NCBI GenBank assembly: GCA_965178125.1
Contig: OZ237763.1
Location: forward strand, 496,001-560,000
Origin: Bilabrum cf. latius
Taxonomy: Eukaryota
Reading direction: 5' to 3'
DNA: 64,000 bases
Numbering within the stretch: position 1 is the stretch's first letter; each line of letters begins with the position of its first letter. Positions 1 through 64,000 of this stretch are shown here, in pieces. The notes under the pieces are model-generated. The model was given only the letters and a program-made list of their open reading frames with translations, had not been told where the DNA came from and did no database searches. Both the position numbers and the translations under genes were made by a program.

Positions 1-2
1 GC

Positions 3-752
3 TAGGGTCTGTTGGTTGTCACCCTTCTGGTCGCGCTGGCAGGCGTGGCTGACGCTGACAGTGGTTTGGTGCAGGTGCTGGGTGGCTTCACAACCACGGC
101 ACACGTCGCTGTGGTTCTATTTGGTCTGTATGAGGTGGCGCTCATCGGCAGCATGGAGTTGGGGCTTTCAAACTCCTTGAGAACCTGCTAGGTTTTGAGC
201 GTGTGCAGCTCGTGCTACAAATGTTCTCTGTGCGGCGATGTTCCCGACGAATGCAAGAATCAAGAGGCAAGACAGTCTGATGAAACGTAGCGTGTGCCTG
301 GTCATCGAAACGGTCTTGGTGGTCCGAGACGACGTGCGGGAAACAGAGGGGGTGATGCTGGTGAAAGCGACTAGATTCAGTCAATGACTTCTAATCCTGT
401 GGCTGGTGGAAGGTACAGAAATCCGCTGAGATTGGGCGAAACGACAGTATCTCCTATAGTTGCGGTCTCATCAGGGCACGGACAGGATGCTCGCACTTCG
501 CGGGCTTCCGAACACAGTAGATCCGCTCGTGAGTGGGGTTCCGCTGGAGATATGGCCGCAAGCCAGACGGGTGAAACCGTGAACTCACTCTCCGCTTCTA
601 TTGGTCCACTCGACCCGCCCACTGCGTTAGGGAGCCGTGCAGATCGCGTCAGACTTGTAAACAGTGCTCGTGTGGGGTCACTGGCGCCAGACTCAAAGGG
701 CGTGAACCCAATGATCCGCGCTCTGGGCAAGTCCGCAGACCGTGAGTGTTGA
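3..752 (+). CDS. 3' end of a membrane protein (5' end outside the window), read with TAG=Gln
   Basis: Frame 3 has no TAA/TGA from position 3 to the TGA at 750-752 and carries four in-frame TAG. It begins with two hydrophobic segments (GLLVVTLLVALAGV; HVAVVLFGLYEVALIG) followed by a polar tail that includes ORF 384..752. Confidence 0.6.
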
Positions 753-1850
753 CTGCTGAGGCCCTCAAGTGGCCCCTGCCAGAGCCTGTGGAACTCTCTA
801 GGCACTGGGACTCCATGAGCTCTGCAGCGGCCTGGGTCCATCCGTGCGGACACATGTGTATTTTTCAGATAAGTCAAATGTATAATTTTCACAGCCACCT
901 GAGTATATTTCAGCAGGCTAGATTGCCGCTCAAGTTTTTTTGTGACCTCGCAACTTCCTCGTCCGTATGTGTGATCCGATCCCTGATCCGGTTCACTCGT
1001 CACCCACACGTCACCCGATCCCTGATCCGCTCCGGCGGACACACCGGGCAGGGCATCCCAACTGTGTGGCACGCTCTCTTTTGACGACCCACGTGAGATT
1101 GCGTGCCCCGCGACTTATTCAGGACATCTGGCGCGAGCAACAGCCACCTGCCCAGAGTGGAGGCAGCGCTGGTGCAGCCAAGGATGCACAGCCTCACATG
1201 GCAAGCGGGGAGCAATCGGAGATATCCTACCAGCTCAACATGCACGCGCCACCAGCGGCCATGCCTCGGGAAGGCTACAAGGCGACACCTCCATCACTCG
1301 ACGCTCATGATACCGAGTCGACGGTGCGCGTGGTCCAAGTCGATGACAATGCCCTCAGTCCGCTCGTCATCCCTCGGGCAGAATGCGGCAACACACGCAC
1401 CAACCCACGCCGCCCGGCTGGACGCAGACAAGCTGGCCCAGTCGGGACGCGTGCACTTGCTGGCCCAGTCGAGACGCGTGGGCTTGCTGGCGGCAGCTGA
1501 AGTCTTTGCGTGCAGCGGCAAGGACCACAGGGTGGTGATCGATGAGTTCTTGACCCGGTTTCCCGATCGGGGCCGCAGGGATCTGCCTCATCCGCAGGGG
1601 CCGCAACCCCGCTCGGTTCGCACGGGCTGCCAGACCAGAACTTGCGCAGCAGCGCCCTCGCGGGCTCCTTGCCCACAAAGCATCATCCTCCGCACGTTGC
1701 TGCCGCCAGGTAGTCGTTCTTGCCGCAAACTCCACCCGTGGGCCAAAGCCCCACGATGCCAGTGGAGAAGGTTCGCTGTGCCGTACTAGGTCGTTGTGGT
1801 TCGTTCACTCTTACGGGACTCAAGCACGCCATTACGAGCCGAGTCTAGGC

Positions 1851-4766
1851 ATGGATGAACCCCTCGCCCTACAGGACCATAGTACTTCCATGGAGGCTCG
1901 CAAGCGCGTCGCGCTAGCAACGGCTCACAGGCTACGCTCCATGGAGAACGAGCTTGATCGCATGCAACGCAGGATTCGGACGCCTCAGCAGCTCCTGCTG
2001 GACGAGAAGAAAGGCGGCCACGGACTGTTTCGTTTCTACTTGGAGCAGAACATTATATCTAAGCGCGTGGTTGCTCGAGAGCGGCCGCGGCTGGACGAGA
2101 TGAAGCGGCGGTTTGCATCGGTCCTCGAGTTTGCCGCACACGAGCATGCCCGCAACGCGCAGACGAGCGATTTGAACGGAGCAGCCGCGCTGCCAGACCA
2201 CGTGGCAGTTCGCGTGGACCGGAACGATGGGGATAGTACCGCGGCGGACGGTACGTCAGGCGGCCGCGCCATTGATGACAATCTGCTGGCAGGTGCTTGC
2301 GGCCCCGCCGAGCCGACACACCGAGAGGGCCAGACAGACCGCACGCCCGGATCACCGGGAGCCGTGTCGCGGCAGGCCTCCGAACTCGACGCGGGCGACG
2401 AAATCATGAGCATCGCCAGCGTGCGAGCAGTGACGATGCCCACGCCGGCCGACCTGTCCGCTGTCCCCGTCCGATCCCACCGGTCCGCCTCTGTCCCTGG
2501 CGGCGCGATCGTCGACCGGTCGGTCCAGGGTGTGGCAGGTGCGACAACGGCCGCGGGCGTGAGTCGAATGGACACGGTGGGCGAGCACGAGTCCGAGCGC
2601 GAGGACAGCCGGGCGCAGCCCTCTCCTCGAGCCTACCAGGGAACAGCACCCCAGGGAACAGCCTCCCAGGGAACAGCAGCGGCCGTTGTGGCCCTACCAC
2701 AGCCCGTTGACACCACGGGCGCACTCTCCCGGTCCAAGTCGGAGGCGGTCCCGCGCACCTCCAGCGCCGCCCTGGCTGCCTCGGTTGGGGTGAGCGCCTT
2801 GGGCACGCAAGGGCAAGGGCAGGGGCAGGGGCAGGGGCAGGGGGATGACACGGCCCGCTTAGGTTCCGCAGCCGCGGGCGCGGCGCCTCCGAGACGGGGC
2901 AGCGCCACCGCCGTGCTGGACGCGCCAGGGAACACGTGGACCAGGCAGGCCTCCACCGGTGCGATCGCCGCCGCCGCCGGTGGGGGGGCTGCTGCGGACG
3001 CCGATAGCGTGTGGGAGCGGTCTGTGAGGGCGGGTATGCGGAGGAGGAGGCAGCGGCAGCACGGCGGAACCACGGGCACCGGCGCCGCGCCGCCGCACCA
3101 GGGAACTGGCGCGGTGGCCGCCGTCACGGTGCCGACCGTTGTCAAACCCAAGCGGGACGCAGATGCGGGCAGCCGCCGATCCGGCAGCGGCAGCGGCAGG
3201 AGCAGGAAGGGTAGCGTGACCCACGAATCAGATGGCACCCCCCGAGAGAATGGAGAGCCCCGATCGGATTCGGACCAGGACGCCCTGCTGCTGGTGTCAG
3301 AGTTTGGCGCCCCCCTGCCCGTGGAGCACCTGAGCAGGGCTACGGGGGCGGAGGACGACGCTGACACGGAGGACGACGTGGTGGCCCGGCTGGTGCTCTT
3401 CTCGTTTCTGGGGAACACGGCGGGCTTCGTGCTGAAGCTGGCGGTGGCGTTCATCAGCTTCTCTCTCGCCATCGTGGGCAGCACGATCGACTCGTTCCTC
3501 GACATCATGGGCGGGCTGATCATATACATGTCCAGCCACGAGGCCAGGAAGATCCGCCCGCACAGCTTTCCCGTGGGCAGGGCGCGGGTGGAGCCGGTGG
3601 CCATCATCGTGCTGAGCGTGATCATGTCCATGGCCGCCCTGCTGCTGGTCCGCGAGGCTGTGGGCGTGCTGGCGGCCAGCACGGGGGAGGACCCCCCCGA
3701 GGCCGAGGTGGATCCCTGGGGCCTGGGCGTGCTCGGCCTGAACATCATCTACAAGGTGCTGATGGCGTGGTCCTGCGCGGCATACGCGGACGTGTCGCCC
3801 TCCATGAGTGCCCTGGCGCAGGACCACGTCAACGACTCACTCACCACCGCCTTCGCGCTCGTGGCCGTCGGTGTGACGAGTGCGGACGACCGCCTGTGGG
3901 TGGTCGACCCCATCTTTGCCATCCTGCTGGGCTGCTACATCGTGTACACTTGGTTTAACGAGGGCAAGGAGCAGGCGAGGAAACTCGTCGGCGAATCGGC
4001 CGAGCCCACGCTGCTGGCGGAGCTGCACCGCGTGGCGTATTTCCACGACCCCAGGTGCGAGCAGGTCGAATCCATCACGGCGTACCACGTTGGCACGAGG
4101 ATCATCGTGGAGATCGACCTCGTGCTGGACGAGGGCACCCCCCTCCACGAGGCGCACGACGTGGGGGAGGCGCTTTAGGTCAGGCTGGAGTCCTTCGCAG
4201 AGGTGGAGAGGGCGTACGTGCACCTGGACTACCACGCGGGGCATCCCCATAGCAGCATCGGCGAGGTGGGGGTCGGTGCGATCGGGGGAGCGGCGGAGGG
4301 GGATGCCGGCAGCGCGGCGGCGGGGTCTGGGTCTGGGTCTGGCAGGATTGGCAGCATCGGGGTGCTGAGGGGGAGAATCACGGGGCTTGGTGGGGGGGGC
4401 GGCTGCGAGGGCGAGGGCGGGTCGTCGGGGGAAGTGCTTGCTGGCGACATCGGGGGAACTAGCGGGAGCGGGAGCGGACTGGCTGGGGGTCTGGGGGCTC
4501 CCGGGACGGGGAGTCGGGAGGGTCTCGGCCTGGCCGCCGCCGGCGCGCTCGTGGCCTGCATGCTGCGTGCCGAGCACCGCGTCAAGGAGCCCGAGACTGG
4601 CCGGGGCCTGCTAGGAGACGACGGGGCCACCGTGGTGGAGGAGGAGGTGAGGAGAGCAGCGGCAGCTGCGGACGCGGCACAGGGGCAGCAGCAGGAGCTG
4701 CAGGAGCGGGAGCAGGAGCAGGAGCAGGCAGGCGGTGCTGCGGCTGTCATCGGCGGCGAGTCTTGA
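1851..4766 (+). CDS. Cation diffusion facilitator (Mn-CDF/MTP-like metal tolerance protein) with long disordered N-terminus
   Basis: TM motifs STIDSFLD, FPVGRARVEPV, ALAQDHVND, VDPIFAILL; C-terminal domain AYHVG..IIVEIDLVL...PLHEAHDVGEAL[TAG 4176-4178]VRLESFAEVERAYVHLDY. ORFs 1794..4178 and 4203..4766 share one frame; ends TGA. Start placed at the first in-frame ATG. Confidence 0.92.
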
Positions 4767-5431
4767 TGACGGCGCATTACCAAGTTGCGAGAGGTAAGCG
4801 GGGGTTTGCTCGCGTTTCAAGTGTGCCGCTCCGCGGGGCGAGCCCTGCTCGGCGAAATGCTAGCCGTGGAGCGTCGGGCGAGCGCGCGCCGCTGCAGTCA
4901 CCTGGCAGCGGAGACGGCGGCTTGCCGAGTGCGGGGTGGCGGGCTTGCGCATGGTAGTGCTGCTGCAGATACAAGTAGTTGGAGAGCTTGGCGGGCGCCG
5001 TTGGCGTGGATGCAAGCGAGCGACGCGACGTGGACGGTCGGTCGCCATCGAACACCTCGCTGCTGTGATGTGCTGCCGGGGAATGAATCAGACATAGATA
5101 CCTAATAGGCATAGCATTCTGGCGAACACAGCACTTCTTTATCTCGGCCAACTGGGCTGCCTGCCAGCCGCCGCCAGCAAACTTGGCAGCTTCTCGACGT
5201 CCAACTTTCAACCCAAAAGCATGCATAGTTTCGCACGAACAGCAAAGTACAAAACACTTGAGTAAATTGCTATTCGAAATCGTAGCGGCAATGGGTACAA
5301 ACTTAACGGACCTACTGCGGTCGAAACTCTCCTGCAGCCGAATTTAACCATCAGAACGGGCAAATAGCAATAAGATGTCTCACTATGATACCATACTTTT
5401 TGTATTCCCATATCCTTGGCCTCCGACATGA

Positions 5432-5503
5432 GGGCCGTTGGTCTAGTGGTATGATTCTCCTTTAGGGTAGGAGAAGTCCCGGGTTCAATTCCCGGATGGC
5501 CCC
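5432..5503 (+). tRNA. tRNA-Pro(AGG)
   Basis: GGGCCGT/ATGGCCC acceptor stem, TGGTCTAGTGG A-box, anticodon arm CTCCT-TTAGGGT-AGGAG, T arm CCGGG-TTCAATT-CCCGG, downstream T-tract (TTTCTTTTTT) as Pol III terminator. Confidence 0.95.
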
Positions 5504-7662
5504 TTGGTTTCTTTTTTCGCCTTTCGTTCTGTCGACCCCTCGGACCCACCGGGCCGGCACCGCCACCCCGGCCCACCCCCTCTCCCATGCAGCCCCCCTC
5601 GTCAATTCCCGGATGGCCCCTCTGGGAAAGTCCCACCTTTTTCCCTTCCTCGCTATGTCTCTTTCTTTTTTCGCCTTTCGTTCTGTCGACCCCTCGGACC
5701 CACCGGGCCGGCACCGCCACCCTGGACCACCTCCTCTCCCATGCTGCCCCCCTCGTCAATTCCCGGATGGCCCCTCTGGGAAAGTCCCACCTTTTTCCCC
5801 TCCTCGCCATGTCTCTTTCTTTTTTTGCCTTTCGTTCTGTCGACCCCTCGGACCCACCGGGCCGGCACCGCCACCCTGGCCCACCTCCTCTCCCATGCAG
5901 CCCCCCTCGTCAATTCCCGGATGGCCCCTCTGGGAAAGTCCCACCTTTTTCCCTTCCTCGCCATGTCTCTTTCTTTTTTTGCCTTTCGTTCTGTCGACCC
6001 CTCGGACCCACCGTGACGGCACCGCCACCCTGGCCCACCTCCTCTCCCATGCTGCCCCCCTCGTCAATTCCCGGATGGCCCCTCTGGGAAAGTCCCACCT
6101 TTTTCCCTTCCTCGCCATGTCTCTTTCTTTTTTTGCCTTTCGTTCTGTCGACCCCTCGGACCCACCGGGCCGGCACCACCACCCCGGCCCACCTCCTCTC
6201 CCATGCTGCCCCCCTCGTCAATTCCCGGATGGCCCCTCTGGGAAAGTCCCACCTTTTTCCCTTCCTCGCCATGTCTCTTTCTTTTTTCGCCTTTCGTTCT
6301 GTCGACCCCTCGGACCCACCGGGCCGGCACCGCCACCCTGGCCCACCTCCTCTCCCATGCAGCCCCCCTCGTCAATTCCCGGATGGCCCCTCTGGGAAAG
6401 TCCCACCTTTTTCCCTTCCTCGCCATGTCTCTTTCTTTTTTTGCCTTTCGTTCTGTCGACCCCTCGGACCCACCGGGCCGGCACCACCACCCCGGCCCAC
6501 CTCCTCTCCCATGCTGCCCCCCTCGTCAATTCCCGGATGGCCCCTCTGGGAAAGTCCCACCTTTTTCCCCTCCTCGCCATGTCTCTTTCTTTTTTCGCCT
6601 TTCGTTCTGTCGACCCCTCGGACCCACCGGGACGGCACCGCCACCCTGGACCACCTCCTCTCCCATGCTGCCCCCCTCGTCAATTCCCGGATGGCCCCTC
6701 TGGGAAAGTCCCACCTTTTTCCCTTCCTCGCCATGTCTCTTTCTTTTTTCGCCTTTCGTTCTGTCGACCCCTCGGACCCACCGGGACGGCACCGCCACCC
6801 TGGCCCACCCCCTCTCCCATGCTGCCCCCCTCGTCAATTCCCGGATGGCCCCTCTGGGAAAGGCCCACCTTTTTCCCCTCCTCGCCATGTCTCTTTCTTT
6901 TTTCGCCTTTCGTTCTGTCGACCCCTCGGACCCACCGGGCCGGCACCGCCACCCTGGCCCACCTCCTCTCCCATGCAGCCCCCCTCGTCAATTCCCGGAT
7001 GGCCCCTCTGGGAAAGTCCCACCTTTTTCCCTTCCTCGCCATGTCTCTTTCTTTTTTCGCCTTTCGTTCTGTCGACCCCTCGGACCCACCGGGACGGCAC
7101 CGCCACCCTGGCCCACCTCCTCTCCCATGCTGCCCCCCTCGTCAATTCCCGGATGGCCCCTCTGGGAAAGTCCCACCTTTTTCCCCTCCTCGCCATGTCT
7201 CTTTCTTTTTTCGCCTTTCGTTCTGTCGACCCCTCGGACCCACCGGGACGGCACCGCCACCCTGGCCCACCTCCTCTCCCATGCTGCCCCCCTCGTCAAT
7301 TCCCGGATGGCCCCTCTGGGAAAGGCCCACCTTTTTCCCCTCCTCGCCATGTCTCTTTCTTTTTTCGCCTTTCGTTCTGTCGACCCCTCGGACCCACCGG
7401 GCCGGCACCGCCACCCCGGCCCACCTCCTCTCCCATGCAGCCCCCCTCGTCAATTCCCGGATGGCCCCTCTGGGAAAGTCCCACCTTTTTCCCCTCCTCG
7501 CCATCTCTCTGTCTTTTTTTCTTTTTTCGCCTTTCGTTCTGTCGACCCCTCGGACCCACCGGGACGGCACCGCCACCCTGGCCCACCTCCTCTCCCATGC
7601 AGCACCCCACGGCCCCCCCCCCATGCCTCTCGTCAATTCCCGGATGGCCCCTCTGGGAAAGT
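5485..7662. repeat. 154-bp tandem repeat (satellite), about 14 units, each containing the tRNA-Pro 3' 19 nt
   Basis: TCAATTCCCGGATGGCCCC occurs at 5485 (in the tRNA), then at 5602, 5756, 5910 and onward every ~154 bp to 7450, and again at 7633. First unit 117 bp, last 183 bp. The + strand is strongly C/T-rich. Confidence 0.97.
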
Positions 7663-7863
7663 GCCACATGCGCATGTTAAATAGCATCGGGAATGGGATA
7701 TGGGTGTCAATACGCAAGGTTCATTCTGTACATCCGGATTGGTAGCCGCGCCACGGCACTGCGGCACTGCTCCAACCCACTTCAATGCTCCCAGATTCTG
7801 TGTGCATTGCTCAGGTGCAAGCGAAATCATCTGAGCAGTATCTCACCGAATACTATCATTGAC

Positions 7864-10800
7864 ATGGTATACTTGTATTAGGCTGTATGCGTTGCTAGTG
7901 TACTAATCGCAAATTGGTTTGCAGACGCCCAGTGTCCCCGAAACTCGGTGCAGATAGCACACACGGGCGGCGAGCTCAACACAAACACATCAAGCAATGC
8001 TAGTATCAGCAATGCGTGCATTTGTGGTTATGGATACTCTTGGTAGTTGTCGTCCGGTCAGACCGAATGTGTTGCGTGTAGTCCTGGATACATTTCAGAA
8101 CAGGCAAACGCAACTGAATGCACCGGATGCGAAGCAGGAATGTACTCTCATGGAGGTTCAATGGCATGCACGGGCTGTCCGGCCGGAACATTCTCGTATG
8201 ATTCGGCAACCAACTGCACGGACTGTCCTGCGGGCATGTTCTCGGGGGCCAACTCCAGCAGCTGCACACGATGTCCGGCGGGCACACGCTGGGACGCCGA
8301 CTCCAGCAGCTGCACGGGCTGTGCTCCAGGCAGGTTCTCGAACGGCACCACCGGCAGCTGCACGGACTGCCCTGCGGGCACGTTCTCAGGGGCCAACTCC
8401 AGCAGCTGCGCACGATGTCCGGCCGGGACCTTCTCGGATGCCTCGGCAATCAGCTGCGCGGACTGTCCTGCGGGCATGTTCTCGGGGGCCAACTCCAGCA
8501 GCTGCACACGATGTCCGGCGGGCACACGCTGGGACGCCGACTCCAGCAGCTGCACGGGCTGTGCTCCAGGCAGGTTCTCGAACGGCACCACCGGCAGCTG
8601 CACGGACTGCCCTGCGGGCACGTTCTCAGGGGCCAACTCCAGCAGCTGCGCACGATGTCCGGCCGGGACCTTCTCGGATGCCTCGGCAATCAGCTGCGCG
8701 GACTGTCCTGCGGGCATGTTCTCGGGGGCCAACTCCAGCAGCTGCACACGATGTCCGGCGGGCACACGCTGGGACGCCGACTCCAGCAGCTGCACGGGCT
8801 GTGCTCCAGGCAGGTTCTCGAACGGCACCACCGGCAGCTGCACGGACTGCCCTGCGGGCACGTTCTCAGGGGCCAACTCCAGCAGCTGCGCACGATGTCC
8901 GGCCGGGACCTTCTCGGATGCCTCGGCAATCAGCTGCGCGGACTGTCCTGCGGGCATGTTCTCGGGGGCCAACTCCAGCAGCTGCACACGATGTCCGGCG
9001 GGCACACGCTGGGACGCCGACTCCAGCAGCTGCACGGGCTGTGCTCCAGGCAGGTTCTCGAACGGCACCACCGGCAGCTGCACGGACTGTCCGGCGGGCA
9101 TGTTCTCGGGGGCCAACTCCAGCAGCTGCGCACGATGTCCGGCCGGGACCTTCTCGTATGCTTCGGCAATCAGCTGCGCGGACTGTCCTGCGGGCATGTT
9201 CTCGGGGGCCAACTCCAGCAGCTGCACACGATGTCCGGCGGGCACACGCTGGGACGCCGACTCCAGCAGCTGCACGGGCTGTGCTCCAGGCAGGTTCTCG
9301 AACGGCACCACCAGCAGCTGCACGGACTGTCCGGCGGGCACGTTCTCAGGGGCCAACTCCAGCAGCTGCGCACGATGCCCGGCGGGCACACGCTGGGACG
9401 CCGACTCCAACAGCTGCGCGGGCTGTGCGCCAGGCAGGTTCGCGAACGGCACCGCCAGCAGCTGCGCGGACTGTCCGGCGGGCACGTTCTCAGGGGCCAA
9501 CTCCAGCAGCTGCACGGGCTGTCCGGCCGGGACATTCTCGTATGCTTCGGCAATCAGCTGCGCGGACTGTCCGGCGGGCACGTTCTCAGGGGCCAACTCC
9601 AGCAGTTGCATACGATGTCCGGCCGGGACATTCTCGTATGCCTCGGCAATCAGCTGCGCGGACTGTCCGGCGGGCATGTTCTCGGGGGCCAACTCCAGCA
9701 GCTGCACACGATGCCCGGCGGGCACACGCTGGGACGCCGACTCCAACAGCTGCGCGGGCTGTGCGCCAGGCAGGTTCGCGAACGGCACCACCGGCAGCTG
9801 CACACGATGTCCCCCGGGCACGTTCTCAGGGGCCAACTCCAGCAGCTGCACACGATGCCCGGCGGGCACACGCTGGGACGCCGACTCCAACAGCTGCGCG
9901 GGCTGTGCGCCAGGCAGGTTCGCGAACGGCACCGCCAGCAGCTGCGCGGACTGTCCGGCGGGCATGTTCTCAGGGGCCAACTCCAGCAGCTGCACGGGCT
10001 GTCCGGCCGGGACATTCTCGTATGCTTCGGCAATCAGCTGCGCGGACTGTCCGGCGGGCACGTTCTCAGGGGCCAACTCCAGCAGTTGCATACGATGTCC
10101 GGCCGGGACATTCTCGTATGCTTCGGCAATCAGCTGCGCGGACTGTCCGGCGGGCACGTTGTCAGGGGCCAACTCCAGCAGCTGCACACGATGCCCGGCG
10201 GGCACACGCTGGGACGCCGACTCCAACAGCTGCGCGGGCTGTCCGGCCGGGTCAACGCCCAACCAAATGAAGTCTGGATGCGTGTCATGCTCTGCTGCGA
10301 CAGCTTCAGCTATGGGCACGCATCCATGCGTTGACGTCAATAGGCCAGACACTGTATGCGATAGTTTGATGCTCTGCTCAGGCCATGGGCGGTGCGACGT
10401 GGCGCAGTCTGCCAGTGGGGGTCTGCAGTGCACATGCGACGTAGGTCACGCTGGGGTGCGCTGTGACGCGTGCGCTGCTGGCTTCGCGCTCGACACCACC
10501 TCGAATCGATGCAGACTGTCGCCCTTGGGAACAGACGTAGGCGTTAAAGGCCCTTGCTATGTGTCTCGAGTTGTCCTACAGCTGCTCCTTGCTGTCGATT
10601 TCGATCAGGCCTACGTACCGGACCCAGGTGTCTTCGAGGCCTAGATCGCCGCTGATGTTGCCGGTGCTTTGGACATTGACGCGTCTCGGGTGCTGGTGCA
10701 TTCTGTGGGCCGCGGCAGCGTAGCAGCGCAGTTCAGCATCGTGCCGGCAGACACGGACACCGCCGCGGCCTACAACGACCTGGTGGACAGCCTTGGTGTG

Positions 10801-12237
10801 CAGGTCAACAATGCCAGCAGCCCGCTCCGATCCAGAGGTATTCTAATGTCGACCGCAATCCCCGGAAGCCTATCGGTCGTAGATGTCAAGGCTCCAGGTC
10901 TTGTCACACCAGGATGCACTGATCGCTCGGACGCTTCTTATGACTCTAGGCTGGAACTGCAGAGCGGATTGAAGGTCATGTGGAGCCTGACCGGCAGCGC
11001 CGACCTGCAGTACGGAACAGCTGTTGTGCCAAGGTCCGGCAATGGCACGACGAGCTAGTACCTTCACGCTCGGGTGGTGAACGATGCGTCGCAAGGGTGG
11101 TTCGCCATCGGCTTCAACCCGAACGACGCCACCATGCCGGGCACGCATGCCGTGGTGGCCACGCTGGGAGCCGCATCGGCCGCGGACTCGGTGCGAGAGT
11201 ACGATCTGAGTGGACGGTCGGGCTTCGGGACTGGCATCACGATGGATGCAGAACCCAGCTTGAGCAATACGAGGCTGTACGAGCGAAATGGCAGCTGGGT
11301 GATGGAGTTCACGCGGGCCCTAGACACGGGTGACTCGGGCGACCACGTGTTGCCTGTTCGCCGGTCCGAGGGGGAGCTGTTCATGCTCATGGCCAAGCAC
11401 AGGTCGGCCAGCAGCATCGAGGGTAGCGGGGCGCACAGCGTGACCGACCGTTCCGTAGTGAGCGTGGACTTGAGCACAGGTGCGGTGGAGGCTGTGGCAT
11501 TGGCTGGGATGATCGTGGCGCACGGTGTTATGATGGGCCTGGCATGGGCCGTGCTGGTGCCCACTGGAGTGATCGCGGCGAGGTTCTGCAAGCAACTGGG
11601 AGTCACACCAGCCCTACCTAAGGCCGGAACTATCACGTCTGTTGCAGGTGCCAGTTCTGCTTCCGAGCCCGGGAATACTGATGAAGCGGAAGCCTCCTGC
11701 TGCGCAGCGCCGGCCAGCGCGCCTTGCTGGTATCGATTGCACTAGATTGCACAAGGGCTGGCAGTGGTGCTGACCATAATCGCATTCGCGCTGATCGCAA
11801 CTCATGTGGGCAGCGACGAGCACTTCACCAGCGGTCACTCAATCGTGGGGATCATCGTGGTAGTGCTTGCCCTCATCCAGGGGGTCCTCGGGGCCATCCG
11901 TCCGCACAAGGGGGAGCCCAGCCGGCCCATGTGGGAGATCGCGCACAAGGGCTTCGGGTATATCGCCAGCGTGCTGGGGCTGCTCGCTGTGATCCTGGGT
12001 GCAAATTTGGTATCGGATAAGGCTGGTATTCCCAGCCGTGGATGGGTAGGCGTGGCGTGCACAACTGCGGCCCTGTGGATTGTGGCGTTCCTCGTGCTGT
12101 TTGTGCTGGAGCGGTCGGGTGCGCCCAACGAGGTTGCAGTAGATGAGGCGACCAGCATGGGCAGACGACATGACTCTTCGGTGGCACAGCCTGCTTCACA
12201 GGTTACTGGCGGCAGCAAGAGTGCGGAGCTGGCCTGA
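7864..12237 (+). CDS. Secretory-pathway membrane protein: signal peptide, CxxC Cys-rich repeats, EGF-like, DOMON, cytochrome b561 (CYBDOM-type ferric reductase-like), ~1457 aa
   Basis: Single frame with TAG at 7879, 8044, 10642, 11056, 11743 and TGA end. N-terminus MVYLY[Q]AVCVASVLIANWFADA/QCP; EGF-like CSGHGRC...CTCDVGHAGVRCDAC; DOMON GWFAIGFNP...MPG, MEFTRAL; b561 His motifs AHGVMMGLAW, WYRLH[Q]IAQ, HSIVG, WEIAHKGFG. Confidence 0.9.
8210..10250 (+). repeat. Intragenic higher-order repeat: 48-bp (16-aa CxxCPAGxFS) units grouped in 240-bp blocks
   Basis: Sequence lines at 8461, 8701 and 8941 are identical, as are 8281, 8521, 8761 and 9001 (240-bp period). After ~9300 the 48-bp subunits are reshuffled. 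Confidence 0.97.
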
Positions 12238-13107
12238 ATGGACGGAGGCACTCGGGGGTGCAAATCAAAATAGGCTGCGGGTTCGTGCAGCCAGAAGCGT
12301 GGTCCAGGCTTCTATCCTCTCCCCAATAATGACAAACGTTTGCAGAGAGCTGGATGGACCCAGCCTCATGCCATTGGTGGTGGTGATCCGTGCCGATCAG
12401 CCGGGGCTATGTTACTTCAAGAAGTTGTACTCACCACACTTAAAGTTCAAACTCAGGTCGGTTACGTTTGAGACATCGGTAAGCTTGCCGGCAGCCGTCG
12501 CCCAGCTAGTGCGGTGCAAACAGCTGCAACTTGAAGGGGTGCTCGGAGGGAGTCCTAAATGTCATCAGCCGGAGTGTAACTGCATCGCCAGTCGCTGCGC
12601 CACGGCCGACTGCACCGACTGGCTCCGTAGGCGTTTGTCCAGACGCCTGGAGTGCCGTGCACTCTGCGGTGACGGAGGCCAACACGACCACGACCGCCTA
12701 CAGTGCCCGGGGGCTCGCTGAGCATGTGTTCCGAAACAAAGACCCTTTCGGCCAATGGAGTGACGAGGTGCTGCAGCGCCTGTGCGGCGAGTGATGAATC
12801 CTGCAGCACCGCACGAGGAACCGAGAATATGGAGTGGAGCCGATGGACGGTCTGGGACCGGGACTGAGGGCAAGGTCTCAGTGGGTTGATGCCCGTATAG
12901 ATATGACTCGGGCTGGTGCTTGGCTGGACATCCACTGGCAGCTTGCAAGCGAGCATGATCGAGCGGAACGGTAGTAGAAAGCCGCCCGCCAGCTCTTCGC
13001 GAGTAAAGATTCTGGCCAGGCGGGGTTCCGGTTTTGGTCACCGTGCAGTCACATGCGAGAACGGCGCAAACTACCAGGTTTCAACATCGCGTCGATCGTA
13101 TGCAGAG

Positions 13108-14534
13108 ATGGAAGCGTACAAAATAGTCAGAGAGCTATCATCAGCAAAGGATAAATCGGGTGCTCTAGAGAAGCTACGAGCCTACGTTGGGAACCAAAGT
13201 AGCGACTGGAAGGATGAAGTCGACGTAAGCTTTCCATTAGAGCTGTGCGCTCTTTCAAGGTTAGGAGTAGACTGCTACATGCTAGATTGCGCCTAAATCC
13301 TCGTCGATATTCTGCAGTGTTTAGATCAGGCGCTTTTGTACAAGGCAATCTACATCAAGGATGCCCTGACTCGGAGAAAGGCCGTGCAGATCGTACTTGA
13401 CGCTGGCGTTTCCGTTGACTGGGTGGTAAGATTTGCTTGACTTGACCTGGACAGCAGCGTTCCTGGCGTGGCGTGGTGGCCTCCTGATGATCGTATAGCG
13501 CTTTTCTGCATTTTGAGAGTCGCAGCTTTCTGATGGCAGCTAGGTGAACATTTTGTAGCATACCAACGACCCGTTTGTATTGCAAATCATGCTTGACCAT
13601 GGGGCAGATCCCAACCTGCTATGTGATCGCGCCGACCGAAGCCTAGCTTGGGACGTGAGAGCCAGCCCTGAAAGGGGGAGACGGACGCCTAAAGTCGTCA
13701 GCGAAGCAGCCTATCGTCCAAATTGCCTGCTTGTTGTCTTTGTATCTGCAAAATACCACGCAGAATCCTGGCGAGAACGTGCCACCGCTCCATCAGGCCT
13801 GCATCAACAAGGACGCCGTGGTGGCGGCGGTTCTGCTCCGCGGCGGTGCAGACCCAGCGGTCCGGTCACCTGGTCTCACAGCTGACTAGTGCTGTAGTAT
13901 GGATGAGCGAACGCCCGCGGAGCTGGTTGGTTGGTTCTCCAGAATGACAGACACGTCTGACAGGTGGTGCCGTTGGCGCACTGACCACTACGACAATACA
14001 CCCAACCAGGAGCAGACGAGGCTAGAGGCGGCCCTGCGCAAGGGGGGCAACAGCAGGAAGAAGTGCCTGAAAGAAGTGGTGAAGGAGTTCAAGGGGGAGA
14101 TCAAGCTGCGCTTCCCGGACTTCTTCTACACACCGCGCCGTATGCGCCTCGCGCAGCACCGCATGGCTTGGGGGGCCAGAAGGGATGCGGGCTTGGTGTT
14201 CCAGGCGGCGAGCGAGGGCAGGCCGCTGGAGCTGGCCAAGCGGCTGAGGCTGGGGATGTTGGCGGGGGGTCTGGAGCAGACGGGGCCATCCCGGAAGGAC
14301 GGGCGCGAGGTGACTCTGCTGACTGCCGTTGAGGAAGGCGGGCACGATGAATGCGTCAAGGTGCTTGCGAGGGTGTACGGCAGCAGGCTCGATGCGGCGA
14401 GGGGTCGCGGGGTCGCAATGATGCCGTCGGGTAGTGGGAAAAGGAAGAGAAAAAAGAGAAAGAAGGGGAGCGAGGCGGTCGCAGAGAAGGATAGTGCACA
14501 TGAGCTCGCTGGCGATGAGAAAACAGTCGGATAA
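13108..14534 (+). CDS. Ankyrin-repeat protein, paralog A (multi-exon; exon boundaries approximate)
   Basis: Exons encode ALLYKAIYIKDALTRRKAVQIVLDAG, DPFVLQIMLDHGADPN, PPLHQACINKDAVVAAVLLRGGADPA..D[TAG]CCSMDERTPAEL, a C-terminal ankyrin-like module and a basic KRKRKKRKK tail. GTAAG/GTGAG donors present; ends TAA. Confidence 0.65.
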
Positions 14535-17500
14535 TCACGATGCCAGTGGTGGGACTATGGCAGGGGCAACGACAAGGTTCAAAGAACTTCCCATCCAAGC
14601 GATGACAGAGTCGAGAAGCACTCGCGCCATAATCCCGAATCGGATTGCCGATCCGCCGCTGGTGGCGTCATGTTCCCAGGTCCCGTTCCTGCACCGCATC
14701 TTTCTCACACCGCTCTTTCCAAGCTACATTTCCGCTTGTTGTACCACGCCACAGTGAAATCGCGCATACTCAACAGCATGGCTGCCCCGATAATCGACTT
14801 GTTTGGCGATGCGAAGGAGCCAATGGAGGGACGCCTCGATCGCCTGGCTGAACTAGTTAGGCTGTCGCCAGAGCTCTACTTCACTCCAAATGTGCGGTCT
14901 ATTGTCTAATGGATGCCATTCAATTCACTTATTTTCAGCACCTGTATGGAGCATTATAGTCTTTTGGCTTTGTACGACCGCAGGATCCATCCCAATCGGT
15001 GCTGTACAGAGCCTCACGTTTCGAGGATGCATCTTTCCGGAGACAAGCCATGCGCAAGCTCCTGCGTTTGGGAGCCCCGTCATATTACTTTGTTAGAGCT
15101 TGCAACGGTCAAGGAATGCAACCCTTTTGAAGTGTCAGCCGGCAACGCTAACTTCAATCGTGTTTACCTGCCGTCCTTGCAGAGTGACAACGCCGACAGT
15201 TTCAACTTGCTCTCGCTATGCGATGATCCATATGTATTACAGCTTGTACTAGAACATGGTGGCCAGCCGAACGGCGAGTGCTTTCTGCAACAACGCGAAG
15301 CTTACGTCGTGAGGCACGTATTAGCGAACGCACCGGAGACATGCACTGTCTGGCAAGTCATTTGACTCCGGTCCGAAGTATATGAATATTTCTTATACTC
15401 GCAGAAGGGGATAGAATGTCTGCCACCGCTCCATCAGGCTTGCGTGAATCGTGATGCTGTTGCCGTGGCTGTTTTGCTGCGCGGCGGTGCTGACCCGGCG
15501 ATCAAATCAAAGGGGGTCACCGATTACCTCGACGGGGAGGAGCGCACACCTGCGCAGCTGGTCGGTTGTTATTCGTACGGGACTGGCACCTCAAACGGGT
15601 GGCAGGACTGGGGTAAAAAACAAGACAAAACACCCAACCAGGAGCAGACGAGGCTAGAGGCGGCCCTGCGCAAGGGGGGCAACAGCAGGAAGAAGTGCCT
15701 GAAAGAAGTGGTGAAGGAGTTCAAGGGGGAGATCAAGCTGCGCTTCCCGGACTTCTTCTACACACCGCGCCGTATGCGCCTCGCGCAGCACCGCATGGCT
15801 TGGGGGGCCAGAAGGGATGCGGGCTTGGTGTTCCAGGCGGCGAGCGAGGGCAGGCCGCTGGAGCTGGCCAAGCGGCTGAGGCTGGGGATGTTGGCGGGGG
15901 GTCTGGAGCAGACGGGGCCATCCCGGAAGGACGGGCGCGAGGTGACTCTGCTGACTGCCGTTGAGGAAGGCGGGCACGATGAATGCGTCAAGGTGCTTGC
16001 GAGGGTGTACGGCAGCAGGCTCGATGCGGCGAGGGGTCGCGGGGTCGCAATGATGCCGTCGGGTAGTGGGAAAAGGAAGAGAAAAAAGAGAAAGAAGGGG
16101 AGCGAGGCGGTCGCAGAGAAGGATAGTGCACATGAGCTCGCTGGCGATGAGAAAACAGTCGGATAATCACGATGCCAGTGGTGGGACTATGGCAGGGGCA
16201 ACGACAAGGTTCAAAGAACTTCCCATCCAAGCGATGACAGAGTCGAGAAGCACTCGCGCCATAATCCCGAATCGGATTGCCGATCCGCCGCTGGTGGCGT
16301 CATGTTCCCAGGTCCCGTTCCTGCACCGCATCTTTCTCACACCGCTCTTTCCAAGCTACATTTCCGCTTGTTGTACCACGCCACAGTGAAATCGCGCATA
16401 CTCAACAGCATGGCTGCCCCGATAATCGACTTGTTTGGCGATGCGAAGGAGCCAATGGAGGGACGCCTCGATCGCCTGGCTGAACTAGTTAGGCTGTCGC
16501 CAGAGCTCTACTTCACTCCAAATGTGCGGTCTATTGTCTAATGGATGCCATTCAATTCACTTATTTTCAGCACCTGTATGGAGCATTATAGTCTTTTGGC
16601 TTTGTACGACCGCAGGATCCATCCCAATCGGTGCTGTACAGAGCCTCACGTTTCGAGGATGCATCTTTCCGGAGACAAGCCATGCGCAAGCTCCTGCGTT
16701 TGGGAGCCCCGTCATATTACTTTGTTAGAGCTTGCAACGGTCAAGGAATGCAACCCTTTTGAAGTGTCAGCCGGCAACGCTAACTTCAATCGTGTTTACC
16801 TGCCGTCCTTGCAGAGTGACAACGCCGACAGTTTCAACTTGCTCTCGCTATGCGATGATCCATATGTATTACAGCTTGTACTAGAACATGGTGGCCAGCC
16901 GAACGGCGAGTGCTTTCTGCAACAACGCGAAGCTTACGTCGTGAGGCACGTATTAGCGAACGCACCGGAGACATGCACTGTCTGGCAAGTCATTTGACTC
17001 CGGTCCGAAGTATATGAATATTTCTTATACTCGCAGAAGGGGATAGAATGTCTGCCACCGCTCCATCAGGCTTGCGTGAATCGTGATGCTGTTGCCGTGG
17101 CTGTTTTGCTGCGCGGCGGTGCTGACCCGGCGATCAAATCAAAGGGGGTCACCGATTACCTCGACGGGGAGGAGCGCACACCTGCGCAGCTGGTCGGTTG
17201 TTATTCGTACGGGACTGGCACCTCAAACGGGTGGCAGGACTGGGGTAAAAAACAAGACAAAACACCCAACCAGGAGCAGACGAGGCTAGAGGCGGCCCTG
17301 CGCAAGGGGGGCAACAGCAGGAAGAAGTGCCTGAAAGAAGTGGTGAAGGAGTTCAAGGGGGAGATCAAGCTGCGCTTCCCGGACTTCTTCTACACACCGC
17401 GCCGTATGCGCCTCGCGCAGCACCGCATGGCTTGGGGGGCCAGAAGGGATGCGGGCATGGTGTTCCAGGCGGCGAGCGAGGGCAGGCCGCTGGAGCTGGC

Positions 17501-17632
17501 CAAGCGACTGAGGCTGGGGATGTTGGCGGGGGGTCTGGAGCAGACGGGGCCATCCCGGAAGGACGGGCGCGAGGTGACTCTGCTGACTGCCGCCGAGGAA
17601 GGCGGGCACGATGAATGCGTCAAGGTGCTTGC
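13998..17632. repeat. Direct tandem duplication, 1632-bp period (about 2.2 units)
   Basis: ORF translations recur at +1632 (14063/15695 identical, 17327 nearly so; 14913/16545 identical). Identity begins at ACACCCAACCAGG (13998, 15630, 17262) and ends after GTGCTTGC near 17632. Confidence 0.97.
14778..16166 (+). CDS. Ankyrin-repeat protein, paralog B (chimera; multi-exon)
   Basis: ATG 14778; intron 14892-14938 (GTGCGG...TTTTCAG); exon 2 HLYGAL[TAG]SFG..SVLYRASRF..RKLLRLGAP; later exons DPYVLQLVLEHGGQPN and PPLHQACVNRDAVAVAVLLRGGADP; ends TAA. Confidence 0.75.
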
Positions 17633-17762
17633 CAAAGCTTAGAGGTTCGCAGCGGACAAGCTGGGGCATGGCGGGCACAGGCACCACCACAAGAAGCACA
17701 AGCAGCACAAGAAGCACAAGAAGAAACACGGGACAGCAAAGGCAGGCACGGGGGGCTCTTGA
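16410..17762 (+). CDS. Ankyrin-repeat protein, paralog C (multi-exon)
   Basis: Same 5' exons as B. Reading TAG 17640-17642 as Gln adds RFAADKLGHGGHRHHHKKHKQHKKHKKKHG...TGA (17760-17762), a basic tail analogous to that of A and B. Confidence 0.75.
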
Positions 17763-17936
17763 TTTGTGATGGTTTCCACATCGATTTGGGCCAGTCGGGC
17801 GAGGCGCGATGCCCGCTAGACACGGGTCCTACTGGATCTATTTGTCTTGAGGCAAGCACAGCACACACTCGTTCAACACGCGTATCAAATAAGATCCGTC
17901 TAAGGTGTAGCTGTTCATTCACAAATGCACTGCATA

Positions 17937-20900
17937 TCACGCGTTCTGCCGGAATCCCCCGAGTCCATCGCTGATCGAGTAGATCGCCTCGAGCACCTTC
18001 CGCTTGGTGACTTCCACGCTGGAGTACTCCGGCAATGACAGCTCGTACGAGCAAACGCGGCAAGTCAATGGTAGATCATCAGCTGATTCCAGCCCATGGC
18101 GGGGGTGCCTCTTGTTGATCTGCAGCGGCCGCGGCCGCAGACCGCTGAATCCATCCGCGGGCAGCCGAGACGAGGCAGTGGCAAACTCCAAAAATAGCTT
18201 CCGTTCCTTTTGCTCCAGCTAGGACAGCACCAGAGTGAGGTGCCGCACGGGCGGGTCAGACACATCGTACCGAAATTGCTCGCTGCGGTGGAAGGTCAGA
18301 GCCTTTCCAATGGCAGCAGGGGTCCACAAATGATCCGTGGCACCTGCAGACCGCGAGTCGGACAGCAGGTCGGCCAGCTCATCTGGGCTGAACATTCTTA
18401 GGGCAGTTGGGTCTGCCACGCACTGGTAGCCGTGCAGAAACGCGCGCGCCTGCGCCACCGCCGGTTTGACCACCATCCTGTCCACAAGCGCAGACACAAA
18501 CTCCCGCAGGCACCTGGTATCCACGTCACGGTCAGCTCCCCCCGGGCACAGCTCGACAGGCGGAGACCCCACTTCCCACGTCAGGCAGTAGAGATCCAGC
18601 TGATCCTGGACGTATTGCTTCAGCGGGGCGTCTCCCCGGAGCTCGGCCTCGTCCAAGGCGTGCAGCAGCCTCTGCAGCGCGTGGCACGTGCCGGCCATGT
18701 CAGGCTCCACCTCGGCCAGGTCACTCAGGTTGAGCGGGCGGCCCGTGAGCAGCTTGCAGAAAGCGGGAGATAGGGGCAGATCCAGCACGTCGTGGTGCCC
18801 GTCCTGCAGTGCCTTGGCAACCGCCCGCCCGGCCAGAACGAACGTGTCTAGCACGCGAGCGGTGGCGCCTGCGGCATCGCTCTGCGGCGCCTTGCCCGAC
18901 ACTTTCGATGCTGACGCGCTGGGAGAGCCACCCTCGGAGCTGGCAGGCTCCATGGTTGGAAGCGGCTGGGGAAATAGGCCGTTGGGGGCGTACGCGTACT
19001 CCACACCGCTCATCGAGTTGAGTTCTTTCGCAACGATGGACATCATCGACTCCGTCCGGACAGTCGCAGCCGCAGAGTCCCCACGTGTGGTTGCGGGCTA
19101 GTCGGTCCCTTCGCCGTGAGCAGCTGCAGCTTTGGCTACGCCCAGCTCTGCATCCACCGCGCTAGCAGTGCTCCCAACCTGGATGAGGGTGGCTTCGCCG
19201 TCCAAGTCGCCGAGGTCGACACCATCCTGTTGGTCCTCATCCATGGCTTGCTGCTGCTCCTCCTTCTGCACATTGCGCCACAGACCGAGGTCTGTCTATT
19301 GCAAAGAGCGGAATAGCAGCGTGTAGAACTCCCTCGTCACGCCCTCGCCATGGGCATCCTCCCCTTCGAACGTGACGTTCAGCACCGCCGCGCGACGGCC
19401 CAGCGAATCCTGCCCCTCTGACCTCTTGGGATCCACGCAGGCGGATCGCACGACTTCGAGCGAAGACTCTTTTACGCACGAGGCATACACGCTCATCGTG
19501 CGCGGATCAACCTCCGGCGATGGTCTCACAGCCACGCTTGCCTCGATGGCACCGGCTCCAGACGATGGCCCCGACTCGGTCTCAATCCCAGCAGCGTGAG
19601 GGAGAGGCATGATGGAATCAGACATGCGCGCGCGTTCCTGCATCTTCTGCTGCTGAAACTCCTGAAAGGAGTACATCGGGGCGCACCACCAGCGGAACGC
19701 GTGCGCAGCCGAAGCCACGAGCCCCCTTCCTCTCGCCACGGTTAGCTTGAGCTCGTGCTGCAGGAACCGTTCAGGGTCCGAGTCTCGCTTTCTGGCTCGT
19801 TTTGCAGCATCCTCGGCAGAGTCTCCTGGATGAGCAGTACCTAGCTCGTGCTGCACGTGCAGCAGCGCTCTGCTCCTGCCGAATCCCAAGGCAAAGAACA
19901 CACGGCGCCTCAGCGCCAGAGGCAAAAGCCTGGGCTCGATCTTCGGCAGCAGTGTGCTCCATCGCGGGACCGCTGCGAACGCGAGCGAGACGTTGTCCTT
20001 GATCTGCTGCTGCAACCGGTCTGCCAGCTGTTCGATGGCAGTGGCAGCAGGCGGCAGCAGACGGTTCTCCTGCTGTGCGCGAGCCTCGGCCGAGAGCCCT
20101 CCCACGCCGCCCGTCCCACCGGATTGGTCGGCAGCAACCTCAGGAGCCAGGGCGCAGATTAGCTGCATGGCGCGGAGAGCAGACGAGACGGGCACGTTGG
20201 AACTCGCAATGCGCGAAGACACTTTGCTCATCTTGTTCCTTTTGGCCTGCTTTGCGTCTGGGCCCGTAGTATCGGCTTTCATCTTGTCCTTTGCTGCGGC
20301 AAGCAGCTGCGAGTACCTGGGATCCTTGGCCTTTGCAATTGGCTGTCCACTGCCGGCTTGATTCCCGTCGCTGTTGTCCGAGTCATCATCGTAGTCATAC
20401 GGCAGTTCCCGGCGGCCGTAGACAGTGGGAGCCCCGGGTATAGACTGCACAGTGCGCCAGGCGTCTGGCAGCGACATGGCTTCCTGCCGCGCCCTTTGAA
20501 GTGTAAGCAGGATGCCAGCTGCGGTTGGAGTGCGAGTCGCGTGCTTCGATGAGCAGTCCACCGTAGAAGGTGCCGCGACCGCAGCAGTATTGCAGGCATT
20601 TGCATTAGCGGGATAGATCTCGCTGCTAGCCCCAGCTGTCCCAGCACCAGATGCTGCCGATCTCTTCTCCCTACCCTCGATGGCCTCGTCTTCTGTTGCC
20701 TGACTGCCTGATGCAGAGGGCCCCAACCCCTAGGGGGCGTCCATGCTGATCGCGGTATACCGGCATAGAGCGGTGGTTGGAGCCTCATACCATTCGCAAG
20801 ACTAAGTGGCCCCAGCTGCCTCACTAGGCAGCGGGCTGTCACTGCCATCGCCCAAGGCGGCAGCCATGCGCTACGCAAGCTCCTGTGCGACTCTGACACG

Positions 20901-23900
20901 CTACCCCCCCGGCTCTGGCGAATAGCCACCGGGGACAAACGAACCACCTTCGAGACCACCCGTGGGGCCTCGACTAATCAAAGCGCCAGATGCGCCGGCA
21001 AGCCATGGTGCAGATACCCGTGGAGAAGAATCTAGACCGCCCTCAGTAGCCAAGCTAGGCCACTTCGGAGGCTCTACAGCCGGTTTGCGAACATCCTCAA
21101 ACGCTTCTGAGCTTCCTGTAGCAGCCGATTTCATTGATGCCCCAGCAGCAGTGGCGTCTGCGTCATCCTCTTTGGCAAAGTCGCCGAGTTCGCCAGTCGG
21201 GGCGTCGTGCGGCATGCCGCCCCGCAATAGCGACAGTCCTTGCTTCACATCGTCGGGACGAGCTGCGGCAGCAACCACGGTCCTCTTGGCGAGCTCATTG
21301 GCCTACCCACTGAATGGGTAGTCCGAGCGCAGCTGTTTCATCACCTATGGTGCAGCTTTCATGGCATGCTAGACAGCCAAAGCTCGCTGACCAGGGGCCA
21401 GGCCAAGTGCGGCTGCGTGATTGCCTGCACTAAAGGCATCTGTATCGCCGCCCCAGCCGCCTGTGCGCTACTGCTGAGCAGCAGCTGCATCCAGCTTCGC
21501 ACGATCTGCCGTGTACACGGGAACGGGACCAAGACCATCCGGAAGATCTCGAGCACACGGCCCGCTGTAGCTGACGCTGGCTCCGACTGACCAGTCTGGT
21601 TTGCTCCGCATCCTGACCACTGGCTCGGGACTCGCACTGCCGTCCTCGTCTGCAGCGCTTTCCATTGGTAGGCTCCCAGCCGCGGTGGTAGCATGCACCT
21701 GCTCGGCAGCAAGAACGGGAAGGCCGAGGCTTGGGTCTCGCGGTGTCGAGCGCTGGTTCGCAAGATCTTCTCTTTCATCGTACAACTCGTACTCCACCAG
21801 CACCTGATTGCTATCGTCGGTGGGCTTTCCAGAGCTCGTGGTCGTGTGCTTACCCTTCCGATTCGCTAGCATCCTCCTCAGCTACGCAGCTCTCCCGCCG
21901 TGCTAGTGAGGGTAGGCGGTGATCACGTGCATCTCAACGGCCAAATCGTGCTCGGTAACCTCGCCATCATCGTACTCGACAACGAACAAGCGCGTGAAGG
22001 GGGAGTACTCCGCCACGATGCCTCCATAGTATGTCGGATCGTCCTGCCCCGACCGCGTGTAGGGCACCAGCACGTAGCATCCGATGTACTTCTCTGCCGG
22101 GGGGTCCTCGGGTGGATCTAGCCCCTAAGGTGGCACCTTGAGCCCTCGTACCCACTCGCGCCTGATCCTAACTTGTTCCTTCTGACCGGATTTCTTAAGG
22201 GACGTCTTCGATGCCGAAGCTGCAGCTGCAGACTCGATGCTGCCGCCGGTCTTCTCCTCAGTCCCAGCCTCTTTCGCCTCTGCTTCGATCGCCTGCTGCA
22301 GCAGCTCCTCCAGCTCAGCTTCCGTGAGTTTACTCTTATCATCCTCAGCGTCCTTTCCTGCCGTTCCTGATCCCGCCATTGGCTTTGCTACCTTCCTAAG
22401 ACCCAGCCTGTCCCATCGCTTGGCTCGCCTGGCCAACTGGGAGATTCTGCTGGTGCTGGTCGTAATGGCGTAGGTCGTCGCGTCTCCGTCGATCGGGCAG
22501 CCATCAACGTACAGCCGCAACTTCTGGGTAGGAAGCAGGCCGACGGGTGCCGTGGATTCGACAGGCATCGGCTCGAACGGACCCAACAATGCAGCGCGGC
22601 CCGTTCCAGTCTCTGAGGCTCTGGTGGAGGCACTGGCTGATGAACCCGCAACAGCTGCAGCTGTTGTGCCCACGCCACCGCGCAGGGCATCGGCAGCAGA
22701 TACTACCCTCACCATGCCAGAGCTCAGTATCGACTGCGCCTTGATTTCAGCGTCCTCGGCTGCTGATACTAGTAGCCCGTCACGACCACCAGCTGCGCCA
22801 CCATCACCGTCATTCTGCTCGCGTGCTTTGATTTCCAGCTTATGCTTGGCTGAAAAGTACCCTGCCTTGGCACTAACGTAGTCTGCCAAGCGCATCTCCT
22901 CCTGACTGTACTGGGGGTTGGCAGCCCCGATCGATTTGATGGTGCGCGTGGTGCTCGCACCGAACCTGTTCCTGGCGCGACCCTGCAGCATAGTTCGAAC
23001 AGTGTCGACTACGCCCTGGGCAAGCAGAGCGCCGCTTCCTTCATGTGTGCTAGCATTTTCGACTGCCGCGATTGAATTGAACAGGACGTGCACGGCAGGA
23101 CCTGCTTCAACAAGTGTGGAAGATTCTGCTTCCATGGCTGCACTGGAAAACCCTACGCCGTCATCACTTGCCGCGACTGTCGTTGCCGCTGCCGCTGCAG
23201 ATACCTCTTGAGGTGGCGCGTCACCGGCAGTGGTATCCTTCGTAGTGCTGGGACGACTGGCGCTCTATTCACACGCTGATGGAGGCACCGGTGGGCGCGT
23301 TTCCGAAGCCGGCGGAACGCTCGCCTTAGAGGCCTCGCTGGTTTGTGACTGTCCGGTGGCAGATCCCACAGTCGTACTATGTGCTTCATTGAGCGCAGAG
23401 CCGGTGCCGTTGCCATCCCTCTCTCCAGCGGCGTCCGTACCGTCAGAAATCTACTTGGACAGCGAGAGAGGTCGCTGGAGGAGCTCAAACGCGACCTGCT
23501 CGGCTGTGCCAATGGCCGCATCAAGCATGCCGAGAGCACCGCCAGTAGCACCGGGTGAGTTGAGTGTTGAAGCCCACGCCAACAACGAAGCGGTCGCCCT
23601 GGTGTCATGCACGCCGCGCTTGGCCCATGCCTCAGTCTCATCTACCGACTGTTGCATCTTGGATGCAAGGCCAATGGTGCTCATGGCTTCTGGAGCGGCC
23701 ACACCAGGCGACTTGCCAACGGTCTCGTCGGCCGTGCTAGATCCGGCCTCCAGCACCGCTGACCCGTCCTGCATGTCTTCGTCCGCATGTTCGTCGCGAA
23801 GCAGGTACTCGCCCTGGTCGAACACTGGCGGCGAGCCAGCCATCTTCTCCACTCCTGAGCGATAGACGGTCTTTGCCTCTAGATACTTCTCCTTCTCGTA

Positions 23901-26900
23901 AGCTGGAATGGCACCGTCGACGCGGCCGGACACCGCAATGCCGTCACCACCAAGGGATTGGCCAGCCACTGATACTGAACCGGTGGCCCATCTGGTCTGC
24001 TGCTTGTGTGATGGCTGCCGGCCTTCTAGACCAAGTGCATGGTCCTCTGGAGCAAGACCGTCTGCGCCCCCGGAGAGCACAGCCGCAACTCCGCCGCCAG
24101 GCGCTTTCGATGGCTGCCAGCCGCCTCCCGTGGGTCGTTGTGGCTTGAACAAGCTAGCGCTGGCCTGTGCGGCACCAAGGTCTGGCGGCACCGTTCCAGC
24201 CGATGATTTTGCCGTCTTGGAGGCTCCCACGATGTCCATCTTCACGCTGGGCACTCTTGGCATTCCATCATCTTCGTCTACGGCGGCTGCACTGCTGCCT
24301 TGTGATCTACCCTGGGCCTCGTCAGGTACCTTGGGCTTGGCGCCGCTCGACTTGGCTGCTGCGCCCGACGCCTCGTCATTTGTTTCGACCTCTTCTTTCA
24401 CGGCTGCCTCTGCAGGCTGTTGTGCCTTTGAGCTGGTCTATCCAACGGTGGCAGATTCGCCTGTACTTCCCTTGGAGGCCCCAGCCTTGGCATCTCCTTT
24501 GGCACTGGGCTTTTCGTCGTCTGCTGCCCCTTCATCGTCGGCACTTTGGTCAGCTGCGTCCGATTTGGTGGCTATTGATGGTGCTGCCGGCTCAATGCTC
24601 TTGCGTTTTTCGTCGTCCTGCTTGGCAGTGGCCATCGACGCAGCCAGCGCTTGACGGAGCATCTCGTCCTCGTCCATCCCACCCCCGTACCCGCCATATC
24701 CCCCCAGCCCGCCGAGACCGCCCCCCATGCCGCCGCCCATCCCACCAGACGGGCCAGAGTACCCAGCAGGACTGAAATCCATGCCACTCGAACCGCCCGA
24801 GCTGGGCTGTTTTTGCTGCTGCTGCTGCTGCTGCTGCTGCTGTGACTCGAGCGGACTTCCGCCATCGAAAGCAGAGCCAGTCTGCTCCGCCAACAACCGT
24901 CCAATCTCCGATGCAGAAGTCTGAGTACCTGACTGCGATGACGATGATGCAAGCTGAGCGCTCGGATCCGAAGATTCCTGAGCTGCACTTGCGGCCTCCA
25001 ACGCTGCCTTGGGTGCGGGCGCTGCACCTTGCTCGCCTGCTCCTGGCGGAACACTGCCGCCTGATGAGTCGCCCAGCGACGTGACCACAGCTGCCACTTT
25101 CGGCTCACTTGACTCACCATCATGTTCCTCTCCAGTCGATGCCTCTTGAGCCTCCGTTTTCTCAGCCTTGCCTGTTGACGCTGGTCCAGACTCAGACTCT
25201 GCAGGCTTAGAGTCAGATGCACTCTGCTCCTCCTTGCCGGCTGCGCCCGGGGCAGGGTCTACGCCCTTGCGTTTTTCGTCGTCCTGCTTGGCAGTGGCCA
25301 TCGACGCAGCCAGCGCTTGACGGAGCATCTCGTCCTCGTCCATCCCACCCCCGTACCCGCCATATCCCCCCAGCCCGCCGAGACCGCCCCCCATGCCACC
25401 GCCCATCCCACCAGACGGACCAGTGTACCCTCCTTGGCTGGTGCCTGGGCCAGGTCGCGCACCCCCGGAACCCCAGTCGGAGCTCATTCCACCTCCCGGA
25501 TACATGCCGCCTGTGGATGCTTTCCCCCATGATCTCGGCTAGCCCGAAGGCCCAGGTGCCGGTTTTTCAGGTTTCCCGCCGCCCATCCCACCCATGGTTG
25601 ATGACATTGCCACTGACTTGGCTGCGGCTGCAGCTGCATCTGCTGCGGTCGACCGCGCTCGAGCTGCTGCCTAGGCTGCATCACGTTTACCACCCGGGCC
25701 GACGGGACCGCTAGGCTGATCGTCGTCAGTCCCGCTCGAGGCGAGTCCGGCCCCTGGGCCTGATGCTTCAAGACCAGCATCGTATCCGCGGATCGTTCTC
25801 CTACCAATACGAGTCCGGCCTCGCCGCCCGCTTGGCTCTGCTGTCATACCGAGGGGGAAACCAGCATCTTCGAAGCTACCACCCGACGAGGAACGGAGTC
25901 GAGAACCTAGGCCAAGCCCGTCGTCATCATCGCCATCTGAGTCCGACTCAGGGCTAACTGGCAACGGCGGCATATTTTGGACTTTCCTCGCTGTGGCCCG
26001 CAGCGTTTTCTGCGGGGAGTAGCCCATGGGAGGCCTCGCCACTGTGACCTCGCTGAACCACGGCGCTGCTCGCGACAGCTCGTGGAATGGGGCGATGGAG
26101 AACGGCATGATGAGGTCCAGGGACGGCCCGTACCCGACGCGGAAGAAGTCCTGCATCACCACCGAAGCTGGTTTCTCTCTGGCCGCCTTCATGTAGAATG
26201 CAACGTAGTCCTCCTCTAAGATGACGAGTGAGCTCTTTTGGCAGGCTTCTGGCAGCGGGGCAGGCAAGCCATGTGCCTCAGGCAGCATAAGCGACTACCC
26301 GGGACCGAAGCGTCTCCGTTGCGCGGCTGCGCGGCGCTCCCCCCTGCTCTATCTTCGCCTCAGAGAGGACTTGCCCAGGGACCTCGGGGAGGACTTCCCG
26401 GGTGATCCTGAGGAGCCGGCCTCCTCTTTTGGAGAAGACGACCCGGCGGCTCCAGCCGAGCTGCCCGTCTCTTCTGTCGCAAGCCCATGCAGCCGAGCCG
26501 TCTCCCTGATCCTATCCGGGAGATCTCTCACTCGAGTGCCCAGCTGCCGCAAGTACTCTTCGATCGTGGAGTGGGAAACACTGTTCTAGAGGTGCTGTAG
26601 CGACCAACCAGTCGCACCAAGGCTCAGAATGGCCCGAAGCAAGTCCACCGGAGTCATCGCGCGGACTGCCATACCGTCCACTCGAGGCGGCTCGATCGAA
26701 TCGCTCGTCGCACAAGGGGGTTCCCTGGCGCGATGAGCCCTAGATGTGCCGCCTGCATCTGCACTTGCCTCAGTCTGGGCCTTTGCGGCTTCAGCTTCCC
26801 AATCAATGGGGTCCTGCAGCTTCACACCAACCTTCGCGGCATACGGCTGCAGCGGGAAGCTAGCAAATGTCCTGAAGTTTGCTTTCACAGCCTTGAGGGC

Positions 26901-29900
26901 CTTATCGCTCAGAGGTTGCATGCGAGCAGGGTCGCATGGGTACAGCATGTCGTGGTTGCTATGGGCTGGCGCCTTCTTGTTGCTAGCGGTCGATTGCACT
27001 GGGCTCGCCGCTCCTATGAGCATCGACCTGGCCGCGTCCTCGGGCAACGCTTCGAACCGCACTCCGATCGGGGTATTCCAGTCACCCCTTTCTTCCTCAA
27101 TGTTGGACGACTTGGTGCGGATGACATCGTTAAATGACTTGCCAGCGACCACCACGAACTGCACCTTGACGTAGCGCTCGTGCTTGGGTGCCAGCGCATG
27201 CCGGCGGCGCGCTTCAATGTGCCGCCGAGCCATGAGCTGCTGGTACTTGCGCTTGTACTCTAGCGCTGCCATCGTGGCTTCCTCGCCGGCATCACCCGAG
27301 AGCTCCAGCACGTGTTGTGCCTCCCGCTTGGCTTGAGCGAGAAGGTCCGCCCACATCTGGGCCCGGCGCTCAGCTACGCCTGCGTCGTTCACACGAGGCA
27401 GCTCCAAGCCCGCTGAGATCGGGAGGTCAAGGGCGTATCCAAACAAGGACTCGAATTGGTCTTCGGGGTCAGCGCCGCCACCCCCCCCCATGCCCCAGGA
27501 AGCAGCCGGGCCATCCTCCGATGAAACAAATATGGCCTCCGCGTGATCGCCCACCAAGCGGAGGTACTCCACCATTATGGAGGGCGGGCATGTGCTCATC
27601 TGGTGGAGAGAGCTACAATTGCCAGGCGCAGTGAGCAGCATGCACTGAATCCCTGGGATGTTCACGGGGTTCCGCACCGAGTGCACTAGGGCTTCACTCC
27701 CTGCCTCAACGATGTCATCCTAGCCCTTAGACGGCAACGTCCTTGCCTTAGCATACTAGCGCACCTCAGTGGCCTACTGCTCGGTCAGCGTCGGTTTCTT
27801 CGTTGCAACGTACGTGATGAGACCCCTCCTGCCTGAAGGCTCCATCTCGCCCTCTTCCACCGGGAGCACGTCCCGGTCATAGTCTACCTCATTTCCGTCG
27901 GTTCCGTACTTTGGAAGATACACGGTCACTAGCGCACCTCTCTGCTATGCCTGTGTCCATGCTTGCACGTCTCGATTGGTGGGAGGTGGCCCGTCCATCT
28001 CAACCTTCCCCGGGGTCGTAGTGGTGCCCCTTGTACCGGCCAACACGCTGTAGGCCTTTGTCGAGCCATTCATATCGAGTTCTGTGCGCTAGCGCCGCTT
28101 TTCAAGCATAGCCTTTCGCTCTTCGGCGGATCGAGGCGGCGCTATGGCGGGAAAGTCTCCTTTACTGGCATCGTCGGCCGAAGCACCTGCGCTGTAGGCA
28201 CCCTTGCTGGACCCAGCGGCTCCAGCTTCGTATGGCTTGATCCCGGGCAGGTATTCCCCAGGTCCGCAGAGGTGGACCCTCACCTAGTACAGACTTTGAA
28301 ACGAGTACTTCAGAAACTTCCGGCGTTTAGCCTGCTGTTCTCTTGCGGCGGCACATGCTGCCATCGCAGCTGAGGCCCCCTCTAGCTGAACCGGGTACTT
28401 CTCCGGTGACTTGTACGGCATGCACGAGTCCTCTTCTCCGCGAAGTCGCTCGACCAGACCCTTGGCATTGATTTCAGCCTGCTTCACTCGGTCGTTTAGC
28501 TTCACCACGTGCATGCACAGCGGGCCCCTCCTGATCACAGACACATCCGTCTCAGCGTCCTCATACTCGCCATGGCCATCGGTCTTCACGGCATTCTTCC
28601 CGTGCTTTTGCCCCGCGCTGCTAGATCCGAACCCATTAGCACGGGAGATTGCTAGCATGCGAGCAACGGGTGGTTCCTGCAGCTTTGACCCGGCCACAAA
28701 CAGGTTCTAGCCCTTTTCAGTGACGAATTCCCACATGAACTACCATGCAAGCCTGCAGTGACCAGGCCATGCGAGCTTGCTATTCTCGACAGGCGCAATA
28801 GAAGAAGCTTTTGTGCCCATAGAAGCAGCACCAGGAGCTGCAGAGGTAGAACCGCTCTCGTCATTGCCTTCAGGGGCTGCCTTCGACTTCCCAGCGGATA
28901 CGAAGGCGTCCTAAATATTGGGGGCGATTGGCTGAATCTCAGAAGCAGCAGCACCTCCACCCAACGGGGCCTCGCCCTCGTCCACGGCCTCAAGAACGAA
29001 CACGTTCCGAACCGCCCCCATGGGTGGGACGACCACCATGGCCTCTGGTTTCGCCCGGCCGCCCACCCACTGGTACGACGGCACCCCGGTCCGAGACGGC
29101 GTCTCGGTCAGCACGCGCATGCTGGTGGCACTCGTCAGTGAGACATGCGCCATGGCCGTGCAGTTCACCCTCGATCTGACGTGAATACTAGCGACTACCT
29201 TGCCGGCCGGACTTCTGCTCAAAGTACACAGGGCCGCAATTCTGCCGTTGCCACTCGCAGCAACCACCATCTCGTTTGGCATCACAGCGTGTCCGTGCAG
29301 CGACAGCCCCCGGGGCACAGAGGCCGGCCTCGTCGCTGGCAGCAGGGCTAACTCTCCAGCGTACAGTGACTGCGCAGCTTCTTGAACCTGGGGTGGGATC
29401 CATTGTCCCGTCCCGCCGCACCCCGCCCATGCAGTGCTTGGCACGGGAGCCACGGACCTCTTCAGCCCACCAACCTCCGAGCCAGTCGCAAACTGTCTAA
29501 CCCGCTGCAGCAAATCTGCCTGTATATCTGCTGCGGTCGCCTCTACAGATGCTTGCATGGTCACTGGTGGAAGCCCTGAGATGAGTGCGTATGCGGTGCT
29601 AGCCTGGCTCGGATCCACGGCAACTTCCTTGGTGTCATCCTCGATGGCTGTCTTGGATTCCTCAGAGCTGGACCCTGCCACATCGCCCTCGCCTCCGGCG
29701 CCGGGCTGCACAACATTAGGAAGAAGACCGGCAGGTCGTTTCGGGACAAACTTCAGAGTCTGGAAGCGCTTTGAGAATGAAGATATCTCGGCTGGTGCGG
29801 TGAACGGCCTCGTGTGAAGCTGCAGTCCCCAGCCCCGACCCTCAGTACTGGACGCCACCAGGCTCAGCAACCTGAAGAACTGCGGCAGCACGGACACCTT

Positions 29901-32876
29901 GCCGAGGCCCTCGTCCGCTGCCTTGGTAGAGGAGGGGGCTTCCTGCACCTCTGAGCTTCTCAGGGCATCGACACCGCCGAGGACGCGCACAAGGGCCAAT
30001 GTCCTCGCAATCACATCCATGTCATCAGCGTCGAAGGCATTTCCAGGAAAGCCTGCTGATAGTGCTGGCTCCCTACTGCTGCTCGAATCGGCAGACTTCA
30101 GCTTGAAAGGCTTGCCTGTAACGTCAGCGACTCCCAAGAAGATCCCGACTGCCAGGCCAATGGCAGAATGCAGCACCTCGTGCTGCGTGGGGGGCTCAGC
30201 AGCGGATTCTTCGAGCAGAATACGCAGCTGCTTGGTCACGCCGTACGCATTCGCAACGCGATCTGAGGACTTGGAAGCAGCAGACTTCTCTAGCTCGGCC
30301 TTTGGCAGCATGCACTGCTGCATGAAACGAACGATAGCACGATCTCGAGGTGACATCTTCTTGTCGTCTGCGTCCACTTGCATCCAGTCTTCCTTGCTAC
30401 CGCCCACACTTGCTCGCAAGAAGTCCCTTGAACACTCGCACAACCTCACAAACACGCCAGAGCATGCCTCGAGATCGTACCAATCACCCAGCCAAGCAGG
30501 TGTCTTTACAAGCGACGAAATATCACCAGCTTTACCACCAGCTGACGAACTGCTTCCGACAGAAGTACTGACCTCTGCCTGCGAAATGCACCGGTTCAGC
30601 AGCATCTGCCTCAAGTGTTCCACCCGATCGGCTTCGCCCAAGCTCAACCCTGCTTCGGCGGCACCAGCGCCCTCACTCGGGCCGATGTCCTTGCCATACC
30701 CATCAGCGCCGTACTCGCCAGCGCCGTCGTCCTTCGATTCAGCCACATCGAAAGCGTCTACGGGCATGTCTATGTTCGGAATGTGAGCTTCACTGGATGG
30801 CACGGCCTCATCATCATCACCTCCGCCTGCAGCTCCAGCCCCGGAAGCCGCCGCTCCTACCGGCCGTGAGGTCGGCACGTCATCGCAATCAGCTGGACTG
30901 CTTTCGCTAGTCTTGGCTTTGATCATTTCATACGCCCGGTCAGCCGCCTTTCTGGCCTTCGTACTTGTCTCGCTCTTCTCCTTGTCTCTCCGCTCTTCCT
31001 GCAAAGAAAGCGCCAGCCCACCCCTGACCATGAGCGCGAGCACATCGCCACCACACGCATCGATGATGCGGTGCAGAATGGTGAGCACAGTGTCGACCTC
31101 TGCGTCTTTCAGGCCGGGTCGATCCCTCAAGAAATGCAGCAGGGTCTTCGCCAGGTCTTTTCCGGCCGGTCTCACAGCGCATCGCACAGCCGCTTCCCAC
31201 TTTTGCATGCTTGTGCCCTGGCTGTCCGGCTCGACTGCGTGCGTGTCCGGGCTGTATGCCGGCTTCGATATCAGTTTTCGAAGCAGGGCCAAAGACCGCA
31301 GGCCCGCGGTCGAGTCCAAGGTCTAGAACCTACTGATCAGCCTTGAGACAACCAGGATGCCGCAGATGACCACGCGTTTGGGGGGCGTGCTGGCGGCGGG
31401 AGTAGCCGGAGAAGAGCTGCTTGCAACCATAGACTTGTTGCTTTCACTGGAAGCTGGCTTGCTTAATGGCGGCGAAGGCCCAGCACCATCGTGCAGCGCA
31501 TCCACGCCGTCGCAGAGGTGCTCGAGGCACCCCAGCAGCAGCTTCGCTCTCGTCTCCTCGTCGTCAGAGAGGCTCTGTCTGGCCTCTACGTCCTCAGAAT
31601 CGGCAGGACCAGGGGGCCTCGTCTCAGCCATTGAGTCATCTTCGTCCTCGCCGCCCGCACCAGCCACGGAAGAAGCCCCAGATGAGGGCTGACTGAAGCT
31701 AGGGTCAGCGTTTCGGACCAATTTCCAGTGCTGCAGCGTCTCATCATCGCTGGATTCATCGTCTTCAGCCACGGCAGCCGCCCCGCTGGCCAATGCGCCG
31801 CCTTGGGCAGCTCCAGACCCCGCAGCGGTGGCACTTGCCGGGTCCTCCTACTCCTCCTCCTCCTCCCCGGTGACATCAGACCCCACGCCCTTGTCCGGGC
31901 TGGAAGGTGCAGCCGCTGCGCCCTTCTCTTCGGCGCCGCTCTCTTCAGAATGTCCTTTGCCTGAAGTGCCCACGCTTAATGCAGCCAGGCACCGCGCGAG
32001 CCTCCTGCTGACTCGCCTCGCAGGCCTCCCCCCGGCCCTCAGCTGCGCCACCACCTCCTTCATGGAGAGGGCCTGGGAGAGCGAGCGGAGCACTTGCTCG
32101 CCCCTGGGCCCGTGCAGCGCAGTGGGCTGCAGCCGACCGATGAGGGGAGGCAAGACCTCTTGTATGAGCACAGCCGCCATTGACATCCGGTCGGAGCGCA
32201 CATCGCGGCACTGCTTGCTCAGTTTCTCCAGGAGGCCGATGGCGGCGTTTGCCACCCGCTCGTCGGGCGAGCGCAGACACGCTGGCAGGTGAGGGCAAAC
32301 TTTTCGGATACAAGTTTGGAGCGGGGCGGTCTTGCGGATGCTTCCCGCAGTTTTTGCGATGTACTTGATGCATTTGGACTACGCATACCCGTCTCCACTC
32401 ATGTCGTTCAGCCTCTCAGCAACACATGCCACGCACTGCACTTTACCGCTTGGATCAACAGGAATTGATGTCAACGGACTAAACACGTCAACGCAGTGCT
32501 CAATTACTGTCCGGGCGGCCTTATCAGAACCAGGGCTCTTGCTCAAATACTCTGCAAGCGATGCACAGATCCCGCTGTCATAGCAGGACCGATAGAAATG
32601 ACCACCCGCATTCATGTTCTCGATCCACTACATCGTATTCTTCAGCAGCAAAAGAGCTGGCGGTCCGAGCTGGCTGTGCTGCGCTGCATGGCCAAGAAGC
32701 TGCTTGCCCAAAGCCATGACCGAAGTGACAGTCCTTGTAGGCAGCCTTCCGTGCTGTTGCAAGAAGTGTCCTGCCAAATCTTCCGTCAAGAATGATATCG
32801 TACCGATGTCATCCATCGTAGCAAGCAAAGTCTGCACAAACTCGATGAGGCTGCCCATCTCTGCCGAGCGATCCAT
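17937..32876 (-). CDS. Giant HECT E3 ubiquitin ligase (TRIP12/Ufd4/UPL3-like) with ARM/HEAT-like N-terminus and two UIM-like motifs, ~4979 aa
   Basis: 18 minus-strand ORF fragments (17937 to 32628) share one frame and every internal stop checked is TAG (roughly 30 by hand). HECT motifs LNVTFEGEDAHGEGVTREFYTLLFRSLQ[Q]TDLGLWR, GLFPQPL, LDLPLSPAFCKLL, MFSPDEL, FLEFATASSRLP..GFSGL, CSYELSLPEYSS; ends TGA. Confidence 0.9.
24600..25418. repeat. ~150-bp near-identical direct repeat pair inside the HECT gene (~24600-24751 and ~25267-25418) encoding a Gly-rich linker plus UIM-like motif
   Basis: GPSGGMGGGMGGGLGGLGGYGGYGGGMDEDEMLRQALAASMATAKQDDEKRK appears twice, 666 bp apart. Confidence 0.93.
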
Positions 32877-33121
32877 GGTTAGCCAAGATCCTCGAAAGCT
32901 TAGATGTGGCAAAAAACAGCTAAATCACCGCTGGGATGCTCCCAATCAGTGCAGTGAAAGCAATTGCTGCGAACTATGAGGCAGTCAGGCTTCGAATTAT
33001 TCTAGCCCACCTCCTCAGTAGCGTTCTTGCCGAGTGCTCTTGTCCGAATTTCATTGGAAGGTAACGTGCTATTATCTTACCTGGATTATTTGATTTCAGA
33101 TTCCCGTCTAGCGACAGCAGC
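32877..33121. promoter_or_regulatory. Putative bidirectional promoter between the HECT and NBAS-like genes
   Basis: 245-bp AT-richer gap between divergent inferred ATGs at 32876 (-) and 33122 (+). Positional inference only; no motif identified. Confidence 0.45.
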
Positions 33122-36100
33122 ATGTCTTTGATTGTGCAAGGGGCGTCGGGATATGATATTCTGAATTAGACGATCGATGCGGATTTGTCAGGGTGTCGAC
33201 TTAACTCGTTTAGATTGCGCTAGGTTGCCCGGCTTCGACACCTTGCAGATAAACGCGATGCTTCTCTGTTAGAGTCGTTCTGTGGACTACTGGAGGCTAC
33301 TTTCTGCTGCCAATGCTGTAGTAGCGGTGAATCTAGCTTGCGTAGTTGGTCTGAAGATGGTTTGCTTGCCTGTGAAGCAGTCTCAGCGGCCCAGGCGGGC
33401 GTAGACACATTCGTAGACGCTGGGATATGCTTAAACATGAGCTTCATTACGATTTATTGGAATTTTGTATCACACGGTAAGCCACTACTTCGAGGCGCAA
33501 GGCAGCTTTCGCAAGGGATCTTGAGTATGCCCGCAGTCTCGATCGGGGCTCGGAGTAATGCTGGCAATGTCGGTTTGTGTCCTTCCGCGGCTAGCTCCAG
33601 GCTATGGCTGCACGTCAGACGCCGGAATGACCCATCAAGAGGTTTGTCCTCCCCAAATTTGGCTCGCATGTCATGGGGTAGCCTCGATCACTGGAGGCGG
33701 GCAGCTGCTCCTGGGTCGTCCGACGACCCCTTGAAGGACGGACTGGAGCGGCTGAGAGCCGTGCCATGCTCCTCCAGGACAGTCGGATTAGGACTGATGG
33801 CACGTTCCAGCTAGGGGACAGCCTTACTTGCAGCGAGAGTGCTCTCTGCAGGTGTCTTGGAGGCTGCTTGCTACAGGCAGGCTGATATCGTCGCCTCCGG
33901 CCTGGCGGTGGGGGAGCTGGATTCAATCGATCCGAAAGAAGCATCGCGGTATATGGAAGAAGACTAGTAGCTGGCACGGTGGAATGCGTGCGCCGACATT
34001 TTTGCAGATGCAGCCGCTCAAAGTCAGCTCACGGTTGCAACTAGAGCAGCAGCAGCAGCCGATGCCGACGATGCTACAGAAGACGGCAGCCGCACTGAGT
34101 CCGACGGAGCTATGCTAGTTAGCAGTGCGCAGTCATCAATTTCAGCAGTGCTACCCATAGCCTGGGGCGCGTCATCTCTTTGTATGTTTGCTTCTGCGGC
34201 TTGTCGGTTGGGTGTCCCGTCGGAGTCAAGGCACCAGACTCGAGGTGTGGAGATTGATTCGCCTCCTTTGTGCATGTGGATGTGTGTGGGTGGCTCGTCG
34301 TTATCTCCTTCTGCGGGCGAATTAGCCAGCGGCCGGCTGGCTGTGATGCAGCTGGTGCGTGTGAAGCAGAGCTCGCGAAGCACTGAGAACATCGTAACAA
34401 CCCACGGCGCCCCGGCTGGCATACCATCGGATTCCGAGCCCAGCTTATCGATCACTCCATTTTCTATGGTGTCGTTCGGGCCTGCGCAGTTGCAGCATGC
34501 CGAGCGGGCTGTGTCCGTTCGGTTAGAGACTGCGTGTCCCGTGCGTACCAAGGGTTCGAATGCGGCAAGCGACCCTGATTTGGGAAAAGGCATGCCGCCA
34601 GGCGCTCGCTAGGGTCAGTCTGGCAGCGAGTATGCAAGCAGAGTGGTCTTGAGCGGAGAGGACGAATCCGGTGGCATTGGAGAGGGCAAGGAGGAGGAGG
34701 AGGAGGGTGAAATGAAGACGAAGGCCAATAGCAACACTGGAGCTGTACCTTTGGCAATCAAGTGCCAGCCAGATGGCCCGGGCATTTGCTCGCTTTCTGC
34801 CGCTGGGCTGTCACTTTGGCAGGCACACGGACTACAGTCACCTCATCATTTGGTAGACTCCGACGGATTGACATCGCTTGACCCCGCCGTCGAGCTTGTT
34901 GGCCACGTAAGTACGAGTGACCTGCATGCGTTGACCGGCAGTAGGGCGGAGCCGTCTCGAGGATCTGTAGCCTGGCTCAAAGATGTGTGCATTTGGCTGC
35001 CAGCAGATTCGTTTGGTTCTTGCGGAGAGATTGTTTGCGTTGCGATTGGCCGGCCAGACCACGAGAATCCGCAGGCAGCCAGCGGTGCTGGGGCGGCTCC
35101 AGCTGAACTAGAAGCGCGAGCCGTGGCACTCTCTGTTGGGGATGCCGGGCACAGCAATCTATCCGATCATGTTGAGCAAGAGTATAATGATCACGGTGAA
35201 TAGGACATGCCCTCATGGGTGCTATCGGAGTCTGCTGCAGCGGGGCTTGACTACGTGGACTTGGTGCTGCCAGGGAAGCAGTCAGTGCACACGTGCCGGC
35301 TGAGCAAAGAGTCTCCAGTTGAGGTTGTGCGCAGGCTGCTGGGTGCAAGTAAAGAGAAAGCCGCATAGGAAGTTCTGTGTTCATACTTGGCCGAGCAACC
35401 TATGGGCTGGGCAGAAGTTTGGGCTGCTGCTGTTGGTTGGGATGATGTGAGGCAGGCAAACCCGCGCGCACTCCGTGTCGCCGGAGATTGCATCCTCCGA
35501 GCAGCAGCAGACACCGAAGAAGCAACCGAACGAGCTGAGGCCATTGTACACGTGGCCCCATTGTCAGAGCCCGAAGCACACGAATTGGCCCAGTGCGTTG
35601 TCGACTTCGCTGGGACTGATCGCCAGAACATGCATACCATCCCTGCATGCAAGCTAGCTGTCCGCTTTCTACGGGTGTTATCTCTGTACCGAAACCTGAG
35701 AGCTGCAGAGCGGGTACATTCTCACACAGGTGAAGCAAAGGCTGGGGCTGGGGCCGGCGGGACCTCGCCACGGAAGGCATCGTCTGGCAGCAGTGGGAGC
35801 AACGCTGGCTTTGCGACCTTTAAGCCTGGCTTGTACGTTAAGATGCGCGAGGAGCGCGTTCCTGTGATCGCCGCTGTAGTCGCATCATAGGGGGCAACTC
35901 ACGCCTTGACTTCGTTTCTGAAATCTCAGCCCAAGGCATTGGCACCTTTTCTCATGGCCGTGCTGCAATGCATCCCGGCTGGCGTCCCCGTAAGCGGCTT
36001 TGCCCACCTGCTGCCCATTCCCACAACGGACGCCGGTGAGTGTACAGTGACCTGCATGCGTGGCTTTAATGCCAGCGAGGCAGCAGGCGATCGGAACCCA

Positions 36101-39100
36101 CTCCAGCTGACTTGGGCAAAGGCAGGCGATGCTGCCCAGCCGGAGTATCCCGGAGCCTCGCGCGATCCAGAGCTACTGGTCGCAGATCTGATTTCGATCT
36201 TGCACCGCACTGATCTTAGCGAGGGAGCTCTGGCAGGACTCGTTGCGGCGCACAGCGACCCCGACGTTCTGGCTGAGTGGTACATCTCTCGGGCAATTCA
36301 GATCGACGAAGAGGGCGGGTCGCTTGACGCCTCGTGTGCCATCCTCATGTACGGCTCAGAGTCGGTTCGAGCGTCTGCAGCGGCAACACGGAAAATTCAA
36401 GACGTGCTCAAGCAGGCAGCGAGGCTCTACCACGTGTGCTCGTCGATGTCGGCATTCCAGTCCGTTGGCTTGGGACAGTGGCTCAGCTCCCCGCAGGAGG
36501 GTCGGTGCTCGCTGCTGCTGCGCGGATGCACGCCCGGATCTGCACGAGCTGTCTTCAAGACTCGCCTGCTGCCGCTGCTGTCATTGTCTTCGACGCGCTA
36601 TGGAAGGCACACGCTCACGTTTTAGGGCGAATCTGTCGACCTCTCTGCCCTTGCTATCGACAGGTCCAAGGACCAGCGAGAGGAGGACTGCTTGGCCATG
36701 CAGCGCGCTGTGGCCGTCAAGCTGTGTGGCAGACTCGAAGATGAAGCCAGAGTAATTCAAGAAGATTCCATTGAGATTCATCAAAGTTCGGCAGGGCAGG
36801 CTTCCAGCGCTGCTTCCAATCCGTTCGACACCGTCAGGATCGTTCTGCAGCTAGTGGATCCGGGCCAGCCGCTAGACACCGTACCGAGCATAGATTTTGC
36901 CATGTTGTTGTGTGTAGCGGTTGCAAAGAAGCTCTTGCGCCTGTTTTACGACACGCCAGCTAATAGGTAGCACCTGCGACAGTCACTGCTGGAGTCGGCT
37001 GCAGCGGTGCTGGAGAGCGCCCCGGATGGTCTCCTGGTCGGAGCCGCAGGTGGCAGCATAGAAACCGTTCGGTTAGGTGCACTAGATAGCAGCAGCACTT
37101 TCTCCGATGCGCGCACGCTAGTCTCAATGGTCTCAGAGATTCGGACGCTCCAGTCGTCCCCTAGGTCTAAGCTTCGCGCGATCAGGGCAAGTATGCAGCA
37201 ACAGCTATCCACGCTGCGAACCAGGGAAAGGTATGGCCTCCGGTCTGACGGAATTGATGAGAGCATAGATCGCGTTGCGGAGACAGCCGTCGTGAAGCTA
37301 GATGTAGAGAGGTGCCGAGCTCCTGTTGGTCTGCACCGGGCAGCTGCGTCTTTGCTGGACGCACTGTTGCAACTTGTTCCCAGCTGCTCTTAGGTTCGCT
37401 CGGATGATGCTAGGGGGCTGTATTTCATTGTGGAGACAGTATGCGGAGAGTTGGAATCGGGATCAGATCAGAAAACGGTAGAGACAAGCGTAAGGGACGC
37501 AGCATTACTTGTAGACGCCCGATGCAACCCGTCCAGCAGTGCAGGCAGTGGCGTTGTGGATCTGACTTTGTGCAAGCAATGGGTCCTGTTTCAAAGCATG
37601 GCGATTCACTGCAGCTAGGGACGCTTTTCAGTTGCTTCAAAGCTTGCAAATGCTTGCGATACAGACGTGGAGCGGACATGCGCAGCCGCTGGTGCATGCG
37701 CGGCAGCAGCCAACCTACTGGTCGCGAGGGAGGGAGCGTGCGAGGCGGCTAGGCTGCATCCCGGGCTGCAATCTCACTGCGAGCCGGCGTGCTTGCGCGG
37801 GGCTTTGCGGTCCATCCAGTCCGCAGAACTTGCATCGTCAGCTCTGTCGAGTATCACTGGGGGCGAGAGCCACGGCTAGATGGCATAGAGTATTTTGGCG
37901 ATGGGCCGTGTGGCTGTTGTTCTTCAGATTCTCGGGCTGTCAATGAAACCCCTGCGCTCGATTCGGACAGGTGTGGTGGGCCTCAACCAAGTTACGGCAG
38001 AGATGGCGTAGGAATTTGCGAGCCGAGGTGCGTGTCCCGGCTGGTCCCGGCTGGAGTGGCTGCCCGGGGGTTATTCCAGGATAGAGGAGGCCGCGTCGAT
38101 GAATCTCGCGTCAGTGGCAATAGCCCATACCTAGATTGGACGACGTCAGTGTGCCGACTCCAGCAGTGACGGCGCTACCGCACTCACAGCAGCTATCGAT
38201 CAAGCCGAGCATTCCTTGTCCATGCTGCACGGTGAACTGTCGAATCCACACGCAGCCTACTTGCGGGCAGGTAGCAGCGACAACAACGAGGAGGGGGGCG
38301 GGATCGCTGCCATTTCCAGCGTTGCAACTACGATTGGGTCTGCCGTGAGCCAACGCATTGCAGGGGTGGCGGCAGCAGTATCACAGCGGCTATCGAATCC
38401 GGAGCAAGCCCCCGAGAACGACAACGAGGATGGTGCAGCAAGCACATAGGGTGGCACGAATGGATAGTAGCACAGCGGGTACGTGCCGGGCCAGGGCCTT
38501 ACTAGCTTGGTGGGCGATCTGCTTGGAAGTGTGACGATCGGTGGGAGAACCATCAGTAGTGCAATGCACCTGGATCGGTTTGGCTCCGCTGTGGCCGGCA
38601 TGGGCAGCATGGCGCTGCAAGCTGCTACCACAGCACTGGCGAGCGATGGCAGTGCAGCCGCCGAAGAGGGGCTGGACCAGAGGTCAGCAGGGGTGATTCT
38701 GATCGAAAAAATATACGAGCAAGGCCTGGATACCGAACCGAATCCCTTTGATGTGAGTTTGGCTGAAGATCCCGTGGAAATGCCTGACAAGGATGCGGTG
38801 CAACAATGTTTGGCCCCGTTCAGGGAAGTTGCTCGACTGCTGCAGATCGCACAACGACGGGTCGCTTCGACTGCACTTGAACCCCATCGGGCAGACCACT
38901 GGGAAGCCTTTGCGTGTAGTAAGGCTTGCAAGATACTGTAGCTGCAATCTCCCGCCCCAGGCAGCGGGATGCCGCCCGTGGATGTTATTTTATCCATGCG
39001 GCCGAATAGGCACACGATCGAGGACCAGCCCATGGACCCGTCGTTTGAGACATACCAAAACAGCTGGATCGCGGCAACTGGCAGAATCGATCCTGATGCT

Positions 39101-42100
39101 CGGCCGCAAGAAGTGCTATTGCATGTGCAGGCTCTCCTTGCCCCGTGTGCAGCGGGAGGGGCATCCCTCGCGGGCGGATTCGACGCGCACGCGTCCTATG
39201 TGACTCGACGCGACGCTCTCTCCGCATTTCGGTCGATGAACCGGCATGCCGAACTTGCCGAGTAGGAAGACGCGAGGCACGGTATCGCACTGGCCCTGTC
39301 ACTGTCAGATCATGCAGCCGCTGGCGCTTGCTTCGCAACCATAGCCGAGCCTTTCCGCTGGCTTCGTTTGGCAGCCGCTGCAGTGCTCGACCTCGTCCTT
39401 CGTTGCGATGTAGCGATCCTGTAGTCATCTAGTCCCAAGAAGCTGGAAGTTGCGGCAAAGTCGTACGTGCAGCCCGCAGCGGCTTCAGGTGCAGAGGTTA
39501 GCGAATTGGCTGCGGTGCATGCTGAAGCCAGCGAGGCGATTGTGGCGTTGGCTGCATTGAGGCTCGCTGCTGGGGACATAGCCTCACGGTTTGGCTGCTT
39601 TGCCGTTGGATTGCTTGGAAGCAAGACCGTGTCTCAGTCTGGGGCCCGTGTCCCGCCAAGGGTAGTACCTGGCAGCGTTCAAGTAGCTGAAGGTCGGGCA
39701 AGACTGCTAGGGCCTGGCTTGGACGCTCCTGACTTTGATGGAGGGTGGATCGAAGGTGCACAGTCTGCCATCCGTTGCATGACTGGAGATTCAGTTCTGG
39801 TACTTTGTCAGGGAGTTGAAGATGACTTGCTCCGCGTTCGTGGCGGCATGGATAGCTAGCCTGGGCCTTTGGAGCACGCACGTGTAGCCGCGGACGATAC
39901 TTAGGCCCATCGGTAGGACGAACTTGACATGGAGACACTTGGCGAGGACGATCTGAGACAGGTCATTGCAGCGGCAGGATCGACGAGCATGCCCGTGCCG
40001 AGTCTTCTCAGTGCACTGACGTACGCAAGGATGACTGCGCCTGGAAGCACTTAGTCTCAATTTCATCTAGTAATTAGTTCGCTGTTAGCCGGAATAAGGA
40101 GAAACGATGACCAGCCGCTGCCCCATGCGCCATCTCCGGCACCAGGACCGGTGCCTAGCATATCACCAAAGACTAGCGAGTCTGTGGCTGGAACAGCCCA
40201 GCGACAAGCCATCGAGAGGGTCGGGTGTCGCGCTGCCTTGGTTGCGTGCGGGCTGCTGCTTGAGGAGGCGGAGGGTTCGGATCGCCCAGGACTGCCATTG
40301 GTAGGTCGCGGAGCTGGGCAGGTTGGAGATGCGGAGAAACTGGCAATGCAAGCGGCCTCGCTCGCGTTGTAGCACGGTTCGGAGTAGCTCAGGATAATCC
40401 TACTCCGGTCATTTCAATGTGCATGCTGCTTTGTGCACGGGACTGTCCGCTCCGCATCGATTGCAAGAAGTGCACTCTCGGTCTTGCTCCATGTCTTGCC
40501 TCCAGAGGTGCGCTCAGACTGCGCCAGTCGACTTGGTGAGCAGCTACCGCCGCACTCACCTGATAGCATGGAGGAGAGCCGCCTTGTGCACGCACTTAGG
40601 GAGGCTGTGGCTGGCTTAGGCGAGGACAACCTGCGCAGCTTACTGTCAAGTGTTTCTCTCACTGGGCTAGTTGCGTGCCCGGCACGCACTGGATGTGCGA
40701 TTTCGGGGTCATGTTCTAAACTTATTCCGATCTGCACGCCTGCTTTGATTGGTGTGTAGGGGTGGTGCGACGATCTTCACAAGATGACCCGTGGTGCTGC
40801 TGCAGGCTCAACAGCAGTTAAGCCAGCTGTGAGTGGGAGGCAAAGCGTTCTTGAGATTGTTGGCGTCCGGGCAGTGATCCGTATCATGGGCAAAACGGCT
40901 GAGCCAGCGGCCCTCCGCCCTTGGCTACATGGCGGACACGAAGAGCCGGAGGCAGAAGAGGCAACGAATCCTGGTTTTGGCGTAATGAGCGCCGGGGACC
41001 TGCCTGCTTTAGGGCGCAGCATGCTCATGAATGCACTTCAATGCGCCGCGCTGCCTGCAGTTGGGGCCCTGGCCAAATCACTGGCCAGACTGAGCCTCAG
41101 CCTATCTAAAGCCGTCGACGACGGTCACCAAGAGGAGGCTCGCAAAGAGCACGGTCGATCGGCGCAGCGCGCGCTGCTAGAGTGCTGGGCCACTGCCAGT
41201 TGTAGCATGTGGTCTCGAGGGCAACATGAGGTTGCTGCGCCGCTAGATTGCGCCGGCTCTGTGGCGGCCACGGCTGGCAAATTGATCGCTGCTCGACGGA
41301 TGCCGATGGATGCGCTGCCCCGACTCGCATGGCTCTGCGGCTTACTTCCTCCCTGCAGTGCAATTTTGAAGAAGATTGGGATGCCACAGGCCTGCGAGGC
41401 GACCGTTTCCAGCGCCTGGATCGAGCCGATATCGGTCGTGCAGGCTGCAACACTTGAGGCAAGGCCTTCAGTTGACTGGTCTCGCGCGTCCAAATCGCTC
41501 ATGAACGCGATTCGCACCGCCGCATGCTCCGTGATCGGCCGTGATCCCTCGGACGAAGCAGCATCCAAGCACCCGAGGCTGCTCGCGGCGTACATTGCGT
41601 CGACCGCCCAGCTTCGTGCCATTGCCGCGCTGGATGGCTGCATGCAAGGTGGCAGGGCAGATTTAGCGCATATCATTCCTGCCATCGCGGCAATTTCCAG
41701 CAGATTGCGCGCTTCAGTGCCCGGCCATGACGCCAGTGGAGATATTGGGGTACAAACCGCGGCCACAGGCAGTGGTACACTAGTTGTACCGGACCTGTTT
41801 GGCGGGGTTGGGGTTGCCCAAGCCGCTGTGCTGCTCGGTCTTTCCGATGAGGATGCCAGCGCTCTGGTCGAGGCCTTCAGTGGGCCTGAAGGTACGAGCT
41901 AGCTGCAAGAAGCAAAGCTTCGCCTCGCTACTGCCTCGCTATCTGCGTGCATTCTAGGCGCATCGAAAGAGCTAGATACACCAAACGCGGGTGGCCGCCT
42001 CGACGGTGCCGGCCAAGGAAGCGAGTCATTGCACGACACATTGAATTTGCTTGAGCTGCTGTGCTCCGAGCAAATCACATCTGCTTCAGCAATTGCTTCC

Positions 42101-44566
42101 ATTCCTACTGTTTGCCGTGAGGTCGGGAACTGGGTACGTAGCCTTGGCAGTGGGTGCGAGGCTCCCGTCGATTCTGGCGCGGCTGACTGCGTAAAGGATG
42201 TAGGACCAACAGGGCATATCCTAGATCTGGCACACAAGCTGCTCAGTATCATTGCTGGTGCCAGTGGGGACAATGCCAAGGCAGCCAGGCGTGCGCTCGT
42301 GTCTCTGATTGAAACCGTGCAGCCGGAATCCGCTAAACCTGGTGGTGGTGACAGCGCGCCAGGCAGCAGTGCCCTTGCCGATGCCAAGAGACGAGATCGA
42401 GTGGATGAGTTGCTCAGTTTGGTAGGTCTACGAGGCTCAAGCAACATCGTCTCGTGGCTCTCAACCGGCGCACTGCCGCCCATTGAGCACGCAGATCGCG
42501 ACGGACTCAGCGCTGGCGCAGCCGGGCAGGCAGACCAAGCCGGGCCGAGTGCCGGAGGTAGCCTTGTCGATGGGCACGAGGCAAGCTTGGAGCTTGAGCG
42601 CGCGCTCAATACGGTAAACAGTGAAACTGCCGATGCGGCTGAAGCCACCGACGCGACTTGGAAACGGCTTGCTGCTCGATGCGCACTAATCGCTTGGCTG
42701 CTGACGGGCTAGTCAACATCGGACACTACTGTAGCATTGGACAGCCTGCGCTGCATAGCCAGTGCGTCCGCAGGAGACGCATCGGGTGCCGAGTAGCTTG
42801 CTATTGGCGCTGTTGCCCCGATGCATGGCTGCCTGCTCGCGATGAGCACACGGCTGGGCAGCTCCCAAAGTCTCGGTGCTCGACGACTCAAGGTGGACGT
42901 GTAGGTCGTAGTGGAGCTGCAGACGACCATCCTGCGGCTCCTGCTGCAAGAACTAGCGCAGATTGGGTCGAGCGACGGAGCTAAGGATGGTGGTACATAG
43001 CCAGCGGCTTCGATCGATGTAGAATTGTGTGTGTGCGCCCGTCAAGCATGCGAGGCGATCGTGCTCCTCGGTGAGCTGCAGCACGGCGAGGTGGAGCCCG
43101 ATGCGCGCGAGTAGCTGCTGCTGCTGGCAATGAATGCCCTTGCTATGGCCACCAGGGATGGGACAGAGGCTCTGCCGGCCACTGCTGCTGTCGTCGCGGG
43201 TCTTGCTCTCTGGCTAGGGATGCGGGGCGGGGCGGACGGGTCGGTACCCTCGGACCTGCGGCGGCCTATCGATGACGCCCTGTTCGACTCATCATCGGCG
43301 GCCGCAGAGATGCTCTAGAGGGACGCAGGCTCCTCTCTGGAGTCGTGTGCGCTAGCAGGTGCGGTCACGTACGCTGCCATGCTGGTTGGAGTCGGCATGC
43401 TCAGCGAAGTCAGTCCAGCATCCATGCAGTCCGTGCTCAAGTGCATCCCACTCGCAGCAGGCGGGTGGGCCTGCGGGAGCCTGGAGGGTCTCTCTGTGGG
43501 AGCCATGGGCTGCGGCTTGCTGCTGTGCGAGCTCGTCCTGTCTGGGAGCGTCGATACTGCTGCTGACGCGGCTTTCCCCGTGGACTCCAGCACTGACGGA
43601 GGCCAGAGTCCCAGTGGCTCTGACTAGGTGCCCAGCGACTCGGATTCGCTCCGCTACCACAAGATCCGAGGGATGCTTCATTGGCTACTGCAACTCCAAA
43701 GCGACAGTGCACAACCGGGGGTCGCACAGACCGCTTGGGCAGGCAGCCGCACAGTGAGTCTGCTGCAGTCGTTGGCGGGCAGCACAGGGATGCTTGCCCT
43801 TCAGAAAGTAGATGCCGTGAGGGCGCGCGTGATCGAGGCAGAGAGGGCGGCGGGGGAGAGAGCGGCCGCTGCTCAGGCCGCCTTTGCCGCGGCCAAGGAG
43901 AGCTCCTCGGGCATGATCAGCTGGCTCTCCAGCTCTGTGTAGGCCGCTGCCGAGTCTGCTTTCGGTGGGGGTGAGCACGCAGGCGATACTGGGGCTGGCT
44001 TGAAAGCCGGTGTACCTACTAGTGCTATCGGTAGTGGCACAAGCGGGGCTGAAGGATCGACTGGGGCGGGTTCAGGTCAATCCTCATCGCGTGGAGTTGA
44101 AGGCGCTGGAAGGGCTCCCAGCCAGCGCTCTGGTGCATTGCTTCGGTCTGTGGAGGGTGTGCTGTAGCCTTCGCCTGGTCTCAGATAGCCTGCTACCTCT
44201 CATTTTGCAATCGGGGGGGACGGGTTGGGAAGCGCCGAAGCTGGGACTCTTGGGGTTCGTGCACAGGCAAGCGAGACTCGGGGCGATGATGCAGACGCTG
44301 ACAATGCTGACGATGGCTGGGGAGAAGATTGGGGCGATGAGCCTGCGAATGAAGGGCTTGGTTCTACTCGTGCAAGTGGGCCCGGTGCCGCGATGGATCC
44401 GGATGCGAGTGCGAGGGAGGGGCAGCAACGAGTTGGACAGTTGGTCAACACGGGGTCTGGTTCCGCCACAGGTGACTCCACGACCAAGCCTGGGAGTGCT
44501 GCACAGACAGGGGGGTCGATTTCAGTCGATGATCCAGATCTGACTTTTGATGATGACGACTGGTGA
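33122..44566 (+). CDS. NBAS / Sec39 / MIP2-like subunit of the NRZ(Dsl1) ER tethering complex, up to ~3814 aa
   Basis: About 20 ORF fragments in one frame joined only by TAG (about 40 by hand, including TAGTAG near 33965 and 38465). Sec39-like segments FLKSQPKALAPFLMAVLQCIPAGVPVSGFAHLLP and LAEWYISRAIQIDEEGGSLDASCAILMYG; acidic Trp tail DDGWGEDWGDE...FDDDDW; ends TGA. An in-frame intron near the 5' end cannot be excluded. Confidence 0.78.
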
Positions 44567-44625
44567 GTTGGGTGCAGTTTGCTCTGCGTCGAATCTTTAC
44601 TTTATAGACGCTTCTCATCTTCAAC

Positions 44626-47100
44626 ATGGAGTTTGAATGTGTAGCAACCCAGCAGAAAGTCAAGGTGGATCATACCGACTCCACACGGTCGGCTGCAATG
44701 CAGCAGGCACAGGAACTCTGTTTCGCACAAGGTGCAAAGATTCGTCTTTCCTTTAATCCTCGGTAGGTTTCGGACCACATCCTCGACTATCTGAGCGGCT
44801 GGCTCAGCTCTTGTGGATGTGTAGAGTATCTTTATATATCTGGATATTATCCGGGTGAATAGGATAGCTCCAGTGCTCTGTGCACCTGCCTTGCATCGTT
44901 GCAATGCTCTGCGCCCAGGCTGCTCAAAATTGATGTTGGGAACTGCAGCGTTCTCTCTGAAGATGAGAAGGCCATGGAGAGCGTGTGTGTCTTAATTAAG
45001 CGTGCTACTGCACTGAGAGAGCTGGTGTTTCCTGTTGGTGACATCGCCGTCCAACAGCAACCCGTATCGCTCGTTAGTCCCTCTGTTGAACGTTTGCAGC
45101 TAGTCGCTGGCAACCTCACGCAAATCAGGGATACGGGAACACCGGATTTACACCTAGCAAGCTGTATGGGCAAGTTTCCCCGCTTGAAATATGTCGGACT
45201 CGACTACTATGGACGAGGAATGGCGGCCTTCCTTGAGCGACTTCTCAGCACCACTCGAACGATCGAGTCCCTCCGAACTGCAGGACTATCTGCCTTGGAT
45301 CAACCAGCGAACTGCCCTGTAGCACTGTGGGACGCTATTGCTACTAATTCATCGCTTGTAGAGGTGGACTGCGAAGGCGTGGTGCCAAGCAACACGGCCG
45401 GTTGCGAGGCCATGCGCAAAGCACTCGCTGCTCACCCCAACCTCAGTGCCCTCACGCTGCGGCATATCGGGAATTATTGTGAAACAGAGGGGTGCATTTA
45501 GCCTGTCAGAGACGGCCTGGAATTAAACCCCCGTGCCAAGCTCCGTGACCTGATCATCGGTCACCACTACCCGCAAAACGAGGACAAGGCCGTCGAAGGG
45601 CTCGCCGGCCATCTGCCTTCGATCCGGTCGCTTAAGCTTCAGCTCCCGCGTCTCCAAAGCATGTAGGCCCTTGCACGTGGACTGCATAGCATCACTTCCC
45701 GGCTCGAGTGTATTGAAGCGTACGGGGCGCAGGATCTACCAGCCGATGCCGCTAGCCATGAACAGCTTGCCGAAGGTCTTGAGGCCTGTCCCACTCTGAA
45801 GCGGGTCAAGCTGACAATGGAGTACCATGCAGAAGATGCCAAGCTTGCTGCATACACAGCAGCCATGCGTTCGAGTACGATCGAGCACATCGATTTGAGG
45901 GGCTACGATTACTTCTCTCTGGCCGACAAGATATTGGCCTTCGGCCAAGCGGCTGCCAACGACACCGTGACGTACCTCGACCTGGAGTATTTTGCGGATC
46001 ACCATGCGCCACTTTATCGCCTACTAACCCAGAATGTGTCCTTAAATCACATTCAACGCTGCTGTGCGGGTCTGTCGCCCGAAGAAGGGCAAGGGCAAAG
46101 AGGCAGGTTTCTGCAAGCTTTGGGAATGAACCGCGGACTCTGCTCTATCAGTGTCTAGCTACTGGGGTATCAGGATGGGGCTGGCCCCGTGTGCGAAATG
46201 CTAAAATCCAACATAACGCTCCAGAATGTCGGTATTAGTGGCTTTACTCTGAAGGAGGAGGAGGTGGGCTAGCTGATGGCGTGTATTAGAGCACACTGCC
46301 CTGGCCTGAAGCAGCTGCACATCCCAGACATGGTCTCGGATACCGAGACTCCGATGCTAGCGCAGGCCGCTGTTTAGTCCGACCGTTCCGACGTGGTGCA
46401 CGATTGGATAAAGGTCGACCCTCTAGCAGAGCGGGCTGCGTGCGTTCTGCGCCTGCTTGCCAATCCTGAGCTGTGCCGAAGTCTGGACCAGCCCATGGCC
46501 ATACAATATTGCGCAAGAGCTTTCGGGCTCGCGGTGGAAGCCGACAATCCCGCCGATGTGATTCTGGTCAGCCAGGCCCTGCTAGACCTGGCAGGGGTGA
46601 GCAGGATCCAAGACAATGGAGTGGCCATGCCGGTTGGGGTCGATGGCAAGACACCCATACTAGCGTGCGGCCCCGCGGCTGGTTCGCAGAAAGTGCTGCA
46701 GTTGATCCGGGGTTCGAACATGTACACCCACGCGGGACGTGTGGTCAAGGGCAGGTACGGGCTTCGCAGGGAAGACGCCGGCGGGAGGTGGGCAGGGGCC
46801 GCGAAGAGGTGCCAGAGATTCCTGGAGGCTTCGGTGGGGTGGCGTCGCGACCGACTGCTGCAGTGGCGCAGGGCACTGCGGGCCAAGCGGGATGCTACGA
46901 TGGTCTTCCAGGCGGCGAGGGATGGGCGGCCTCTGGAACTGGGAAAGCGACTGAGGCTGGGGAAGCTGGCAGGAGGTCTGGACATGGAGGGCGAGGTGGA
47001 GCACGATGGCGTGAGCATCCGCGTGACCGCGAGGGAAGCCGCCCTCATGAAGGGACACATGGAGTGCGCGGAGCTGATCCGGGAGGCTACTGAGCGGTAA
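44626..47100 (+). CDS. RNI-like leucine-rich-repeat protein with C-terminal ankyrin-like module, ~824 aa
   Basis: One frame, seven in-frame TAG, ends TAA. Repeats such as AIATNSSLVEVDC, ALAAHPNLSALTLRH, AAANDTVTYLDLEY, ALGMNRGLCSISV, MLKSNITLQNVGI; C-terminal MVFQAARDGRPLELGKRLRLGKLAGGLD...AALMKGHMECAELI. Confidence 0.8.
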
Positions 47101-47274
47101 GGTTATTGGTATTGCTGTGTTGTTGTCTTATGCACTTTGTAGCTGCGCTTTCTGCGTTGAACGTCAGCAACCAGCGATGGATTGCCGTAAACTACGCGCA
47201 ACCTCGGTCAACAATAATCGGAACTGTATTCCGCCGGTCGTTGCAAGCTACACGGCAGTTCTACACCTAAAGAG

Positions 47275-48557
47275 ATGCCGGCTAGCCTGTAGTATGTTGG
47301 TACGTAGCTTGATTCCTTCGTGGAAGCTGCTCTCGGCCCAGATCTGGCGCCGTGGGCAGCAATCATCGTCGCGGTTGCAGTTGGTCTGGCCGGAATCATT
47401 TGGATTGGTACCATTGTCCAGTACTCCTCCATAGAATTCTATTCCTTCTGCTGTTTTAGACCGCGTAACATGGCCAAGGTGTATGGCACGGAGGAGGAGC
47501 CTACTTGGGCTGTGGTGTCTGGCGGTTCAAGTGGAATCGGGCTTGCCGTCGTCAAACGACTAGCTACTGATGGCCTGAATGTGGTCGTTGTGGCCCTTGG
47601 AGACTCGTTGTTGGACAAATCTGTCGCTGAGCTTCGGAAGGAATTCCCCAAGGTGGAGTTCCGCGGCATTGGAGCCGATCTGTCGAAGCCCCCCGCGGAG
47701 TACATGCCCGGTATCATGGAGGGCACCGAGGACATCCTGCCCCGCGTTGTTTTCCTGAACGCTGGTAAGAAACCCCCCCCCCCCCCCCCTCCCCCGCATA
47801 TATTCTCCCGTGTCACGTTGCGTGCGTCGGTTCGTACGATGTTCACGGCGGCTGCAACTTTGCTCGCCAATTCGCAGGTTTCATGAAGACTGGTTTCTTC
47901 GATGCCACCCCGATGGGCCTGCACCTGGCCATCTCCAACTGCAACGCCACGGCGGCCATGGCCATGGCAAGCCACTTCATCGGCAGGCTGAAGAACGAGG
48001 GCTCCCGGGACGGAAACCCGCTGTCCACTGACGGCAAGCGCGGCTGCGTGGTCTTCACGAGCAGCCCCGCAGGCTTCATGCCCGCACCCTTCTCGTGCAT
48101 GTACGGAGCCACAAAGGCCTACCTGACGGAGTTTGCGACCAGCATCGCGCCCGAGTGCGCCCCGATCGGGATCGACGTGTCGGTGGTGCACCCGAGTCCG
48201 GTGGCCTCTCGGTTCTATGACCAGGTCAAGCACTCGATCGACCTCCTCGAGATGTTCAAGGCGACCGGGACAACTCCCGACACGCTTGCCAGGATCATGC
48301 TCGCCGGCGTGGGCCGCAGGGTGGTGATTGAGCAGGGGTACTACCCCGCCTCCGTGCGCTTGTTCCTCAAGGTGCTGGACCCCGTGTTCTTCGCGGAGCT
48401 GATGGCCTGCATCAGCAGCTACCTGCCCGACTACGCCAGGATGAGAGAGGCAGAGGCGAAGAAGCTGGCCGGTGAGAGCGGTGCTGGCGGTGTGACGAGC
48501 AAGGGTAGCGGCAAGGGCAAGGGGAGGGGGCGGTCGGGCAGCCGCACCTCGCAGTGA
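47275..48557 (+). CDS. Short-chain dehydrogenase/reductase, KCR / 17-beta-HSD12-like (3-oxoacyl-CoA reductase)
   Basis: N-terminal TM helix, WAVVSGGSSGIG, FLNAG split by intron 47765-47877 (GTAAGA...TCGCAG), YGATK catalytic motif; two TAG in the first 11 codons; ends TGA. Confidence 0.88.
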
Positions 48558-48842
48558 GCCCGGGCTTCCATGGGAGCTTCTGCTGACGGCCCTCTGGGAG
48601 CTCACGGGGGGACTACTAGATCTAGTAGGCTCGCTGGCTGGCTTGATGAGGGTGCGCGGAGCCCTCCGCTCACAACAATGCTAGATCGGTCGAGCTGCAG
48701 CAGCGTTAGAAAATGCTGCTGCGGCGATCCTTCGCACGTTGTGGGTGTCTGTTCGAACTCGTGGAGTTCTGATTTGTTCCGTTTTGAAATGCGCGGCGCC
48801 GCTGCGAAGTGACGCAACGGCAACTGCAGAGTATCGAGGATC

Positions 48843-51438
48843 ATGAAGTCCGCAACTGCGATATTGGCGTCGCTCTCATTGGTTTGTGCTGCCACATTCG
48901 AATCTGGTCCGCCGCCTCCTGGTCCTCCGAAAAAAGGAGCTCCAAACATCGTCCTTCTCATCACCGACGATCAGGATGCCATTATTGGAGGCTGGGACTC
49001 CACACCCAGGACGATGCAGCAAACGAAAGCCATGCTTGAATCAAAAGGGATGTGGGCCGAGCAATGGAGAATTGCCACTCCGATATGCGCCCCCTCGCGG
49101 TCAGAGCTCTTCTCGAGCCGGTATCTCCCTGAAATCCCGAGCGACGAGATGACGCCGTCCCCCAAGGTTTCCAGCGGAGGGATCGACCAGCTGGACTTGC
49201 GTAAAGTGTGGCCTCATGCGTTTCCCATCCACTTGCGCGAACAGGCGGGCTACCGAACGGGCCTATTTGGGAAGTGTGAGAACCTCACACATCCAAAGAT
49301 CGCCGCTGCTGAGCCGCGGATACTAGTAGGGACCTGCGGCACAGCTGCTTGTACCTGAATCAATGCCACATGATACAATAACGCAGGTATGAACGAAGAT
49401 TGTGGCGCATCAAACAAAGATGCGCACGGCCTGAACTTCCACCACATGGGCGCATTCGGTGAGATGGCGGCCATCATGATAGTCTACGTACCTACTAGTA
49501 GGCACTCAGAACTGCCCTATTTTCCACATTTTGGTTAGTCAATGGATCGCAGATGTGTGGTTCGAGCACACAGGGTACGTGAATGGGACGTTCTTCGACA
49601 ACACGAAGCCCTCGTGCTCGTGGCCCTGGGACGCCAGCAAAGACGAGTGCTAGACACCCACCAACAACGGGCCCAAGTGGCAGGGCAAGGGCAACGGGTA
49701 CGACACCTCGACACTCGGGAATCGCACCGTGGATTTCATCAAGGAGGCCAAGCAGCAGGAGCCCGACAGGCCCCTCTTCATCTGTGAGCCACTGGCACAC
49801 GGGTAGGCAGCTAGCTGTCCATCATGCCATGCACCTTGCTGCACCTTGTCCGGCTTGAGGACCGAGAGCGAAGCCGGTGCAATGCCTCGTCTTTACCTTT
49901 ATCGATTGTCCAATGGCGGTCCGTCTGCAACTGAACATCATCTCAAGCTCGTCTTGCAGCCACAATTCACGGCTGAAGAATTCATCCTCATTTTCTCCTC
50001 CCGCAGATTTCGCCCCGCACGCACCACACTCCCCCGCCACGCCCGCCAAGTGGTACGAGAGCGGTACCCCCTGCGACACCATCATCTCACCCAGAACTCC
50101 GGATTATAATTATTCCGGCCCCGTCAGGACGGAGTGCTCTGCCTAGCCGCCCTCGGGCCCCGCTCCCTTCGGCCACGAGTAGGTCTGGTGGTTCGGAGGG
50201 ACCAACTTCAGCGAGCTGACCTCATGCTAGCCGTATTTTGACGAGAAGGACGAGGCTCAGATCGATGACTTGGCGCAAAAGCGGTGCAAGGCACTGCTGT
50301 CGGTCGACGACAGCTACGCGGGCATCGTGAGTGCGTTCGAGGAGCTGGGGGAGATGAATAACACGTACTTTTTGGTGACGTCCGACCATGGTGAGGAAGG
50401 GAGAGAGAGGAGGAAACCATTGCATGGATCCGTGTGGCCACCGTGCATTGCAGTGCGATGCTTTTGCAGCTTGTCCGTTGCCTTGGCTACGCTTTCCGGT
50501 AGAGCCTGGTGCGTCAATGCAGCGGCTCGGGTACCAAGCCAACGTTCCCTGCTACCCACTGGCACCCCCCTATGTTTTAGCCATCTCAGCCCCCAGCCAT
50601 CCCACCACCTGATCTTCCATGCTCCCGCAGGCTACAACCTGGGCCAGCACATGCTTCCCTCGAACAAGTTCCTCTCATACGAGCACAGCCTCCGCATCCC
50701 GATGGTGTTTAAGGGCCCGGGGATCCAGCCCGGCACTAAGCTGGACTTCCTGGGGACTCAGGTGGACCTGGCCCCAACCATCCTGGGGCTGGCCGGGATC
50801 GACAGTCCTGACGATTACTCTGGGCAGAGCGTCGTCCCGCTGCTCATGGAGGGCTCAAGCGGCGACGAGCTGCCACCCACGGTCTAGGAGCACCTGCTGG
50901 CAGTGGACAAGCCGACTCGCCAAGCTGCCACGTTCTCCTACTGGAACCAGGGGCCGTGGTTCGTTGGCACACGCCATCCTCTCGACGACTGTGAGAAGGT
51001 GCTATTCTGATGCTATCCTGCCACTGAATTGCTTTCCTGGTCGTGTCGCTGTTCCTTGCGCTGGTGCTGCTTATCCAAGGCCACGCGCCTCCATTTCCGC
51101 TGCGGCGATGGTATTTCAATCCATGCGATGCATAAAAAGCGATACTATTGTATGCCTTACATTGATCCGCAGGGAGCAACACATACACCGGAATCACCTA
51201 CCGCGACGATGACGGGTCCCTATGGAAGTACGCGAGGTACGACCCTTACGGCAAGCAGCGCAACATGAGCAGGCCCTACATGTGGGAGCTGTTCAATCTG
51301 AGGCGCGATCCTTACGAGCTCGTCAACCTGTACAACCAGACGAAGGAATCGAACCCCTCCTTCGTGGCGAAGCTAGACCAGATCGCGACCAAATACTACA
51401 CTTGTTCTGGCAAGTCGTGCAGGACTGTGGCTCCGTAA
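48843..51438 (+). CDS. Secreted/lysosomal sulfatase, N-acetylglucosamine-6-sulfatase-like
   Basis: Signal peptide; PNIVLLITDDQD, ICAPSR (CxPxR), GYRTGLFGK, APHAPH, TSDHGYNLGQH, DLAPTIL, ELFNLRRDPYELVNL. Introns 49276-49386, 49459-49552, 49784-50006, 50391-50630, 50991-51172; five exonic TAG; ends TAA. Confidence 0.9.
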
Positions 51439-51626
51439 TGGGGATTTTCTTACGTTAACTTGCTTACATGAGACTTGATAACGTCACTAGCTTGCTTTGC
51501 TCGGTAATTAAGTCCAGCTTTCTGTGGTTCGCGATTGAAGCAGTTGCTTTCCGATTAACCGGAACACCACTGGCATGCGAGCGAGCAAATCTCAGCTGCA
51601 GTCGGTCACAGTCTATAAGACCCGTT

Positions 51627-54600
51627 ATGCCCAGGTTGACTCGAATTCGAGTCAAAAACTTTAAATCATATTCCTCAGATGTCGTAGTGCAGTTGCCTGG
51701 AAGTGGGGCACGCGTAATCAGCTTGCATGGTGAAAATGGGTGCGGCAAGAGCTCCCTCATGGACGCTATCGCGTGGGGACTTGGAGCGGCTCCGAAACAA
51801 GTCGGGGCGAGTAAATCAAGCCAGTTGATTTGCAAGTCATCTAACAAGCAAGCTGTACCTTCGAAAGGCTCTCGGGCAACCGCCCACGGAGAAGTCGAGT
51901 TGCAGTTTAGCGTTGGAGGCTCGAAGCACAACGTGTTGACCGTATTCGACGATAGAGGCAGAAAATTCAAAATTAACGGAAAGTCATCATCTCTGGCCTA
52001 GCTGCAGCAGTTCGTTTTCTCCACGCTACGCTTGTAGACGCAACCCTCATTGGCAGCCTACATCAAGCAAGCCACCACCGCCGGCATGCTGGAGACCGGT
52101 GCAGCAACCAGCAAGTACCTCGAGGATGCACTTGGAATCTCTGGAGCGTTAAAAACTCTATCTCTCACTGCCGTATCGAGCCAGAAAAGCGCGGTCGCGA
52201 TACAAGCAGCTGAGGCAGCTATCCTTGCGGCCCGCCGGCACCAAGGTGCGAGGAGCTCTGATGAGATTGCTGGAGAAGCCATCAAAGCAGCCGTACAGGC
52301 TACCACATGCATCATTTATCGTGTAGCAGATGAATCGCTGCGCCAGGTCGAGGGCTTGCTCGAGGAGTACAATGCCGACAGCAACGAGATGCAACCAGAG
52401 GAGAGCCAGGTCGCCGAGGTCTGGGCTGGGGCATCAGCGCTGCTCAATAGCCAGGTAGATGTTCCACCGACGACATTTCAAGACCTCGTATCCAACCTTC
52501 AGCAAGAGGTGGAGAATACGGAACGAGCGCGGGCAGCGGCGGAGAAGGCCGGTGCCGTGGTCACAGGCGCACAGCAGAGCGCACTGCAGGCCATCCAGTA
52601 CGCAAAGGCATCCGCTGCATCGGTTGCAGATGCAGCCACGACTGGTCCAGCTCATGATTCAGTCGAAACAGAGATGGGATCCCTCAAGGACCAGCTTAGA
52701 GAGGGCCTATTCCGGGCACGCGCCTCGCTCAAGCAGCCACTGAATCTGCTGGCCAGCGCAGCTGCATCTGAGTACTGCCCGCAGTCCCTGGCCGATGCTG
52801 GCCTCGATGCAAGCACCACAGCTCTTCCATCCACTGCTACACTGACCAGTGCCATGAAATCGCTGGGAAAGGAGAGTCGGGCGATCCGCCAGCGGGTCGG
52901 GGCTGCCTTGCACCTCATCCGTCGGGTTCGCCTGGTCGCTGGTGGGGAGCAGGTTGTTACCTCGCTACCAGATTCAATGAAGATGTGCGCAGTGGTAGAA
53001 GTATTTGTAGATGCATGGAACGGGGGCTCTGAAGATGTGGTGCACCGCAAGCGCTTGGGATCCGGCTCGGTGGAGATTCGCAGGACTGGTGCTGTCGTGG
53101 CTGTCACGTTCTCTGCAACCGGGGCATCACAGGAACTTGCCGTTGCTGATATAGCCTCGTTGCAGCAGGGAATTGAATCCATTTGGACGGAAGCCGTGTC
53201 TGCAAAGCATCCTTCAGCCGCTGGTCGCACGGGAGACACGCAACACTCCGTGGTGAGAGCGCACGAGGTGTGCCGGTTTCAAGTCGACGCGATGGACAGC
53301 GCAGATATTGCTGCGACTGTGCAGTCAACGGCTCATGCAAGCGCGATAAGCACGGCCAAGATGTTGCACAGACAACTCTCAATTGCCGAGCTCCGTCGGC
53401 TAGCCATCATGGCTGGTGTTGTCATACAGGACCACAAGCTCCGCTCGGCTGTGTGCACGTCCCCTGCTGAGGCAAAGCAATTCTTCACCAAGATTGGCGA
53501 TCGCGAGCGGGTTACTGCTTGGCCACTGTCCGAGCTGAAGGCGAAGTCGATCAGGCATCGCGAGACGAGGGTGGCGGCAGCAGGCAAGCAAGCCGGCATA
53601 TCGGATCCAGGCACAGTGCTTGTGCCCGCACCAGGTGCAGACAACCTCGGTCGATTCGCAGTCGACATGATCCTTGGAAGGACTTGCCTGGCTACTGATG
53701 ACACAACTGCCAAGACGAGCATTTCTACTGCTGCAGGCTTGCGATCCGTCACAACGGACGGCCTCACGCACTCGCACGGTTCGGTGCGGCAGCCACCCTT
53801 TCCTTACGGCACCGCAAGCAAGAAAGAGCTCGCCAAGCATCTTTCGAAGTCAACGTCACTGATGGTTATGATTCTGCTTTCTGCAGCAGAGAAGCAGCTC
53901 CTTAGTGCGCTGCTGGCTTTTGCTCTGGACTGCGTAGCTCGCTCCGGGCTGGGTGCGGTGCTCGATGGTGTCAGGGAAGCGGCAGCGCTGAATGACGAAC
54001 TGGCTGAACTAGACTCTCAAGACTGCAATAGCGCTGAACAAGAGAATGAACAAGAAGGAGACGCCGACTCTGATGAGCAGCTTTAGTTGCAAGAGGCTCT
54101 ACGGGACTGTCTGGTGGAGCTTCACAAGGCTGGCAGGTTAGCAACTTCGCTTACGTCGCTGCAGACGGCAGTCTCGCGAGCAATCAAGAGCACTGAAGCA
54201 GCAATGCTAGCTGATCGGGGGTCGCTTGAGTTGGTGCAAGCGGCTGAAGCCGCAGTGGCTGACGTCCTGATTGTCCGGTTAGATTGCTCGAAGCAGCTTG
54301 AACAGCGGGTCCATGAGCTCAAGACGGCACTTCAGAAAGCCAACGCGTGTGTAGCACAGTACACGGCCGCAGAACAACAAGCATAGATGCGGTAGCAAGT
54401 GTCAAGCCTCCTGAATAAGCTCCAGACGAAGTTAACGGAGGTAGTAGAGAAGGTTGGTAGGGCACCAGTTCCGCCGGACCCAGCAGAGTGCATCGGCAAG
54501 GGCCTCCAAGACGTGCTGCAAGGAAGCTAGCGCATGGTGCAGGGTGACGTGAGCCAAGCTGTGACCAAAGCTACAGACAAGGGCTTTGCTTTGCTGCTAG

Positions 54601-55415
54601 CATCAGTCCGCGACAAATGCAGAGGCAGCCTGGCTGCACCCCGAGCGGTCAAGGCGTTGCAGGCCGCAGAGAGCTGCACGACTCGCACCAGCTCTCTTCT
54701 AGCATGCATCCGCGAAGGAACCATGCCGACAGCGACGCTATCCGATTGCGCTAAGCACGCTCATTTGGCGTTGTCGCACGGCAGAGCTGCGCTTGCTACA
54801 CTGGAGGCCATGCCAAGCGGCCAGGATGGCGTCAACCATGAGGCAATCGCAGCTGAGAGCGCACGGCTGCAGAAGCTCTACAGGCAGGCAAATCTTTTGA
54901 AGTCCTTGCACGAGAAGAAACTGGTGCCCAGGCTATAGGCAATGATCGAGAGTCGCAGAGTAGATGGCATCAGCGGGTTAAACGAGTCTCTGGGTGAGCT
55001 CGTGCCATCGATGGTGCCTCGCCACGCTGTGAACGTCGAGCGTGGGAGCTACGAAGAGGGGGTTGGATTCAAGCTTGCGGTACGCCGGGACGGCCAGACG
55101 CTATCCCCTTCCGGACTGTCGGGCGGGCAGCGAAGCATGGTGGCGTGCGCACTGCTGCTGGCCGTCAACCGCATGCATAAGTCCCCGCTGATCCTGCTCG
55201 ACGAGGTTGACGCAGCCTTGGACGCGACGAATCGCGCTAGATTCGCCTCGATCTTGCAGGAGCATCCTGCACTTGCAGACACGCAAGTCCTGGTGATCTC
55301 CCACCACGATCTTGTCCGCAGAGTGGCCAGCCACAGCATCGAGCTGGAGTGGAAGGAGGGCGGGGGAGGCAGGCGGGTGGTCGCGTCCGTGAAGAAGAAC
55401 AAGGTGTCTGGCTGA
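51627..55415 (+). CDS. Divergent SMC-family ATPase (SMC2-like hinge and C-terminal head), ~1262 aa
   Basis: KNFKSY; Walker A GENGCGKSSLMDAI; Q-loop YIKQ; hinge-like RVTAWPLSELK / ILGRTCLATDDTTAK / RSVTTDG; signature LSGGQRS; Walker B LILLDEVDAALD; QVLVISHH. Seven in-frame TAG; ends TGA. Confidence 0.88.
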
Positions 55416-55465
55416 AGTGCTGCGCTCTAGGGATTGCTAGTTACTACTCGAATACAAACGTCAAC

Positions 55466-58007
55466 TCAGGTCCCAGTTCCTGGCCGTGAACCAGCCCCAC
55501 TCCTCTGTGCTAGCATGCGGCTCACGTCATCTCTGCTCATTGGTTGCGTCGGCTAGGGCCCCTGCGATGCGCTCCTGCCATGCATAGCTCCTGCTCCCAT
55601 CATCCCACCCTGAGGCATTGCTTGCTGCGACCCCATGCCACCCGAATAACCCCCCGCGCCTGCCATCCCGCTGTGCGAAGCAAACTGCTGAGAGTAAGCC
55701 CCCCTGTGCCCCATGCCCCCACCAGGCATACCACCGTACGACGCTGCCAATCCACCGGCAGATTGCATCCCCATGGGGTAGCCCACTCCTGCTTGCTATC
55801 CATACGGGCTACTTATGCTGCCCATCCCCATACCCGATCCCGCTCCCATGCCAGCGCCCATGCCCATTCCCCCCATGCCGGGCCCCTGCTGACCGATGGG
55901 CATCCCTGTGGATGCAAACCGCTTTAAACCGCCGTAACCAGCAGCTGACTGGCCATCGATGCTATGGGCACTAGCAAACGAAGCACCGCTGGCATGGTGC
56001 GGGCCCGGTCCACTGGCCAAGGACCGCGGGGTGAAACCCGTGCTGCTAGCTCCCACTGAGCCAAGTGCGCCAGTGGAGACCGCACTGCTTCCTCCCGGTG
56101 GTGCAACAGCAGCTGTAGAGCTCCCACTGCCCTCTTGGATGACACCTCCAAACAGATCGTCGTCGTCTTCATCCTACGCTCCACCTGCTGCCTTGGGTTG
56201 GCTCCCCGGCCCGCCCGAAGCATTGGACGGTGCATCCGATCCGAACAGGTCGTCTTCGTCTTCATCATCACTGGGAGGCTGCAAACCTGCTTGCGTATCG
56301 CCCCCGCCGTCACCTCCTCCACCTTCACAAAATGGGTCAAAGTCGTCCCCATCTTCGTCTCGATCCTGTGGTGCCGCTCCCCCGCTAGCCCCTGAAGCAG
56401 GCGGGTCGTCACCACCATCATCTCCAAACGGATCGAAATCGCTTCCGTCTCCACCGTCCGTAGCGGTAGACTTCTTTGCCTTCGTCTTGCCTGCCCCCGG
56501 GTTGGCAGGGGCGCTGTCATCACCTCCGAAAGGGGACCAGTCCGAGCCACCGTCGTCACCACCACCAGCAGAAGCAGCAGCAGCAGCAGCACTACTAGAG
56601 GCTTCGGGCCTGCTGCCCCTGCCCCTCTTCGACGCCGTTCCTGTAGCCTGCTTCCCTTTGCCTCCGATCTGCCTGCCCCCCCTCGTCCTCCTACTAGAGG
56701 AGGTGGAGGACCCGCTGCCACCACCGCCCGCCTGCGCACCCTGTTGCGCGAGGCTGAGCACCGCATCGACTGCGGACGGCGCCGCTGCCTTGGCCCTGTG
56801 GGCGCGAGAACGACCGCCTTTACCTTTCGCAGACTCGGCTGCCACGGTGGCAGACTGCTCTTCTCCCGTGGGGCACTGCTTCCCGGCCTTGCTTAACAAG
56901 AGTGCCCTGAGCTTGGATGCGGTAGAGGACTGCCTCAGTGCACGCTCGCCGCCGCCGACCTTCATGGCGCGAGAGGCTGCCGCGATAAATGAGAGGATAG
57001 CCTCGCACGTGGGACGCTCCTCGGGGTCTATCCGGAGACACGCGCGCAGCAGTTCAATGCATATTGGCGGGGTGGATGCCGCCTCGTCTGGCAGCGTGTA
57101 GGTCGCGCTCACGATGGCTAGGACCCCAGTCGTCTGGAACGGGTGAGATAGGAACAAAATGGCGTGCCATAGGCAGCCGAGGGCCCACACATCCACCCGC
57201 TCGTCGATTGCGTGGCTGCTGTAGAGGTCAACCATTTCTGGGGCTCGGAAGTGCGGCGTGGTGAACCGCTCGATCCTATCCTGCTCGTCGGTTCGGTCGC
57301 GCTTGTCCTTGATGGGCCCTTGCCTGTCACTGACTGATCCAAAGTCGCATAGCCGCAGCTTTTTGTCGGCCCCAATGAGCACATTTTCCAGCTTTAGGTC
57401 TCGATGCGCGATCGGCGGCGACATCTTGTGCATGTGGGCAACCGCTGATACTATCTGGCCAAAGCAGCCTAGCGCCTGATTCAGTGGCAATGCAGATGAA
57501 CGGCTGTTCAACTTGTCCAGAAGAGTTCCGCCCGGGCAATTCTCAAGCAACATCTCCACCTTAATTTTGTCGCTTGCCAATCGGGTTGACTACGCCTCGA
57601 GCAAGCGCACGATATGGGGATGCGAACCGAGAGCCCGCATGACCTTAACCTCATTCATGAGCTACTCTGTATTTTCGTCTCCCTGCGATGCAACATAAAG
57701 TGAAGGCCCACTACGATGCACCGAACCGTCGTGGCGCAAGGGACTGCAACTGCAAGCAGATACAGCGTAATCACTTGAATACACAACATTCAGCCAACCC
57801 CGACGGCGTAACTATTGACATTGCACTCACCATCACCATCATAGTCTTCAAAACAATATTCTGGCCGCTGCTGGCGTCCCGCACCAAATCCACCGACCCG
57901 AAGCCACCCTCTGCCAGACGCTTTAGAACCGTCACTGATCTGCCACCCACGACGGTAGCTCGGGATTCACTACCATCTCCAAACGGGTCGACCGAAAAAG
58001 GGTCCAT
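55466..58007 (-). CDS. NAK-family Ser/Thr kinase (AAK1/BMP2K/GAK-like) with DPF-motif tail
   Basis: LAEGGFGSV, intron 57830-57683, E[Q]LMNEVKVMRALGSHPHIV, PPIAHRDLKLENVL, LCDFGS, TTPHFRAPEMVDLY, DVWALGC; tail with DFDPF, WSPF, DLFG. Five in-frame TAG; ends TGA at 55468-55466. Confidence 0.92.
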
Positions 58008-58136
58008 GCTAGCTTGCTAGAACTGATGCGAAGATGCGAAAGGCAGTGAGCAGTTGCAACCGCCCGCGCGGCAGTTGACCGTTCAACTTCGGGTGAAACT
58101 CAATCGAATCTGCGTACATTGGCCAGGCGTACGCCA

Positions 58137-61100
58137 ATGGAATTCCGTGATGATGCTAAGAAGACTACAGATTACTCCTCAGCTGCCCCTCCTGAATCGT
58201 AGGCTGTAAAGGTGAGCGCCTGGGTCCCCGCAGAACTCGACGAATGCACCCTAGCAAAAGGTGAATTCCGATGCGTCGCTTGATTGGAGCCAACAAGTTC
58301 AACCTCTCAGGTTTACGTTCGTATGCGTCCACCGGCTGGAGGGGCCGCTGAAGCGTCCAGATAGTTTGTTCAAGACGAGGGGGACGAAGGCAAAGTGTCA
58401 CTGAAGGTGAGCAGGCTTGTGGCTCAACGTATCGCACAGTTTGAGCATCAGACGCCGTTACCCGTATATTCTGCCAGTACTTTTACTAAGTCGCAGACAT
58501 CGCTGCATGGCGAGCACTCATTTCGGTACAGCAAAGTATTCAGGTCGGACTCAGGCCAAGCGGACATATTCAACGAGGTCGGCCAGCCGATGGTAGATCA
58601 TTGCTTGGAAGGCTACAGCGCATGCGTTTTTGCTTACGGGTAGACGGGCAGTGGGAAAACTTACACAATGTTTGGAGATGCAGCGAACCAGGGCGTCATT
58701 CCGAGGTAAGGCCTCTTGATGATTGCACCCGATCCTTGCTCGCCTGCGAGTCGATCCAGCTGTTGCTGAGCTTACGAGCACCAGGCCTCCGATTGCATCG
58801 CAATCCATGCATCTCTCTATTTCCGTATGTGCCTGCTGCCCGTACTCTTTTGCACCGCAGGTCGCTGGATGTGGTGTTTCGTCAGCTGGCGGCGCGCAAC
58901 TCTTTCAAGGAAACCGCGGTCGTCGTGTCTTTCCTGGAGATCTACCTCGATAGAATACGAGACCTGGGTAGGGAATACCTCCTCGGCAAGCGGAAGGCAG
59001 ACCCCCGGTTCGGCATCGCAGAGGGCGAGGAGGTCTCATCTGCGCACGAGGGGGCGGAGGACGAGGACCCCTCGGCAAGCCAGAAGGGCACGAGCGACTG
59101 GTACCTGAACACATTCCGGCACGCTGGCAGGAGAAAACACGGGAGGCGCCGAAGCGTCACGAGCGCCCAAGGGGGCGGCTCCTCGGCTGCCGCATCGGAC
59201 GCAGACCCGCGGGCCCGCAGCTACGAGGAGGAGTCTTTAGACGTGCGGGAGGACGCCGACGGGCAGGTGTACGTCCGGGGACTCAGCAAGGTGCCTGTGC
59301 GGAACCCCAAGGAAGCCATGGACGTCGTTCTTTCGGGGTTCAAGATGCGAGCCACGCACGCCACGGACATGAACGAGGTCTCCTCGCGGTCGCACACGGT
59401 CTTTACCATACACCTGATGCAGAGGGACCGGGCCACTGGGGAACAAGTCTCGGGGCACCTCAACCTCGTGGATCTAGCCGGGTCTGAAAGGCTCTCCCGC
59501 AGCCACAGCGAAGGCCTCAGGATGACCGAGGCGCTGTCAATCAACTCGTCGCTGACCGCCCTGGGCAAGGTGGTGATGTCGCTGCACAAGGCGTCTGTAG
59601 TGACGGGGGGCGGGAGCGGTGGTGCCACGGATCACGAGCAGCTGCATGTGCCCTACCGCGACTCGAAGCTCACGAGGGTGCTCCAGAATTACCTCGGAGG
59701 GACCTCCTTCCTCGCCCTCCTCGCAACGCTGCACCCGCGCAAAGACGACGCTGACGAGAGCCTGTCCACGCTCCAGTTCGCGCACAGGTGCAGGTATATC
59801 GTCAACAGGCCCAAGGTGAACTACTCGCTGGCAGACTCATCGGACAAGGACAGACGGATCGCGGCTTTGACGAGCGAGAACGCGCTGCTCAGGAGGCAGC
59901 TGGCGCTCTCTAGGCTTGCCTGCAGGGTGAGGCTGGCCAGGCTGATGCTGGACGCGGGCGTGCGGGGCACGATCGCCGCTGACGGGCGATTCCAGGCTCC
60001 CGATGGAAAGCTGCTGGGAGTATCCGCCGAGATGGCCAACAAGAGCGACTACGTGAAGAAGGGAGCCAGGGTGCTCGTCACTGGCGGGGGGCCTCTGAGC
60101 GAGCAGGCCATCACCAAGGCGGCACAGGTGCTTCAGACAGAGGTGCGCAAGCTGTAGAAGCAGAAAGACACGAGCGGGCAGGTGGCAGGGGACGGGTCCG
60201 TGGCCAGCGGCGCCGCCTCTGACAGTTCCATGGCCGCCGCAATGAAGCGAAGATCCACGCAGGCGGAGGTGGAGCAGGCCGAGGAAGAGGTCGCTGGGAG
60301 GCTGATTGGGGAGCAGGCCATCGCTTCCACGCCGGGACTGAGGAGCCCGACGCTGGAGGACCTGGCCGGCATTCCGGCCGATGCGGCGGAGGAGGCCTCG
60401 GGCGGACCACGGCGTAGGAGGCAGAGCCAGATGGGCGGAGTGCTTGCCAAGCTGATCGCGGGAGGCAAGTCCGTGGGGCTGGACGAGCCCAGCGTGCAAA
60501 GCGCCGGATCCGCCGGTACCAGGCACGAGGACGTAAAGTGGGAGCAGATGGACGCCATGAACGGCTCCATGGCAGGCAGCATAGGAAGCGCCATCGGGGC
60601 GGGGATGGGAACGGGCAGCATGCCCGCTGGCAGCGTGGCTTCGGGGCGCACCGGTCGCAGTGGCAGGGGCCATGCTGGCATGGCACTGTCCGACACCGTG
60701 GGCAGCATGGACGAGTCGCTTTCTTCCGCGCTTGAGAGTGTCACCGGCGGTACCATTCCTCTGGGGACTGGACCCATGGGGGGGGCTGGGCTTGGGGTGG
60801 CGGGAGGAGGCGCCACGCGTCGGGGGCGTCGGAATCGGAGGACTTCTCGGGTGTCTCAGGCGGTGAGAGGCGGGGGCAGTCGTCGGAGCCTGGGCTCGGG
60901 CTCGAGGCGATCCAGAGGGGGGAAGGGCGGTGCGAGCGACAGCGGCGGTCGAGTGGAAGGTGACGGTGGGTCCGTGGGTGGCGGTGGGGATCAGTACGGC
61001 GGCAGCGTGGGGTCACACACGGGACTCAGGCTGACCGATATCGCGGGCGGGGATCTGGCTGCGGGCGTGCCCGGCGCGATGATGGCCGCAGCGTACCACG

Positions 61101-63097
61101 AGGCGCTGGAGCTGGCTCGCCTGGCCAACGACGGCGGTCCGACGATCGCGCTGCAGCAGCGGATCGACGAGTACAGGGCCCGCATCAGGGAGCTCAAGGA
61201 CGAGCTGGACACGGAGAGGAGCGCCAGCAAGAAAGAGCTGGAGCGTCTGCAGTCCCAGCTGAGGAAGTCAAGGGCGAGGCAGGCGGCCAGCAAGAGGCAG
61301 GCGGAAGAGTCGGAGCGCAAGATGCGGGACGCGCTGGACGACACGAGCGCGTCGTATTCGAGACAGGTCGCCTCCGTGATAGCCCAGTCCCAGATCGCGG
61401 TGTCTAGGGAACACAAACTCGTGTCTAAGGTTCCTGACGAGCTCAGAGTGTCCAGTGAGGCGCTACATACGGCTGAGAGGCTGCGGCAGGAGGCCCGAGC
61501 CCAGGAGGAGCAAAAAAGGACGCAGGAGGTCTCGAGGGCCACTCTCGCGGCGCAGGCGGAGCTGCAGCTCAAGGCCTCCCAGAGCAGGCTGGCGCTCAGG
61601 GGGCTTGAACAGAAGGTAAGGGAGGTGGAGAATGGCAAGCAGGAGGCCGAGCAAGCCAGGGAGCAGACGGAGAAGACGATCGCACAGGAGCTCAAGGCTG
61701 CGTGGAGGTATGCCGCGGGCCTCGCTGCCACCATTGATGACATCGAGGCGGGGCGGGCCCCCGTGAAGATCGACACGACGGGTCGGCGCTCGTTCGTCGT
61801 GAGGCGAGCCGCACTGCCGCCCAACCCGATGGCCACCTTGCCCGGAGGCATGCCGTACCTGCGCAAGCTGCTGGATGACGACTTCAAGGCGACGGGATCG
61901 AGGGGAGGAGGAGGAGGAGGAGGAGAGAACCAGAACGGTACAAGGCACGATGCGCCGTGGACGCTGAGCCGCAGCATGCGTGGCACAACCAAGACCAGGC
62001 AGGTGCCCAGGGCGCAGAGCGCTGCGTCAATCGGGACGAGCGGGCGTGCTGGCGACAGCAGGGGCCAGGGGTTCGGAGGTAGCGGAGCCCTGACCGGCAG
62101 CGCGGGGCGGCTGCCACTCCTGGACGCATCTGCAGGAAGGGTCGCGTTTGGAAGTGGCGACCAGGCCGGTGCCATTGCCCGGGCTATGCGGGATGGGTCG
62201 GGGGCGGGATCCGGTGCTGGCGCGTTTGCGGAGGATCGGGAGAACGAGCTGGGCGGCAGGCTACCTGATCCGGACCTTGGACCTGGGGTTCCAACTCCGG
62301 CGGAGAGGCCCCCGCCGTCTCCCAACAGCAGTGCCGGGCGAGGGAAGCCCCGGGGCGGCAGCAAGGTGATCGGGTGGGAGGGGGTCGGGCACGGGACCGG
62401 TGCGCTTGAGGCAGCGGGTGAGGGCAGGCCGCTGCACTCCCAGCCCAGCAACCACTCCTCTGTGCTCAAGGGCATCGAGCAGCAGCTGCAGCACCAAGAG
62501 AGGGAGAAGGAGAGGGGGGGCGAGAGCAAGACGTCGCTTGGCAGTGGTTCCAGCCGCCCCGCGTCTGGACTCTCTCTTCCTCCTGGCACGAGGCCGAGGA
62601 CTAGCTCGGGAGTGCATAGGCAAGGCCATGGGCAGGGGCAGGGGTACGGGGGCTCCTCAGGGGGCGACGGCTGGGGAACGGGCACTGCCATTGGCGCGCT
62701 TGAAAACCAGTTGGGGATACGTGAAGGGGGCAGGCAGCAGCCCAGCATGGCGAGTGGGGCTAGCAGCGGTAGCAGAAGGCTCCACGGATCCTTGGGCAGC
62801 CGCGATGATGGGGGTGAGGGCATGGTGATCGCGGGTGGCAGGCAGCCGTCCCCTTCGCCCATGTCGAGTGCGAGAGAGCTGCGGAACCGAGAGATCGCCG
62901 CGGCGCGCGCGGCGAGAGCTCGGCTGGAGGCACGGGCGAGAGGATCAGGGAACAACCCAGGGAACAGGCGGGTGCAGCATCCTGGAATGCACCAAAGGTC
63001 CGTTGGGTCTCTCGGGAGCGCCAGCGGCAGCAGGGGCGGTGGTGGGGCCTTGCACGGGCTCGCCGATCTGAGCAGCTCCAGTGGGTTCCGCGGGTGA
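58137..63097 (+). CDS. Kinesin-family motor protein (N-terminal motor, coiled coil, disordered tail)
   Basis: AVK|VYVRMRP, FAYG[TAG 58641]TGSGKTYTMFG, GVIPR, VSFLEIY, MNEVSSRSH, LVDLAGSER, HVPYRDSKLTRVLQ. Introns 58212-58310, 58407-58496, 58706-58860; TAG 60155 joins ORF 60182..63097; ends TGA. Confidence 0.95.
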
Positions 63098-63414
63098 TGA
63101 CGAGTGTCACGCACATTGACCTGCGTAACGTGGGGCTATGCGGTCGTGCGTGCGGTCTGCTTGGGTGCTGCTTGGGTGCTGCTTGGGCGGCTGTGCTATC
63201 CAGGTTGAACCGAAAACAGTGTTGTTTATGTGTGCTCAATGCGCCCGGTGTTCCGGTTTTGCAGCGCGAAATTCGATCGCAACCACTCTCTCGGGCCCAT
63301 AGGCAGCTTGGACTGTCCATGCATCGAGCATTCGCTCGAAGTGGTGCAAGGCCACGGGCTGGGCTTGGCAGGGCTTGTCCAAGCCAGGCCCGTGAACCGA
63401 GAACCAAGCTCCGA

Positions 63415-63999
63415 TCACGACTCCATGGGAGCGCTGGCCCCTCCAGTTGCTGCCGCTGCTGCTGCTGCCACAGCGTGCGCCTCTGCCAGCTCGCGCGCCG
63501 CCTCTGGGCCCTCCTTGAGGCCGGATGCCTTTGCCATTGCGACCAGGTCGGCATGTTCCAGGGAGAGGCTCGGCGCCGAGCCGGTTGCAGCGCTGCTGCT
63601 CGAAGTTGTGGATTCGGCTTGAAATCCAGTTCCTGCTGGCCCCGACGGGCCCCACTCGCCCCCCTTCATGCGAAGGAAGTTCGCCACGATGCGGTGGCCG
63701 TGCTCCGTAGCGACAGATTCGGGGTGAAACTGAACCCCTTCCATCACGTACTTTTTGTGGCGGACCCCCTGGATAATACCCCTGTCCGTTCGCGCAGTTA
63801 TGACCAAGCTATCTGACGGAAAAGTGCCCAGGGTCCCAGCTAAGGAATGGTAGCGAATGGCACGCATGCCCTGCGGTACCTCTGCGAACAAACCACGGCC
63901 ATCGTGTGTCATGACTGACTACTTTCCGTGCTTAATCTCCCCTGCAAATTCCACTTTGCCCCCGTATACCTCATACATGGATTGGCAGCCCAGGCAAAC
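63415..63999 (-). CDS. Class I glutamine amidotransferase domain, anthranilate/aminodeoxychorismate synthase component II-like (5' end outside the window)
   Basis: VCLGCQ, GEIKHGK[TAG]SVMTHDG, RYHSL, EGVQFHPES; ends TGA after an Ala/Ser-rich tail. Confidence 0.9.
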
Positions 64000-64000
64000 G

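What the first reader, a model, noticed from the sequence alone, without database searches (positions are those of the whole stretch)
1..64000. Variant nuclear genetic code: UAG is a sense codon (Gln)
Seen: nearly all genes are cut by in-frame stops that are always TAG, never TAA or TGA, and the reading frame and protein family continue across each one. By hand there are over 100 such codons, including tandem TAGTAG and TAG next to CAG. Established: UAG=Gln with UAA kept as stop corresponds to NCBI table 15 and is rare in nuclear genomes (reported for the fornicate Iotanema spirale and a few ciliates); most nuclear reassignments change UAA and UAG together. Inference: this GC-rich, intron-poor genome does not look like a typical AT-rich ciliate genome, so it may be an independent origin, possibly in a bicosoecid-like stramenopile. 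I cannot confirm the taxon or whether the case is already published.
Basis: partly seen in the sequence, partly recalled or inferred. Interest (0 to 1): 0.97.

Follow-up and report, generated by a model that had tools for sequence, protein, structure and literature searches.

The report
Stop codon UAG recoded to glutamine
This stretch of nuclear DNA, from a single-celled relative of the marine flagellate Cafeteria, uses the usual stop codon UAG to encode the amino acid glutamine, a rare change to the genetic code.

Summary
In nine curated coding sequences (16,131 codons) there are 110 in-frame TAG codons. The only TAA (2) and TGA (7) codons in frame are the nine terminal stops. Reading TAG as sense opens ORFs of 4,995 and 3,833 codons, against a longest ORF of 979 under the standard code. 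Spliced RNA contigs from two other studies carry 20 of 21 checked TAG codons unchanged.

Two lines of evidence point to glutamine. One TAG sits at the invariant Gln of the kinesin P-loop, FAYG-Q-TGSGKT. Against a related metagenome contig that also has in-frame TAG, well-aligned TAG columns pair with CAG in 6 of 8 cases. The rate is 36 of 52 for ordinary Gln codons and 16 of 1,248 for other residues. Three gene fragments from closer relatives have Q at three more TAG sites.

TAA and TGA remain stops, which is the pattern of NCBI table 15. The closest named relative is Cafeteria roenbergensis, a bicosoecid stramenopile, on the evidence of one gene. Six full-text searches found no report of such a code in stramenopiles. 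The tRNA, eRF1, 18S rRNA and peptides could not be examined.

The parts
17937..32924 (-). Giant HECT-type E3 ubiquitin ligase gene. The ORF has 4,995 codons and the CDS from the first Met has 4,980. It holds 35 in-frame TAG, no internal TAA or TGA, and ends in TGA.
   Evidence: Relatives.
33065..44566 (+). Orphan giant ORF of 3,833 codons with 41 in-frame TAG, including two TAGTAG pairs. It ends in TGA.
   Evidence: No Pfam family and no homologue of similar length.
58641..58643 (+). TAG codon at the invariant glutamine of the kinesin P-loop (FAYG-Q-TGSGKTYTM).
   Evidence: One search repeated the search with TAG masked as X, and Q stands at that column in all 5 alignments shown.
58137..63097 (+). 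Kinesin gene. RNA-supported introns lie at about 58212-58310, 58407-58496 and 58706-58860. It has 4 in-frame TAG and ends in TGA.
44626..47100 (+). Gene of 824 codons plus stop with no Pfam match, labelled here LRR/ankyrin-like. It has 7 in-frame TAG and ends in TAA at 47098-47100. The RNA contig ends about 50 nt downstream of that TAA.
   Evidence: (X5 record 9 and X7 record 22, 0 differences).
48843..51438 (+). Sulfatase gene of 581 codons with five RNA-supported introns. TAG codons begin at 49651, 50144, 50180, 50228 and 50885. The stop is TAA at 51436-51438.
47470..48557 (+). Short-chain dehydrogenase-like gene (family named by eye from the translation; its Pfam scan failed) of 324 codons with one intron (47764-47876). 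It has no TAG and ends in TGA. It is the one gene without a TAG.
51627..55415 (+). Divergent SMC-like ATPase gene of 1,262 codons plus stop. It has 7 in-frame TAG and ends in TGA.
55466..57937 (-). NAK-family (GAK/AAK1-like) protein kinase gene with an intron at 57682-57829. It has 5 in-frame TAG and ends in TGA.
1854..4766 (+). Cation-efflux (CDF) transporter gene. Its single in-frame TAG is at 4176-4178, and it ends in TGA.
7861..12237 (+). Membrane protein gene with Cys-rich ephrin-receptor-like repeats, a DOMON domain and a cytochrome b561 domain. The ORF holds 5 TAG and ends in TGA.

Best explanation
The window is nuclear DNA of a heterotrophic stramenopile related to Cafeteria (Bicosoecida or nearby). 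In this organism the codon UAG has been fully reassigned from stop to glutamine, while UAA and UGA still terminate translation, which is the pattern of NCBI table 15. UAG makes up about 16% of glutamine codons and exchanges freely with CAG between relatives.

Shown here: TAG is abundant in frame in expressed, conserved genes. It is still present in spliced mRNA. It occupies Gln columns. TAA and TGA occur only at gene ends. At least one more divergent relative shares the trait.

Inferred from what is established for other reassigned codes: a tRNA-Gln with anticodon CUA reads UAG, and eRF1 has lost or weakened UAG recognition while keeping UAA and UGA.
For: 1. ORFs. TAG=Q opens ORFs of 4,995 and 3,833 codons, against a longest ORF of 979 under table 11. 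The TAA=Q and TGA=W controls do nothing comparable.

2. In-frame counts. 110 TAG, 0 internal TAA and 0 internal TGA in 16,131 curated codons. The nine gene ends are 7 TGA and 2 TAA. The other two frames together hold 110 TAA and 614 TGA.

3. Transcripts. Contigs of runs X5 and X7, from two other studies, lack ten GT..AG introns and match the DNA with no differences over TAG-bearing exons. They cover 20 of the 21 TAG codons in four genes. The only difference listed anywhere is at 61685, which is not a TAG. So the TAGs are neither spliced out nor edited, and they are not assembly errors.

4. Identity, first line. TAG 58641-58643 aligns with the Q of the kinesin P-loop in all 5 alignments shown, also when TAG is masked as X. 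That GQTxxGKT/S is the kinesin consensus is established knowledge.

5. Identity, second line. L001 is a 6,457-nt metagenome contig carrying the orthologous HECT gene of a relative. It has 14 in-frame TAG and a TGA stop. With TAG masked, TAG columns pair with Gln in 9 of 21 aligned columns. The rate is 50 of 133 for CAR-Gln columns and 83 of 3,431 for non-Gln residues. With flanking identity of at least 0.6 the figures are 6 of 8, 36 of 52 and 16 of 1,248 (binomial P about 1e-10). All Gln partners are CAG.

6. Identity, third line. ORF fragments from closer relatives have Q at the TAG sites: P0060 (192 of 195 residues identical) at HECT residue 4902, P0147 at 4008 and P0087 at 4543. Three fragments end exactly where the window has TAG or Gln.

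7. Taxon. The best named hits are two Cafeteria roenbergensis proteins. In the tree, window+L001 (support 100) is sister to the Cafeteria-containing clade (support 99), and the two together have support 97.
Against: Two of the 8 well-aligned TAG columns pair with Thr (ACT) and Ser (TCG), not Gln.

Against distant homologues the TAG columns are mostly not Gln. In one search, among the 35 HECT TAG sites, only residues 534 and 4609 have Q in one homologue. The Cafeteria proteins show E, R, D, L or A. The CDF TAG aligns with Gly in bacterial YiiP. At 22-34% identity these comparisons carry little information.

The comparison with relatives rests on a single gene, and L002 is the same organism as L001.

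That P0060, P0087 and P0147 were called under a standard-type code is inferred from their truncation and from the Val-to-Met start. It is not documented.

The tool labels X5 'probably DNA' and X7 'RNA?'. That these contigs are RNA is my inference from their spliced form.

No tRNA-Gln(CUA), no eRF1 and no peptide evidence is available. The only tRNA in the window is tRNA-Pro(AGG). Whether UAG ever also terminates translation cannot be judged from this window.
Confidence: 0.93

Rival explanations
1. UAG is a sense codon but encodes a residue other than Gln. Candidates from other lineages are Glu, Leu, Ser, Tyr and Lys.
For: UAG=Leu, UAG=Ser and UAG=Glu exist elsewhere (PMC11687900 passages). Two well-aligned TAG columns pair with Thr and Ser. 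Distant homologues often show E, D or R at TAG columns.
Against: The kinesin P-loop invariant Gln is a TAG. TAG pairs with CAG in 6 of 8 well-aligned columns, the same rate as true Gln codons (36 of 52) and about 60 times the rate for other residues (16 of 1,248). Three fragments from relatives have Q at TAG sites.
Confidence: 0.03
2. The code is ambiguous. UAG is read as Gln inside genes but also terminates some genes, depending on context, as in Condylostoma or karyorelict ciliates.
For: This cannot be excluded from 64 kb. Gene ends were defined here by the first TAA or TGA, so a TAG stop would have been read through by construction.
Against: The HECT protein runs to the same C-terminal residues as its homologues and then stops at TGA. 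In L001 a TAG lies three codons before the TGA stop, inside that conserved tail. The RNA contig of the LRR/ankyrin-like gene extends about 770 nt past its last TAG and ends about 50 nt after the TAA.
Confidence: 0.05
3. UAA is reassigned too (a UAR=Gln code, table 6) and is merely rare because the genome is GC-rich.
For: UAA and UAG usually change together (PMC11687900 passages). TAA is the rarest stop triplet in the window, at 164 on the plus strand.
Against: There are no internal in-frame TAA in 16,131 codons, although CAA is used 166 times and TAG 110 times against 426 CAG. The same TAG/CAG ratio would predict about 40 TAA. TAA ends two genes, one of them with the transcript ending about 50 nt later. 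TAA=Q lengthens no real ORF.
Confidence: 0.02
4. The TAGs are not translated. They would be pseudogenes, assembly or sequencing errors, or sites removed by splicing or RNA editing.
For: None beyond the prior expectation that in-frame stops mean broken genes.
Against: Contigs of other studies carry the same TAGs, in spliced form, with 0 differences. Only TAG, never TAA or TGA, interrupts the frames. A divergent relative keeps the same long ORF with TAGs at other positions.
Confidence: 0.01

Closest known systems
NCBI translation table 15 pattern (UAG=Gln, UAA and UGA stop) in the fornicate Iotanema spirale
   Same: Only UAG is reassigned, it is read as Gln, and UAA is retained as a stop. Iotanema is also a free-living heterotrophic flagellate.
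   Different: It belongs to an unrelated supergroup (Metamonada versus a Cafeteria-related stramenopile). I saw the Iotanema case only as cited in passages of PMC11687900 and did not read the original paper.
Ciliates with UAG-only reassignment to Gln (Protocruzia tuzeti and two phyllopharyngean lineages)
   Same: The same codon takes the same new meaning, with UAA not changed in the same way (PMC11687900 passages).
   Different: This window does not look like ciliate DNA. It is a 64-kb contiguous stretch at about 60% GC with genes of 11-15 kb, and its nearest named relative is Cafeteria.
UAG-only reassignments to other residues: an uncultured rhizarian (Leu), Scotinosphaera (Ser) and the ciliate PL0344 (UAG=Glu, UAA=Lys)
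   Same: The fates of UAG and UAA are uncoupled (PMC11687900 passages; PMC10553269, seen only as a search-listing abstract).
   Different: The residue here is Gln, not Leu, Ser or Glu.
UAR=Gln codes (table 6: many ciliates, Ulvophyceae, Hexamita, Streblomastix, Amoeboaphelidium)
   Same: A stop codon is read as Gln, presumably by a near-cognate-derived tRNA-Gln.
   Different: Here UAA stays a stop: 0 internal in-frame TAA in 16,131 codons, and two genes end in TAA.
Cafeteria roenbergensis (standard-code bicosoecid)
   Same: It is the closest named relative of the giant HECT protein: 34% identity over about 1,088 residues and 46% over the matched stretches.
   Different: Its orthologues are uninterrupted proteins of 3,083-3,361 aa under the standard code. 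The window's lineage sits on a separate, sister branch.

Membership tests
Table 15-type nuclear code (UAG=Gln; UAA, UGA stop) | UAG occurs in frame within conserved, expressed protein-coding genes. | tested here: met
   110 in-frame TAG in 9 CDSs. Pfam domains continue across them. 20 of 21 checked TAG codons are present in spliced RNA contigs.
Table 15-type nuclear code (UAG=Gln; UAA, UGA stop) | UAG is decoded as glutamine. | tested here: met
   This is alignment evidence only. The kinesin P-loop Gln is a TAG. TAG pairs with CAG in 6 of 8 well-aligned columns, against 16 of 1,248 for non-Gln residues. Three fragments from relatives have Q at TAG sites. There is no peptide evidence.
Table 15-type nuclear code (UAG=Gln; UAA, UGA stop) | UAA still terminates translation. 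| tested here: met
   No internal TAA in 16,131 codons. Two CDSs end in TAA. The RNA contig of the LRR/ankyrin-like gene ends about 50 nt after its TAA.
Table 15-type nuclear code (UAG=Gln; UAA, UGA stop) | UGA still terminates translation. | tested here: met
   No internal TGA. 7 of 9 CDSs end in TGA. The HECT protein and its relative L001 end in TGA right after the conserved C-terminus.
Table 15-type nuclear code (UAG=Gln; UAA, UGA stop) | A tRNA-Gln with anticodon CUA, and an eRF1 that no longer recognises UAG. | not testable with these tools
   No whole genome is held. The only tRNA in the window is tRNA-Pro(AGG), and L001 and L002 have none. There is no eRF1 gene in the window.
Bicosoecida (stramenopiles) | Placement by 18S rRNA or phylogenomics. 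| not testable with these tools
   There is no rRNA gene in the window and no genome.
Bicosoecida (stramenopiles) | Protein-level affinity to named bicosoecids. | tested here: inconclusive
   One gene only. The best named hits are two Cafeteria roenbergensis proteins. In the tree, window+L001 is sister to the Cafeteria-containing clade, with support 97 for the joint clade. All other rows are unnamed.
Ambiguous stop/sense codes (Condylostoma and karyorelict type) | The reassigned codon also serves as the genuine terminator of genes. | tested here: inconclusive
   No case of a TAG terminator was seen among the 9 CDSs, but gene ends were defined by TAA or TGA. The conserved HECT C-terminus ends in TGA.

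The most novel reading that the evidence does not exclude
A whole clade of Cafeteria-related heterotrophic stramenopiles reads UAG as glutamine while keeping UAA and UGA as stops. The evidence is the window organism, a relative with 76% amino-acid identity in the HECT region that occurs in two metagenomes, and further relatives at 69-98% identity in other public assemblies. This would be the first nuclear genetic-code change in stramenopiles. It would have arisen independently of those in ciliates, fornicates, rhizarians and green algae, in a GC-rich, compact genome where mutation pressure towards AT cannot be the driver.
Probability: 0.6. Interest if true: 0.8.

Novelty: new member of a known kind. 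Interest (0 to 1): 0.74.

Why it matters
Nuclear stop-codon reassignments are few, and cases where UAG changes without UAA are fewer. Passages of PMC11687900 list only a handful. Each independent origin tests the competing models: codon capture under mutation bias, ambiguous intermediates, and tRNA or eRF1 changes.

Many known cases, ciliates among them, are AT-rich (my recollection). This genome is about 60% GC, so TAG has spread to about 16% of Gln codons against the base-composition trend.

Relatives at several distances exist: a standard-code sister group that includes Cafeteria, and TAG-using relatives at 69-98% identity. That offers a graded series for dating the change and for finding the tRNA and eRF1 substitutions behind it.

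There is also a practical point. Standard-code gene callers shatter this organism's genes into fragments. The public protein collections hold pieces of 129-195 aa of a 4,980-aa protein. Annotation and metagenome binning of this group need table 15.

Tried and rejected
Searches that gave nothing useful:
- The SMC-like protein found only distant, mostly bacterial SMC hits covering 5-13% of the query. It was useless for taxon or for columns.
- The 3,833-aa orphan protein found no homologue of similar length. A metagenome scan with an 862-aa piece of it found nothing.
- The Pfam scan of the tandem paralogue region failed on a coordinate slip and was not repeated. I read the region by eye in a script instead.
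- The sulfatase exon with three TAGs had no PDB match (after a frame slip).
- The earlier-findings index had nothing for this genome, for the words searched, or for the sequence.
- The protein-atlas search did not accept the TAG=Q translation of the orphan ORF, so the orphan stays uncharacterised.
- No whole genome is held. Codetta-type tallies and tRNA, eRF1 and 18S searches were therefore impossible.

Comparisons that were uninformative:
- The CDF TAG column is Gly in bacterial YiiP.
- The kinase TAG columns (residues 55 and 79) fall at variable positions in GAK and AAK1.
- HECT TAG columns against Cafeteria and two unnamed giant homologues are mostly non-Gln at 22-34% identity.
- In the tandem ankyrin-type paralogues, one TAG may align with Tyr in sister copies, but that stretch is too diverged to align with confidence.
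- TAG share per gene against GC3 (Spearman -0.54, P=0.17) and against CAA share (0.69, P=0.06) across 8 genes is suggestive only.

Sequencing runs: no listed holder is on record as RNA. That X5 and X7 are RNA is inferred from their spliced contigs.

Literature: full-text searches on stramenopile, bicosoecid, Bigyra or Cafeteria combined with terms for UAG, genetic code, sense codon or stop-codon reassignment and on flagellate with UAG, reassignment and eRF1 found no report of a stramenopile nuclear code change. PMC10120064 mentions only Streblomastix. Subscription journals and supplements were not searchable.
Full report
**What is in the window.** The 64-kb window is 57-66% GC and eukaryotic. 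Pfam finds the following:
- a cation-efflux (CDF) transporter;
- a membrane protein with ephrin-receptor-like Cys-rich repeats, a DOMON domain and a cytochrome b561 domain;
- a giant HECT ubiquitin ligase;
- a sulfatase;
- an SMC-like ATPase;
- a GAK/AAK1-like kinase (PDB matches);
- a kinesin.

There is also a 3,833-codon orphan ORF, a gene with no Pfam match that I labelled LRR/ankyrin-like, a short-chain dehydrogenase-like gene (named by eye; its Pfam scan failed), and three tandem ankyrin-type paralogues (also read by eye). The only RNA gene is tRNA-Pro(AGG) at 5432-5503. No whole genome is held for this window.

**The observation.** Under table 11 the longest stop-to-stop ORF is 979 aa. 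Reading TAG as sense gives ORFs of 4,995 aa (17937-32924, minus strand, 35 TAG) and 3,833 aa (33065-44566, plus strand, 41 TAG). The controls behave differently. TAA=Q leaves the longest ORF at 979 aa. TGA=W yields only mutually overlapping ORFs on both strands.

I curated nine coding sequences, four of them spliced at introns seen in RNA contigs. Together they have 16,131 codons, with 110 TAG, 2 TAA and 7 TGA in frame. The nine TAA/TGA codons are exactly the nine gene ends. The two other frames of the same DNA together hold 267 TAG, 110 TAA and 614 TGA. Chance would therefore put about 55 TAA and 307 TGA in frame. Nine of ten well-defined genes carry TAG; the 324-codon dehydrogenase gene has none.

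**Are the TAGs real and expressed?** Public runs from four coded studies hold parts of the stretch. Laid on 44557-63097, the contigs of X5 and X7 (two studies other than that of the best DNA holder) skip ten introns with GT..AG ends, or CT..AC for the minus-strand kinase. They are therefore spliced RNA, although the tool labels X5 'probably DNA' and X7 'RNA?'. Coverage of TAG codons is as follows:
- LRR/ankyrin-like gene: all 7 TAG codons, by X5 record 9 (44653-47150) and X7 record 22, with 0 other letters.
- Kinase: 4 of 5, by X5 record 11.
- Kinesin: 4 of 4, by X5 record 12 together with its three joints.
- Sulfatase: 5 of 5, by X5 record 10 together with its joints.

That is 20 of 21. For the kinesin and sulfatase exons that table 8 does not print, coverage is deduced from the joints and the record lengths. 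The only base difference the tool lists is at 61685, which is not a TAG. Splicing, editing and assembly error are thus excluded at the level that contigs allow.

**Which amino acid? First line of evidence.** After splicing, the kinesin reads ...CVFAYG-TAG-TGSGKTYTMFG.... The TAG at 58641-58643 falls on the Q of the P-loop in all five PDB alignments shown (KIFC3 and four Ncd constructs). This holds both with TAG=Q and with TAG masked as X. That GQTxxGKT/S is the kinesin consensus is established knowledge.

**Which amino acid? Second line of evidence.** A full HMMER search with the last 1,088 residues of the HECT protein found three giant homologues, short ORF fragments from close relatives, and then many more distant HECT proteins. 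In the alignments:
- P0060 (195 aa, 192 identical) has Q at HECT residue 4902, which is TAG in the window.
- P0147 has Q at residue 4008 (TAG) and ends just before residue 4018 (TAG).
- P0087 has Q at residue 4543 (TAG) and ends just before a Gln of the window.
- P0062 ends just before another Gln of the window.

These fragments come from unnamed Logan, JGI and ENA assemblies. That they were called under a standard-type code is my inference from their truncation and from P0060's Met where the window has Val.

**Which amino acid? Third line of evidence.** A metagenome scan with P0063 fetched two contigs, L001 (6,457 nt) and L002 (2,336 nt). They come from essentially one organism. L001 carries the orthologous HECT 3' region in one frame, with 14 TAG and a TGA stop after the conserved tail ...GGFR-TAG-NA. 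I aligned it to the window with TAG masked as X and counted how often each kind of column pairs with Gln:

| Columns counted | TAG | Ordinary CAR-Gln | Non-Gln residues | Binomial P |
|---|---|---|---|---|
| All aligned | 9 of 21 | 50 of 133 | 83 of 3,431 | 6e-10 |
| Flanking identity at least 0.6 | 6 of 8 | 36 of 52 | 16 of 1,248 | 1e-10 |

All six Gln partners in the second row are CAG. The two exceptions are ACT (Thr) and TCG (Ser). TAG therefore behaves exactly like a Gln codon and exchanges with CAG in both directions.

**Evidence that does not help, or that cuts the other way.** At 22-34% identity, the Cafeteria and unnamed giant homologues mostly show E, D, R, L or A at TAG columns. Q appears only at residues 534 and 4609, in one homologue. 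The CDF TAG aligns with Gly in bacterial YiiP. The kinase TAGs lie at variable positions. No suppressor tRNA, eRF1 or peptide could be examined.

**UAA and UGA.** Neither occurs inside any of the nine CDSs. TGA ends seven genes and TAA ends two: the LRR/ankyrin-like gene at 47098-47100 and the sulfatase at 51436-51438. The RNA contig of the LRR/ankyrin-like gene stops about 50 nt after its TAA. If TAA were a Gln codon used in the same proportion as TAG is to CAG (110 to 426), the 166 CAA would predict about 40 TAA. None is seen. The code therefore has the table 15 pattern. Whether UAG can also terminate somewhere in the genome cannot be told from 64 kb.

**Who is it?** The best named relatives of the HECT giant are two Cafeteria roenbergensis proteins (FNF28_03650 and FNF29_00457). 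They are 34% identical over about 1,088 residues, and FNF29_00457 is 46% identical over the stretches matched.

I built a quick maximum-likelihood tree of the last 520 residues. It has 40 rows: the window, L001, six near homologues, and the 32 proteins among P0065-P0099 that are at least 500 aa long. P0087 and the shorter proteins were left out, and TAG was masked as X. In this tree:
- the window and L001 group together (support 100);
- they are sister to a clade of Cafeteria, P0056, P0059 and P0061 (support 99);
- the two clades together have support 97.

The sister clade's full-length members are uninterrupted proteins of 3,083-4,230 aa. It is one gene, however, and only Cafeteria is named.

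**Comparison with what is known.** Passages of PMC11687900 list the cases where UAG and UAA differ:
- an uncultured rhizarian (Leu);
- Iotanema spirale (Gln);
- Scotinosphaera (Ser);
- ciliate PL0344 (UAG=Glu, UAA=Lys);
- Protocruzia tuzeti (Gln);

The present case has the same code as Iotanema and those ciliates, in an unrelated lineage. Six full-text searches combined stramenopile, bicosoecid, Bigyra or Cafeteria with terms for UAG, the genetic code or stop-codon reassignment. One more searched flagellate with UAG, reassignment and eRF1. None found a report of a stramenopile nuclear code change. Subscription journals and supplements could not be searched, and the public runs date from 2025, so a description may exist or be in press.

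**Verdict.** I rate it a new member of a known kind: a known variant code in what appears to be a new lineage, probably a new clade. The mechanism, a tRNA-Gln(CUA) plus an eRF1 blind to UAG, is inferred and not shown.

Noticed in passing
window 5432-7608: A tRNA-Pro(AGG) gene at 5432-5503 is followed directly by a 154-bp tandem repeat. The repeat has 13.6 copies at 96% match and spans 5508-7608. Its nature is unknown.
   Followed up: no
window 13400-17750: There are three tandem paralogous genes; the last two copies are spaced 1,632 bp apart. Their C-terminal domain resembles the C-terminus of the LRR/ankyrin-like gene at 44626-47100. Two copies appear to end in TAA and one in TGA. The in-frame TAA and TGA inside the units look like intron starts (GTAA.., GTAT..).
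   Followed up: partly
window 33065-44566: This 3,833-codon ORF has no Pfam family, no homologue of similar length among 5.8 billion proteins and no relative in the metagenome scan. It is an orphan giant protein.
   Followed up: partly
window 47259-51460: One RNA contig (X5 record 10, 3,261 nt) runs across both the dehydrogenase gene and the sulfatase gene, which lie 285 nt apart on the same strand. This could be read-through transcription, overlapping UTRs or an assembly merge.
   Followed up: no
window 44557-63097 (runs X5, X6, X7): Identical sequence, partly as spliced RNA, occurs in runs of three other studies that are labelled with three other coded organisms. The organism may live alongside other cultured or sampled organisms.
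   Followed up: no
window 24000-26000 (HECT residues ~2480-2760): The HECT protein contains an internal duplication. A Gly/Met-rich stretch followed by ...MDEDEMLRQALAASMATAKQDDEKRK occurs twice. From memory, this looks like a ubiquitin-interacting motif. A run of ten Gln between the two copies uses no TAG.
   Followed up: no
L001 6200-6215: In the relative's HECT gene a TAG lies three codons before the TGA stop, inside the conserved C-terminal tail GGFR-Q-NA. So TAG is read as sense even next to the true terminator.
   Followed up: partly
window 8176-10247: Repeats with a 240-bp period (8.6 copies, 86% match) encode the Cys-rich ephrin-receptor-like modules of the DOMON/cytochrome b561 membrane protein.
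   Followed up: no

Follow-up and report, generated by a model that had tools for sequence, protein, structure and literature searches.

Nuclear genetic codes that separate UAG from UAA were long thought not to exist. The reading frames in a 64,000-nucleotide stretch of DNA from Bilabrum cf. latius (the whole stretch analysed, called the window below) raise the question of whether this eukaryote has such a code and, if so, which amino acid UAG specifies. An earlier note on this DNA had proposed that the two codons are decoded differently, UAG being a sense codon (probably glutamine) and UAA a stop. This core proposal is supported by TAG codons at conserved glutamine columns, by 113 in-frame TAG against no in-frame TAA, by coding scores and by the end of RNA contigs past the TAA at 47100. 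We consider it very likely that the window comes from the nucleus of a GC-rich, intron-containing eukaryote in which cytoplasmic ribosomes decode UAG as glutamine and UGA (the commoner) and UAA are dedicated stops, a code of the NCBI table 15 type. The evidence base is this single 64-kb window, which has a GC content of ~60% and whose genes contain spliceosomal introns 90–240 nt long; the coordinates of its features are collected in Table 1.

Table 1. Genes, gene ends and individual codons of the window (positions count from the first nucleotide of the window; coding scores are given as before and after the stop).
Feature	Position	Strand	Details
tRNA-Pro(AGG) gene	5432..5503	+	sole tRNA gene of the window (ARAGORN, Rfam)
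TAG on a conserved Gln column of a cation-efflux (CDF) transporter	4176..4178	+	gene at 1851-4766
TAA ending copy 1 of a tandem ankyrin-like gene	14532..14534	+	coding score 0.220, then -0.066
TAA ending copy 2 of the tandem ankyrin-like gene	16164..16166	+	C-terminus identical to copy 1
HECT-type E3 ubiquitin ligase gene	17937..32876	-	intronless, 4979 codons; 35 in-frame TAG, 0 TAA; TGA end 17937-17939
Gene for a 3814-aa protein without known family	33122..44566	+	intronless; 41 in-frame TAG, 0 TAA; TGA end
824-codon gene	44626..47100	+	7 in-frame TAG; TAA end 47098-47100; coding score 0.363, then -0.351
Sulfatase gene	48843..51438	+	six exons; 5 in-frame TAG; TAA end 51436-51438; Pfam Sulfatase
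Sulfatase exon ends	49275, 49458, 49783, 50390, 50990, 51438	+	GT..AG joints in RNA contigs
SMC-type ATPase gene	51627..55415	+	1262 codons; TGA end; Pfam SMC_N matches both ends
NAK-family (GAK/AAK1-like) protein kinase gene, last exon	55466..57682	-	TGA end; 5 in-frame TAG in the whole gene
TAG on the Gln of a kinesin P-loop	58641..58643	+	FAYG-TAG-TGSGKTYTM; exon between RNA-supported introns
Glutamine amidotransferase (PabA/TrpG-like) gene, 3' part	63415..63999	-	1 TAG (63919-63921); TGA end
TAA gene ends	14532-14534, 16164-16166, 47098-47100, 51436-51438	+	close four reading frames
TGA frame ends	4766, 12237, 17762, 17937(-), 44566, 48557, 55415, 55466(-), 63097, 63415(-)		closing codon of each frame

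TAG within reading frames

Under table 11 the longest ORF of the window is 971 aa, and reading through TAG opens ORFs of 4991 aa (35 TAG) and 3814 aa (41 TAG). The 14 gene models of the 64-kb window held 113 in-frame TAG, no TAA and no TGA in 17,473 codons, the two zeros being partly circular because each model ends by construction at its first TAA or TGA. The earlier statement that exons are free of in-frame TAA agrees with this count. Out of frame, the same model DNA contained 113 TAA among 34,946 triplets. At least one in-frame TAG was present in 12 of the 14 models, and TAG accounted for 0.65% of all their codons and for ~15% of their glutamine codons. Three lines of support are free of the circularity, namely the comparison with table 6, the completeness of the encoded domains and the fall in coding potential past the stops.

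Coding potential continued across the TAG codons, with mean scores before and after of 0.247 versus 0.257 at 35 sites and 0.209 versus 0.208 at 39 sites. Homology of the HECT, SMC, CDF and kinase genes likewise ran on downstream of their TAGs. The HECT domain itself was found at the C-terminus of the ligase (Pfam, E = 3e-41), where homology to TRIP12/Ufd4 persisted past the last TAG, and all seven in-frame TAG of the SMC gene were located between the N- and C-terminal halves of the ATPase head. For the 3814-aa protein, no full-length homologue turned up in the search, only fragments of ~83% identity from a close relative.

The DNA was also compared with contigs from three sequencing runs, for which the label RNA was a guess, but in which GT..AG joints are present. 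A single difference was listed in 19.8 kb, and it lay outside the TAG codons. Contigs covered the 824-codon gene from 44653 to 47150 with no differences from the DNA; parts of the SMC gene, at ~52.1–54.8 kb, were without RNA cover in the runs used. We conclude that UAG is a frequent sense codon that is present unedited in mature mRNA. Against the alternative that the TAGs are not translated as such, because of RNA editing, pseudogenes, or errors of sequencing or assembly, stand the match of the RNA contigs to the DNA, the occurrence of 113 TAG and yet no TGA or TAA in the same codons, and the presence of TAG at the same positions in relatives. No support for this explanation was found, and we regard its probability as negligible.

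Gene ends and termination at TAA

According to the earlier note, genes of the window end in TGA or TAA and never in TAG. Fourteen of the 15 ends that it listed are backed by a gene model; the remaining one, a TGA at 752, closes an ORF without a family match and with a GC3 of only 0.53, and stands as doubtful. Stop usage in the 14 models was 10 TGA, 4 TAA and no TAG, with ends defined by TAA or TGA. At the four TAA ends the coding score fell from between +0.22 and +0.36 before the codon to between -0.07 and -0.39 after it (from 0.238 to -0.385 in the sulfatase gene), and a similar fall was seen at the TGA ends. The earlier note had named two findings that would speak against its proposal, in-frame TAA at conserved glutamine columns and TAG acting as a stop near transcript ends. 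The 14 models contain no in-frame TAA and none of them ends in TAG, with one ambiguous TAG in the kinase gene (see below).

Evidence from transcripts was obtained at the 824-codon gene, where the RNA contigs stop at 47150/47151; this is 50 nt beyond the TAA (47100), and the next in-frame TGA (47158-47160) is not reached. These contigs come from two runs of one study, and the mapping tool grades such ends as a weak hint. The two ankyrin-like TAA ends (14534, 16166) lay outside the RNA comparison. From these results we conclude that TAA is not a sense codon and is retained as a terminator.

One alternative is a code of the table 6 type, in which UAG is glutamine as here, but UAA is glutamine as well; UAR=Gln is found in many ciliates, in hexamitin diplomonads and in some ulvophyte green algae. 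Under such a code, UAA would simply be too rare to be seen in the genes of a GC-rich genome. Among eukaryotes, UAR=Gln outnumbers every other stop reassignment by a wide margin (PMC11687900), which speaks for this explanation, as does the minority share of A-ending codons in the window, which was 0.25–0.28 among CAA/GAA/AAA. However, if TAA were synonymous with TAG, this same share predicts 37–44 in-frame TAA beside the 113 TAG, and none was seen (P at most 1e-14). Furthermore, coding potential is lost past the TAA that closes each of four frames, and the RNA contig at the 824-codon gene stops before any later stop codon. Translation under table 6 left the 4991-aa ORF unchanged and added only 72 upstream codons to the 3814-aa ORF. 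The chance that table 6 applies is therefore very small, and UAA is best read as a stop that ends four genes.

A 277-codon extension that table 6 opens past the TAA at 14534/16166 was considered as a read-through protein and rejected, since it has a second TAA inside it and low coding potential. The extension contains apparent 5′ exons of the next tandem copy, which by chance are in the same frame.

A different possibility is that UAG has a dual, context-dependent role of the Condylostoma type, being sense within genes and a terminator near the 3′ ends of some mRNAs. A terminal TAG would be masked in our models, whose ends were set as the first TAA or TGA, and the only 3′ UTR of measured length spans just ~50 nt. 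In the kinase gene, the last TAG lies 29 codons before the TGA and the 28 codons after it form a weak coding tail (score -0.047). In contrast, the tail that follows the late TAG of ankyrin-like copy 3, 40 codons before its end, codes normally (score 0.235, GC3 0.82). None of the 14 gene models requires a TAG stop, and the distances from last TAG to stop, 29 to 980 codons, are unremarkable given a mean TAG spacing of ~155 codons. TGA and TAA also never occur in frame, unlike the situation in known ambiguous codes (Condylostoma, karyorelicts, Blastocrithidia), where all three stop codons, or UAA, double as sense codons. A dual role is improbable overall, although the last TAG of the kinase gene may yet act as a stop.

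The only hint from solved structures for the sulfatase gene was a weak match (E = 0.18) of the C-terminal sulfatase motif, with ~30 residues following the motif in the homologue and 28 residues preceding the TAA in the window.

The amino acid at UAG

Two of the seven TAG columns that could be compared with distant homologues were conserved. One is in the kinesin P-loop, whose motif is GQTxxGKT/S; here TAG occupies the position of the glutamine, and the column was Q in 5 of 5 alignments among the matches listed. The other is in the CDF transporter, where the residues in 150 homologues were Q in 125, E in 19, T in 3, S in 2 and C in 1; in bacterial FieF the column is G. The other five columns were variable, with no Q among the homologues listed. 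Homologues had R/R/N and S/A/D at the TAG columns of the HECT gene, A/V and A/S at those of the kinase gene, and T/T/T/A/V at that of the amidotransferase gene. When two sulfatase exons were searched against solved structures, none of the alignments could be used at the TAG columns. Closer to home, nine comparisons with close relatives placed Q opposite TAG four times, E three times, K once and L once, one of the three E sites lying in a poorly aligned stretch. Leu was thus seen at one of these nine sites, and at none of the seven distant-homologue columns.

These data raise the alternative that UAG is a sense codon for another amino acid, such as Glu (as in peritrich ciliates and Blastocrithidia), Lys, or Leu (as in the rhizarian exLh). 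The five E, K and L partners among the nine close-relative sites, the 19 homologues with E in the CDF column and the five variable columns without Q speak for this alternative. Against it, both conserved columns are dominated by glutamine, and Q is also the commonest partner in the close relatives. Moreover, E (GAG), K (AAG) and L (CTG, by way of CAG) are each a single step away and ordinary replacements of glutamine. Even canonical glutamine codons fall on Gln-dominated conserved columns only ~44% of the time in the data of Panek et al. (PMC5304391). We judge another amino acid to be unlikely. UAG is probably glutamine, as judged from these alignments.

The earlier note had further predicted a tRNA-Gln(CUA) and an altered eRF1, neither of them located in the window. 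This absence agrees with our scans, since ARAGORN and Rfam detected no tRNA with a CUA anticodon in the 64 kb, and no eRF1 family match was present among 17 ORFs scanned, a subset of the ORFs of the window. By the logic set out in parts of PMC5304391 and PMC11687900, UAG would be read by a tRNA-Gln with a CUA anticodon, and eRF1 would have lost efficient recognition of UAG and kept that of UAA and UGA. Such a tRNA would be unable to wobble onto UAA and probably derives from a copy of tRNA-Gln(CUG). In a code of this type, the eRF1 changes would be expected in the GTS, NIKS and YxCxxxF regions of the N-domain.

Known codes and the lineage of the carrier

A code with UAG=Gln and UAA=stop is already known from Iotanema and from two phyllopharyngean ciliates, and the carrier described here looks like a different lineage. 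The window probably differs from ciliate genomes in GC content and in its spliceosomal introns of 90–240 nt. The nuclear code of Iotanema spirale (Metamonada, Fornicata), in which UAG is Gln and translation ends at UAA and UGA (Panek et al. 2017, PMC5304391), has the same codon table as proposed here, widespread UAG at conserved glutamines and, in the portions of that paper drawn on here, no in-frame UAA or UGA. In those same portions UAG is unseen as a terminator, as in the 14 models of the window, although only TAA or TGA could count as an end in our models. The predicted mechanism, a tRNA-Gln(CUA) with an altered eRF1, is also the same (PMC5304391). The two differ in that the main stop of Iotanema is UAA (104 UAA versus 15 UGA; PMC5304391, in part), whereas that of the ~60% GC window is TGA (10 versus 4 TAA). 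The carrier may or may not be kin to fornicates, since no taxonomically named close sequence relative was found.

In the ciliates Hartmannula sinica and Trochilia petrani (Phyllopharyngea), UAG=Gln has two independent origins according to the parts of McGowan et al. 2024 (PMC11687900) used here, and, as in the window, UAG alone was reassigned, and to glutamine. UAG makes up 18.5% and 31.8% of their glutamine codons, compared with ~15% here, and 78–84% of their genes contain at least one UAG, compared with 12 of 14 here (PMC11687900). In contrast to the window, where TGA is the commoner stop, 87–92% of their genes end in UAA (PMC11687900). The rhizarian exLh and three TARA phyllopharyngean genomes, as portrayed in portions of PMC5304391 and PMC11687900, resemble the window in having UAG uncoupled from a UAA that is kept as a stop; however, their UAG is Leu, whereas the conserved TAG columns here are glutamine and Leu was found in 1 of 9 close-relative comparisons. 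Code 15 (TAG=Gln) of bacteriophages such as crAss-like and Lak phages (PMC9523058) involves the same codon and amino acid. Such phages depend on bacterial ribosomes, with RF1/RF2 for release, and on suppressor tRNAs of their own, whereas the window is nuclear DNA of a eukaryote whose genes are interrupted by spliceosomal introns. PMC6733595 deals only with plastid UGA=Trp and contains no nuclear UAG code. Apart from Iotanema, the literature covered, which was incomplete and so is not proof of absence, yielded no eukaryote outside the ciliates that is GC-rich and has UAG alone reassigned to Gln.

We also looked for relatives of the carrier. Cluster look-ups for 20 CDF matches yielded two taxon names, the green alga Cymbomonas and the raphidophyte Heterosigma, among matches of ~38–43% identity, too distant for placement. 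A look-up of the kinesin motor in Atlas returned generic kinesin clusters only, and a metagenome scan with the 3814-aa protein gave no match. Scanning metagenomes with the CDF alignment yielded a single useful contig from a relative, L001, besides two distant contigs; a frame of ~636 codons is open in L001 and contains 4 TAG, no TAA and no TGA. The in-frame TAGs recur in at least one related species, whose transporter domain is 86% identical, which indicates that the code change is older than the species Bilabrum cf. latius.

The carrier may represent an independent, UAG-only stop-to-Gln origin in a GC-rich lineage that is neither ciliate nor fornicate, is without a close relative of known name in the searched databases, uses UGA as its main stop and has the code in common with at least one environmental relative; we offer this tentatively, as a real possibility somewhat short of probable. 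The split between UAG and UAA has been documented in few lineages, comprising Iotanema, the rhizarian exLh, three phyllopharyngean events and one oligohymenophorean ciliate (sources including portions of PMC5304391 and PMC11687900). With every further case comes a test of whether UAG and UAA can be separated mechanistically, by a tRNA with a CUA anticodon together with an eRF1 that tells third bases apart. The carrier described here differs from the published ones in being UGA-preferring at ~60% GC and therefore bears on the mutational setting that allows capture of UAG. If its origin is indeed independent and UGA-preferring, uncoupling of UAG from UAA would not need a setting in which UAA is the dominant stop, as it is in the published UAG-only cases, and Bilabrum cf. 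latius would offer a genome-backed system in which to locate the tRNA-Gln(CUA) and the changes in eRF1.

Gene prediction with the standard code shatters the genes of Bilabrum cf. latius, and annotation of its genome or of related environmental sequences must use a table with TAG=Gln. The proteins of relatives are present in the database only as fragments ending at TAG, and four of these fragments stop exactly at TAG positions of the window.

TAG as a sense codon

With the standard stops the longest ORF in the window was 971 aa, and with TAG read through there were ORFs of 4991 aa (35 TAG) and 3814 aa (41 TAG). Combining ORFs with family matches and RNA joints, we assembled 14 gene models; these comprise 17,473 codons, among which are 113 in-frame TAG and no in-frame TGA. 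Recognizable protein sequence extends beyond TAG at several of these genes: TRIP12/Ufd4 homology runs on past the last TAG of the HECT gene through the conserved C-terminal domain region, seven TAGs lie between the two head halves of the SMC gene, and the conserved domain of the CDF gene ends downstream of its TAG. A coding score, based on codon usage in five window genes, was compared over the 60 codons on either side of TAG, and the means before and after it were 0.247 and 0.257 for 35 sites and 0.209 and 0.208 for 39 sites. None of the 14 models, whose ends were set at the first TAA or TGA, needs TAG as a stop, but in the kinase gene the 28 codons that follow the final TAG scored −0.047. 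Four database protein fragments from a close relative stop exactly at additional TAG sites of the window.

Contigs from three sequencing runs, whose RNA label is only a software guess, spanned ten GT..AG introns of 90–240 nt; because they join across these introns, the window is transcribed nuclear DNA with spliceosomal introns. The RNA contigs over 44653–47150, a stretch with seven TAGs, showed no differences from the DNA, and over 19.8 kb the one difference listed was not at a TAG. Editing of TAG is thus excluded within the RNA-covered stretches.

TAA as a terminator

The earlier note had held that UAG and UAA are decoded differently, with UAA still terminating, and that the exons it read through lack in-frame TAA. 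Our analysis supports the former and confirms the latter. None of the models' 17,473 codons is TAA, whereas the same DNA read out of frame has 113 TAA in 34,946 triplets. If TAA were synonymous with TAG, 37–44 in-frame TAA would be expected beside the 113 TAG, with CAA, GAA or AAA as the model for the A-ending share (0.25–0.28), and none was observed (P≤1e-14). Under table 6, in which UAA and UAG both encode Gln, the 4991-aa ORF is unchanged and the other giant ORF gains just 72 upstream codons.

Among the 14 models, TGA is the closing codon in ten and TAA in four (14534, 16166, 47100 and 51438); of the 15 gene ends that the note had listed, these models back 14, and the ORF ending at 752 could not be supported as a gene. 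The coding score fell over the four TAA ends from 0.22–0.36 to between −0.07 and −0.39, and TGA ends showed a comparable drop. Past the TAA at 47100, RNA contigs from two runs terminate at 47150 and 47151, short of the next in-frame TGA (47158–47160), although this is only a weak hint because both runs come from one study. Reading through the TAA at 14534 or 16166 under table 6 gave a long open extension, which has low coding potential and another TAA and appears to hold 5′ exons belonging to the tandem copy that follows, by chance in the same frame. We conclude that TAA is a terminator without sense meaning.

Glutamine as the probable meaning of TAG, and comparison with known codes

Kinesin P-loops carry the motif GQTxxGKT/S. 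In the kinesin gene, the TAG at 58641–58643 is the x of FAYG-x-TGSGKTYTM, in an exon between RNA-supported introns, and this column was Q in all five alignments printed. At the CDF column of the TAG at 4176–4178, 150 homologues had Q (125), E (19), T (3), S (2) or C (1), and bacterial FieF has G. Fragments from the relative, ∼83% identical, had Q at three, E at two and K at one of six TAG sites. Five other TAG columns are variable, with Q in none of the homologues printed: R/R/N and S/A/D in HECT, A/V and A/S in the kinase, and T/T/T/A/V in the amidotransferase. Such columns are expected, since canonical Gln codons fall on Gln-dominated conserved columns only ∼44% of the time, according to Panek et al. 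(PMC5304391). Taken together, TAG very likely means Gln. By the published logic for such codes, UAG would be decoded by a tRNA-Gln(CUA) and eRF1 would be altered, for instance where it contacts the third base, as with T32G in Iotanema; the sole tRNA gene detected in the window is a tRNA-Pro(AGG).

UAG as Gln with UAA and UGA as stops is an already known code variant. The codon table is the same as that of Iotanema spirale, Hartmannula sinica and Trochilia petrani, and differs from table 6 and from the UAG-as-Leu codes seen in the rhizarian exLh and in three ciliate genomes from TARA. Stop preference differs in turn: the window models mostly use TGA, whereas UAA closes 104 of 119 Iotanema genes (Panek et al., PMC5304391) and 87–92% of genes in H. 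sinica and T. petrani (PMC11687900). UAG accounts for ∼15% of Gln codons in the window, whereas the two ciliates reach 18.5% and 31.8% (PMC11687900). Apart from Iotanema, searches of an incomplete set of literature listed no GC-rich carrier of this code outside the ciliates.

GC content ranges from 55 to 69% across the window. L001, a metagenome contig from a related species, is 86% identical to the window in the CDF domain, and its in-frame TAGs align with window CAG, CTG and GAG, the last in a poorly aligned stretch. Positions 1–2705 of L001 are lower in GC (55.6%) than the window, yet have in-frame TAGs in the CDF gene. The best named CDF matches, among matches of ∼38–43% identity, were Cymbomonas and Heterosigma. 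This DNA probably comes from a new GC-rich lineage whose preferred stop is UGA, with the change common to at least one relative.

Gene content and other features

Genes and other features of the window
Feature	Coordinates	Extent or structure	Basis
CDF (cation-efflux) transporter gene			family match
154-bp tandem satellite	5432–7608 region	13.6 copies, 96% matches	
DOMON/cytochrome b561 gene	8176–10247 (repeat array)	many ephrin-receptor-like repeats	family match
Ankyrin-like genes	13731–17762	three in tandem, spacing ∼1.6–1.7 kb	
HECT E3 ligase gene		4979 codons	
Gene for protein without known family	33122–44566	3814 codons	
Gene without known family		824 codons	
Short-chain dehydrogenase gene			
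Possible dehydrogenase 5′ extension	47275–47469	65 codons	
Sulfatase gene			
SMC-type ATPase gene			
GAK/AAK1-like kinase gene			
Kinesin gene			
PabA/TrpG-like amidotransferase gene		3′ part	

The satellite begins 5 bases past the tRNA-Pro(AGG) gene and is strongly C-rich on the + strand; its long proline-rich ORFs are spurious. The long array of Cys-rich ephrin-receptor/TNFR-like repeats in the DOMON/cytochrome b561 gene appears in the DNA as tandem repeats of 96, 144 and 240 bp. The 3814-aa protein has no Pfam match, no homologue of 2097–6675 aa was found for it, and its sole matches are the ∼83% identical fragments from the close relative.

The C-termini of ankyrin-like copies 1 and 2 are identical, both closing in TAA, and copy 3 departs from them at a TAG, with a distinct basic His/Lys-rich tail and a TGA end. 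The gene at 44626–47100 closes with a C-terminal module related to these copies.

The dehydrogenase may start upstream of the ATG used, in a stretch that is open, ATG-initiated and hydrophobic helix-like, with two additional TAGs; RNA contigs there start near 47259. The amidotransferase reads VCLGCQ at 63980–63999 (− strand), compared with CLGHQ in all five PabA/TrpG homologues printed. Contigs from runs X5 and X8 link 47793–47795 or 48457 to 63448–63449, ∼15 kb away, with only 21–23 letters on the short side, and these joins are probably due to a short repeat that both places share or to chimeric assembly.

Follow-up and report, generated by a model that had tools for sequence, protein, structure and literature searches.

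The organism sampled here very probably reads UAG as glutamine throughout its nuclear genome and keeps UAA and UGA as stops, a code of the table-15 type, as judged from the sequence of one 64,000-nucleotide window (G000:C29:496001–560000) and of the 48.6-Mb, 111-contig eukaryotic assembly to which it belongs. The original prediction concerned a single in-frame TAG in the P-loop of a kinesin gene and took Gln, and not Leu, Glu, Tyr, Trp or Pyl, to be its meaning; what the analysis points to is larger in scale, namely a whole-genome code together with a dedicated tRNA that carries the anticodon CUA, hereafter tRNA(CUA). Under such a code glutamine would have UAG as its third codon, with termination left to UAA and UGA. 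tRNA(CUA) would pair with UAG but not with UAA, a single GlnRS would charge it with Gln, and the charged tRNA would outcompete an eRF1 that is poor at reading UAG.

The kinesin codons in question lie at 58629–58670 on the forward strand, and the TAG among them stands where the prediction had put it, at the conserved Gln column of the motor. The exon that holds the P-loop matches the Pfam Kinesin family (E 2e-24), the comparison that had been proposed as a check. In the three PDB alignments shown, out of 25 matches, the Gln of FAYGQTGSGKT lies opposite the TAG, and among the 120 closest outside kinesins the motif is present in 64, with Gln in every one (64/64), the other 56 being without that stretch. 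The remainder of the motor domain is intact, as had been claimed, with the switch I and switch II motifs in place downstream. The consensus on which the prediction leaned holds for these motif-bearing homologues but is not universal: among paralogues, those of the kinesin-8 type and some others carry Ala, Lys, Met or Ser at this column, and a single kinesin site therefore suggests Gln without proving it. An earlier homologue set, gathered with a kinesin-8-type query whose homologues have Ala at the column, was uninformative for this site and was replaced by an orthologue search. Across the genome, 19 motif matches (from 30 kinesin loci and the window) show CAG in eight cases, TAG in four, CAA in three and other codons in four; alignment adds two more TAG, which makes five further kinesins of this genome with TAG at the same column. 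The 30 kinesin motor matches contain 31 TAG in total and, over 9952 codons, one TGA, which is probably part of an intron. The gene in the window would encode a protein of about 1538 amino acids (its Cafeteria homologue is P0394), ends with TGA at 63095–63097, and goes beyond the single predicted site in having three more in-frame TAG codons, four in all (Table 1).

Table 1. Features of the 64,000-nucleotide window. Positions are counted from its first letter.
Feature	Positions	Strand	Evidence
TAG codon facing the P-loop Gln of the kinesin motor	58641–58643	+	PDB and homologue alignments
Kinesin exon 1 (presumed start ATG); in-frame TAG at 58200–58202	58137..58211	+	GT..AG joint in contigs X1, X2, X3
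Kinesin exon 2; in-frame TAG at 58362–58364	58311..58406	+	Joints in X1
Kinesin exon 3; P-loop and its TAG	58497..58705	+	X1 contig; Pfam PF00225
Kinesin exon 4 (remaining motor, coiled coil, tail); TAG at 60155–60157	58861..63097	+	Contig cover 58859–60766 and 60936–62180
4995-codon frame, HECT domain at its end; 35 TAG (one in the HECT match region), TGA end	17937..32924	−	Pfam
3833-codon frame; 41 TAG, TGA end; no family in Pfam search	33065..44566	+	
847-codon frame; 8 TAG, TAA end	44557..47100	+	X1 and X2 contigs
SMC-like frame, TGA end; SMC_N halves joined only via 7 read-through TAG	51459..55415	+	Pfam
Protein kinase gene (presumed start); TAG within kinase domain, TGA end	55466..58007	−	Pfam, contigs
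Cysteine-rich repeat/DOMON/cytochrome b561 frame; 5 TAG, TGA end	7681..12237	+	Pfam
Cation-efflux family frame; 1 TAG, TGA end	1554..4766	+	Pfam

The neighbors of the kinesin tell the same story. When TAG is read through, the window opens into frames of 4995, 3833, 1518, 1318 and 847 codons that carry 35, 41, 5, 7 and 8 TAG, respectively, and these long frames close with TGA or TAA; the two longest, with their 35 and 41 TAG, make the kinesin TAG more than a chance event. Contigs X1–X3 skip GT..AG introns and thereby delimit the four kinesin exons. They carry no RNA label on record and are treated as transcripts because splicing is seen in them, so that their RNA status is a guess and, being contigs, they would hide minority editing. 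Nine GT..AG or CT..AC joints occur in them, and every TAG that they cover is unchanged. The whole 209-nt P-loop exon is contained in record 4 of X1 with no other letters listed; where the prediction had envisaged a cDNA that lacks the TAG, the spliced contigs thus hold the TAG exon without a single differing letter. Likewise, X1 and X2 contigs span 44653/44665–47150/47151, over the 847-codon frame, without other letters, and the protein kinase gene has one intron near 57682–57830. The middle of the SMC-like gene has no cover from X1–X3 contigs. The prediction had also considered an untranscribed pseudogene; TAG is common to the essential genes for eRF1, GluRS, dyneins and Rabs, which argues that the kinesin is not one. 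Its sequence reads as that of an ordinary kinesin gene, functional and spelled in a UAG=Gln code.

The meaning of TAG was drawn from dynein heavy chains, with 10 kb taken from each of 19 genes. All 19 stretches stay open for 2404–3333 codons with TAG read through, and their 61,982 codons include 270 TAG (at most 48 in one stretch), 2262 CAG and 391 CAA; ahead of the frame end neither TAA nor TGA occurs, while the two shifted frames contain 2603 TGA and 313 TAA. Against a comparison set of 120 outside dyneins, 153 of the 270 TAG fall in columns covered by at least 80 homologues. Summed over these 153 columns, the log-odds favor Gln (+60) and no other residue (Glu −157, Lys −182, Leu −303, Tyr −404, Trp −460), by a method that recovered 61 of 61 sense codons as a control, so that the proposed choice of Gln over Leu, Glu, Tyr, Trp or Pyl is upheld well beyond the kinesin. 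At columns that are at least 90% conserved, 42 TAG face Gln 29 times, Glu 7 times, Arg twice and other residues 4 times, and the corresponding Gln shares are 325/472 for CAG and 34/53 for CAA; at 70% conserved columns they are 33/63 for TAG, 382/695 for CAG and 40/81 for CAA. Counted by column, TAG occupies 29 of 538 conserved Gln columns and 7 of 785 Glu columns, and none of the 512 Tyr, 499 Trp or 2093 Leu columns. An alignment of paralogues alone gives Gln at 23 of 33 TAG columns, and Gln is enriched 1.5-fold among TAG neighbors, as it is among CAG neighbors. TAG makes up 0.6–25% of Gln codons, a share that drops as GC3 rises, and CAA drops likewise.

If TAG is a sense codon, what ends the genes? 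Ends fixed by homology or motif number 33, with TGA in 26, TAA in 7 and TAG in none, which bounds the share of terminal TAG at below about 9%. Twelve dynein ends fixed by homology (seven from the initial stretches, five from twelve further stretches, the other seven of which were without a usable end) use TGA ten times and TAA twice; 20 of 30 Ras-family loci have a prenylation-type end, with 16 TGA and 4 TAA, the other ten giving no usable end; and the eRF1 gene stops at TAA. At two loci, L230 and L274, the true stop is reached only by reading through a TAG that lies 12 and about 20 codons, respectively, ahead of it. Among 79 ORFs of confident frame drawn from 757 kb, a set rich in dyneins, the 25 codons downstream look non-coding after 4 of 153 TAG and 3 of 138 CAA, as against 26 of 46 TAA/TGA ends. 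Over the final 10 codons of 42 clean ends there are no TAG, five CAA and nine CAG, counts that are too few to judge. Given the 33 ends free of TAG and the coding-like sequence that follows it, context-dependent stopping at TAG is unlikely.

That conclusion bears on the most obvious competitor, a UAG of ambiguous meaning, which would encode Gln inside genes and stop translation near some mRNA 3′ ends in the manner of Condylostoma or Blastocrithidia, or which would mark a leaky intermediate stage. Ambiguity would suit an eRF1 that has kept all of its core motifs, a tRNA(CUA) with just one gene found, the rarity of TAG in high-GC3 genes, and its absence from the last 10 codons of the 42 ends. However, TAG closes none of the fixed ends, coding sequence follows it as frequently as it follows CAA, the dynein stretch with 48 TAG would need near-complete read-through, and CAA declines with GC3 in the same way; we hold ambiguity to be improbable. 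A still fainter prospect is that UAG means Glu, or a Gln/Glu mixture, via a decoder derived from tRNA-Glu. The seven TAG at Glu columns speak for it, as does tRNA(CUA), whose anticodon loop ends in A37-C38 and whose D-arm is like that of tRNA-Glu(CUC), with 7 of 8 nucleotides shared in the D-stem. Yet the log-odds separate the two residues in favor of Gln, and the Glu:Gln ratio at TAG columns is unlike that of GAG (p 4e-31) and equal to that of CAA. The Glu share at TAG (7:29) is higher than at CAG (23:325, p=0.015), though not higher than at CAA (6:34, p=0.76), and at 98% conserved columns TAG has 17 Gln to 3 Glu where CAA has 19 to 4. The TAG at Glu columns may instead be rare codons at relaxed sites, GAG being one base change away. 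The least credible alternative, which we regard as next to negligible, is a cause local to the kinesin, that is, a pseudogene, a sequencing error, or U-to-C editing back to CAG. Lone nonsense codons in conserved motifs usually have such an origin, but here the DNA run X4 agrees with the assembly, the spliced contigs keep the letters, five more kinesins have TAG at the same column, hundreds of TAG lie in intact genes, and a cognate tRNA is present.

The gene for this cognate tRNA, with anticodon CUA, is intact and lies at G000:C23:907607–907679 on the minus strand. It scores 69.8 bits against RF00005, folds into a fully paired cloverleaf and has a T-run downstream, and since genes on the same contig carry in-frame TAG, it must be part of this organism's genome. 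Neither another CUA gene nor any UUA gene came up in a family scan and four DNA or pattern searches, which variant or intron-bearing genes can escape. The family scan scored 63 of 780 tRNA candidates, and His, Asp, Leu and others are absent from the tRNA set. The PF03950 profile finds two genes, a GlnRS and a second that is GluRS-like by sequence, with no extra synthetase. ARAGORN labels tRNA(CUA) as Pyl, a label that follows from the anticodon. A tRNA-Pyl has a short D-loop and a 3-nt variable arm; the present tRNA has the standard cloverleaf form, its variable loop being 5 nt long, and TAG is spread over Gln columns, which speaks against a pyrrolysine system. Neither does the evidence fit a tyrosine amber suppressor that inserts Tyr. 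The eukaryotic Tyr identity elements needed by TyrRS are C1–G72 and A73, according to the available part of PMC9976931; tRNA(CUA) has C1–G72 yet G73 in place of A73, and TAG is missing from the Tyr columns.

The ancestry of this decoder is more finely balanced than its function. Its acceptor and anticodon stems equal those of tRNA-Tyr(GUA) at 20 of 24 nucleotides, both differences being compensatory pairs, whereas the next best match among 28 other nuclear tRNAs compared reaches 12/24, with tRNA-Gln(CUG) at 12/24 and tRNA-Gln(UUG) at 6/24. Put as pairs, 10 of 12 are identical to Tyr, for which a rough estimate gives p ~0.0005 on a 1-in-3 background and ~0.015 over the 28 comparisons. The variable loop has 5 nt in the CUA and Tyr tRNAs and 4 nt in both Gln tRNAs. 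These features lean, by a little, toward an origin of tRNA(CUA) from tRNA-Tyr(GUA) followed by a switch of identity: G34 might have changed to C, after which A73 might have been lost and a Gln-type G73, D-stem and T-loop gained. Alternatively, UAG would still mean Gln, but tRNA(CUA) would descend from a tRNA-Gln or from an unsampled tRNA, the likeness to Tyr being due to chance. The D-stem (8/8), T-loop and discriminator G73 match tRNA-Gln(UUG), and a Gln(CUG) source is the simplest route proposed in the accessible text of PMC5304391. Whole-length identity, at 50/73 to Tyr and 48/73 to Gln(UUG), together with the incomplete tRNA set, brings a Tyr origin near even odds; against the stems and the variable loop, a Gln origin is conceivable, if rather doubtful. 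Our literature search found no Tyr-derived Gln suppressor.

A loss of termination at UAG would direct attention to eRF1, the gene for which (on G000:C35) itself has two in-frame TAG, one at a Gln column (Gln in 108 of 110 homologues) and one at Leu69 (human numbering here and below; Leu in 117 of 120). Ser60 of TASNIKS is replaced by Val, which 0 of 120 homologues have, and Asn30 by Asp, seen in 0 of 112; further changes are Gly29Ala, Asn129Ser and Lys130His, and position 126 also differs. GTS, NIKS, E55, S70 and YxCxxxF are retained. Leu69Gln was rejected as a diagnostic change, as Gln69 is also found in the solved eRF1 8ip8, which we take to be that of wheat, a standard-code organism. In yeast eRF1, according to the portion of PMC4381064 at hand, L69A slightly raises UAG read-through and N30A is without effect. 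Considering the latter result and the Gln69 of 8ip8, the eRF1 changes remain candidates only, with no single one proven causal.

A tree of one dynein region places the organism, a single-celled flagellate, among the bicosoecids near Cafeteria. Its gene is sister to the Cafeteria clade with an SH-aLRT of 100, in a quick IQ-TREE search without bootstrap over 34 rows (33 of 120 matches, one locus and the query region), and Cafeteria roenbergensis is the best named match both for dynein (66% identity) and for kinesin. Among the 80 loci kept of 584 confirmed in metagenomes, 26 are without recurrent stops, 40 have TAG and TAA, 5 have all three, 5 have mainly TAG and 4 mainly TAA, and no close TAG-using relative is present in these 80. 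The most similar of them, L122, is free of stops over 2921 aligned codons and falls outside the Cafeteria clade.

The UAG=Gln code itself is already known, from Iotanema and two ciliates; what is new, provisionally, is its appearance in a stramenopile lineage. Iotanema spirale, as described in the available text of two papers (PMC5304391, PMC9161772), likewise has UAG alone reassigned to Gln, UAA as a stop, and close relatives with the standard code. By the same partial accounts it is a fornicate represented by a transcriptome only, with a tRNA(CUA) predicted but unseen, whereas the present case is a stramenopile with the tRNA gene found; its eRF1 carries T32G, a change absent here, where the GTS motif is preserved and the departures are at Ser60, Asn30 and Leu69. 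The ciliates Hartmannula sinica and Trochilia petrani (table 15) also read UAG as Gln with a dual meaning not indicated, and their internal UAG lie at conserved Gln in 58–70% of cases, compared with 52–69% here; in the accessible parts of PMC11687900 they are without a detected suppressor tRNA. Set against these ciliates as there described, the present genome has both UAA and UGA as stops, with UGA dominant, and is GC-rich and intron-poor. Other UAG-only codes, in the sections available of PMC5304391, PMC11687900 and PMC10553269, assign Leu in the rhizarian exLh and in TARA phyllopharyngeans and Ser in Scotinosphaera, and Oligohymenophorea PL0344 reads UAG as Glu and UAA as Lys. From these same sections, the UAG-only codes resemble the present one in splitting UAG from UAA via a CUA anticodon, and exLh is also altered at eRF1 Leu69, but each of their suppressor tRNAs looks like the tRNA family for the amino acid it carries, whereas the stems here are Tyr-like. 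Code 6 of ciliates and hexamitids (UAA and UAG as Gln) shares UAG=Gln and a tRNA-Gln(CUA), and is ruled out by UAA acting as a stop at 7 of 33 ends and never appearing in the dynein codons, with no tRNA(UUA) found.

UAA and UAG nearly always shift meaning together, and the sources, as far as available, give few nuclear exceptions and none in stramenopiles. Our own search of the literature, in which subscription journals are thinly covered so that a prior report is possible, found no nuclear UAG reassignment in a stramenopile or bicosoecid, and the accessible sections of a 2024 stramenopile review (PMC11412368) contain none. It is possible, and we put it forward tentatively as one combined proposal, that among stramenopiles this organism is the first case of an altered nuclear code, and among eukaryotes with UAG alone read as Gln the first to have its decoder known; that this decoder was once a tyrosine amber suppressor and turned Gln, by a route other than anticodon mutation of a tRNA-Gln; that UAG termination was lost without the T32 change of Iotanema; and that such organisms are a candidate host type for TAG=Gln giant viruses. 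If true, the Tyr-to-Gln identity switch would count as a new route to codon capture. A near-complete genome, tRNA(CUA), a single eRF1 and a single GlnRS are available together, with Cafeteria as a well-studied relative, and it thus becomes testable how eRF1 drops UAG yet keeps UAA and UGA. Standard-code gene calls would cut most long genes in this lineage, and its viruses and virophages must match or avoid the code. The giant virus CroV has as its host a Cafeteria, kin of the present organism. According to the available part of PMC13524828, every giant virus isolated comes from a host with the standard code, and a Cafeteria relative with a UAG=Gln code offers at most a lead on the hosts of TAG=Gln giant viruses.

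For Cafeteria roenbergensis, the sister clade, the portion available of PMC6972860 mentions a non-standard code for the mitochondrion only. There the present organism agrees with it in reading UGA as Trp: contig C111, at 38.4 kb, is the mitochondrial one and shows TGA codons in frame as well as a UCA tRNA, in line with what is described for Cafeteria and Cafileria in the accessible text of PMC6972860 and PMC6723347. Elsewhere in the assembly, contig C12 holds a tandem array of a 1700-nt 18S, and contig C95 a second 18S type.

Some of the metagenome dynein loci, drawn from the 80 kept of 584 confirmed ones, may depart from the standard code. At L132, L138, L170, L173 and L195, TAA, TAG and TGA each occur in frame; at the first four of these, the in-frame TAA and TAG codons lie at Gln columns, and TGA lies at conserved Arg columns at 11 of 14 sites in L132, 21 of 25 in L138, 12 of 14 in L170 and 4 of 5 in L173. 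The pattern suggests a nuclear code with UAR as Gln and UGA as Arg, whose source is probably ciliates; among the titles listed by one literature search, none matched such a code. A second set carries mainly TAG, with in-frame counts of 10 (L142), 4 (L181), 4 (L185), 6 (L187) and 3 (L199) beside zero or one TAA, and Gln stands at most of the few conserved columns. These loci may represent additional UAG-only codes, or code 6 (UAA and UAG both Gln) with a bias toward G-ending codons.

Among the nuclear tRNA genes of the Bilabrum assembly, two tRNA-Ile genes (L014:1501-1573 on contig C32 and L111 on C4) bear the anticodon GAU, whereas the Ala, Thr and Pro tRNAs have A34; A34/inosine is the usual eukaryotic choice for tRNA-Ile. 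In both copies of tRNA-Gln(CUG) (L093 and L094, contig C7), acceptor pair 4 is an A-A mismatch, and both are very unlike tRNA-Gln(UUG). The tandem array beside tRNA-Pro has a counterpart 3′ of tRNA-Met at L036.

Features of the window and of two further contigs of the assembly
Feature	Location	Locus
tRNA-Pro(AGG), with a 154-bp tandem repeat (13.6 copies) directly after it	window 5432-7608	
Single 3833-codon frame	window 33065-44566	
SMC-like protein, both ATPase halves present	window 51459-55415	
Second, distinct 18S rRNA type, 1802 nt	G000:C95:6099-7900	L004
Mitochondrial contig, 38.4 kb	G000:C111	L086, L117-L119

The 3833-codon frame matched no Pfam family, and its C-terminus is acidic and contains Trp. 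For the SMC-like protein, the Pfam search gave no hinge match, and spliced runs cover its gene little or not at all. The contig carrying the second 18S rRNA, which we take to be dinoflagellate-like in appearance, probably belongs to another organism within the assembly. On the mitochondrial contig TGA is in frame (code 4), and TAA ends all 29 ORFs of at least 100 codons, TAG none.
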